NCBI GenBank assembly: GCA_001662655.1
Contig: KV460292.1
Direction: 5' to 3' (one strand)
DNA: 53,983 nt
Source: Pseudogymnoascus verrucosus
Taxonomy: Eukaryota
Shown here: positions 1-53,983 of the stretch, in pieces
Position numbering within the stretch: the stretch's first letter is position 1
Layout: the number at the start of each line of letters is the position of its first letter
Made by a program: the position numbers and the translations under genes
Notes under the pieces: generated by a model
What the model was told of the DNA's origin: nothing
The model's database searches: none
Seen by the model: only the letters and a program-made list of their open reading frames with translations

Positions 1-161
1 GCCTTGTTTAATTGCTTGCATAGCTAATAGTATTCTATCCTCTTGATTAGAGGATTTGGCTTGTGTTGGTCGTGGCATTGTTAACTATAGTCACATTGAC
101 GCGTTTTGGTGTTTTGGTGGGCCACTCGTTCGGGTGGGCCACTCGTACGGGAAATACGTTA
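1..161 (-). mobile_element. 5' end of a Fot1/Pot (pogo-family Tc1/mariner) DNA transposon, continuing beyond the left window edge
   Basis: The minus strand starts TA|ACGTATTTCCCGTACGAGTGGCCCACCCGAACGAGTGGCCCACC, a Fot1-type ACGT terminus with an internal direct repeat. An ATG at 78 then gives MPRPTQAKSSNQEDRILLAMQAIKQG, typical of the Fot1 transposase N-terminal HTH. Confidence 0.85.
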
Positions 162-1558
162 GAAATTAAAGCAAAGTTTAGTTAGAAGTATAACTATAAA
201 CATGTAAAATTTAAAGATCTAAAGATAATTTAAGAATAGTTCTCTCTTATATAAAATATAGTTATAAAATATAGAATCTTAGAGTAAGATATCTATAACT
301 TTAATAAAGTAGGTTTTATAATAGGAGTTATTACTACTATAAAGGTAGCTATAAGCTTAGAAGTAAAGAGCTGTCTAAAGACTATATAGCTAAGGAATAG
401 AGAGTAGGTATTAATTATCTAAGGTGTTAATTTATATAGATAGGCACTCCTACTATTTATTATTTTTAAGGTATAGAATTACCTCTCTACTTAGTATAAG
501 GACTTAGGATTACTAGATAATTAAGTAATTACATTAAGTAAGAATAGGTAGACTTTAAATTTAATTAAGTATAAGTAGATTTAACACTTTAATTAATATA
601 TAAGTACTTATATAATTAGAACTTATTACCTTCTTATTCTTAATAGGTATAAGAGTTACCTCTTTACTTAATTTTAATACTACTATATAGAATAGAAGAT
701 AATTACCCTCTATATACTACTATACTCCTTATATATTCTTTAACTACTTAACGTTAGCTACTTTACTCTACTAAAGCTTTTATATAGACGTTAGATTAAA
801 ACCTTTATATAGAATAGGCTAAACTATATTATAAAACTTAAGTTTCTCTCTATATTTAAAGAAGCATTTAAAGCTACATTTATAGAGTAAACATTAAGAG
901 TAGCTTTTAAGCTATAAGGCTAGTTTTATATAAGCTATAAAGTGTCCTCTCTTACTTAAATCTATAGTTAAGGACTCTAACTCCTCTTATAGTTAAGAGT
1001 AACAATTAGACTTTAAAGACTCTCTAAACTATAAGGGAGCTTAATTTTTAAATAGAGTATATTAAGAACTATATTATATAACATTAGAATAGCTCTCTTA
1101 CCTTAATTAATAATGCTATTAGCTGCCTTATTAAAGGAGCTTAAGTTATAATACATTCTACTATTCTACTTAAGGTAGAAGTTAAGGCTCTATAAGTAGT
1201 AAATAAATAGAAAAAGAGGAGGGAAAGGAAGAGTAAGAGGTGTATAATGTAAGGGGGTAGTCTCTCTATATAATAGGGAGAGGATATCCTTTAGACTAGT
1301 AAGGTTAATGCTTAAATCTATATAGAGGTAGTAAGTGAGACTACTTAGTAGGTAGGCTCTAAAGGCTAATAGAAGCGCTATAGCTAATGTAAGAAAATTA
1401 GACATAATACCTATATGTATAAGAGGTGCTAGGAATTAATTATAATTAATTAAGGGTTATTATATAGGGTAGTAGTGTAGTAGTAGTAGTAATAGTTAGA
1501 TTTTAGTGTTTTAGTAGGCAACTTACTTAGGTAGGCAACTTATATGTAAAATACATTA
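162..1558 (+). mobile_element. Heavily RIP-mutated, 5'-truncated Fot1/pogo transposon
   Basis: Reversing C->T/G->A changes gives DDE_1-like motifs (NFDExGFMMG...QPGNREWV, ~295-410) and a C-terminal zinc knuckle (CxxCxxxGHNxxTC, ~1380-1425). The right TIR is GTAGGCAACTTACTTAGGTAGGCAACTTATATGTAAAATACAT|TA at 1514-1558. TpA is strongly enriched. Confidence 0.8.
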
Positions 1559-3190
1559 TATATAACAAAGATATAACTTTATATAAATAGATTTAGACTA
1601 CTTCTACTATCTATATAGCTACTTACTATTAGCCTCCTAGATAAATAAAGGGCATTCTAGTCTTTATATAGTAACCTAACTAAAGGCTTATGTACTTTAA
1701 GGACAAAGTACCTTCTAAAGGTAAGGGGTAGTATAAGGATGCCTCCTTACTTAGGGTAGTTATAGCTATTATATAGTACTATTAAGACTTAGGGCTATTA
1801 TAGGTTAGTTATAACTAATAGCCTTAGGTATATAGTAAAAGGAAGCCTTAGGTATATAAGGAGTTAGCTAAGTTAGAGTAGTTCTAGGTATTTAAGGGAA
1901 TAGCTATAGAGGGTTATACTATTATCTTTTTTATATTCTTTATAGTAGACTTATAGGGTTACACTAACTTCTATCTAACTTATACTCCTATATATAGCTT
2001 CTTATAATATAGTACCCTATGTCCCTACATTACTAGTCTTAAATTATATGTCCCTATATCTAGATCTAACTTATTTCTAAGTAACTAAGTGCTAAAGTGT
2101 TACTACTTTCCTAGACTTTAAAAAGGAGAAATTAGGAAATAGTAAACTAGCATTAAGGGGCCTAAAGTTAAGTAGCATTAATAGATTAATACTACTAAAC
2201 TACTAATACTAGATTTTGTTAACTAATTACTATATTTAGTTCTATATTAGTAGGCTTTACTACTTTTACTACTATACTTTTTAGTTTTTATAACTTTATA
2301 AAAGTAGCTACCTATTTCTATAGTATCTAATACTATATTCTATTTCTAGTTTCTAGATCCTAGACTATTAGGTATCCTTAGTAAGTTTCTAATTCTAGGA
2401 GTTAGCTTTCTATTTATATAAAGCTATAGATATTATATTAGTGTTAGTATATAGCCTACCCTTAGTTTAGTGTCTATATACACCTACTCCTTCTCTTCCC
2501 TTTATTCCCCTATCTTCCCTTTTATCTTCCTACTATTTTCCTTTACATCTTACCTCTTATATTTCCCTTGTTCTTATTTTGCTTTTTATATATTACTTCT
2601 TTAGCTATCTCTTAATCTTTAAAGAGAGTAGTAGTTATAAAGCTCTTAAAGGATAAACTACTAGTAGATATTAAGTAGCTAGGATTAATAAAGAAACGTC
2701 TACTAAAAGTTGCCCTTATAATAAAGAGAGGATATATTTCTATCCTCTTACTTTAGTAAGACTTTATATTATATATTAACTAGCTAGTGTTAATCCTAAG
2801 TAGAGGTTGCTTAAGGGGCTTCTTTAAGATGTTAGTAATTAAGCATAAAGGGGTGTTAGGCTAGTATGTGTTTAACTAAAATATTCTTTCTCCTAATCTC
2901 GTATAGGTAATTGTTAATAGCTATATAGGAAAGTAATCTAAAGTTATGCCTAATAGATAATTATATATAACATTAGCATGTCTTTTATAGATTCGTTTTA
3001 CTATATAGAAACCTTTTTTAGCTAGTTAGCTAGCTATAATTAGGTTAAGAGAATATCATTAGAATTAAATAAGGAAAGACAATAAGCTTATATAGTAATA
3101 TCTCCTTAAGCTTAGACGTACAAATAGGTTGGATAATTAACTACATTTGTTTAACAAAACTTTGTTTTAACAGTGCTATAACATACTATG
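1559..3190. repeat. AT-rich RIP-degraded repeat block
   Basis: CpA/TpG are depleted and TpA is in excess, with no credible ORF. The block contains RIPed copies of repeats found elsewhere in the window. Confidence 0.75.
2030..2250 (+). repeat. Dispersed ~210-bp module, copy 1 (RIP-mutated)
   Basis: TTTCTAAGTAACTAAGTGCTAAAGTGTTACTACTTTCC...AGATTAATACTACTAAACTACTAATAC matches copies 2-5 once C->T/G->A changes are allowed. Confidence 0.8.
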
Positions 3191-3205
3191 AAATGCACCT
3201 CGTGA

Positions 3206-4164
3206 TTAAAGCTTCTTAACGCAATATCCAACAACATGTGGCAATACAGACCATTCGTCAAACAACTCCAAGTTCACCTCAGCCCATCCATGATCTGATT
3301 TCGCAGCGTTCACTAGTGTTGCTGTTGTATCTCTCAGAAGGTGACACCCAACAAAAAACTCCCAACCAAGCGCAGTGTAAAAGAACTGTAACAGATGTCC
3401 CACTTTGCTGCCCTCTTTGTGGAAGAATCTCCCCGCCTTGTTTCCTTCTTTGTTGCTCTCATTCACGACATGTTCACATATGACGAACCTTCCTCCAGGT
3501 TTCAAGCACCTGTATAGGACCTCGACGGTCTCATTTGGCTTCGGCACGCTGCAGAGAACGCGGATACAGACAATCTCATCAAACATACCACCACCGATGC
3601 TGCCGTCCTTGCTAAATAGACCCTCTTTTTTGAGTATTGGGATTAATGAGTCTGGCTCTGCACCACATGATAGGACCTTATACTTCTCACCTAGTCCAGC
3701 CTTCTTTGCGTTCTCCCGCAGAGCGTGATGTAAGTTAACGCCAGGTTCAACACCATAGATCATGGTAATGTTGTCCTTGCTTGAGAAGCGAAATACCTGA
3801 TCGCCAGAACCGGGACCGATGTCCAAGACGACGCCGTGAGAGGTTGCAAGAATTTCACCTAACATCGGTGGAACCACATCTGCAAATACCGGACCGACTG
3901 CAATCCAGAATGAGGCGAAGGAAAGGTCGCGGTACGCTTTGAAGTCTGAAATTGGTAGTGTTGGTGAGGTAATGGCAGCTTGCAGGAAATCTGTGTTATG
4001 TGAGCGCATGCTTATACAAGTGGGAGAAATCTAATCTAGGCCTAGACCGTGTAGGAAATCTTTTAGCTACAAAAGAAATCCAGAGACTTACAAACTGCAC
4101 TTTTAACCATGAGGAGGCCGGGGAGAATATATGCATGCAAATATTCTAGGACGGTTGGCGCCAT
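3206..4164 (-). CDS. Class I SAM-dependent methyltransferase (METTL7/Methyltransf_11-like); exons 4164-4092 and 3990-3206
   Basis: Motifs VLDIGPGSG, GVEP, FDEIVCIRVLCSV and LKPGGRFVICEH. A GTAAGT...CTCAC...CAG intron joins an upstream exon MAPTVLEYLHAYILPGLLMVKSAV in frame. Confidence 0.88.
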
Positions 4165-4418
4165 TGCTGCTTAATATCGAAATTAAGATGTCTCTAGAGC
4201 CCGCAGGTTAGTATTCTCCAATTATAACCCGGAGTTATACAAGTTGAATATAGAGTACTCACTCTAACTGAGTATAATTGATTAAAGTATACAGTTGAAA
4301 AGGACGGGGTTGAATGGAGACAGTTAAGTTCTCTCGAATATACAATTACGACATCATCCGCGTGACCTTGTTCGGCCGCCTAGTATGACGACCTTCCCTA
4401 TCCAAAACGTCATTTCAC

Positions 4419-4717
4419 TGTAGAATAACCGTTTCACAATCCGAATTCCACACGGTCAATAGTCCCTCCGAGAACCGTCCACGACGAAGCGACCGCACCA
4501 GGACGCAGCCAGGAAGGACGCGCAACAGGGATTCATTCAGTAGCCATGTAGTCAGACAGAAATACAGTATATATCTTTCTCGATACCCCGTTACCGCTAC
4601 GACGGCTGCATACTTTTCGAACCTGAGCTTATATCACGTTGCGAGGTTGGATTTAATGAAACCTCTCTAATTCTCGTTTTAGACGGGGCCGATAGTCCCG
4701 TGACCTGGTTTACAACA
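4419..4717. mobile_element. Possible solo LTR
   Basis: A ~300-bp non-coding segment bounded by TGTAG...CAACA with an internal TATA-like tract. No target-site duplication was found. Confidence 0.3.
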
Positions 4718-4827
4718 ACTTCGATTCAGCGGCTTGTCACGCGATTAGTTCGTCCAACTGGTCTTTGGGCGGGGTCGGGTCAGTAATGCGGGGGCATTGG
4801 CGCTAATGCACCCCCAACCTTTGGGCA

Positions 4828-5068
4828 GGACCCGGATGCTCCGAACCAATTATTAGGCTCGAATCACACATCCCATGCCGACATCCAACTCTTTTCCAGG
4901 CAACCGAGCGCTAAAATGTTGCTGCTTTCCCAGGATTTAGGAATGGGGAATCGGGAAATGGTAAACTGGCATTAGAGGGCCCTCTACATGAGTTGGAATC
5001 GATGGATTAATACCACTAAACCACTGATGCTTTTCATTGTTGACCAATCGCGTATTGCCACATATGAT
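4828..5068 (+). repeat. Dispersed ~210-bp module, copy 2
   Basis: GGACCCGGATGCTCCGAACC...CCAGGCAACCGAGCGCTAAAATG...AGAGGGCCCTCT...GGATTAATACCACTAAACCACTGATGC, closely similar to 34811-35054. Confidence 0.9.
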
Positions 5069-5425
5069 GGTTTTGGGCTCCCGGCTGCTCGGCCCGCTGC
5101 TGCTTTTGCGATGCGCCACTTTCAAAAGCAGCTCCCCTTGATGTTAGTCGAGCATGCATGAGGTTGGCAGTGCTAGGAGGGTTCTGCCCCTCCTCGATAG
5201 CTGAGGGGCTGTTTGGGTCTTCCTTCGCTTAGCTCAGCTTGACAACTCCGGCATAGCCGCTAAGCAGTGGCTGGAGTCGAGAATGAATAAATCAAGCAAT
5301 CAATCCTTTGGATAGTTACAAAGGTTGTACAGTACATATCTCGGCCCGACGGTAATCCCGCAACCCGCTTCATCAATAAAACGTATGTCTGTTTGGTAAT
5401 CTACCTTGGTGAAGCGTGAGTCGAT

Positions 5426-6801
5426 ATGAACGCTCCTAACTCAGGCAATGAGACCGTCGCGATTGTCGGTTCGGGGTTGACCGGTCTGCTCGCCGCGCAG
5501 GGACTGAAGCTGGTGAGGGCTGGGCAGCAATCCAGTCGTTGATGCATCTTGCTAACGCGACCAGAATGGAATTACTGCAGTCGTTTTCGAGCGAGAAGAG
5601 AGTCTCGATGCACGATCTCGTGAATGGACGATACTGGTTCACTGGGCGATGCCCATCTTTGCGAAGCTGGTCCCGAAACACATTCTTGCGAATCTGAGCG
5701 AGGCTCTCTGCAATCCTCATTTAGACTTTAACGATGAAGTGGAGAGCTTGCCATGCTACAATGGCATTACAGGTGATCTACTCTTTAGTAGTTCTACACC
5801 AGGCGCCAGGCGGGTTAACCGGCGGCAGCTACGTAGGCTACTTGCACAGGGCATCGATATCAGATGGAATAAGTCGGTGAGAGAGCTATTGCAGACTGGT
5901 AGTGGCGTAAGACTTGAGTTTGAGGACGGAGGAACGTTTGATGCTGACCATATTCTTGGAGCTGATGGCTCCTCATCCAAAGTACGCGAAATGCTGTTAG
6001 GCGTCGAGCAAGCCCAGCCTCGTCAGTCTGGGTTTCTCTTTGCTACTGGAGTCACAAAGTTTGGTGACGCCGACAAGACTAATGCAGTCGTACAAGCACA
6101 TCCTGTGGCAGCGCTCATGATGGGAGCAAGCACCGTTGGTGCTGTTGGCGGTATGTTAACTCCAACCCTCAAACATATAGTTGATTGATGCGTCTCACAC
6201 ATACTTGGTGGCGCTCCATAGTCATGTCAGTCGACGACCCCAATGACACATCCACCTGGACTACCTTTTGGGTCAAGATATGGCATGGAGATCCCGTGGA
6301 TCTCAAGGGTCAAGAGGCTCTTAACTACATCAAAGAGAATACGGCTCCGTTGCGTGGGATATTCCAGTCCGCTATCGATTGGACGCCGGATGGAAGCTAT
6401 GTTAGCATAAACGAGATGAAATACTGGGTTCCGACGCCCTGGAACAACTACGGAGGACGGGTAACGCTTGCCGGAGACGCCGCTCATCCCATGCTGGTTT
6501 GTAAGTACAGTGATCTCACGCATTATATATGGGGTTATCTAACCTCTATGAAGACAGGGGCCAAGGATTTCAGCACTCCATCACCGACGTTGACAACTAC
6601 GTGAATGCATTAATCCAGGTGCGCTCATCTAGTAGCGATGCTACATCGAGGGAGATGATTATCGGGGCGTACGATAGCGAAATGGTCGAGAGAGGCGCCA
6701 CGGCGGTGCAGCAATCCCTCATCGAGGCGGAGAATTCACTCGACTTGGAAAAGGTTAAGAAAATGCTTATGATGAGGCAGGGACATAGCAAGAGTGCATG
6801 A
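5426..6801 (+). CDS. FAD-dependent monooxygenase (aromatic-ring hydroxylase group, CTB7-like), about 3 introns
   Basis: N-terminal VAIVGSGLTG (GxGxxG), ILGADG and VTLAGDAAHPM...RGQG motifs spread across exons with canonical splice sites. Confidence 0.88.
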
Positions 6802-7168
6802 GGGGGTATCCTGTAGTTCGAAGTTTTAGATCACGTGACTTTTAGATTGGGTGTGTGTAATTCCGGCCCTAGGAATCAGGCCCTTAAGGCACCAACTTCG
6901 TGAAACCTTATGCGTACGGGCATGGTTTCGTACGGTAGAATAGCTTACGGGCGACGGCATAAGGAAAGGCCGTAGCCCCAAAGAATTCCACAAGTTTGGT
7001 TCACGCTCGGAAATCACATGTGATGACCGTCTCCCCTTCATGTATAGTCTATACTATACTATATTACAAAATACCGACCCCCTGCAGGATTGATTGGCTA
7101 CAAAATAGCGAAATTCATGATTGGCTAACTTAGCGAGGCTGATAACGATAACGCCCCTTCAAAGCTCT

Positions 7169-7471
7169 ACACGCTATTTTGACCGCTAGACGCTACATTA
7201 ACACGCTACTTATGATCGCTAGACGCCACATTAGCACGCTACATATGATCGCTAGACGCTACATGTAACACACTAAAAACGTCGTTTTCCAGTGATAATA
7301 GTACTAAAATATCACCTAAACAGCCCCCTAAACACCCTATAGAACTCTGAATTTCCACTCCTTATTTCCACCGCTACGGCCACTTTCCAGCCACTTTCCA
7401 CCGCTACGGCTACTTTTTACCGCTCGCTGGCGCCGAAGGTGCCGGCGTAAAACGGCGCCTACGGCGCCGTT
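7169..7471. repeat. Three tandem ~33-bp repeats followed by short TTTCCACCGCTACGGC repeats and two GC hairpins
   Basis: ACACGCTAyTTrTGAyCGCTAGACGCyACATTA-like units start at 7169, 7201 and 7234. The hairpin AACGGCGCC-TAC-GGCGCCGTT lies at 7451-7471. Confidence 0.75.
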
Positions 7472-7993
7472 CGAGTTTACTCGTTTTTCTCAAGTAGAAA
7501 TGTTGAGGTGATTTAATTCATCACTTTTGTAATTACATCCTGAACTAACAAACATTTCAGCCACGATATCGCGTTTGTGGTTCATATGCGAGTATCTCTT
7601 TTAGATGTTTTCACAATCACAGTGGATGCGGATAAATATAGGAGGGGCCGTGGTTGGAGAGATAAACTCGTATACCAGGGATGCGCTGGGGATGGGAATT
7701 GCATAACGCCTGTCGAGCAGGTTGGCACAGCTTTGCTAGGACGGATTTGCTGGGATGCTGATGGTTGGTGATGGAGGAGTGCAGGGGTCGGGGAGTCCGG
7801 AAGACACCCCGCCTACAGAGCCTCGCTAGCTGTGGGCCAGATCGCGGGATCTGACAACTTTTGTTCCCAAACACATCTCGATGCTCTTGACACCTCTTTC
7901 TGATAAAATCTGCACCGCTGCGGATGCACTTCTTGGTACAACACCCGCTCATTGATACCATAGTAAATTAGACCAACCTTAATCCTGTCGCTC

Positions 7994-9288
7994 ATGATGA
8001 CTTCACTAGCCGGTGACCTAGCCAGCTGCCATGACGACGATGGTGCCTGCGATGAGGCGAAGTCGGCAACGCCCCTAAGCCCCGTAACAACGCTGGCAAC
8101 AGAGGCGCCAGCAATTGAGGCAGCAAGTGAAAGTGGCGGCGACGACGAATTTGATGCTATCAGTGAATTGTTTGACGACACGACGAGTGTCACTTCGAGC
8201 ATTTATGCGCACACATATGAGCGTGGCCGCCGCTATCAGTCCTTCAAGAATGGTCGCTACCCTATCCCCAATGACGACTTCGAACAGAATAGAGAGGACA
8301 TGAAGCACGCAATGCTAATGGAGCTAACGGATGGGAAGCTATTCTACGCACCCATAGGCGAAAATCCACAGAAAATCCTTGATATAGGCACTGGGACTGG
8401 TGAGTCTTGGATATTGATTAGTGAGTAGCTGACTGAACGCAACAAAAATAGGAATCTGGGCAATTGAAGGTTAATACACACTAGTCCAATTGTTTATTGG
8501 TTTATAGAATGCAATTGACCCTTTTCAATTAGTTGGCGATTTGTACCCCAGCGCTCATATCTTAGGCATAGACCTAACGCCAATCCAACCACTATGGGTT
8601 CCCCCGAATGTCGAATTTGTAGTCGATGACTGCGAAAAGGATTGGCTGACGGGCGATGTCGACCTTGCTCATTTCCGGTTCATGGCTATGATTTTAAGAG
8701 ATATACCTGGTGTTCTAGGACATGCCTACAAGTGAGTAACGCAAACTCTACCTCGGTGCCTCTCCTTGCCTTCATCTCCGGCTTTGTTTCTTCTCCTTCT
8801 GACGTTTGTTGCTCTATGCCAGGAGCCTTCGCCCTGGTGGATGGATCGAGCTCCAAGAACTACACGGTCACCCCTGCTGCGATGACGGCACAATGGGCCG
8901 TGATGATCAATTTAAGCAGTTATACGATTTGGCAGGCCAGGCTTACCAGAAATTTGGTATGAGCACTGCACTACCAGCGCAGCTTAAACCTTTGCTCCTC
9001 GATGCCGGATTCCAAAATATTCACTGCAAAATAATGAAAGTTCCTATTGGAACATGGGCGAAAGACAAGACCATGAGATTAATCGGCCTTTATCAGAAGA
9101 CAGTTGTTGGCGATTTTATACCGACTCTAGCTGGGCGCCCATTTGAGGCCTTAGGTATGTCACAGGTAGAGGCACAAGTAACACTTGCCTTTGCTCGAAA
9201 GGCTCTGGATGATGCAAACGTCCATCGGTACTTTAACTATTACTTTTGGTATGCGCAGAAACCAGTGCTAGGCAGGACTACAGTTTAG
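7994..9288 (+). CDS. LaeA-like/TAM-domain SAM methyltransferase (Methyltransf_23), 3 introns
   Basis: Motifs YERGRRY, YPIPND, ILDIGTGTG(IW), GIDLTPIQP, PPNVEFVVDD, LRPGGWIELQE and KVPIGTW. Confidence 0.92.
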
Positions 9289-9649
9289 TTTAGACAGTTG
9301 GTTTAACAAGTTCGCCAAAACTGCAGTTCAAACAGCCAGTTTTCTTTCATTCACAGTATAGGTCCATTTATGCACCTGTTAGAGCAGCTTTTGGTGGCTC
9401 AACTTGCCCTAGGCAATCTCAAATGCCGCCATTGAAAGTTAAGACGCGGGAGAGTGTGGCGTGACAACGCCAATAAATGTCGAGATAGTTGGATGTAACA
9501 TCAGGTGTCATTTCTCTGCCGCTTATCATTGATAGGTGCGAGAATATTCATTGTCTGCTTTCTTTTTCAGAAGCTTGAAGAAAGTTGCCCCATTACTTGT
9601 CAATGTATCTTTTTTGACCGGCTTCTTCGGGCTACTTTTCGCCAAGTCC

Positions 9650-10430
9650 TAATTATACGGTCCTGCCGCCCAACAGCGAAGCGAGTACGGGCGAGAAGCC
9701 GTCGTCCATGACGGAGAAGCGTTAGATACCGTCGTGATGGTGGTACTGGTGCGAGAGCCACCTCGGTCAGGTCGGCATATTGGTCTCTGATGGCGACGCA
9801 GATGGTGAGACATTCCTCTTTGTCGTCGGCATTGTAATGGGCTATGAGCGGAGCTGCCGGGTATATAGAAGTGCGTGTTGGAATCGTCGACGATGGGATG
9901 TTGGCACAGATTAAATGCGGGATTTATCCCCGGATAGATTCGGTGTCGCCGCAACTACCGTCGACTTCGACTCCAGCGACGTCCTCGCCGATGGCACTCC
10001 CAGTTCCTGTATCCCAGCCTTGCCCAACTTCATCAGCGGATCCGGCTCCCAATCCTCCACGATACTTATTTTTGAATCTGTAAGAGATTGCTGGTCCTGC
10101 TTCGTCGGAAGATCCTCCCATAGCGTCTCATCAAAGAACACGAAATTCTCAACCACTAGCATGGCCACGGTCAGAATCAGCTTCCGCCAGTGCAGCTTGC
10201 TTAGCAAGGCGGAGAATCCTAGTTGCGTCATGTATATGCAAATAGTCGGTATACGAGTCTCGTATCCCTTAAGTTGCTCTTCGAGAATGTCGTGTTCGGG
10301 AAGTTTAAGAGAAGGAGTTACAGGATGGAGTTATAGACTGGAGTTATAGAACGGAGCTATGTAATGGAACTATAGAATGGAATTATAGATTAGAATACTG
10401 AAGTAGGTACCCCCTCACTTACCTTCATTG
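9650..10430 (-). pseudogene. Hypothetical gene or decayed gene
   Basis: A protein-like stretch (LKLPEHDILEEQLKGYETRIPTICIYMTQLG...LILTVAMLVVENFVFFDETLW) follows an intron-like GTAAGT and then meets stops. No family was recognised. Confidence 0.35.
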
Positions 10431-11215
10431 TAACGACGGTGCTACATCTAATAGCCGGACCACAATACATCGATTAAGGCGCAGCAGCATCCAGGCGTCC
10501 CTTCTCCACTCATTCCCCCTTTCTCTTCCGTTCCGCGGCCTGTACCGTGCTTCTCTCGTATATGCATCCCTCCAAATCCAGCGATCATTACCCCCTACGA
10601 TACGACGGTCTGTAGTGTGGCATGTCTGTTACCAAGAAAAGCTTATATAACCCTGCGCGCCCCATTTTAAAGACTTGGCAACTACAACAATCCACCCTAC
10701 CTACTGGCTGCTGGCCAAGCTTTTTTTAGTGTGACCTCACAGTGAGATTACTCGTTGTTTCCACGTGAAGAGATGTTTCTAAACATCTCTCATAGAACCT
10801 CCCAGTAGTGTCGCATTCTCCAACGAACACAACGCGATGCCTGTGTTTTATGTTTTTATGTTTGTATAAAGATCTCTGTACAATGCGTACGTATGTGTTC
10901 CTGCCCAGCCACGAGATCTGCCTGCTCTCTGCCCGCTCGTGAGCTGGCCGGCCATCCCACGAACGGGCCGGCCGGAAGCATATGAAACCAAAGGCGCTAG
11001 TCCTGAAACAGCCCGATCTGAGATCGTGCCCTGCAAGAAGTTATTCCCTACTTGATCGAGCGTCCCGTCTCATTACAGCCTAGCTGAGGAACTATGGTTA
11101 TGTCAAACAGGGCGTGAAATGTTTATTTGTTAGCCGGCTCCATATTCGAGGCAGGCCCTGCTTGCTTTCTGTCGTTGTCACTACACTGTACATTCTCAAT
11201 CCCCTACATACCATC

Positions 11216-12793
11216 ATGGCCCATTCGAGGGCTCCCTCAAGGGCTGGCATTCTCGAGGAGTACGATATGGAACAGCTGCGCGACAACGGCGACGGCAGGG
11301 GACCTTCGAGGAAGAGCAGCCCTAGCCGTGCTCTACTACAGATCCTCGAGACAGAAGATCTCGATGCCGAGATGAAAATATTTCCTCCCCGACCACACTC
11401 CAGCGTCCGCGGACCCCTCATTCTCATCAAAACCTTCGTCGTCGCCTTTATAACGACTCTCATACCCAGCTTCTTGCGCAGATCACCCGACGGAGCTGCT
11501 AGCAAGAAACTGCATCCGACAGCTTACCTCGATGGGCTCCGCGGCGTTGCTGCCTTTATCGTCTTTATCCACCACTACATCATTGACTGGTACCCGATGC
11601 TGTGTCGCGGATACGCGTCCTCCGAGCCCGCGCACTCGCGGTACTTCCTGCAGCTGCCCTTGATCCGCGTCGTCTACTCCGGTCGCGGCATGGTGTCCGT
11701 CTTCTTCGTCATCTCGGGGTACGTCTTGAGCTACAAGGCAATCCGCTTGATGCGCGCACGGCAGTACTCCGTCCTCCTCGATTCCCTCGCCTCGTCCATC
11801 TTCCGACGAGGCATGCGCCTGTTCATCCCCATCACCGGGTCGACATTCATATCCATGCTCTTCTGCCGCTGGGGCTGGTACTCGCAGGACCCAATGGGAA
11901 GAAATACGATCCCGGCGCGCCGCGGCGATTTCTGGTTCCAATTTAAAGACTGGTGTCACCACGTCGTTCGCGTCTCGAACCCTCTCCTCGACGTCAACGG
12001 CAGGGACCTATACGCCCCCCCCTACGACGGCCATCTCTGGACAATCCCCATCGAGTACCGCGGCTCCATAATCGTCTTCCTGGCGCTGCTCTGCGTCGCG
12101 AAACTGTGGCCCTGGCTGCGCCTCTCCGTGCTGGCCGGCATGGTACTCTACAGCATCTGGGACTCGCACTGGGAAGTGTTCCTGTTCCTCTCTGGGATCC
12201 TCTTCTGCGATATCCACTTCCAGGCTGCGTCCCTTTCCCTTCGCGACCACAACCTCCACCTCGACAAGTCTCATCATAAATTTGCAAAAGAAGCCCTACT
12301 CATCATCACCTCCCTCTTCGCTCTCCACCTGGTCTGCTTCCCAGACGAACATGCAAACACCACCCCCGGCTACCGCACGCTGATTGGCCTGACCCCGCGC
12401 TCCTCCTCCGACCAGGGACTCACCCAGCGCTTCTGGATGGCCATCGGCGCATTCCTCCTCGTTGGCGCTATCAATTTCTCCACTTTGCTGCAGCGCCCCT
12501 TCACCACGCCTCTGGCGCAGTACCTAGGCCGCATCAGCTTCGCGCTGTATATCGTCCATGGGCCCGTGCTGTATACCCTCGGGATGAAGATGCTGTTGCC
12601 CGCGGTGCGCGACTGGAATCACGGGGGTGGTTGGGTGAATTACGCGCTAGGGGCGCTGGGGGCGTGGGTTGTGAATTTGGTAGTCTGTGTTGTCGCGGCA
12701 GATGTCTTTTGGAGGGAGGTCGATGCGAGGAGTGTGGGTTTTGCGGGGTGGGTGGCGCAGAAGTGTTGGGATAGGGAGGAGACGAGGGGTTAG
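11216..12793 (+). CDS. Acyltransferase-3 family membrane O-acyltransferase, intronless
   Basis: Motifs AYLDGLRGVAA, VSVFFVISGYVL, RRGMRLF, LWTIPIEYRGS and YLGRISFALYIVH. The first ATG is at 11216. Confidence 0.93.
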   Translation: MAHSRAPSRAGILEEYDMEQLRDNGDGRGPSRKSSPSRALLQILETEDLDAEMKIFPPRPHSSVRGPLILIKTFVVAFITTLIPSFLRRSPDGAASKKLHPTAYLDGLRGVAAFIVFIHHYIIDWYPMLCRGYASSEPAHSRYFLQLPLIRVVYSGRGMVSVFFVISGYVLSYKAIRLMRARQYSVLLDSLASSIFRRGMRLFIPITGSTFISMLFCRWGWYSQDPMGRNTIPARRGDFWFQFKDWCHHVVRVSNPLLDVNGRDLYAPPYDGHLWTIPIEYRGSIIVFLALLCVAKLWPWLRLSVLAGMVLYSIWDSHWEVFLFLSGILFCDIHFQAASLSLRDHNLHLDKSHHKFAKEALLIITSLFALHLVCFPDEHANTTPGYRTLIGLTPRSSSDQGLTQRFWMAIGAFLLVGAINFSTLLQRPFTTPLAQYLGRISFALYIVHGPVLYTLGMKMLLPAVRDWNHGGGWVNYALGALGAWVVNLVVCVVAADVFWREVDARSVGFAGWVAQKCWDREETRG

Positions 12794-13250
12794 TTGCGAT
12801 GGAGTAGGGATACCATAGTATGTTCACGGCTTGGATGGTCTGTTGCACCTCCGCAACTGAGCGTTGCTGGATGTTGAGAGCATCTCGTCCCCAAACCCTC
12901 CCCCCCCTCTCCCCTTTCCCCGGCTACTCGCCCTCTCCTCTAATAATGCCGTATTCAACTGTCGATTGGACATTAACTAGTCATATAACCATTAGATAGT
13001 GTAGTAATTCAATTGATTATATTATTCTATATACTGTATTCTACTGTTGAAGCCTCTGTTCTGCTGCCCGTAAGAGATCCATTACGGTGACCAGAGATTA
13101 CCACACAATTCTGTGTGTGGTTCTCCGTACTCCGCAATTACCTCCAACAAATACAAAGTTAATACAATCCCTATTACTCTATTTTTTTCCTGATCTAGCT
13201 ATTTACATGTCTATAACAAGCTGCTATCTTTGTTGATGAATGTACGTACA

Positions 13251-14685
13251 ATGGCACAAGATGAAGGCGTCCCTCTCCAAGAAAGACCACCGTCAAACTT
13301 CGACATTAGAGAGCATGATTTACGCGGGACTGAACTCTTCAATGTCAATCAAGCCAACTTAAGGCACTCAGAATCGAATAGAAAGAGGGCTTGCGTTTTA
13401 GTGGGCTCTGCAATATTAGAACTGCCGATATGGGGTGAATTAAGTTCCCCATTGCAATTGCAACTAAGCTAATGACACACGTAACTCAGGGTTTGCAATG
13501 AACTACGGCGTCTTCCAAGAATACTATTCCAGTAACTGGACGCTGCAAGGGAGCCAAAGATGTCACAGGTATTATTGGTACAACTTATAACGGCGTTATG
13601 TAGCTCTCCATACCCTTCTTGTTCGCGTTATTCACCAAGCGATGGGCTCATAGACGCCGGACCGGAGCTCTTTCCGGCGCTGCACTCACATGCGTCAGCT
13701 TCCTCCTGTCCTCGTTCAGCACTCACGTCTGGCATTTAGTTGCGACGCAAGGAGTTATGGTAGCGGTAGGATGTGCGCTTATCTACAGCCCGATAACTCT
13801 GTCGCTTGGCGAATGGCTCAATACCAGCAATCGAGCTGTAGCCTACGGTGTTGTCTTGTCCTGTAAAAATATCGTGGGGTCTGCTTGCCCGTTTCTGCTG
13901 CGGGTACTTCTGGATAGGTACGGTCCTACTCTGACGTTGAGAGTCTGGATCGCCATCGCGGCCGGAACTAGCATTCCCGCAATATTTTTAATACCGACCC
14001 CGCCTTCAAGTATATCCCAAGGCCTTCATCGAACCCGCGGAATCCCTTGGCAGTTCCTTAAACATCGAACTTTTAACATCTACAGCATCGCCATTATACT
14101 ACAGGCCTGTGGGTATGGAATTCCGCAAACATTCCTAACCACATACGCCCACGATATAACTCTAGTGTCTCAAACCTCAGCTACCCTTCTGCTCACTCCT
14201 TTCAACATACCCGGAATCGTTGCATCCTCCTTCTTTGGGTACTTGAGCGACAACAAACGCTTCCCGCTTTCGGCGACAACTGTAACTGCTAATGCGCCGT
14301 CTGCTCCGCCCTGTCTGCATTCCTTCTCTGGGGCCTCACATCGCAAGGTAGTATGGTACTGTTAGTGGTATTCTCCATCACTTTTGGCTTCTTCGCCGGT
14401 GGCTACAGAGCGACTTGGGGTGGCGTCATTAAAGATGGAACTCGAGGCTGCCTAGAGAAACGAGGCTATTGATTTGGGAATGCTGTATGGTCTGTTGAAT
14501 GGCGCGAGAGGAGTTGGGTATTTAAGTGGTGGGCTTGCTGGCGTGCCGTTACTTGAGGCTGGAAGTGAGAGATTGGTTGGAAGCTTTGGTTATGGAACAG
14601 CGTATGGGCCTCTCATCGTATTTACCGGGATATCGTCACTATTTGGCGGGTGGGATTGCTGTGGAAGTGGAAGAAGTTGCTGATA
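13251..14685 (+). pseudogene. MFS monocarboxylate-transporter-like pseudogene
   Basis: Motifs WGFAMNYGVFQEYY, GCALIYSP and GYGIPQTFL. It is disrupted by frameshifts (~13555, ~14295, ~14432) and in-frame TAG codons (~13601, ~14452). Confidence 0.8.
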
Positions 14686-15001
14686 TGAGACATTGTGAGG
14701 TAAAAGAAATTCTTCTGAGGAAGACTCCACATATACGTACGTTTCCTTTCCGTTTAGGGCCATTTTAGCCTATATCTAACAGTCTCGAGGGGCATCAGAT
14801 ATTCACGCTTTACCATCCTCACAGGTCCCTCATAATTTCAGACCTATGAAATCTCATGACAGCTCCACATAACCAAATGGACGAATACTTTGCAGCAAGC
14901 AGTTTCCCAACTTGTTAAAGCTCTCTTCTTAGCGCTGCTGTAGTCTTTCTTCCATATACAACGCAGGCCGTTGCCATTGCCGTTCGTCTTCTAAGGAGAT
15001 C

Positions 15002-15423
15002 TGTAGAGAAGTATAATAGCAAGTGCTAACTAGAACTAGAAGCATTAGCTACAAGTTAACAATTAACACGGACTAGTCGCTGCTATAATTACCTAACTAC
15101 TCCTATACATAATCACAAAGGCTGGCTAGCATAGCTACATCTTTCATTAGGAAGCTATTATATTCCTATACATATCTACTATTACCTTTCTATTTCACGC
15201 CTAGATTAGTAGGAAGATGATAAGAACAGACTATATTTTATATAATATCCTATAGTTATTAAAATAAACCCCCTATATTTATATTCATTTAATTACAACT
15301 CTCTTAATAGATTTTACTACTGCTCTTACTTTACTTACCTCTAATAACTATAATAGATCTCTTAGAATCAGACTGATACTCGGTAGGCATCGGCGACAAG
15401 CCGGGTCACCCACTGCCACGACA
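15002..15423. repeat. Mildly RIP-affected AT-rich relic, possibly LTR-derived
   Basis: A TpA-rich non-coding tract bounded by TGTAG...CACGACA. No TSD was found. Confidence 0.3.
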
Positions 15424-16121
15424 ATGAGTATCACAGGGTAGACAAGTTATAGAAGGCTTCATTTATCTCTCTAGGTTTAGTTACCCGTCTTTGCTAAGGG
15501 CCTAGGAATGCTTGAGTACTCGTTAATTTGATCGAATACCTAAGGTACTCGCGGACTTGTCGAATACTACTTGGAACGAGTACTATTAGGGCATCACTGA
15601 AGCGGTCCTTTGATGGGGCTAATCTTGATGGCAGTTGTCTCTACAACCATTAACTAATTGCTCCGAGCGCTAGGCCGACTAAATAATAGACTATGATGAT
15701 AGGTATGACGGAGTGTATCCTTGCCTGTGAAGAAAGGAGAGGGAGATGGAGCGTATATGATGGTGATACGAGGGTTTTAATTGATTTTGGTTAAGGCGAA
15801 GGGGGTATGAGATCAAGGCTTGGAGAAGGTAGTTGAAGTGCGCATTCAGGGGTTGGCTCTTAAGAGGATGATTCCGGAAACAAATAAGGTGAATAAGCCA
15901 TTGACTAGGTTGGATGAATTAGAGTTACGGTTAATCAGAAACTGAGTGGGAAGGGCGAAGAAGATAGCGCTAATTACCGATTTTGGGAACAGAAGTGCGA
16001 GGTGGCGAAATTGATGCTAAAAGGAATGGGAAAGTGTTATACGTAGCTATGGCTAGGCATAAGAGACTCATATCTATCTACCTCGCTACATATCTATAAT
16101 GAATAGAGAAAAGGCTCTAAG

Positions 16122-18702
16122 TTATGCCGCAGGAATCGTGAAGACCTGTCGATCACGACTCTCCATAGCTTTCGCGCACTTAGCCCCAGAGCCGCTCAAG
16201 ATAACAGATCTCTGATCTCCCATAGGCAAAATAATGTCGAGATCCTTCCAGAGAGGCACGAAGTTACCCGACTTGTCATACTCTACCACAATATTATCTG
16301 GAGTGGATTGGTACCGGAGTGTAAAAGTTGAGATCTCAGGTCGAGAAGATATCCCGTCATCTTCATACCAAGTGTACGAGTATGTGCTGCTAGAGCCACC
16401 TGCAAATGGAAAGATCTCAACCGCACGATAATCATCTTCCACAACCTTATGTGAGGGGAATCTATGATCTCCGGTTGATCGAGTTTGGATATTCTTTCCG
16501 ACCACGATGCCACCACCAACTCGTGCCAGAAGAGGGATACTCTCTCTCCACTCGGATTTGACCTCTGCCCATTGGCCAGATTTGAAATATTGGTATGGGG
16601 CGTTGAGATTAATATAGCCGTCGTCAGTGCTACCTTTGGAGGGAAGGTACATTCTCGTGGTCGTCTTTCCAGGTTCATATACCCCGCCCACTAGAATGGT
16701 ATCTCCCAGCCAGTACTGAGTCTCGCCAGACATGTTTTTTGGTGTCCATACTTCTGGGTCTGATTCGTAGCCATGACCAATCCAACGCTGAGGAGGAGAA
16801 GCTGACATATGACTCTCGAGCATGAGGGAGTATAAGTATGGAATGATCTCGTAGCGGCGCTTGATCGTGTCGCGGATGAGAGGGGTAATCTCAGGATACA
16901 TCCATGGCTCGATGACACCACCAATTGTGTTATCATTGTCGTCTGTCTTGAAACAGTTGATTGCAAATCGAGGAGAGTAGATACCTAGTTGGACCCAACG
17001 CAAAAGAAGCTCTGGACTCGGCTGTGGACCTTCAAAACCGCCAATGTCATGACCATAACACTGACTTGTTAGTTTGGCACCCGCAGAAATATAGGTGACA
17101 TACTTGAAGCAAGCTAATCCCGGCGTTTAACGACAGCGAATTCGCACCTTTCATCCCATCCCAACTTGTCACATTGTCCCCACCCCATGAACTGGCAGCA
17201 TATCTCATTGTTCCAGCAGTAGCAGATCTGGTGAGAACGAAAGGTCTGACTTCCGGCTCCAACTCAACCAAGGCATGATGAGATGACTTCCCCATAAGCT
17301 CTGTGTGAAGACTTCTTCCCCAGAGGCCAATACTCTTCCCGCTGTTAGGTGTTTCTTGCTCATCGCCATCCAGAGCGCACAGCCAACCATCATCAGGAAT
17401 GGTGTATTCGTTGTTGTCATTCCAAATGCCTTCAATGCCACACTTTCTGAGAGCCTTCACACCCTCATACCACCATTGAAACCCAGCCTTGGAGGTGAAG
17501 TCAATATGGCCCCCTTCGCCACTCTCACCTCCACCAGCACTCCATAGCCGAGCAATTCCTGATTTCTTGGTTCTTGGATCTGTGAAGAAAGCACCAGATG
17601 ATAGTAGTTTGGCATACTCAGGGTGATTGGAGAGAACATAAGGCTTCACATTCGCAATGATGCGAATACCTTCATCGTGGTACTTGGAAACGAAGCCTTC
17701 AGGATCTGGAAACCTGTGTCGATTCCATGTAAAGACATTTCTAGTCTTGGGTTCTGTTTCTGCAACAGTGTATCCAGACGACATCTGAAATGCCGAGCAA
17801 GGAATATCATGCCTCTTGAGTTTTGCAGCAAAGTCCATCAACACTTCAGAAGCCCGAGGCTCATCCACCATCGAATACTTCATACCGCCAGCAATATACC
17901 CAAATGCCCAGCGTGGAACAAGCATAGGGTATCCCACAAGATCTGCATATATCCTGATTACATCTTGGATTGACCTCCCCACCATTAGGTATTCTTCCAA
18001 ACCCCCATAGTCCTGCCGGTAAACCTTGAAATGTCCCCAGAGTCCATCAATCTCCGCTCCAACTGAGTACGTTCCTCGGCTATGAGAGGTCGAGAATATA
18101 CCAACACAACCTTCCGGGGTTACATTAATCAGAAGCGGGATGTGCTTGTAGAGAGGGTCGGTTCTATAGACATCGTATCCAAAGCAATCTGTTGCGGAGA
18201 GGATGAATTGCCTGTTTGATAGGTTCATAGGTGCAGCTTTCTCGCCCAGGCCAACATGCAATGTGTCCCTCTTGTATTGTGTATAATGTGCAATTCCGGT
18301 GGAATCCACCACATAGGATCGAAAGTTGAGGTCTCGATGGATTGCAGCGCTCTGGCCGGAGAATTGCAAGGAGACAACCGGAGGGCCGCTCCATTCAATG
18401 GTAGCTATAATATCTCCAACTATGGTTGTCTTCTGTGAGGCTGTGGATTCGGAGATAGGTTTGAGACCAGCAAGATCTGTTTTGGGACGAGGACAACTGG
18501 GATGGGGAGGAAGAGGATGAGTTTTCGAAGAGAAAGTTGTTCGGAAGAGTCCCGGACGAACTGCTTGGAAAGTAAATTGGAAGCTTGCATCGCCATCAGT
18601 GGACTCAAGTTGCACATCGGATGCAAATTGTGACTTCCCTTCGCCGAAACCATTCGTTTGAATGGGTACATACTTCTGTGGGGTATACTCGTGTTGAGGC
18701 AT
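16122..18702 (-). CDS. Glycoside hydrolase family 31 (Aec37-like, WNDNNE type), cytosolic, one intron near 17060-17105
   Basis: Motifs GLGEK, DPLYKHIP, PRWAFGY, RFPDP, nucleophile motif IWNDNNE, WGGDN, CYGHDIGGF (after splicing) and WYEDDG. No signal peptide. Confidence 0.95.
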
Positions 18703-18744
18703 TGTGAGGAACTTTAAAGAATAGAGAGTTAGGAAAGGAGCGAT

Positions 18745-19257
18745 GGAAAGAGCGGACGACCTTCCTACTTACCAAATTTCCACATTATGAAACCGAGACC
18801 GGCAAGAATGGTGAAGAAGCTGCTGCGGAGTTTGGTCGACATTTCCCCCCAGATCTCTCGGATTTCGGTTACATCTCCGACGCCAAACCCAAACCATAAC
18901 TTCCCTACATAAACTCACATTTCTTTCCCGAAATCTACGGGGACTCCAGACCCCAGACCCCAGACTCCGTCTCTCCAAATTAGCCCCACAAGAAGGAAAG
19001 AGCGGACGATCTTCCTACTCACCAAATTTCCACATTATGAAACCGAGACCGACAAGAATGGTGAAGAAGCTGCTGCGGAGTTTGGTCGACATTTCCCCCC
19101 AGATCTCTCGGATTTCGGTTACATCTCCGACGCCAAACCCAAACCATATCCCTACATAAACTCACATTTCTGTCCCGAAATCTGCAGGGAACCCCAGACC
19201 CCAGACCCCATACCCCATACCCCAGACTCCGTCTCTCCAAAGTACCACCACAAGAAG
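18745..19257. repeat. Tandem ~250-bp direct duplication in the divergent GH31/MFS promoter
   Basis: Copy A (18745-18994) and copy B (18995-19257) are near-identical. They differ by point changes and by the number of CCCCA(G/T)A heptamers. Confidence 0.95.
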
Positions 19258-19421
19258 CTAATGCGTCCGTTTTCCCTGCTTTCCACCCAGTCGGTGTTTC
19301 CATAAAGAGAGGTGATGGTTCCATCGATCTTTTCCTCCATCACCGAGTGGCAACAGTGTCGCTTGGATTGTACTTCTCATTTCGCACACCTCGTTCTTGT
19401 CTTCGGCATACTCCTTTCAAT

Positions 19422-21557
19422 ATGGATTCTAAACAGGAAGGCGAGTCTGCTGAGCGCAAACCTACTATCGAAGCTATCGAGGATCCGTCCAAGTTTGTTT
19501 TCCAAGTAGCTCATGTAGCAGGCAAGGACCGCGCTGCGGAGCTTCTGGGCAATACCGCCGAACGTATCGCTGTTTCGGAGGCAGACAACAGACGAATCCT
19601 TAGGAGAATCGATTTTACTCTCCTTCCTATTATGCTTGGAGTCTACTTTCTCCAACAACTCGACAAGTCCACGCTTTCCTACGCCTCCGTTTTTGGGTTA
19701 ATCACTGTAAGATTTTGGTGGATTGAGATCCACTCTGTCCTTGAAATCCCATTTCTGTATGCTGATGGGCCGTCTGTATCCAGGATGCGCACCTTGTGGG
19801 CCAAGATTATTCCTGGCTCGGCTCTATAGTTTACATAGCTCAGCTTGTCGCCCAACCTATAATCGCATACTTCTTAGTCAAGCTTCCCACTGGAAAGTTC
19901 GCTGCCTCTATGGTGCTAAGCTGGGGTATCGTGTTGAGCTGTATGGCTGTCACCAAAAATTTCAAAGGCTTGCTTGCTACCAGGTTTTTCTTGGGCTGCT
20001 TCGAAGCGTCAGTTGGTAAGTGGTCCTGTCATCCAAGGATACTCTTCGCTGACGCACTTAGCTCCAACCTTTGTGGCCATCACCCAGATGTGGTGGAGAA
20101 GAAGTGAGCAGACGTATCGAAACGCAGCCTGGTATTCAATGAATGGTATTACCAATATGGTGAGCTAGTCTTCCTCCTTTCCAAGCCGTTGCTAATCCAA
20201 GTTGAGGTTGGAAGTCTTCTCGCGTATGGGCTTGGTCATATCAACTCCGGCGAATTGCATTCGTATCAGGTAAGAGCCTTCTCGTTAGTTTTCGTGCCTC
20301 TCTCACTCGCGATAGATTATATTCTTAGCTTGTGGGCTTCTAACTGTCGTGTTCTCGATACTTGTCTTGTAAGCCACAAATCCTCCGAGTTCAGTTACCC
20401 TACCTAACTTTCAAAGTCTCTTTATGGCCGACTCCCCAGTCGATGCCAAGTTCCTCAACGATCATGACAAGGTACTTGCTGTTGAACGACTTCGTGACAA
20501 CCAAATGGGTGTTGTTTCAACCGAGTGGAAATGGGACCATGTGGTTGAAAGTCTACTCGATATTAAGACTTGGTGTTGGTTTGCTTTGATCTTCTCCATA
20601 TCGTGAGTTTCTATCTGCTGTTGACGATTGCACGATTCTGATGGGAACAGGATTCCTAGTGGAGGCATCACGACCTTCGGCCCGCTAATTGTCAACTCTT
20701 TCGGCTTCAATAAGTTCAGTACCATCCTTCTTAACATTCCTTTTGGTGCCGTCCAAATCGTCGCTACAATGGGTGGAGCAGCATTTGCAACTTGGACAAA
20801 ACGCAAGGGACCAGCCCTCGCATTGCTCTGTATTCCACCAATTGCTGGATGTGTCATGTTATTAGTTCTGGAGCATACTAAGTCCAATCGTGGCCCTCTT
20901 TTGGTTGGATACTACTTGGTACGTCTCTGCTTACACAGTAAACTTTGAAAAGATGCTGACTCACCGTTGTAGATCTCATTTTACCCTGGAATTTGTACGC
21001 TTCTCCTGGACTGATAATCTTGGTATATGCTAATACACTCCAGCACCACTCATCTTCTCGTGGTCGTCTCAGAATACGGCTGGTGAAACAAAGAAGAAGA
21101 CCACCACTGCTGTCTTATTCATAGGCGCTAGTGCAGGCAATGTTAGTCGCACCTTCCTACAACCGAATCTTTCCGTTTTAACTATTCTAGATCATTGGAC
21201 CCCACCTCTACACCACAGCTGAAGCACCTCGCTACAAGCGTGGTCTGGTCTCTAGTCTCGTCCTCTTTATCATCCTCATCATTCTCGTCGTGTGAGTCCC
21301 AACGACCCTTTGTCTTGGCACCGCAGCTAACATCCGACAGTCTCACGACACTTCATCTCATATACCTTAACAATAGGCATGCTGCCTGCAGAACGGCACT
21401 TGGCAAGTCAGCCGTCATTGTGGATAGATCTATGATGAATGCTCAAGAGCGTGCGATAAGCGATGAAGCTGAAGAGGGGAGAGATCCTTCTGGGAGTGAC
21501 AAAGCGTTTGATGATATCACGGACTTGAAAAACGAGGACTTCATCTTCGTGTACTAA
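19422..21557 (+). CDS. MFS transporter, anion:cation symporter (allantoate permease Dal5-like) family, many introns
   Basis: Motifs RILRRID...LQQLDKSTLSYA, YSWLGSI, RFFLGCFEAS, MWWRRSEQ, AVERLRDNQMG, NTAGETKK and AFDDITDLKNEDFIFVY. Confidence 0.93.
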
Positions 21558-22192
21558 AGCGGCTGTTTATTCTGGGTTCAGTCAAATGTTGAATCATACG
21601 TACGGTTTGAATTGGATAAAATATTGGAGCTCGTTGCTCATTGCTCAGTCCATGTTTTATTTCTCCCGCCTGAAGTAATACTATTTCTGCTGTAGAAAAA
21701 GGTATCCAGTTTTTCAAGGTAGCACTCTTACAGTCACGGCTCACTCACGAAGCTCTACCTCTTCTCCTCCATCAAATTTCTCGTGTACATCCTCTGGTTC
21801 TACCTCCCGCATTCGTCTTGAACGCGCTGGGGATATAATACGAACCCAACCGCTGGTGTGGCTTACCGTTATCGGGCTCCTTGGTCATGCTGTCGCTGTA
21901 TATTCACATGGCATTGGCGAGGTACGACACAGGTTACTTGACACTGCCGCTAGCAGTATTGAGTCAATTATCGACGATGCAGCAACGTAGCTACCATTGT
22001 CTAGAAGAGGGAGATGATGAGTCGTCGTGTAGGAATAGAGGGAAGGATAAAGCCAGGGGAGAGATGTTGTGGATGTGACATTGGACGTGTCTGCGATGTC
22101 TTATATGGGAAATTCAGAAGGGTTAATTCGTAGGACACCAGTTTTATTGTATTACAAAAAAGGCGCGAGAAATTGAGTTGAGATCCTCTACT

Positions 22193-24767
22193 TCAATTCC
22201 CGGTCCCAAAATCCGAAAATAAATCCTGAAAATCGAAAGGGATCCAAGAAAATGTCAGGCCAGGGAAGTTCCACTCCAAGACGAACTCTTTAGGTACATA
22301 GCTCTGAAAGTCCATCTCGGCATCTGCTCCATCGATACCTCTGCCAATATTCTCGTTCAGATCTCCATTCAGAGCTTTTTCACACTTCTCTACGCTCAAG
22401 CACAAGATTCGAAAGTAAATATTACTGGAGCCACCGACTTTGGAGAGCTCTCCTAGTAGAGTCTTGGCGTCACCAATGAGGGAGGACATTTTTGTCGAAG
22501 AGGGTATGAGACGGGCTAGTTTGAGGAGCAGAAGCACTGAGAAGGCGCATTTTGCTGTTGAGATGTCAGTATACAGGATGGGTAATAAGAGAGACAGAAG
22601 AAAAGAGCTTACCCCAAACAAAATCCATTCCATAACGGAACGTGGCAAGATACAGCACAGGGTTTGAGATAATCGTGCAGAGATGCCGCTGCGCACTAGC
22701 TTTTGCTAGATAAACCAGGTTCCGCTGCGGATCTGACATGATGCTAAGAGCAACTCTTTCAATTTCCTTTCTGGCTTTCCTTGATGAGGAGAACTTACGC
22801 AACATTCTCAACCCCCATCCCCTGCAGACCTGTGCACAACATCGTCATCTCAGCCCAATCTCTCTGGATTCGCAAATTGATTTGGAGGCTTGCGCGGTCT
22901 TCCTCTTTATACACATTGGAGTCTCGGAACACATGTCAATTCGCGATCATCGCTGCGGGATACAGAGACTCACCAATAAGGTTTGTCCAGTCACTGTTAA
23001 AGTCAGAATAGACACATTTGAATAAGGCACCCCAATCTTACCTCAACCAGACACTTAAGTCGATTCTTGTCTCCTGCACAATCTCGCTCATTTCCTCATC
23101 ACTCATACTTGATCCTGCTGCTGGCGAGAGTCGTTCATGGGCGAGTGCTACCATGAACATCAGCATATGGCCCACATATTCTTCAATCCCTAAAACTATC
23201 TTACCTCGGATTGAGTTCAACTTAAGAGATGTGATCAGCTATTTTCTTTTCTCGTAATTTGACACATACCTCAACCTGAGACAGAAGTCTGAAATCCAGT
23301 GCAGTGCGACTAGGGTGGGCGAGCAGTACTCGACATCTTCTCATGCCATCCCTAGAAGCTGCCCTAATACCAGGTTTCTTCCCACAATCTAGACTCAAAC
23401 TTTCCACCTTCAGCTCTTTAATTCTATTCCTCGGAAAACATTTCACTCACATATTCTCCATAATAAAAGACCCAAACCAAACCCGACTCTCCCTCATCAA
23501 CCTCTCTTCCTCAACTTTCTCTGTCCCCCCTTCGCCCTCATTGCCTAAACTTAGCCCACTCAATTTCGCATAGGAGCCAGGCAAGTCAAGATCAAGAGCC
23601 ATTCGCACAGCCATACTCGTTAGGAGCCATCCCTTTTCGGAATACCCCGCGTTAATGAGCAGCGCTTGCACCGTTTCTACCGACGCCGGGACTGTCCCTA
23701 GAAGAACATCGCAGATTCGAGATTTGGTCATATTAGAGAGGGATTGGCATTTATCGGAGCCAGGTCCTTGGCTGTCAGTCTGCGTCGAGCTGTGGCCGGA
23801 AGGAGAAATACGCACCACATTCAGCTCTACACCCTACAGCGCAAATCGTATCAAACAACATCGAGCTCCGTTCCCTCACAGACTCAAAAGTATCATACGT
23901 GACATCAAAAACTGGAACATACTTATCCTATTCCAGATCAGTCTCTCCTTCTCTCCTACTTCACCTTCAGAATGAGTAAAACTCACACAGCCCTGAAAAA
24001 ACGTCCCGAAATACACACCCGCATCCTCAAGGCTGATGAGGCCCTTACTAACAATATCCAACCCAACCTCAACATTCAACTCGATATCTCCTCTTTTTCT
24101 CTTTGCGAAACCCGCTCCGTTCCCATAACTAGTACTCGGACTCTCCAAATATGCCCTTGAATGTTGAGAGTGCTGATTATTCCCACTCATCGAAATCGAT
24201 AGATTTGACACAGGACTGGCAGACTCCCTCTGCTGTCCCTGATACTGCTGTGAATAACGCGGTGATCCTGTTCCATATCCATTTCCATTCTGAGCATGCT
24301 GATGTTGTAACTCTAGCAAGGCAACAGCAGTGGTGGTGTCAGGGATTCGATTTCGCAGCATCTCCATCTGGGTTTCGATTTCTGCGAATTTTCTGAGAAT
24401 GGTATAAGTGAGAGAGATGGGAGGGGGGAATAGAGAAAGGGGATATACTCTGTCACGGGGTCGGGGACGGGTTTGATGAAGTCGCAGTAGAAATTTGCGG
24501 TTTTACAGCGGGTGCAGGGTTTGCCACCGTCACATTTTAGCTGCTCAAGAATCAGCTTAAATGCTCAATGATCAGTTTTTAAGTACTGAGAACGCGGAAC
24601 TTACTTTGGATATTCTGCAAGCTGAGCAAGCTCTCTAAAACCGAAGTGGTCAGCAATCGGCTCACAAGGTCTCTGGACTTTTCATTGCCGCAATACGGGG
24701 AGGTGGGAGGAGAAGAACTTACGGGTATTCTTCTTTTCTTTGGGGCAGGAGATTGAGATGTTTTCAT
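22193..24767 (-). CDS. Zn(II)2Cys6 transcription factor (PriB/Aro80-like)
   Basis: The spliced N-terminus reads RACSACRISKLKCDGGKPCTRCKTANFYC. The middle homology region contains ETVQAL, GWLLTSMAVRMALDLDL and RVWF. Confidence 0.9.
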
Positions 24768-25008
24768 CTTGAGGACACCAGATTTTGGTTTACAAGGAGC
24801 TAGAAAATAGATGTACGACACATCGAAATCAGCTTTGGTGTTGACGGCCAGGCATTTCCACCATGGGCGTGCGGGGAAAATCACGTGGAGCTTGCCCGGG
24901 AAATAAGGTGTCGTGATCCCAGACATGGATGTGGCCTTTCGAGAGGTCACAGAATTGGCCAAGATCACGAGTTGCCATATTAATTCTAAAGAGTCGGTCA
25001 AGCCAAGA

Positions 25009-25545
25009 ATCCAAGCTTGGGACACGAGAAGGGCCTATCAACTTGGAAACTAAAAACCGTTAACGCTGAAACGCAAAACCTTGAAATCAAAAATAACCTG
25101 CTCTAATTTTGAGGTAGCGGGCTGACAAAGATGTCACCCTCAGGAACCTGGGGTGACGGTTGCTATTATGCTGTATCCACAATATGCAAGGATGGATGCC
25201 TTTGGGCGGGTAGTAAAGCGCGCACATTGGCTATGCGCCTACAAGCTACGGCTAGGGAGCTGAATGCTCTGAACCAATTGCTAGTCTTGAATCACGCGTA
25301 CCCATGTCGACATCCAACTTTTTTTCTAGGCAACTGAGCGGCAAAGTGTCGCTGCTTTTCCCAGACTTCAGAAAGGAGAAATCAGAAAATGGTAAACCAG
25401 CATTGGCGGGCCCAAAGCCAAGCTGGCATCAGTGGATTAATACCACTAAACCATTGATGCCGGATTGATGTTAATCAATTGTTGTATTCCGATAGATGTT
25501 AGCGGGACCCGCGGCTTTAACCACCACAACTTTCAGTTTTCGAGA
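25009..25545 (+). repeat. Dispersed module, copy 3, with a ~280-bp upstream extension shared with copy 5
   Basis: Core TTGAATCACGCGTACCCATGTCGACATCC...GGATTAATACCACTAAACCATTGATGC...GATGTTAG. The upstream ATCCAAGCTTGG...AAAACCGTTAACGCTGAAAC aligns with 39702 onward. Confidence 0.88.
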
Positions 25546-25629
25546 GACACATTAGGGGACAAACCATAGGGCTCTTATGGCTACCTAGGGTCTCCCCCCA
25601 AATGGCAGTGCAAGTAACAACACCGAAGC

Positions 25630-25785
25630 CAACCATTCCCTGTTGCCATGAAACCGCCCGCAGGCACATCCTGTGCCTGCGATCACCTGAGGCAGATTTC
25701 GGAACCAACCAACCGTTTCGCGGTTTTAAGCGCTCTTAGGCTGATTCGGTGGTCGTTGCAGGTGGAGATGGACGTGCTTAGTGGC
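25630..25785 (+). repeat. Single degenerate ~92-bp unit plus terminal block, homologous to 27225-27700
   Basis: GAGGCAGATTTCGGAACCAACCAACCGTTTCGCGGTTTTAAGCGCTCTTAGGC versus AAGGCAGATATCAGAATCGACTAACCGTTTCGCGTTTTTGAGCGCTCTTAGGC. Confidence 0.8.
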
Positions 25786-26259
25786 AGTGTAAGTAAAAGT
25801 AGCAAAGGTCCTAGTGTGAACACGGTAGCGGGGGGGCTGACAACGAGAGACGATTTTGGTGGTGGTCTTGGCGCGTGAGCGACCGCGACCAAAGAGAAGC
25901 CTGATGGTAAAGGGAGGTCGCGGGATTAAGCAACCCTTCATTATGAGTACTTGGCACGGCTTTCCAAAGGGCAAGTGTATCCGATGTTTCAAACCGAGAA
26001 AAAAGAATGCACCTAGACGAAAATGGTCTAAATGGTAACCTGTACTGCCCTACTCGGTTTTGATTCTTTTCAGACTAACAAATTGTTAGCTCTTCATGTG
26101 CTCTAGAACTTTATTAGGTTGAGACTAACGCTATTAAGTTCAAGACAAAAGATGTAAGCTTCGGATTAAGCCGTAAATGGTACCGGGATTATCAATTGGC
26201 CTCACGGAAGAAGAAGTCAACGGAAGGAGATTATCGTCCTACTGTAGAACAGGAGACTA

Positions 26260-26940
26260 CCCCTATGTCGACCAGCGGAATTACGTATGAAAACCCGCCA
26301 ATCGATCTTGTATGCAGGCGTCTCATAATGAAGTGGGAGCCGATATTCAATATTGTTCATCGTTAGTAACGATTCGTTACCTCCACTGCCGGTGTGTGAT
26401 CCGATTGTCAACGCCTTCATATATAGAAAAGGAGGTGACCAGCTTAGTCCCTGCCTTATGTCCTAGACATAATACACGAGGCGTCAATCATCAGGAAACA
26501 TTAACTACTACCAGGACCAGTATTTCAAAAAGTTTGGGGGTTACCGTTCATTTCAAGATTTTATTTACGATCGCAATCCGATCATATATAGAAGTTTAGG
26601 TAGTGAGAGATTCTTACCTAATGACCATATTGAAGACGCACTCAAAGCTTGGAACAATTTCAGAGAAGGAAATGAAGAGGGCTTTCACAAGGCAGCTTTC
26701 GAGTACTTTTTCGAGATTAATAATGAACTAGAGAAAATGGGCTTGAAGTTGCCCGACGGGACTACAGAAATTATTAAGGATGAAAGGGTTTAAAGACGGA
26801 ATGCGGCAGCTGCTGAGAATAAACTGCTCGGACTTAGCGAGTTCAGCAATTTAGGCCAAAATGAAGAACAACGACGAGATCTCTCCGAATCACCTATGAT
26901 AAGAGAGGTAAATGAGATACTAGATGGGCGGTGCTTGTGA
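26260..26940 (+). pseudogene. Degenerate coding relic of an unknown protein
   Basis: An ATG-less frame is open from 26473 to 26790 (NINYYQDQYFKKFGGYRSFQDFIYDRNPIIY...), then continues past one TAA to TGA at 26940. The composition is protein-like. Confidence 0.45.
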
Positions 26941-27224
26941 AATTTTCACTGGGCGATTAAGGATTGAGTGTGGTACGATGTGCGCGTTAGAGCTACTCTA
27001 ATGCTAAGGTGCCATTTATAAATCTAGTGTCTCAAAGTAACGTCCGTCCCTAGGTGGCGGAAAAACCACGGTGCGGTCGGAATTTGGAAGGGCAATATAG
27101 ATTGTTGTATAATCGCAGTAAAACCGACGAAGTTGTCTATGCTTCTTACGTTACTATTATGAGGTTCTAGTATTAGGCCAGTGGTTCCGTAACCTCTGGG
27201 CTACAGGGCAGGCCACGGGGCAGC

Positions 27225-27700
27225 CCCCGTTTCTACGAAGCTGCTATCTGCATGGAAGACACAGGATGCAGCCTTTTGAGACGCATGAGGCAGATATCAG
27301 AATCAGGACGCTATCATAATCGAAGACAGAGGATGTGGCACTTTTATGCAAAAATCTAAATCAACTAACTGCACCCCGTTTCCATGAAGCCGCTGTCGTG
27401 ATCACGGACACAGGATTCAGCCCTTTTAAAAGCCCTAAAGGAGGTTTAGGAAACCGGCTAACCATCCCCCGTTTCGATAAAGCCGCTGTCATAATCGAAG
27501 ATATAGAATGCGGCCTTTCGAGAGGCCCAATGCAGATTTGGGCAATCGACCAATCATGCCCCGTTCCCACAATCGCAGACACGGGATACAGCCTTTTTAA
27601 TGGCCTAAGGCAGATATCAGAATCGACTAACCGTTTCGCGTTTTTGAGCGCTCTTAGGCCGCTTCGGCAGTTGCTGATGGCAGGGATAGACGTGCTATGT
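27225..27700 (+). repeat. Degenerate tandem array of ~92-bp units (4 full plus 1 partial)
   Basis: Units CCCCGTTTC.ATGAAGCCGCTGTC.TAATCGAAGACACAGGATGCAGCCTTTT...GGCAGAT start at 27225, 27374, 27467 and 27559, with a partial unit at ~27311. Confidence 0.85.
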
Positions 27701-30010
27701 AGTCTACAGACCTTTACACACGATATACGCCCGGTTAAGTCCGCGAGCCTCTGCAAGCGCCATAATTATTATGTTTTGTCCCAAAGGTGCTATGGGGTTT
27801 CTTTACAGGCAGTGGGCAATATGAGGGATTTTGGTCGAGGTAGTTGTTGACCCAGCGAAGAATAGCGGATAATTGCCCGTGTTCGCACGGACCACCCTAG
27901 CTAATCGTCGGTGAGAACACCGACGATTACGTACTTGAGGAATTAGGTTTGAGGACCGATTATTGGTTGAAATGAACGTTAGAACCACTTTTCGATCACA
28001 TCCCTGTACCTAGATGCACCAGGCCAACATCCAAACCTCTTAAAGTAGCACCCGCAGATCGCGTCCTGATCTTTGCTAATGCTACAGGAGCACTTTCAAT
28101 TTCAAAAATGGGTGCGGTGTGCCCTCATCTTTCAAAATCGCCAGAAACCACCCCTTGAAGTAATTCCAACACACGCCAAGACTATGTACCCATTATGAAC
28201 ACGTACTTTTCTTTTAATCACAAAGAACGCCTCTTGAAGTGACCTCTTTAGAACTGTCCCTGTCTCTGTCTACAACACATCGCTTTTACGTCCCTGTATT
28301 GATTTGCCAGAATAAATCATGCAGAGAAAACGAATGTAATCGATTGTCCAAACCTAACTATGTAAACTACGGGTAGGCCTTAGTGAATATAAATGTCTCG
28401 AAATAAGAATTGAGAACCCTCCCGGGTGGAGTTAGTCGCGCTAATTGCAAGCTCGAGAGCTGATTTGACGAATATAGGAAGGAGTATCCGGGCTGTGTAA
28501 GCCTGCATAAAGCTCTTGGAAATGCCGACAGGGGGAAGATGCGGGGTCATGCGACCCCGTGTTGTCGCTTTGACGGCGACACCGACGATCGAAAATAGTT
28601 ACTGTGGTCCGCTAGTTGTGGTGCACCGTGAAGACGGAGGACTCTTATCCTGCATAGTAGGGTAGTTTTGTCCGTCGTCGTTATATGAGGAAGTAAAGTT
28701 TGCACGGAGATCGTCGGTTTCGCAGGTGGGAAGGTGGCGGAGACGTTAGGAACGCTCGCACGGCAAGGCTGCGAGATCATTTACCGCCACGCGGTTTAAA
28801 GAACAGGGTTGGTTAATCATAGCACTTTTTCGATAGTCAGCGAAACCACCAAAGACTAATCAGGATAAGTCTTTGATAGCGAGTTATGGTTGATGATGTG
28901 AATCATGTAGTAGACGAAAGATGAAATAGTTGCATAGCATTATCATTAATGAAGTGACAGAAGGTATAGCGATACACCAGAGGCCCCTGAGCTCACTGCC
29001 TCCCAGAGCATCGTCACTTGTCCTGACACTCTCTAAGTCTAGCCGGCTGATTAGCTACTGGCTGATTCCAGGTACAATCTCCACTATTGGTCGGAGAATG
29101 CAGTTCTAGAGAATGGTGGACTTCACCTCCTAGAACCTGTACCGTAGATGTTCCAAAATCCTGCCATAACCGTGCCGTCACCTTCTTGGTCGCTTAAGCG
29201 CCATCCGTCGGATAACTTCAAATAGAAAACATAATCCTAACTATTCTCATGCACTCTTGTGACATAATATTAGCTCAGCGTTCACTGGGCTTAATCTTTA
29301 CTCCACACCACATTGACTGTCATAATATCCATGGCCGCTGCCTTCGAAGTTCAACGATTCAACAGACATATATTTTGAGAGCGGCATTTAACGCCTGAAA
29401 TACAAATATGTGTTGACATAGGTCTATTACGTCCTTTAAGGTAGATTTGATTGTCTTCGTGGCCAGGCTGTTTTCCTCCGCGCAGGGCCTGGCCCAAGTG
29501 CATCCTTCCAAGACAAAATGCTCATTTGTCGCCAATTACTTCTCGTCTAGATCTCACTGGTACTAGCCAAGGCCGGAATATCTTCGTTACAGTTCTTTCC
29601 CTTGCTGGGAATCGACACTAATTAGCCAAGGAGGAGGGGGCGGCGGAGTCAGGGCTTGGCAGCTAATAGGTGGCGAAAGATTAGCAAAAGCCCTCTCCCT
29701 TTCTTGGGAAGATATCTGCCGCTAGCTTGGCTTTCTCTTAAGCTGACGTGTGTCGGTCCGTTTTATTCTCTAGTCTGTAGAAATCCCCCTGAAGGTAAGG
29801 TTGTCTGCAATAATGAATTGATTGGTTGAAGCCGTGGATTCGTTCACCTCCATAGGGCCCCAATAGCCACGATTTATCGTCTATAAGATCAAGTACTAAC
29901 CCCGGAATTTCCCCAGATTAATAGTCAATTCCCTTCTCCAAGCCTCGTCAGCTTATCCCACTTCCTATATGTCCCCCTATACACGCTATCCTCAAACAAC
30001 TACTTCCGTT

Positions 30011-31874
30011 ATGGAGAAGAAAGAAGATCTTGGCTCGGCTGTGGTCCATGATGAGGATATCTTCAAAGATACTGAGAAGCCTAGCGCGGTACAACGTGAT
30101 TACTCTGGTGCTATCATCTCGATTGACCCAATCGAGAAACGACTTGTTAAGAAGCTAGACCTCAGAATCATGGTGCGCTAGATCTTTCTCTCAACTCTTC
30201 TAAGTTAACGGGTATTAGCCAACGCTTTGGTTAATGTACTGGCTTAACTATCTCGATCGTAATGCTATTGCTCTAGCGAAGCTGGATCATATCGAAAAAG
30301 ATCTTAACATCACTCCTACGCGTAAGTCCTAAGAACACCATCTTTAGATGGTCTTAAGCAGAGTACTAATTTTTTCTCTTTCGTTTGTATAGAGTACTCC
30401 ACCTGCGTCTCCATTCTCTTCGTCGGGTATGATAACACAGTCAGACTAGAATCGACCGTCAACTAACTAAATTCAGTTACATTCTTGGTGGAATTCCCTC
30501 GAACATGTTGATTACCAGAATCAGGCCATCCTTTTACATGGTGCGTGATATTGGCTACTTAGGATTTACTTCCATACTCATATTCTAATAGGGATCAGCC
30601 ATGGCGCTCTGGGCCATCGTTTCGACACTTACCAGCATTTCACAAAATTTCACTGGGCTTCTCCTTACTCGATTTTTCTTAGGCGTCACAGAGGCCCCAT
30701 TTTATCCGTACGTGAGGTTTTTTGTATTTCGCCTATGGTATACTGACGGAACCTAGTGGTGCATTGTACCTCCTTTCCATCTTCTACACCAGGAAAGAGG
30801 TCGCCACTCGCATTGCCATTCTATACACAGGAAACATCTTCGCTACTGCCTTTGCTGGTCTAATCGCCATTGTCCTCTTCAAAATGGACGGAATCGCGGG
30901 CCTTGAGGGATGGAGATGGCTCTTTATTATCCAGGGTATTTTAACCTTTGTAGTGGCTGTTGTTGGCACCCATTTCCTACCCGATGACCCAACTGTGACC
31001 CGCTGGCTCACACCAGAGGAGCGCATTCTCGCACACGAACGTATCAAGCGAGACACAGTTGATGATCAGGGCAAAATCTCTACTATTAAAGGACTTAAAG
31101 AAGCTCTTTCGGACTACCGGGTTTGGATTTTTGTCTTTATGCAGCACATGCACCTGGCATCTAACGGATTCAAAAACTTTGTACGTGTAGTTGATTGTCA
31201 TCACAGGTTCTTGCTAATCAGTTTTCTAGTTCCCTAGTGTTGTTCAAGGTCTTGGCTTCGATCGAACCATCACCCTTGTGTTGACTTGCCCACCAGTGCG
31301 TACCCAGCGATTGAAATGCCGCAATCTTACACTAATAATGCCTTTCTTTAGTATCTTATTGCTGGTGCGATTAGCGTGTATTGGTCATGGTCTTCAGGGA
31401 AGTTCAATGAGAGAACCTGGCACATCTCAATTGCTAAGGCTGTCGCCATTCTTGGATTTATACTTGGATTCGCAGTCAACAACACTGCTGCACGCTACGT
31501 CAGCATGGTTATTTTTGCTATTGGAACTTACGCTGTTAATAGTATCATTCTCGGGTGGGTTGGTGCTACCTGCGGACAAACAAAGGAGAAGAGAGCTATT
31601 GCAATTTCTATCATCGTTAGCACATCAAACGCGAGTTTCATCTGGACTCCGGTAAGTCTTTTCTAAAACTCATAACGTCTGAGCTTTACTAACTTGGGTA
31701 CAGTACCTTTGGACCAACTCTTACGGGGGAAGGTATACTCTTGCGCTTGCTACTAGCGCTGCCTTTTCTGCAGCAACAGCTATCGCAGCTTGGGCCATGA
31801 GATTCAACCTCATGAGAGAGAACAAAAAGATCAGACAAGATGAAGATGAAGCGACCTTATATTATGCCTACTAA
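30011..31874 (+). CDS. MFS transporter, anion:cation symporter family (Tna1/Dal5-like), many introns
   Basis: Motifs EKRLVKKLDLRIM, LNYLDRNAI, RFFLGVTEAPFYP, FYTRKE, GLEGWRWLFIIQG and PDDP. An alternative ATG is at 29969. Confidence 0.92.
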
Positions 31875-32438
31875 AGGAGTCATTTTTAGGAAACCGACTT
31901 TTGGCAGAGCCGCTATCAATTATTTAGGCGCTACATAGTATATTATAAAGAGTGCTTTACAAATACTATAACGTGGTTCATACAATTTTCTAGGTTTTAT
32001 GCAAGTAGAACTTCGCTGAGGAATAAGATGGGAGTGAAAGGAGAGGAATGAATGACTGTATGTGGAGTAGGGAAATCTGCTCTCCTTTTTCCTTCTTCTC
32101 CTTCTCCTTCTCGCCTCCCTTCCCGTCTATCCTACTACTCTGCTTGCCTCTTAGTTACCTTGATCTTGCTAAGGCAATAGTTATAAAGCCCTCGAAGGAT
32201 AAACTACTAGTGAATGAGAGACGTCTTTTCACAATAGAGCTAATGCTAATTAATTTGCCCATTTTGCTTACGTATTTTCTTTTGAAAATGGTATTTTACG
32301 TGATAAAATATTTCGAGAATAAGTGAAAATTACGCAAAACAAAGACCATTTGTACGAAATGAAGAGCTCATGGTGCGGATAACGCCTATTTATTAAGATA
32401 TATTGTAGCCTATAGACAATATTTATCTTAGAACTCAT

Positions 32439-34740
32439 TTAGGCCGATGTCACAGTGAATTTCGTGCCTTTCTTCCCCTTCAAGTTAACGATGGCCCCTG
32501 TGCCCAGACCAGCCACCTTGATACTCTGATCTTCATTGCTGCCAATTGGCGTCTGGCCGATCGTAACGTAGACGTCATTCTCCAGCTCCGACGTAATCGT
32601 CGCAGTCTTGAGTTGCCCTTGTTATCTCAGCTGGCGTCAACCTTGAAGCCTCCTCGAGTAATCATGCCCTTGAATGAACCTCCGCCACTGGCAACCCACG
32701 CAGCTGGAATACTGGGTAGCAGGCAAATTAGAGTGACTTTGTTGAGCTCTCCTGTATAAGCTGCTTCCAATTTGGCGTTGCCAGGAGGTGCTGTCATTAT
32801 ATTCGTGGCTTTGTATGAAAGATTCCACAATACCAGCGGGAGTACGAAAATTGCCATCAATCTGGAAGGGTGCCACGTCTCCCTGGTTTAACATGGTCTT
32901 ATTCCATGAGCATTCGCTCATTTGAGTAACAAGACGTTCATGCGCTATGTCTGGGAGGAGCATGCGGCCAGACATGGCAATAGTCCAGTCTCGGGGCCAA
33001 CCACAAGGGCCGCCGCCATTACTATTCAATACATACCATCCGCTTGAGTTACGAGAGAATATATGGTTTTATTAGAGAGCATCAACGCTATGGGAAGAGT
33101 TGCCTTGACACCATGCAGAATGTGTAACGGAGAATAGGAAAAAGAAAAAAAAAACGAGACCTACTCAAGTCGATTGTGAAGACTGGTGATAGCGGCGTCA
33201 AACGTCGTTTTGTTAGACGAGTTGATATGCAATAGCGGATATATTGGTACAAGGTGGGAAGTGTGCCCGTTGCCTGGGATAGACTACAACAAGGAGGGGA
33301 AGAAGAAGTCAGCCGACAGTGAACTAGAGGTTTCCTCTCTGACAACAGGATAGTGCACCTCTTCATAGTCATGGATCCATTCGGCAATGCCACCGTATTG
33401 ATTTATCCTTAAGCTAAGAAGCTTCGCCCTCATCTGGGCTGCGCGCTTGGCAAATTTATCGTCTCGAATACAGAGCGCAGCCTGCGCCTCAGGAACAAAT
33501 CCGAAGAGGTCCAGAGCAACTGGTTATCGATAGTCGTACCAAGTGAAATGGACGCTGTCTTCCCGTTGCTATTTGGTATGACATAAGTGTTTTCTGCAGA
33601 TACTCTTGAATTTGTTACCATATAACTGTTATATTCTTTCAGAAAGTTGAGTGCAAATTCAACGTTAGCCTTAAGTGTCGGGAACATGTCCTTGAGAAGC
33701 TCCTTATCCCCAGTAAATCGATAGTGTTCTATCATATGAGTGACCATCCATGTGGCTCCCATCGGCCAAAAAGTTGCAGGAGAATAATTATCCTGGGGTG
33801 CCGAATCACCCCACAAATCCGTGTTATGGTGAGTTACGGTGCTAGAGCAGCCGTACATCTCCTTGGCCACTTTTGCGCCTTGTGTGCCCATCGTTTTTAA
33901 GAGGCTATTCAGTGGCGAAGTTAGATCCGCAAGACCTTTTGTTAAACTGAAGTTAGCGCTCATTCTACTTAGAGAGTATAACATTACAGCTCAAATGGCT
34001 ACTCACCTGTAGCCAAGCTGGGCCAATAGTTCATCTCTAGACCAAAACGTTAGAACTATTCAGTAAGAGGTAAAAAGCAAGCACTCCAGTTGGAAGTACA
34101 AGCCTGCTAGTTCAGGGTCAAAAGCATCAACTGCAATATTGGCCATCCTTTGAGGCGCCGTGAGCGCTTTTTGTTCCGGTGTTGATTTCCAAGATACAGA
34201 GACATACGCCCTGCGATAGCTTGGTAGTGGGAAACATGGGCGACGCGAATATCGCTGTAGCTCTTCGATACAGCCGCTAGATCAGAGAGAACTGCACGCT
34301 TGGGATCCTTCCTTCGGTAGCTCGTTCATGCCTGAAAGAAAACCGTAGCCTCATCTGCTCTCTTACACAGAACATTATCACCTAGCGTCGAAACTTTGCC
34401 ACCAGACGCGACTATGCGTGCTCCAGCAGCCTAGACAATAGGCCCAGCACCTGCAGTAGACCCTCCAATGACAATAGAGTCATTGTTTGAGGCAGTCTAT
34501 ACTGAACGTGGCGATCTAGCTCAACGACGTCCCAGGCACCACGGTCCAACCTGACATTGAAATTGAGAGAGCCGGGCTTACTGGCCATGGGGTTTATAGT
34601 GATGATATCATCTGGATTGCTCGCGAGGTAGTCTCGTTGAAAAGTAATGCCACCCACGAAAAATTGCGTACCACCTACCGACTCTTCAACATCTTTTCAT
34701 CGCTCATAGCCTGTTGAATTGCCATCCGGAGACGTTAGCC
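32439..34740 (-). pseudogene. GH95 alpha-L-fucosidase-like pseudogene, 5'-truncated
   Basis: Fragments RDYLAS, MNYW, HHNTDLWGD, FWPMGATW, EHYRFTGD, IAEW, FQIDGNF, QSHE and LLP...G...RGG remain. It carries multiple frameshifts, deletions and an insertion. Confidence 0.88.
33123..33347. mobile_element. Solo-LTR-like insertion inside the GH95 pseudogene
   Basis: A 225-bp segment unrelated to GH95, bounded by TGTAACGG...GACAACA and placed just after an intron donor of the gene. No TSD was seen. Confidence 0.45.
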
Positions 34741-34810
34741 CTGTCTTACCCCGCGCCTGGGAGATCTTAGCTCCATCCCACCCCGCACGACGAATACCAT
34801 CATCCTTCCT

Positions 34811-35054
34811 GGACCCGGATGCTCCGAACCAGTTATTAGGCTCGAATCACACATCCCCATGTCGACATCCAATTCTTTTCCAGGCAACCGAGCGCTAAAA
34901 TGTCGCTGCTTTTCCAGGATTCAAGAAAGGGGAACCAGGAAAGGGTAAACTGGCATTAGAGGGCCCTCTCCATGAACTGGCATCGATGGATTAATATCAC
35001 TAAACCACTGATGCTTCTAGTTGTTAGCCAGTCCCGTACGACGATAGATGTTAG
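34811..35054 (+). repeat. Dispersed ~210-bp module, copy 4
   Basis: High similarity to 4828-5068. It contains the palindromes ATGTCGACAT, AGCGCT and AGAGGGCCCTCT. Confidence 0.9.
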
Positions 35055-35291
35055 CCGTAGAGGCTGTCTTAACGACCTGCACACAATTGAGATAACTTGA
35101 AGAAGCCGCCTTTGTTCAAACCAGGTTGAAATCCCTCATTTGACTGCGTCCCACAGCCTATCCGGGAAGATCTCAACAACTATCAAACGCGCTGTCACGT
35201 GTTTTACAGCGTTCTTAATGGTATCTGAGACTAATCGTGTTCGTCTTGGTATATATTGTGCTTTGGGGAACAAGAGCACAAAGAATTGGTA

Positions 35292-35927
35292 TTATTTCGC
35301 TAATGGACTAAGTAACCAACCCAATTCTTGGGCTTTCTGAACACCTATGAGCTCCTCTAACCCCTGTCGAGATAAGAAGTCATGGTCACAGAACTCGAAC
35401 CCTGGGACGACGGTCTCGCTAATCAACAGCCCCTGACTATGAACTCCGCCGTCTTCGTCCGGTAGCAGATAACTCGCTTTATACTTGTCGCCTTCAACGA
35501 TCCACTGTAGCTTTTCTCCTTTTTCGATATTAGGTCCAACAATGAAGCTTTCAATCCTTTTTTCCTTCCCTAATTCATTGGCATGAATTATCACGTATCT
35601 TCCTCTACCCTTGTGTAATGTGTGTACTGTGCGCCCTTTGTTTCGATGGAATCCTCCTTGAGGACCATTTGGTGTAAGAAAATAATGAATTGTGGTCGAA
35701 GTATTTCGAAGGGTAGGGTCAAACCCAGGCCGTTTGGGTGTGAGCTCTGATGTGGAAGAGGCTTTGATGGGGAATGGAGAAGAAACGATATCTGGCGATC
35801 GGTCGGTTTCTATAAAGTAGCCCCCTTCGATGTGTGGCATCATCTTGAGTGCAGAAATGATAGCATCGACTCCCGGTGACTCTGTAGCACCTGGGTTGGT
35901 GGTGAAACTTGGCCTTAGAACTGCCAT
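35292..35927 (-). CDS. DUF985/Cupin_5 protein (yeast YML079W/Cff1-like)
   Basis: Motifs PHIEGGYFIETDR, STTIHYFL, FHRNK, LQWIVEG and LISETVVPGFEFCDH. The start is placed at MAVLRP. Confidence 0.9.
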   Translation of the reverse strand: MAVLRPSFTTNPGATESPGVDAIISALKMMPHIEGGYFIETDRSPDIVSSPFPIKASSTSELTPKRPGFDPTLRNTSTTIHYFLTPNGPQGGFHRNKGRTVHTLHKGRGRYVIIHANELGKEKRIESFIVGPNIEKGEKLQWIVEGDKYKASYLLPDEDGGVHSQGLLISETVVPGFEFCDHDFLSRQGLEELIGVQKAQELGWLLSPLAK

Positions 35928-36697
35928 AGTAGTATAACGCAAGGTATAAAAATGAAAGCTTATACAGATACTGCGACAATATATGACGCCGACAAAGAAA
36001 AGAAGCATGAAAAAGAGAACTTGACTTCACTATTGTTGTAGGTATTTTCGATTACGGAGCTTAATCGCCGCCTTCACTCCGTCTGACATAAGCGCTAACA
36101 ATAGTAGAGTATTCGACGATAACTTTGGCTATCCAACGCGCTTATGTGAGACTTATGGCGACATTTCTTACCTAAGTACATTTTTAATCTTGCTAATTTT
36201 GATGTATAACAAGTACAACAGCACTTTGTAGAATTCTCACTTTGTGCCCTGGCATAGATGCATTTGTTTCTGTTCCCTCTAACGCCTAATATAGTAATAC
36301 ACTCGTGTTAGGGTGCTGTGTTACACCTGACCCCTCGCCACGGGCGATATGCGAGCCAGCACGACTGCATCTATGTTCCAAATCTATATACGGTGTACCA
36401 TTACATGCAGACAAAATTTGAGCGCTTGTCTTCAGGCCCCCAATGACCTGTTTCTCTTCGAGATCTATTTGGCGACCATCTTGGAGCGCGAAAACAAAAA
36501 TATTTCAGATGATTTCACAAAGTGCGGTACAGCATTTTATTTAATTAAGAACAGTAAGAATTATTCCTAACTTATAATACGAAATTATCTGCATTTTATT
36601 CTACTTATCCTTAATAGGATCATTGTATGTGACATCCAGAATATTAAGAACCCATTCCAGAGTCACACATGAAGTAAGTTCAAACTTCTAGTTCCAC

Positions 36698-37990
36698 CTA
36701 CTCCTTAGACCCAAGCACCATGGCTAGGTTCCCATTTGTAGCATTGGTGTCGTTGCGGCCGAGGGAACCAAGTCCAAAGTTGCTGATAGCGCCGCGGAGG
36801 AGTCCATAATGGGTGATATACGAATCATCCTTGGTGTTAGGCTCAATCCCGTGCCCAAACAAAATAGTCGCAATTTGGTTGTTGTTGTTCGGAATATAGT
36901 CGTTATCATCCTGCCACGTCGCCTCGTCAAATGTCGCCACAATCAGCGTCCCCTGTTCCGTAAGCTCCTCAAGATACATATCTAGGAACGCATTGAACCA
37001 CATCCCGGCTGTAGTAGGCTGGTGGGCATAATCGCTGTTAGACTCGGGGTCATGTCCATTATGCAGCATATCCGGGACGTAGTAAGAGTACGCGGGCATA
37101 CTGTGGCCAAACACATCCTCATCGAACTTCGCGGTCGCATTGTAGACCTTGCTGCAGCGTTCGTAGTTCTCGGTGTACGTCGAGAACAGCAGCGCCGGAA
37201 CATCCAGGCGGCGGTATACAGGGCTGGACCAGTCGGGATTGGTGCTATCGAGCGGGCCGAGGAAGAGCTCATTGTTGCAGTCGTTCGGGCCGCGCTTCGT
37301 CTCAAGGGGCGTATAACCTTCGACGTAGGTAGCGTAGTTGATCTTCTCAGCGTCGAGGAGATCATACACAGTCGTAGTATTAACGTTATAGAGGTCCTCG
37401 CCAGCGATCCCAAAAAAGTCCCCAGCAAGGAGAGCAAGGTAGTTCGGTAGCGACGGGTGCGTGATGCCGTAGCTGTTCGTTAGGAGTCTTCCCCGTTTCG
37501 CGAGCAGCTTCCACCACTTATCAGCCATGGTCCAACCGTAGACTTCATTCTCGAAGATGACATGAAGGATCTTCTTGAACTTGCGGTCGCCGTCGCCGTG
37601 TATGTGCTGCCAGTCTGCGTCATCGTCGTTGGCTTTGGCGGGGAAGACCTTTTTCGGGGTCCCCTCGTTGATTACAAAGAAGGGGTACACGGTGTTGTCC
37701 GCTGGGGTATTTGGGATTCCGAGAGGGTCGGTTTGGGCAGTGTTGTTGTTAATGCCGACGGTGTTGTTGTTCACTGCCCAGCTGTAATAGCCGCCATAAT
37801 TGGACGCTTTGAAGGGTGGCTTGTACTGGACCTTGTAACCTGCCAACGACGGGTCGCTAGAGTTGTACAGGCCACCCCCTATGAATGGGACCTCGCTATC
37901 GGCAAGCTCGTGCTGCGCCGCCGCGCTACCAATTAGCGCAAGGAGAGCTGTGGCACTCGTCGCGCCTGCGGATTTCAGGTTGTAGCGCAT
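36698..37990 (-). CDS. Secreted acid phosphatase, phosphoesterase family, intronless
   Basis: A signal peptide plus motifs IFENE, THPSLPNY, HNGHD, TFDE and THY, with many N-glycosylation sequons. Confidence 0.9.
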   Translation of the reverse strand: MRYNLKSAGATSATALLALIGSAAAQHELADSEVPFIGGGLYNSSDPSLAGYKVQYKPPFKASNYGGYYSWAVNNNTVGINNNTAQTDPLGIPNTPADNTVYPFFVINEGTPKKVFPAKANDDDADWQHIHGDGDRKFKKILHVIFENEVYGWTMADKWWKLLAKRGRLLTNSYGITHPSLPNYLALLAGDFFGIAGEDLYNVNTTTVYDLLDAEKINYATYVEGYTPLETKRGPNDCNNELFLGPLDSTNPDWSSPVYRRLDVPALLFSTYTENYERCSKVYNATAKFDEDVFGHSMPAYSYYVPDMLHNGHDPESNSDYAHQPTTAGMWFNAFLDMYLEELTEQGTLIVATFDEATWQDDNDYIPNNNNQIATILFGHGIEPNTKDDSYITHYGLLRGAISNFGLGSLGRNDTNATNGNLAMVLGSKE

Positions 37991-39701
37991 GTTGAACAAC
38001 GGCTACGGAAGTATAAAGCCAATAGAAACCAACAAGAAAAGATGAAATTGTGTCTTTGTTGCTGGCCCAGAAATAACAACCTTTATTGTGGCCATAACCA
38101 AGTAGATATATGCTCAACCGCCGCCTACAGAGAGACAAGATCTGCGCCCTTTGGCTTCTACATTTTTCTGGAAATTATGATTAAATATCACATTAGATGA
38201 TTCTTCACTGGGATTGGGTAGAGGCAGAAATGTCGAAGCACGTTGTCAAAGACTTGGCAGAGGCTTGTCACACGTGGTCTGGAACTCGCCCTTGTTTAAA
38301 GATCGACGTTAAGCTAGCACTTACCGCAGTGGGCCCACAGTAGGCTGTGCAACCTCACGAGTTTGAGCAAGCAGAGTAGAGTATAAATTCTTCATTTCTA
38401 TTTTTTATAATATAGAGTTCACTTGTTACTCCCATTGATCCCTGCCATCACTATCACAAGATAAATCTGATCTAACCAACCGTTTCAAGCGCCACGTAGT
38501 CGCCCCTTGGATCGCCCAAGATTCAAGCTGGGTTTGTTCACAGACTAGATGCCGAGTTGCCCCAAGCTAGTGCCATCGCTGTTAGATTGTTTTAGCCAAC
38601 GGAGCTAGAATATAATATGAACTATTGCTGAGTCGGAATATAGTCTCACCCACGTGCACTGCTGATCATATGAGAGTAGTTATGAGGGATTATAATTGGT
38701 GCTGGGGCGATGCAGTGCATACTAACCAGGATACATTAATCAGCGGTTGCAAGAGTGGCAGTTGAAGTCGGCAGGGTTGTTGTTACTAGTCAGATAGTTG
38801 TGCGAAGGCCCGATATGATAATCTCAGTATAGTTGTACGTAACCTGGGTTTATCAGGTGGGACAGTTTGCAACGTGAAGGATCTACTTCATGCGACGGAG
38901 AAGGGCAGAAACTGAATCCAACTAGTCATCTTTAGAATTAAAGCACAGTGAGATGTACGGTCTCCCCTTTTGGCCGGTCAGGGCTCCTTGATTATTCCGG
39001 TGTCCCATGTTTGGTCATCGCCTAATGCGTCCATTACAGTTATATGTAAAATCTTGTCAGTTAAGAATAATCAGGAGAGCTGCAAAACCAACTAATATAT
39101 GTTCAGGGGCTTCGTTTCAGTTCGCTTGTTGGTTACCATAGCTTCTGAAGAGTAGGGACACAGAAACAAAAGGCTCTTAACGATGGGAAGCTTTCATGCA
39201 ACGCAGAACAAAGGGGATTCCGGGAGCCAACCACCAGCTTTACGATTTGACGCCCGTAAGTGCCTTGTTCCGGGCTGTCTGGTAGTTATGCTGGTTGCTA
39301 TGGCCTACTGAAATCAAAAGGTAATTGGGGTTGGAGGTAAAAGCAGCAATGGTCGAGGAGCGGGAACTTGGAGGCGGAATGCTGACAATGGGGTATAGTT
39401 TTAGTGATCCTGGCGCGGGAGCGACCGCACTGAAAATAGAAGGAAGAAATAGTCGCATATGGATACTATCAACAGCAGTAATATAGTATATAGGCGAAGT
39501 ACTATAGAATGGACAAATCAATTAACTAACTAACTGGTGGGCCTTACGTATTTAAGAGGCCTAACTGGAGTCCCAATCGAGGCATCTTTGGTTAATAGCA
39601 TTAGATCCGTCCCGCTGTGGTAGCGATAGACCCGAGGCCGAACGGCGGTTAAGAGGATTTGGCACTTCAGAATTATCCCAGCCTGTAAACATAGTCGCAG
39701 T

Positions 39702-40660
39702 ATCCAGGCTTGGATCATGACAAGGGTTCATTAACTTGGGAGCCGAAAACCGTCGACACTAAAACCCAAAACCCCTGAAACCAAAACATCAAAAGTCGAA
39801 AGACTAAAACCCTAAAATACTAAACAGAACATCTTGCACCAATTTTGACGTAGCAGCCTGACAAGAATATGACTGCCCCGAACTTGAGTGACGGCTGCGA
39901 GTTCTTATTGCTACACCCACAATATACAGGGCTGGATACCTTCAGGCGGTAAGGCGCGGATATACACCTACAACTTATTTGCAGGGAGCTGTATTCTCTA
40001 AACTGATTACTTGCTTGAATCACGCGTCCCCATGTCGACATCTATAGGCAACCGAGTATCAAATATCCTAGGAATTGAGAAAAGATAAATCAAGAAATAG
40101 TAAACCGAGGTTCGGGGGTCAAAGGCAGCTGGCGGGTAGGGTGCGTCATGGGGGACCGTTGGTTCTAAACCGCCGGTCTGAAGATTTCCAACCCAGACCA
40201 CGGACTAGGTTAGAAAATCAGGGCAAACCGCCCAAACCGGTGTGATGCCGTAACGGTCTGCCAAGAAACCGTTCGATATATCGTAGTGTACTACTACACC
40301 TATATAATATGTAAAGGAACTTAATCATGTGATAGACTATAATAACATATTATCACATGACAAAGTACCTTTACTTATAAAATAGGTGTAATAGTACATC
40401 CGCTATATTTTGAACGGTTTCTTAGCAGACCGGTGGGGGACCGTGGGTAATAGACCGGACCACGGTCTGGGTTGAAGATTTGGAACCGGATCGCCCCATG
40501 GTGCGGTCTGGGGTTGGTCCCTCGACGGGTCGGTCCCCCATGACGCACCCTACTATTAACCCACTGATGCTTTTTTATTAACCAGCTGCATATTAGAATA
40601 TATGTTAGTAGGACCTTGGCCGCTCCGTTCATCCTTGCCGCTTTTGCAATCGCCATTTTC
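39702..40660 (+). repeat. Dispersed module, copy 5 (long form), split by a MITE
   Basis: TTGAATCACGCGTCCCCATGTCGACATC...GGCAACCGAG lies before 40137, and CCACTGATGC...ATATGTTAG resumes after 40552. Confidence 0.82.
40137..40552. mobile_element. 416-bp non-autonomous TIR element (MITE, hAT-like TAGGG ends)
   Basis: Perfect 22-bp TIRs TAGGGTGCGTCATGGGGGACCG / CGGTCCCCCATGACGCACCCTA, ACCG/CGGT-rich subterminal arms and an AT-rich centre. Confidence 0.9.
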
Positions 40661-41223
40661 GTGTTTTGATACTTGCAAAGCGGCTCATTTTGTTGATTGT
40701 CGAGCATACGTTAGCACTTTCTACCATTACAATCCACTCCAACCTGACAGGCAGGACAGGTAAAATTTGCATATGGGCGCAAGTCAGATCCCCATGGTCG
40801 TGGCGCTTGTGGCGCACGGTCTCAGCGCTAAAAAAGCTTCGTTTATATCTACTGTACTTGGCATGGCTTCATCTGCACTCCCCTGGCCTGGACCCAGCCA
40901 CTTTCGGCTTTTAGCCAATTTAAGCCACTCTCAGCCTCACCATGCACGGAGAAGATGAGGAGTTAATTGGCCGTCCAAATTGCTAACAACAGAAAGAAGC
41001 CGCCTCGAGTATGCCTCGTGTGCCCAGCGGCTCGTTCGGCACACCGCATCTTTCCTACTTAGGTATCGTTTGTCTTATTTATCCCCGTCTTGGCCTTTAC
41101 GTCTCTGTTTATCTGTTGGGTCTGCTGAGGGTGGAAAGATTTGCCAATATTATAGCCAAGAACGCCTGCCCCTTAATACCCTTATACTCCTCTCCTCGCG
41201 TTGCTTCTGGTCTCTAGGTCACT

Positions 41224-42302
41224 ATGGTTCGCATTCTATTGCCAATATTCGCCGCAATTGGCGTTGCTACGGCTGTCGTCCAACTTACCACGACGGGTTG
41301 TAGCGATTCATCCGGCCTGCAGACCTGTTTGAATGCAGTCACAGCCTTAACGTCTAAGTGCTTGAACCAAGCAGACGCTGACGCGAGCCAGCTCGAAACT
41401 GTGGCGTGTGGTTGCACAAACTATATTTCGAGCTACAACTGCTACGCATCCCACTGCTGGAACCGCGTCAACGAGTGCGAGTACCAGTCGTACATCATCG
41501 AGTACCTGATCAATTGCCCAACTGCAAAGACTCCCGTTCCATACTTTCCCACACCAAAAGGAGCACCCGCCGCCTGCTCCTGCAACGTGGGGGAGGTCTA
41601 CGAAGCTATTACCGGGAGCATCTCCCAGGGCACGACATGCGTGAACAACCAGAATGGAGGCGACGCCTTTACGAATGTGCAGAGGATCCAGGGCTGCGAG
41701 TGCTGCGAAGTCAGCGCTGCCCTTTCGAGGTAAGTCACTCGCACCAGACATGACGCGAGTCCACTAACCGTACTAGCATCTATGGCATCTGCCCCACCAC
41801 TGACCCCACGCTCATCGGCTTGAACCAAGTCCAAAGTCTCGAAACGAATCTCAACACTCCGATCAACAGCTGCGCGCCCTACATCGCCAAGTACCCGTGC
41901 GAGTCTGACCTTGGTTTCCCTGCCGTCGCGGGCGGGACATTCTACGATGCTGCTAATCTCCCGGCGAGTGGGACGGCGACATTATCGAATGGGCCTGGGA
42001 CGGTTACGGCACCAGCTAGCGGGTCGGTGTTCACGTATACAAATCCCGCAGATAGCCAGGTGTATGTTATTTCGGCTGCAGGCGTAAAGGCTGGCGGGGG
42101 TGACAGCGGATCCGGCAACGCGGCCGCGACAACTACTGGCAGCAGTGGCAGTGGGAGCTCGGGTGGATCAGGGGGATCAAGTGGAGGGACCGCCACTGGG
42201 GGTGCTGCATCTCCAGGTAAGACGGGCGTGGCCGGACAGGTTTCGGCCAGATGGGGATTGCTTGTCGTTGCAGTTTTGGTTAGTTGCCTGATGGTATGCT
42301 AA
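41224..42302 (+). CDS. Secreted Cys-rich, probably GPI-anchored cell-surface protein; intron ~41730-41777
   Basis: A signal peptide, a Cys-rich N-terminal region, a Gly/Ser/Thr-rich stalk and a hydrophobic C-terminal tail. Confidence 0.88.
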
Positions 42303-42765
42303 AGGGATATATAGATAATACATAGTAATAGATATACAAACATACCCCTTTATTCTATATATCTAATTATGTGGGGTCTCACAACACGATTGGTTCCTAG
42401 GACCCGTGGTCTTTGGAGCCAGCTAATCCCCCCGACGTTCTCTGCTCTTAAGATAGCGGTGCGTGAGAGTCACTTAGCTCCTACGTTCCTATGTCGTGCG
42501 CCCAGCTCAGTCGTCATACCCAAAAAAGTCGGACGACGTTGAAGTTCCGATATTTCACCTCGTTTGCTAATCCTGGTAATATTCATGGTGCCATACCAAT
42601 TAACTTTTACGCATCCATGGTTACCTATAACGCATCTACTTATGACATTGACATTTTCCTAGATTTATCGGATTATGAGTCACTTACCTCTTTGTGTAGT
42701 AGAAACCCCACATAACTGGGTGGCTTTACAAGTTGCCGAAATAATTATGCACAAATATATTCACA

Positions 42766-43605
42766 TTAGAAAAAAATAAACGCTCCAAATGCAGCTAGCA
42801 CGCAGGATATGCCGACAACAGATACGCCAGGAACAACGAGTTGCTGGGCGACACTCTCATCGTCATTTGTACAATTAGCTGGTGCGTCTATGCCCCTGCA
42901 CAAGGTGGCCGCCAAGGAGGCAGACATGCTTGCAACAACAACGGAGTCGACCTTAACCTGACTAGGATTTGCGGTGGGCGTCGGGGTGGAGGACGCCACC
43001 ACTGCACATGTGTCGCCGCCAGACCAGTCCACCCCAAAAGGAACTGCCATGGTTCTGTCCGTAACGTTGATCGCAACCCCTAGTTCTGCGGGGCAGGTTT
43101 TGTTGTTTGTGACAGCAACAAGATCGATTTCTGGCGCAGAATTGTCGGTGGTGAAGAGGACAGACCAACTCGAGGAGTTGCGGATCATGTCACGGCTCAG
43201 CCCGGCGGAAAAGGCGACCTCATTGCAACTTTCCCAAGTCACATGCCAGGTCAGCCACCAACGGCCCTCCTTCGCGAAGACATCATGAAAGTAGTTGCAT
43301 ACAAAGTAGGGGTCATGACTAGACCAGTTTGCTAATCGCAAGTCGTGGGAGAAGCTGGCGCCGTCGTTCCCAAGCATGTTGTCCCAGTTCCGTATAGTGT
43401 AGGAGATATGAGGGTTGAGAAGTCGCGCACGCTCGGCATTCTGGAAGGCAAAAACGACGGGAAACCAGGTGGTGGGCGCATATGTTTCGTTGCGCGGGAA
43501 AACCAGGTCCACTTCCAACACGCTCGCAGCGGCAGCGTTCAGGTTGACAATGGCCCCAATACAGGCAACGAGGAACCAACTTTCCCTTGCTAGGGAGAAG
43601 CGCAT
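42766..43605 (-). CDS. Secreted, probably GPI-anchored protein (DUF7136-like), intronless
   Basis: A signal peptide, the EVDLVFPRNETYAP...FPVVFAFQN motif and a hydrophobic C-terminus. Confidence 0.85.
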   Translation of the reverse strand: MRFSLARESWFLVACIGAIVNLNAAAASVLEVDLVFPRNETYAPTTWFPVVFAFQNAERARLLNPHISYTIRNWDNMLGNDGASFSHDLRLANWSSHDPYFVCNYFHDVFAKEGRWWLTWHVTWESCNEVAFSAGLSRDMIRNSSSWSVLFTTDNSAPEIDLVAVTNNKTCPAELGVAINVTDRTMAVPFGVDWSGGDTCAVVASSTPTPTANPSQVKVDSVVVASMSASLAATLCRGIDAPANCTNDDESVAQQLVVPGVSVVGISCVLAAFGAFIFF

Positions 43606-44497
43606 GGTAGATAGAGGGTGATACTCGTATGATGCCGAGATGCCGAGGTGCGAGAAGAGTCAGGGAATGTTGAGGAGTAACAAACAGCACAACAGAGAAG
43701 AAAAGGCATAAAGGAGAGTTTGGGGATTTTGTAGTGAAAGTGATATATTAGACTAAACCAGATTGGCCGTAGCAGGAAGAATATGTGAAGGAACTCCCGA
43801 GATGGCGCTAACGGCTAATAGTGGAGACAGCGATTTTGTGCAGACTATGCGTCTGTGCTTTTTTCTCATATAAATCACTACAATTTGAGCACGGACCCGT
43901 GTTCATACTTATGGCGCCGTACTGTCCGTCCTCCATAAATGCACCATAAGTGCTCCGTCTCCGTACTTTCTACATGTAGAGAAAGAGCGATAGTTTATTA
44001 CTATGATAGACAACTACCCCAACCATGGGCCTATCTGCCGTAAAGTTGATCTTTACCCCATTCCTGTTCGGTCAGTGCTTGGCGTGACTAAGAGGAGGTG
44101 CGTGCCAGCAGGAGCTAGTTACCAGGAACAGAACCTAGCTTACATCCATCCGCCGATCCCCGGGCTACCCGGGACAGGGAGTTGGATATCAAGAATTACG
44201 TCTGCTCTACAAGTGTGTACAACTTAGTTACAAGGAAGGCCAGTATAAGACTAAACACACATAACAGTCCATGATATAAAAACAGAAACGGAATGTTATG
44301 TTACATAGTGCAGAAGCAGGGAAAGAAAAATATATACGGCAAACTATTATATAAAACGAAACACCACGCCTCAGCGCTTATAATTAAATAGAGGAGAAAT
44401 TGGTATGTACATAATCCCGTAAACCACTCATAGCTTACCTCCTGCCTTGGTAACTGCAGCATCATACTCGAACCCGCAATTCTGCTATACAAAACCG

Positions 44498-45841
44498 CTA
44501 ATCACGCTCTCCTCGTTCTGCAGTCATTGCAGCGGCCATCTTGCGCTTAATTGGTGGCAAGGAATTCACCGCCCTCATGCCAAGCCGCATTAGCACCAAT
44601 GCTAGTCCCCCTCGTAGTCCTGGCTTATAGATGGCATCGTCTGCATTAAATCTCTCGAGCGATTTCTCTACCCGATCCCAGGCATACGTGTGCATCTGCT
44701 GTTCATACTTTGCTACAGCTGTGACAACCGAGAGATCCTTCTCCGCCGACGACACTAGGGCTGCAGTTAATATCTGGGCATCAAGAAGTGCTGTATTCGC
44801 ACCGACGCCTAAACCGGGAGTCATTGTGTGAATGGCATCACCTATTAGAGTAACCGCGCTGCTTTCCCAGGGCTGTAGGCGCTCAGTCGTGCGGATGTTA
44901 AGCGGGAAACAGGTATTCGGTTCAGATAACTCAAATAGTTTACGCAAATCGGGATGCCAGGAGGAGGTGCGATCCAATAATAAAGCATGCAGACTCGGCC
45001 CGTCTAGAGACATGTAGTTATTGGGCAATCGTCGTCCGTGTGAGCCAAACCCAAGCATGATATAATCCCTCGTGTTATCAAAATTCAGGCCCGGCCATTC
45101 CTTTATTAGCTCTTGGTCGTTGGCCCCAACGTTATTTTTCAAATTTCCATTATGATCCCATGGAAACTCCATGACGTGGAGAATGCAGCTATCTCCGTGA
45201 GGTGCCGTGAACATGTTAACTCCTCTCAGAACTTTGGGAGTAAGCAATTTTCGCGTTTCTTCTGTGAGCGGGAGTTTCGCGGTTGCTCCATATAGCCCAG
45301 TCTCTTTCAAAATGGCGTGGGGAAGATACTGTTTTCGTACTAGGGAGTTTGTACCGTCCGCACCAACGAGAGCATCGCCAACAGCCTGAGTGCCGTCCTT
45401 GAAATTGGCGGTGACAGTACCGTCAGCGTTGAGGGTGTAGTGGGTGAATGCTTTATCGAATTTAACAGCATCCTCTAGTCCGGTAAGGAGGAGCTGGCGC
45501 AGCGTCATGCGGCTAACTGAGCGCTCAGCCCCTGCGCCATGTGGCGAGGACTCGCTGAAACCACTAATGCTGAGCAGCTCCGTATACTGTTCTGTGAGCA
45601 TGTTGAAATAGTCGGGAGTAATAGCAGTGGTACATTTGAAAACTTCGAATAGATCAGGTGGTAAGCAGGCGGCTAGGGATCGAGAACCATCTGGGGAGAT
45701 GCCGACACGGTAACCATACAGGCCGTCCTTCCGCGTGCGATCACGCTCGTAGATGGTGAATGAGATGTTCGCATTAGCTTTTTGCAAAGCGTGTCCTAGA
45801 GCAAGGCCGCCTGTACCAGCGCCAATTATGATGATATGCAT
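44498..45841 (-). CDS. FAD-dependent monooxygenase, intronless, bacterial-like
   Basis: Motifs IIGAGTGG, YERD, LVGADG and VTLIGDAIHTMTPGLGVGANTALLDA. Confidence 0.93.
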   Translation of the reverse strand: MHIIIIGAGTGGLALGHALQKANANISFTIYERDRTRKDGLYGYRVGISPDGSRSLAACLPPDLFEVFKCTTAITPDYFNMLTEQYTELLSISGFSESSPHGAGAERSVSRMTLRQLLLTGLEDAVKFDKAFTHYTLNADGTVTANFKDGTQAVGDALVGADGTNSLVRKQYLPHAILKETGLYGATAKLPLTEETRKLLTPKVLRGVNMFTAPHGDSCILHVMEFPWDHNGNLKNNVGANDQELIKEWPGLNFDNTRDYIMLGFGSHGRRLPNNYMSLDGPSLHALLLDRTSSWHPDLRKLFELSEPNTCFPLNIRTTERLQPWESSAVTLIGDAIHTMTPGLGVGANTALLDAQILTAALVSSAEKDLSVVTAVAKYEQQMHTYAWDRVEKSLERFNADDAIYKPGLRGGLALVLMRLGMRAVNSLPPIKRKMAAAMTAERGERD

Positions 45842-46506
45842 GGCTGCTTAGTAAATGATTGTTGGGGGTAAATGCGGTCGCCTTAATTACTACGACTTGG
45901 CTACCGATCTGCTATCGATTTTGTGACCTGTTCATAGGAATCTTTCGGCCTAAGGCACCTAACTCGACACTCCCCTCCTGTCTATTAAATGAATTGCTCT
46001 TCTCGGGTACTGAAGTTCTGCTCTTCGCAGTATTACGAGAATAATATTAAATGCCACTTGATTCCACTATTGATGCCCTGTTGTTAATACTGACGTTCAA
46101 CGTTCTCATGATTAAATGATGGTGATTATAGAACCACCTTGGGGAAGTTAATTATACGCAACCTCAATTTGAGCCATCAGTTAATTGAACTGTTTATTTA
46201 TCATCTATCGTCGCTATCGTTTCTCATCAAAATCAACATGTCTACTATCCATTTTTGAACACCAAATTGAAGTCAACTAGGATACCCTGTGTTGACGAGG
46301 TCAACCTGCTCAACCCAAGAACAAATCTAAAAAGAGACGACTTGCGACGCAAACCAAGAACATGAAAGAACCATCTTTTCCAACCTATAAAAATATTCAA
46401 ACGACGACGAGACCGGCTCGCAAAACAAACTCGAGTGTGAGACAACGCAGAAAAATATATATGAAATGAACAAAGAAAGAGATGCCAAGAGGGCTTCTTA
46501 ATGCCT

Positions 46507-48537
46507 TTAGGTCCTGGTCTTCTCTGGGTCTCCCCTCCGTGCCTCACGAGCAGCGATGCGGTCTTTGCGTTCTATTTGCCACCGCTGGCCATTTCGCCAC
46601 TGGATCACAAGAAGTGGGGTCAGAACAGCAGCGACAGCAGCCCAGATCGCGAATGTTGGACCGGAGGCGATGCTATCAACCATGAGCTGCACTACGGCGA
46701 CACCGCCGGCGCCCATAAGACAGCGCACAAGGTTATTGACTGCGGTGGCGCTGGCCGAGGCTTGCGGAAAGAGGTCAACGACGAGTGTGGAATTGAGAGC
46801 GAATATTGAGTTGGCGGTGTATGAGATTAAAAACTGAAGGATAAGGGGAACGGCGATGACGTTGAAATTGAGCGAGAAGCCGTACAGCGCGGTGGAGATG
46901 ATGAAGATGAGGACCATCCACCAAATAGAACGCATGCGAGCCTGGGCGAAGGGAAAGTCGACGAGCTCCTTCTTATTGAGAGGGTGTGAATCAGGGATGT
47001 CTTTGGCCACTCGGTATTGGGCTTCCATCACAGCCCAGTCATGCTTCGAAAGTTCTCCAGTGAGGTAGGAGCCGAGCATGGATGCGATACCGTTAGGGAG
47101 GAAGACTAGGCCGACTTGAAGGTCCGAGAGGTTGAAGCGGTCTTGGAAGAGCGCTGTGGTGCTGGAGGTCACCATGCTCCATACTGCGTAAACGATCGAG
47201 CCAAAGAAGATAACGCTAAACACGTCCTTTTCGAGTAGAAGCATAAATGGTCCGAAAGCCATGGACGACGTCAATCTCTTCTTTGTGGGTATTTCTCGCT
47301 CAACGAGATGCTCCTCCGACTGGGTGAACTTGTAGTATATTGGTCTATGGATGCCCTTTAAGCAGACAGTGCCGTTGCTAGCGATGGATCGGAGGGTCTC
47401 CGGCAGGAAGACAACAAGGATGGTGAGAGCGAAGATGCCCCCTCCGAAGAGGACCCAGAATATGGCATGGTAGCCAAGGTACTGGGCGATGATTCCGCCG
47501 AAAACGGGGCCGATTGCCTGTCCAAACATACGGACTATTTGGTTAGCGGAGAACAAGATAAATTGAAAATGGTTACTCACTTCCCTGATTAGTTCCTGTA
47601 AATGACCCGCGTTCTTTGGGGGTAGCGATGTCACCTATTAGCCCCTGACCTAACTCGATGTTAGTATCCATATCATTGAACGGGAGTGGAAATACCTACC
47701 AATTGATATAGTGGCAGCACTTCCGGCTGCTTGCATGGCACGGAGTACCATCAGGGGCACAAAGCCAGTGCTGAGAGCAAGGCCTAAGTTGGCGATGATA
47801 TATACCCCGAATGTTCCTAACTCGAGTTAATAAACATCATACCATACATATTGTTACTCGTTCTTACCTATGAATGTAATTCGTCTCCCTTGGGTATCTG
47901 ATAGCGGGCCCCAAAATGACGGTGCAAATGCCTGCGCAACCATATATACGGTTATGGTAAGACTGAGTAATGGCAGACCGACGTTGATATCCTTGCCATA
48001 TATGTCAACACTAGAGTGTAAGAGAATGATGCATATATTTGGACTTACCCTTGATATTTGGCCGAGAGCAGGGAAGTATATGTTGGCCGAAAGCGATGAA
48101 AACATGCCAGCGGTGGCAGCAAGATACATAAGCATCTTCTTCTTCTTGTGTGTGAAGACATGGTATGGTGGTTCCGGGTGTATCTTCTCGTGTATTTTGT
48201 TATTTAGGCTTTCGATGTGACTCTTCCCGTTGAATACTGGAGTTGTTGCCCCCGAGTCTAAATCTGAAGGGGATCCATCTGTATGATGGCGTCGAGGTAT
48301 AAGATTGATGCAACTCCCTTGCGGGCTCTGCATTCTCGAAATGTCGGACAAGGCTTTGATGGTCTGGGCATCCCAGTTAGTACTGAGTGTTGAATAATGT
48401 GCTAGATGGTCGCGGCTTGGGTTGGTGCTCCGAATCGACCGATTGGAATAAGGGAATGTTGGACCTGGGGGTGACGAAGGTTCTGCTTTGGGGGGCGATT
48501 GAGGTAGGGATTCTTTAGTCTGTGCTACAGGTTCCAT
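46507..48537 (-). CDS. MFS drug:H+ antiporter (DHA1, Qdr-like), several introns
   Basis: Motifs SANIYFPAL, TITVYM, PSFWGPLSDTQGRR, FLPETLRS and NNLVRCLMGA. Confidence 0.92.
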
Positions 48538-51450
48538 CCTAGCGATATCTAGGGGCGAGATTATTCGTAGTATTTTGATAATGAGCGCTGGATATGATAG
48601 AGTTACTTCACAAATAGCACTCTAAAAACATCTGGATAAAATTTTCAGACGCAACGCCTCTATATATCACTAACTATGTATTTTCTCACAAAACGATGCC
48701 ATGCAGAATACAAATGATAAAACCGGATCATCCAAAAGAAAACATGCCGCACAAATGAGACTCATACGACGAACAACGTGAGCCGTTTTGATACGTCTCA
48801 GCAGGTTCTGTGTCAAGACTAACGACGAAGACCATATTCTAGGAGCCTCTAAAGACGTTAGAACAGGGTTGATCTACACTTTATGAATCTCTGTGTTGCC
48901 ACTACTGCGGCAGTTATCGGGAGTTTCATATGTGTCGGTTCTAAGCGATCCGTTCTATTTGTTCCTTCTAGCGTACGATCATAACTTGTGGATCTTCCTT
49001 GTCCCGATCTAATCATAACTCCGCCCCTTCCGCACCGTGGCTAAACACTGCAAGCTCATGGGCCAGACGCAACGTTTGTCGGGAACAAGCTCACGGGAGC
49101 TAACAAGGGCTGAAGAACCCAACAGGATTGTATTCTTCAATCGACTACACTTCACCTTCCATCCACATCTCTAATTCGCTGACTCGCCATCTAAGATACG
49201 GAAAGTTTAAACTAGCGCCAAAGGTACGGGATCATGATGAGAGTCTAGAAGATCATTGCATCTACTGTACTCCAATCAAAGTGAAGGTAGTTGTCGATGC
49301 ACCGATGGAATTGCCGGCTAGCCAGGGGTAGTAAGATTGTGTTTTAATGGTGGTCGCCTAGCGGGAGGGCCTTTCCGTAACGGTGAAACAATTACAGAAT
49401 GTTACAGGAGGTATATATAGAGTGCGTTACAGACCGTTACAGAAGGTATATATAGAGCACGTTACACGTAATCATAAATCAGACTGATTATCTGCAGGAG
49501 ATCCGAGAGCGACTACGTGGGTGCGACAATTATTTAGGGCTTCTTAGAATATCATGGCTGGATTTGCCTAGTATCGTTACAGGTAGTGTAGAGCGTAACT
49601 TATACATCATTACGGGGCGAGTACAACGGATGTAGGCCATAAACAGTATGTCTTAAGTCTATCACCAACATCGAAACATCTTCACCTGCCCCCTTCATAG
49701 TCTCCACTTCCGTTTTGCCACTTAAAATCGGCATTGGTTGGGGTGTGCAGGTGGCTAAGGCTGGCTTCTTAGAGGCGCCAAATGAAGCATTGACGTTGTT
49801 TTTTATCCTCGGTTGAGGTAGGAGAGATATATTGCCACCAGGAGCTCCATAATGGGGTCGAACCACTATTCCGTTGCTCTTCAAGTTTTGGATTTCGGGA
49901 CAGGAGGGGCCTTTAAGGCGCCAAATGGTCTATTACGCATCTTCGATTCCCGGATGCAAAAATCGTCCCTCTCATAAATACTGTATAAAGAGATCTAACT
50001 GTGGTTTCCTCAACTAAAGTCCTGTCTATTGCTAGTTAAAATACTATCTGCATCATTGCTGACGGTTACTGATGTGCACCTAGTCTCTTTGATGTGATCG
50101 GGGGAACTATTTATGAAGCCAACCCCCGTTTGTAGAGCACCGGTGGAGATTTATGGCCAACGTAAGAGATATATGCACATGGATAGAATAGGATAATAAA
50201 TCTTGGAGAGTTGACTCTATTGATCAAGCAATATGGCAATGGAAGTATCTAGTCAGGTGGAGTCTTGGTGGATATATGGGCTGCGGAATCTCTACCCGAG
50301 TTGAAGCTTCGAAGGCATTATTCTCACAATAAAAACGGGGTGCTATGCCCCGCAGGTTTTTGGGCACACAGGAGAGAAGGTAGAGACGACGAGCAATGTC
50401 CGGATACAACTCCATCCTTCCTTAAACGGAATTATGCGTCGTTGATTCTATTATTCATCCTGTCGCCTCAATCGCCGAAGACTACTACCTAGTTAAACGT
50501 CGGAGGAAACAACAACCAACGGATCTGAATTCTGAGAAGCCCTAAATGCAATTTGAGGAGCCCAGCCTTTCAGAGCGGGGAGGAGAGAGTTATGATTCCG
50601 GCACGGACCAACAGCATCCGACCCGCCTTTGGGGGCGGCAAGGCTGTTGGGGGCCGCGGGACCATTGGGGGCGGCCGGTCCATCGCCCCGGTTCAACCGC
50701 CGAGGACGGTGAAAAGGCGGTCTCGGTAGCATCGAACACTAAAGCGCTAATGTGCGTGCTGTGGTGGTGTATGTTGCATGTAATTGATGATACTGATAGG
50801 AACAGTAGAGTGAGGAGTTGATGGTGGATGGATATAGATTTTTACTTGATTCTCGTACTGGTGCTAAAAGGAGAACTATTACTAAAGCAAACCAATGGTG
50901 CATAGCCAACAGTAATAGCCCATATATAATAGAGAAAGCATGTATCGCTGTCAGAGAGCAGGTGCTCCATGTTCCGTCGTTGAGCTTGTAATATTCTTAT
51001 CATATGCGCCGGAGCTTCCATTTACCCCTGGCTGTCTTCTATAGTAGCTGCATAACCCCAGATTAATAAACGGTCTTACAGTTGACAGTTTTATTGTTTC
51101 CGAGTCAATGGTTGGTGGGTTCGAGATTGATCCCAGGAATGTTCTTGCACCGTACTGCGATCCTTCATCCTTCTGCATGCAGGTTTTGTATAATTTGAAT
51201 TGTAATCCAAGGATATAATTTCCTTGATAGGAACTGATTGTTCTTATCCCAAAATTATCTTCCGGGATTTTGTCCCGAGATTTACAGAGACCATCTCTCT
51301 TTTCCTTGTACACTTGAGATCTTTCGACTATAAAGAGCACTCGGCCTCTCGCCTTCATATATCTCTACCCATCAAGAACTCACTCCTCGCCAATAATAGA
51401 TCATTCTTAACACCCTACCAAACGTTTGTCTTCTCCAAATCATTACAACC

Positions 51451-51753
51451 ATGAAGATCTCCATCATCATCGCGGGCCTCCTTACACTCGCAGCTGCCGC
51501 TCCTGCACCAGCTCCTGAAATCAACTTCGTCGTTGACGTTGCTGCCCTTGAGGAAGCGGTCGCATCATCTACCCTCGAAACGGTTGATTTTATTTCCATA
51601 ATCGAGAAGAAAGACACTGGGGCCATGGATATGTCCAAGCGTGCTAGTTGCTCTGCCTTGCAATTTTGCAGCGGAGGCAAATGCAGACAAATCCAATGCA
51701 CCCCAATAGGAACAACTACTACCTGTATTACATTTACATTTGGAAACTGTTAA
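51451..51753 (+). CDS. Small secreted prepro-peptide with a 36-aa six-cysteine mature domain
   Basis: Signal peptide MKISIIIAGLLTLAAA, an acidic propeptide and a Kex2 KR site, then ASCSALQFCSGGKCRQIQCTPIGTTTTCITFTFGNC. The start context is ACAACCATG. Confidence 0.85.
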   Translation: MKISIIIAGLLTLAAAAPAPAPEINFVVDVAALEEAVASSTLETVDFISIIEKKDTGAMDMSKRASCSALQFCSGGKCRQIQCTPIGTTTTCITFTFGNC

Positions 51754-52657
51754 AGGGTTCGTAGCTTTCTTTCCATCTTGTTTATACATGTCGCTAATTT
51801 AACTCCTTAGACACATAAAAAGCATGCTGTTGTGGATGGCACGGATGCTTGGGAATGAGATGGCTACAGAGAAGCGTTGAGAACAAGGAAAGGGGGGGTA
51901 TCGATGAGCTTGCAGACTGGAGGTTTAGTTATTTTCGGTGTTGCAATCTTATGAGTCCTAATCTTTTGAGGCTTATATACCTGGTATTCAACATTACCTA
52001 ATTAAACAGAGAAGAAGTGGTTTCACTTCCTTCTATATTGCCACACTTTCACATTGCCGAAGACAACTGATGTGAATAACTATTTTACAAGCCATTAGCA
52101 TCTATTCGCATTACCTTCTTTCAAAATGGATGTAAACGATGGCAAGATTTTGGTGGAAAATGTCTCCCTGTTCCATAAACTATGATTTGTGGTTGCTCGA
52201 CATAACGGCCGAGGACTTTCAAGGGGTAGAATTTATAGTTGATACAAGATACACTTATTAGATGTGCATGGGAGCCATGCGTTAATTCTCATGTGATTTC
52301 ACTGTTTATCAAAGTAGTAATCTATCGTATTGCAGCCATCGATATGTGCAGGTCTGTGAGTTGACAGCGTCAGCGCCCACTACATATTTCTAGAACCATA
52401 CGATAAGCAACTTCGGGCATACATGAATAGATGTTCAAATATTAGTTAAGTACTCCGCATGGGGTTTCCCGGATGGTATCTGTATTATCATCTATGCCGC
52501 AACCATGTGCTCATCACTCCATTCGCAGAAGTCTCCTATAATATGAGAGTAAAACCATTGCTTGGTGTGGGTGTATACGAATAATCCATGCTGCAAAGGG
52601 GCCGTAGCTTACAAATAGAAACCTGGCAAACACAAAGCAGCGCAGAGATATCAGGCT

Positions 52658-53500
52658 TTAAAACTCCCACTCTTCGTTCCCCTCCCCGACTGCCTCTTCG
52701 CTCGGGCTTCCTCGTTCCGTTTCGATGTTTGGGGTCCCAACCTTGGCACGTAGCTCTTCAGTCTCTATACATCCCTCCTTCACGAATGAACCCAAGGCAT
52801 GGCCTTCAACCCCATCCACTTCTGCTCCTCCACCCAACCCCTCCAGTTTCTCAGTGCCGTAATCGAGAGCAGAAGCACTTTGCATGCTGTGGCTGCTTAC
52901 TTCCGGCTCTGGCTCGTGGAACTCGCCTTTCTGTCCATCGGCTGACTCGGCTTCCGTTGGGGAATGAAGGCTTTGCTCTTCCGTGACAGCCACCCCGAGC
53001 TGATCAGCTAGCTCCAAAGCGACGTTTTGGGAGCTTCTTTCTCCTGTTGATTCGAAAGCATCTGGCAGTGTTTCAGAGCCCTCCGCATCATCCGAATCCG
53101 GGTGCTCCTCCACGGACGAGGCCGCTGTTGGGTTGGTCACCCCTTGCCACGCCAAGACCCGCCCATAGCGTGCCTCTGCGATTTCCTGGCGACGGAGAGC
53201 TGGAGACTTGCCAACATTCCAGAAATACCAACAGTTGAATCCGCAGGTTTTGGTGGGAGAGTGAAGGCATTCCTGTATGACGGGCATATTGATGGATATG
53301 GAAACGGGGTCGACTGAAGCGGCTGTTGTGGTGGTGCGTGCAGTTTGGTCCCTCGAGCTATTAAGTCCCGAGGGTGAGCTTTGTTTGGCCGGAGATAAGG
53401 AGCTCCCGGTATTGGAGATGAACTTGGAGTGAGCTGCTCGATGTGTTTCTTGATGTGATGTGTGGTACTCAGATTTGCCAGGTGAAAGAGAACCTTGTAA
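52658..53500 (-). CDS. Hypothetical low-complexity acidic protein (last exon; start uncertain)
   Basis: The frame is open from ~53500 to 52658. It is Ser-rich and then Glu-rich, with a short C/W motif. Confidence 0.5.
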   Translation of the reverse strand, partial: LQGSLSPGKSEYHTSHQETHRAAHSKFISNTGSSLSPAKQSSPSGLNSSRDQTARTTTTAASVDPVSISINMPVIQECLHSPTKTCGFNCWYFWNVGKSPALRRQEIAEARYGRVLAWQGVTNPTAASSVEEHPDSDDAEGSETLPDAFESTGERSSQNVALELADQLGVAVTEEQSLHSPTEAESADGQKGEFHEPEPEVSSHSMQSASALDYGTEKLEGLGGGAEVDGVEGHALGSFVKEGCIETEELRAKVGTPNIETERGSPSEEAVGEGNEEWEF

Positions 53501-53850
53501 TATTCAGGCAGAAAACTCCCGCGGGTGTGAGTTTATAGCAAGGCTATTGTTCTGCTGCTACTATTACGGTCTCGGGGCCTTTCCAGCTTGTTTTCGTGAT
53601 AAAAGTTCCATTCCGTACATATAGAAGGTTCCCAACGACGACGAACGTATGGTATTGCAATCTACCCAGGTTAACACTTCCACCTGGAAAGAAACGGGCG
53701 AGGTGTCTTGTGTGTAACTTGTCGCCGCCGTCAGTGGTAATTAGCAAGATAAATTGCCGATTTATCTGTTCTTCTTAAGTAGTCCCATTCATCAAATCCA
53801 GACGAAATATAATAATGGCGAATTGCTTCCACGAGTGGCTTTCAACCTAG

Positions 53851-53983
53851 CAGTGTGCGGCGAATCACCCCCCGAATACTATTCGGCGATCCGCCGAATC
53901 ATTCATATTTTTGAGGTATTCGCCGAATCATGACTCGAATCTGATTCGAGTCATGATTCGAATCTTTGAGGCTGAAATAGAGT
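53851..53983. mobile_element. Probable left end of a TIR transposon (hAT-like) with subterminal GAATC repeats
   Basis: Starts CAGTGTG, then has many (C)GAATC/GATTCG motifs in both orientations and an 18-bp perfect inverted repeat at 53924-53960. Confidence 0.55.

Follow-up and report, generated by a model that had tools for sequence, protein, structure and literature searches.

Repeat modules in Pseudogymnoascus verrucosus read as junctions between stacked Starship remnants at the start of tRNA-Gly genes

The repeat modules found between the genes of a 53,983-nt stretch of contig KV460292.1 of P. verrucosus (the window) are, with a probability of roughly 85%, the seams between stacked remnants of Starships, giant transposons of fungi, which would insert at the start of a tRNA-Gly gene and rebuild it each time. 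Each module would then comprise a right end, a repeat derived from the tRNA and a left end, and thus represent the junction (chimeric att site) of two tandem insertions, because one of its arms (U) is a Starship left end associated with a captain recombinase and the other (L) is read as the right end.

Modules and units of the window

The five module copies described in an earlier note, all intergenic and on one strand, were confirmed by a profile search (E-values 5e-20 to 5e-76), and 25 copies were found in 613 kb of this fungal genome, in stretches taken around matches. In every cluster examined the copies are uniformly oriented. The module, earlier given as ~210 bp, has no fixed outer ends, because similarity between pairs of copies can reach ~1.4 kb to one side of it and 0.7 kb to the other. 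Three palindromes had been regarded as conserved, a view that has to be given up, since GTCGAC occurs in 5, AGCGCT in 6 and GGGCCC in 11 of 20 junctions. The description of copy 1 as mutated by RIP was correct (TpA/ApT of ~1.8-2.0 across bases 1-3000), and so was that of a GH95 gene cut at copy 4: its N-terminal Pfam domain finds no match for positions 1-98 and would have to extend into the module. Copy 5 is split by an insert. The features of the window are as follows (L arm, putative right end; U arm, left end).

2029..2189, +, L arm of copy 1, RIP-mutated
2190..2209, -, direct repeat of copy 1, tRNA-Gly(GCC) nt 1-20; nt 1-19 with 4 RIP-type mismatches
2210..2636, +, left end of a Starship with the stretch upstream of its captain (U arm), altered by RIP; homologues are the left ends next to tRNAs at C9:2121 and C1:1621582
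2637..2861, +, 5' stub of a captain (DUF3435 tyrosine recombinase) gene, many RIP stops, cut off; identified by nucleotide identity to the C61 captain
2210..5010, +, unit 1 (2.8 kb): left end, captain stub, methyltransferase, short putative right end
4773..5010, +, L arm of copy 2
5011..5030, -, direct repeat of copy 2, tRNA-Gly nt 1-20, exact
5031..5211, +, U arm of copy 2, of the type flanking the intact tRNAs C76:89442 and C14:359844
5031..25440, +, unit 2 (20.4 kb): FAD oxidoreductase, acyltransferase, MFS transporter, GH31, fungal transcription factor; no captain seen
24909..25440, +, L arm of copy 3, long form, 84-85% to C33:298366-298930
25441..25460, -, direct repeat of copy 3, tRNA-Gly nt 1-20 with 1 mismatch
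25461..25545, +, U arm of copy 3, short
25572..25882, +, remnant of a subterminal stretch common to ends joining 5S rRNA
27085..27695, +, array of ~80-93-bp repeats, of a type also found just inside right ends at tRNA-Gly, tRNA-Asp and 5S junctions
25461..34994, +, unit 3 (9.5 kb): MFS transporter, broken GH95 gene
32640..34730, -, GH95 fucosidase-like pseudogene, frameshifted, 5'-truncated at the L arm of copy 4
34811..34994, +, L arm of copy 4, short form, 91% to copy 2
34995..35014, -, direct repeat of copy 4, tRNA-Gly nt 1-20 with 1 mismatch
35015..35234, +, U arm of copy 4, of a type in common with C4:267822
35015..40550, +, unit 4 (5.5 kb): DUF985 cupin, phosphoesterase
39699..40131, +, L arm of copy 5, degenerate
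40136..40553, strand not assigned, MITE-like insert with 23-bp terminal inverted repeats, breaking the copy 5 junction
40554..40570, -, direct repeat of copy 5, remainder
40571..40707, +, U arm of copy 5

Unit 5 continues toward the contig end with no closing junction within the window. As in Starships, host-like genes lie as cargo between the ends; Starship auxiliary genes (DUF3723, FRE, PLP, NLR) were not detected in Pfam scans of the window. Starships range from 27 to 393 kb (PMC9156397), for which units 1-4 of the window are small, and we read them as deleted derivatives; a captain-bearing unit on contig C1 has 30 kb.

Of 24 listed sequencing runs, four (X4, X5, X8 and X19) were compared with the window. 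X8 yielded a 13.5-kb contig which tracks the window from 36443 to 40118 and departs from it at the junction of copy 5. In none of the four does a contig span a unit, and a clean empty site was therefore not seen. X4, whose coverage comprises 23000-25216 and 34837-42900, lacks depth over much of unit 3, a gap not counted as evidence for the same reason; X5 gave one record and X19 short pieces only.

The tRNA-Gly core and the captain recombinase

The core of the module corresponds, on the minus strand, to nt 1-20 of tRNA-Gly(GCC) and ends at the edge of the D-loop, nt 20 being its final base. The genome contains eight identical genes for this tRNA, each of 71 nt. Positions 1-20 agree with the tRNA in 17-20 of 20 junctions, positions 21-22 in 3 of 20. 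A genome-wide pattern search with nt 1-20 (≤2 mismatches) gave 26 matches, eight of which are the intact genes, and the reversed control gave none. The module thus does contain a direct repeat, which had been overlooked when it was described as lacking a target site duplication; likewise, a hairpin had been noticed there without its tRNA-Gly origin. As expected of a Starship, the repeat matches the target at both boundaries of a unit and is present at each junction, and it is longer than published Starship repeats. Repeat and L arm together form a 13-bp dyad, in which 9-11 of 13 positions pair in 16 of 20 junctions. Matches at C61:97731 (3 mismatches, flanks unrelated) and at window position 20006 were discarded as chance, and the identical 71-nt segment, first considered as a Helitron/rolling-circle or an integron-attI feature, turned out to be the tRNA itself, so that both readings were abandoned.

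Five of the eight intact tRNA-Gly genes carry the U arm as their upstream flank (blastn). On contigs with an intact gene, 9 of 14 module copies are located ≤37 kb from it, on its 5' side and co-oriented, and the geometry of the other five does not fit. No anchor tRNA lies in the window, nor was one found within the stretches fetched for the C33, C14:206-213k, C4 and C57 clusters; a search for a decayed tRNA-Gly 3' half beside such orphan arrays was negative.

The U arm is a Starship left end, with a DUF3435 tyrosine-recombinase captain starting ~450 bp further on. This arrangement is present beside an intact tRNA-Gly gene on contig C1, where at C1:1621583 the U arm leads into captain exons 82% identical to the captain on contig C61, and as a RIP-mutated stub behind copy 1 of the window; the region of the captain start codon is found in seven aligned left ends. 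The captain is thus the first gene behind the left end, as in Starships, with units 2-5 of the window showing none. The stub is 74.6% identical to the C61 captain across 307 bp, 59 of the 78 differences being C>T or G>A, and matches its exon 1 in tblastn with an E-value of 1e-30 (2e-5 against P0003). Pfam searches with the ORFs of the window, and with six more stretches translated across their stop codons, detected no transposase or recombinase domain; the stub is too short and too mutated for Pfam to recognise.

The C61 captain, which has lost most of its left end, is a DUF3435 protein and aligns with P0003, itself a weak phage-integrase match, over the RPGA, KGD, YxxRR, GH and next Tyr motifs; in both, the His of HxxR is replaced by Tyr. 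By eye against P0003, we take the residues of the pentad RKHRY to be present in the C61 captain exons. This catalytic pentad typifies the Starship captain (10.1101/2022.08.04.502770). Long copies of such a captain number only two, and both end before the C-terminus of P0003 is reached. The best full-length relatives of the C61 captain are RDL41173.1 of Venustampulla echinocandica (42-55% identity by exon) and 681948 of Acephala macrosclerotiorum, both entered as fam08, the family named Moya. By best match, the C61 captain would accordingly be placed nearest to the Moya family; the parts of the supplement consulted gave no target site for these two entries. A sister captain (contig C46) is located ~280 bp behind nt 1-22 of tRNA-Asp, two further junctions of that kind exist, and the arm in front of these fragments is likewise found in front of intact tRNA-Asp genes. 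In three units the captain sequence gives way to unrelated cargo ~35-45 nt behind the start codon, at points no more than ~10 nt apart, and closely related right ends adjoin unrelated cargo; both observations could hint at a cassette platform.

The link to a tyrosine recombinase, suggested in the earlier note as a check, is thus present, and there is support for the idea that the module acts in cis as the recombination junction of a mobile system by which accessory genes are stacked. By its visible features the module fits no LTR, TIR or Helitron end, as stated before. That the system is wholly undescribed is not supported, its recombinase being a Starship captain, and neither is a role for the palindromes.

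Junction architecture and alternative explanations

Arms have been exchanged across the repeat: in 17 of 17 junctions the nearest neighbour of one arm is not that of the other, and copies 2 and 4, for example, show 90% identity in L but 56% in U. Mantel correlations are 0.68 within L and 0.27 within U versus 0.19-0.25 across the repeat, which makes this statistic weak on the U side. A metagenome pattern scan revealed a diverged homologous junction at one locus only, in a single contig.

Alternatively, one old Starship may have landed beside, or captured, the 5' end of a tRNA-Gly gene, the junction being multiplied passively by segmental duplication and by homologous recombination between arms. 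Clearly native upstream flank was seen at no junction (the 60 bp nearest the repeat are U-like in nearly all copies and could be ancestral host flank), and this, together with the missing empty site, the several orphan arrays, chimeric ends that mix 5S-type and Gly-type parts, and cargo pieces duplicated at 91% between C1 and C76, speaks for such a process. We nevertheless consider it improbable, since it is right at the 20-nt repeat that copy-to-copy identity changes, the same architecture, ending at the D-loop edge, is displayed by three or more U types and by the independent tRNA-Asp lineage, and the cargo between junctions is unrelated from unit to unit.

A tRNA-derived SINE or tRNA-like ncRNA, i.e. 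a minus-strand tRNA head followed by a body, would account for the exact nt 1-20 and for a tRNA-like stretch up to nt 35, yet it is very unlikely. The conserved upstream flank leads to a recombinase, the copies cluster 5' of tRNA genes, and the body ranges from ~0.1 to 1.3 kb. Such a SINE would have a tRNA head with A and B boxes, a tail and unrelated flanks, whereas here only nt 1-20 match, no tail was seen and the upstream flank is conserved. ARAGORN calls no tRNA in the copies, and Rfam has no match at the modules, its one sub-threshold miRNA match in the window lying on the MITE-like insert. The structured ncRNA considered earlier is not supported either: the consensus folds at -11.6 kcal/mol with a covariation term of -0.69, and two-sided change affects 6 of 33 pairs, mostly C:G to U:A, as RIP would give.

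Least probable of all are ends of a Dada-type transposon: Dada families are likewise eukaryotic and specific for tRNA genes, among them tRNA-Gly, have no terminal inverted repeats and may occur in tandem, but they encode a DDE transposase, make 6-7-bp duplications, leave the gene in two fragments and carry no cargo (PMC3706591), whereas here the repeat has 20 nt, the tRNA remains whole, a tyrosine recombinase is encoded at the end and, besides this captain, no protein family common to the units turned up.

Possible mechanism and relation to known systems

If the modules are seams between Starship remnants, a unit on the + strand of the window would consist of left end, captain (mostly deleted), cargo and right end. 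We infer an excised circle that carries a copy of tRNA nt 1-20 between its right and its left end; Starships are known to join their 3' and 5' ends in circles and to integrate (10.64898/2026.09.21.753150). The captain would recombine this circle with the 5' end of a chromosomal tRNA-Gly gene, the crossover falling inside the 20 nt and most simply in the D-loop, flanked by the 13-bp imperfect inverted arms; junction C33:298951 agrees with the tRNA as far as nt 30, and therefore the crossover point is not pinned down. The left end would supply the 5' end and a new upstream flank while the displaced 5' fragment is pushed away, so that the tRNA would be rebuilt unchanged and open to further insertion. 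Repeated insertions would build a co-oriented array 5' of the tRNA, in which captains would disappear from older units and deletions and RIP would erode what is left. A more tentative proposal, which we consider rather doubtful, is that the arrays work as a cassette platform comparable to ICE-CIME accretion or an integron: small captain-less units, more than products of decay, would be taken up, excised and put back in trans at tRNA sites that regenerate themselves, and one captain clade would have switched between Pol III targets (tRNA-Gly, tRNA-Asp, 5S) while sharing subterminal repeats.

Starships have already been likened to bacterial integrative elements, and the targets reported in the papers searched, as far as these were accessible, are short motifs, AT-rich DNA and 5S rDNA. 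No tRNA target was found in them; Tables S11-S15 of PMC11162782, devoted to insertion sites and curated repeats, could hold tRNA sites, and its Table S1 gives the Fusarium repeats TGTGGTATT and TGGTGGTATT. The 5S rDNA Starships (Voyager, Osiris; Enterprise, Arwing and Voyager families) have insertion repeats of 6-16 bp, use several nearby 5S copies and fragment or probably inactivate the 5S gene, according to these reports (PMC9156397, PMC11162782, 10.1101/2024.06.28.601215). In contrast, the repeat here has 20-22 nt and lies in a tRNA gene that is sequence-identical to unoccupied copies, with stacking at one regenerated site. Tandem accretion of bacterial ICE, IME and CIME takes place at the 3' end of tRNA genes (PMC5704250), whereas here, in a fungus, it would involve the 5' end through the D-loop, with replacement of the upstream flank.

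If true, a lineage of Starships entering tRNA genes, restoring them and stacking up there would complete the parallel with bacterial integrative elements, its arrays piling up accessory genes like bacterial genomic islands, and would explain the growth of some fungal accessory regions at fixed addresses. The tRNA 5' fragments would provide a simple marker for captain-less units missed by captain-based annotation, and specificity can be tested directly on the two sister captains, whose tRNA targets differ. A 20-nt target whose use preserves the gene is, moreover, a candidate for a safe site at which Starship-based delivery could land.

Module copies in the window and the genome

The source assembly comprises 30.2 Mb in 151 contigs, and the window is one entire contig of 54 kb (C87), the first 3 kb of which are mutated by RIP (repeat mutation, C>T and G>A), the remainder being rich in genes of accessory type. 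Searches of the window located all five copies of the ~210-bp module where the earlier note had placed them, on a single strand. Genome searches gave 24 matches with copy 4 and 23 with copy 3 as query, and a profile built on 10 copies and run across 613 kb fetched around these matches returned 35: 25 module copies, 8 tRNA genes and 2 hairpin self-hits. The copies are clustered, with one orientation per cluster; contig C1 carries two clusters of opposite orientation, 30 kb apart. The three hexamer palindromes of the earlier note are not conserved, being present in just 5, 6 and 11 of 20 junctions. Other repeats in the window are as follows.

1-2028: RIP-destroyed repeat that recurs at C4:277404 and at the ends of C9 and C8; with its stops ignored, it resembles a pogo/Fot1-type transposase by eye (no Pfam hit)
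18742-19257: two ~250-bp tandem repeats, 89-97% alike, between divergent GH31 and transporter genes
40136-40553: MITE-like insert inside the copy 5 repeat, carrying outer inverted repeats of 23 bp and longer inner ones, matched by several contigs of sequencing run X4
53924-53960: near-perfect 37-bp palindrome at the right end of the contig

The tRNA-Gly core, the two arms and the captain

Six partial module matches have an identical left part, unlike that of the modules. A pattern derived from it occurs at 8 genome places, all exact, at each of which ARAGORN calls a tRNA-Gly(GCC) gene. The hairpin described in the earlier note is therefore present, but consists of the tRNA 5' end, reverse-complemented, opposite a tRNA-like segment of the adjacent arm. 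Among 20 junctions, tRNA nt 1-20 match in 17-20 copies and nt 21-22 in 3, nt 20 being the final D-loop base, and mean conservation is 0.95 in this repeat, 0.90 at nt 21-35 and 0.53-0.76 farther out. Both tRNA nt 1-34 and junction nt 1-35 form 13-bp imperfect inverted arms around an 8-9-nt spacer, with 9/13 and mostly 10/13 positions paired, respectively; this is the shape of tyrosine-recombinase sites, and both stretches may be read as such. The tRNA-Gly and tRNA-Asp genes also have conserved 3' trailer hairpins ahead of a T-run.

According to blastn, the arm on the tRNA 5' side (U) additionally forms the upstream flank at 5 of the 8 intact tRNA-Gly genes; a sixth flank is U-like by eye alone, and the remaining two genes have plain flanks and lie within tRNA-Asp/tRNA-Gly pairs. 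The Asp-Gly pairs at C25:288774-288971 and C47:11762-11955 hold the only tRNA-Gly or tRNA-Asp genes without element-like upstream flanks. The linkage to a tyrosine recombinase considered in the earlier note was found at C1:1621583, where U leads into exons of a DUF3435 captain (the recombinase of Starship giant transposons) ~450-480 bp from the tRNA and directed away from it. These exons share 82% identity across 1390 columns with a longer copy on contig C61, and the same gene follows window copy 1 as a 225-bp stub, with C>T or G>A in 59 of 78 differences. Seven left ends can be aligned through the captain start codon. The C61 gene has a DUF3435 match, and the captain catalytic motifs are present; of its 83 hits, the best full-length one, RDL41173.1 of Venustampulla echinocandica, and the next-best are entered as fam08, the Moya family, in the lists of PMC11162782. 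Long copies of this captain type occur only on C61 and C1, and both end short. In three units (stretches between successive junctions; C9:2616, C9:13477, C33:286279), captain sequence gives way to unrelated sequence 35-45 nt downstream of the start codon, at points within ~10 nt of one another.

The opposite arm (L), of which 0.1-1.4 kb is common to copies and which often starts with an array of ~80-93-bp repeats, is interpreted as the right end, since every stretch opened by U is closed by it. The truncation of the GH95 gene at copy 4 was confirmed and demonstrates that a short right end can become attached to cargo partway through a gene, via deletion or capture.

Geometry of the arrays and exchange of arms

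On contigs with an intact tRNA-Gly gene, 9 of 14 copies are co-oriented with it and found on its 5' side, no more than 37 kb away; of the others, two are opposite at ~150 kb, two opposite at 30-34 kb and one is on the 3' side. The window array points toward a tRNA past the left contig end; no such tRNA is present in the window, and no fitting contig end carries one of the 8 intact genes; the array is therefore an orphan, as are several others. Nearest neighbours differ between the L and U sides in 17/17 junctions, and copy pairs in 90-94% agreement in L fall to 49-63% in U. As evidence of arm swapping, the Mantel correlation (0.68 within L, 0.14-0.25 across the repeat) is weak if taken alone, because the value within U is also just 0.27. 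Contigs from 4 of 24 listed runs were compared with window 23000-42900: a 13.5-kb contig of run X8 tracks 36443-40118 and departs at copy 5, a 7.4-kb contig attaches a copy 4-type right end to different sequence, and none in the four runs spans across a unit. One metagenome contig has a diverged tRNA-Gly junction.

Related ends and proposed origin

A second captain (C46:251522-254096; ~40% identity by exon, open reading frame) lies ~280 bp behind tRNA-Asp(GTC) nt 1-22, and two further tRNA-Asp-fragment junctions are found at C46:243259 and C11:365843. The arm ahead of these fragments is found before intact tRNA-Asp genes as well: clearly so at C11:372803 and C61:88437, over 166-179 bp at C3 and C31 and over 48 bp at C4. 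The repeat stops one base beyond the ARAGORN-drawn D-loop, and the captain runs in the sense of the tRNA, opposite to the tRNA-Gly case. The arm after the fragment has a hairpin with a B-box-like loop, and an inverted partial tRNA-Asp copy of ~39 nt (C61:88678-88716) lies 200 bp downstream of an intact gene. The ~80-93-bp subterminal array also precedes ends joined to 5S rRNA. 5S genes with a divergent 5' half adjoin it at C44:66884-67003 and C4:270646-270763, 5S 3' halves adjoin other DUF3435 loci (L105, L106, L107), and 5S-type stubs lie within Gly-type units (C9:12508, C46:263406).

Insertion of a Starship into a tRNA gene is not described in the literature searched, most subscription journals lying outside it. 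The direct repeats of two Fusarium Starships end in GTGGTATT or GGTATT (PMC11162782, Table S1), resembling nt 15-22 of this junction, and these elements may, judged by that likeness, sit in tRNA D-loops.

Starship circles have the 3' end joined to the 5' end and integrate via the captain (10.64898/2026.09.21.753150). Integration of a circle whose junction carries tRNA nt 1-20 would restore the tRNA, now lying behind the left end, with a 5' fragment left on the far side; the rebuilt tRNA would offer the same target to the next element, internal junctions would read right end, repeat, left end, i.e., the module, and captains would be lost afterward. The modules very probably (roughly 85%) mark where Starship-derived units abut in tandem at a tRNA-Gly target that is rebuilt upon insertion, and the successive stacking proposed for these units would resemble the accretion of bacterial IMEs and CIMEs, described with this pattern in PMC5704250.
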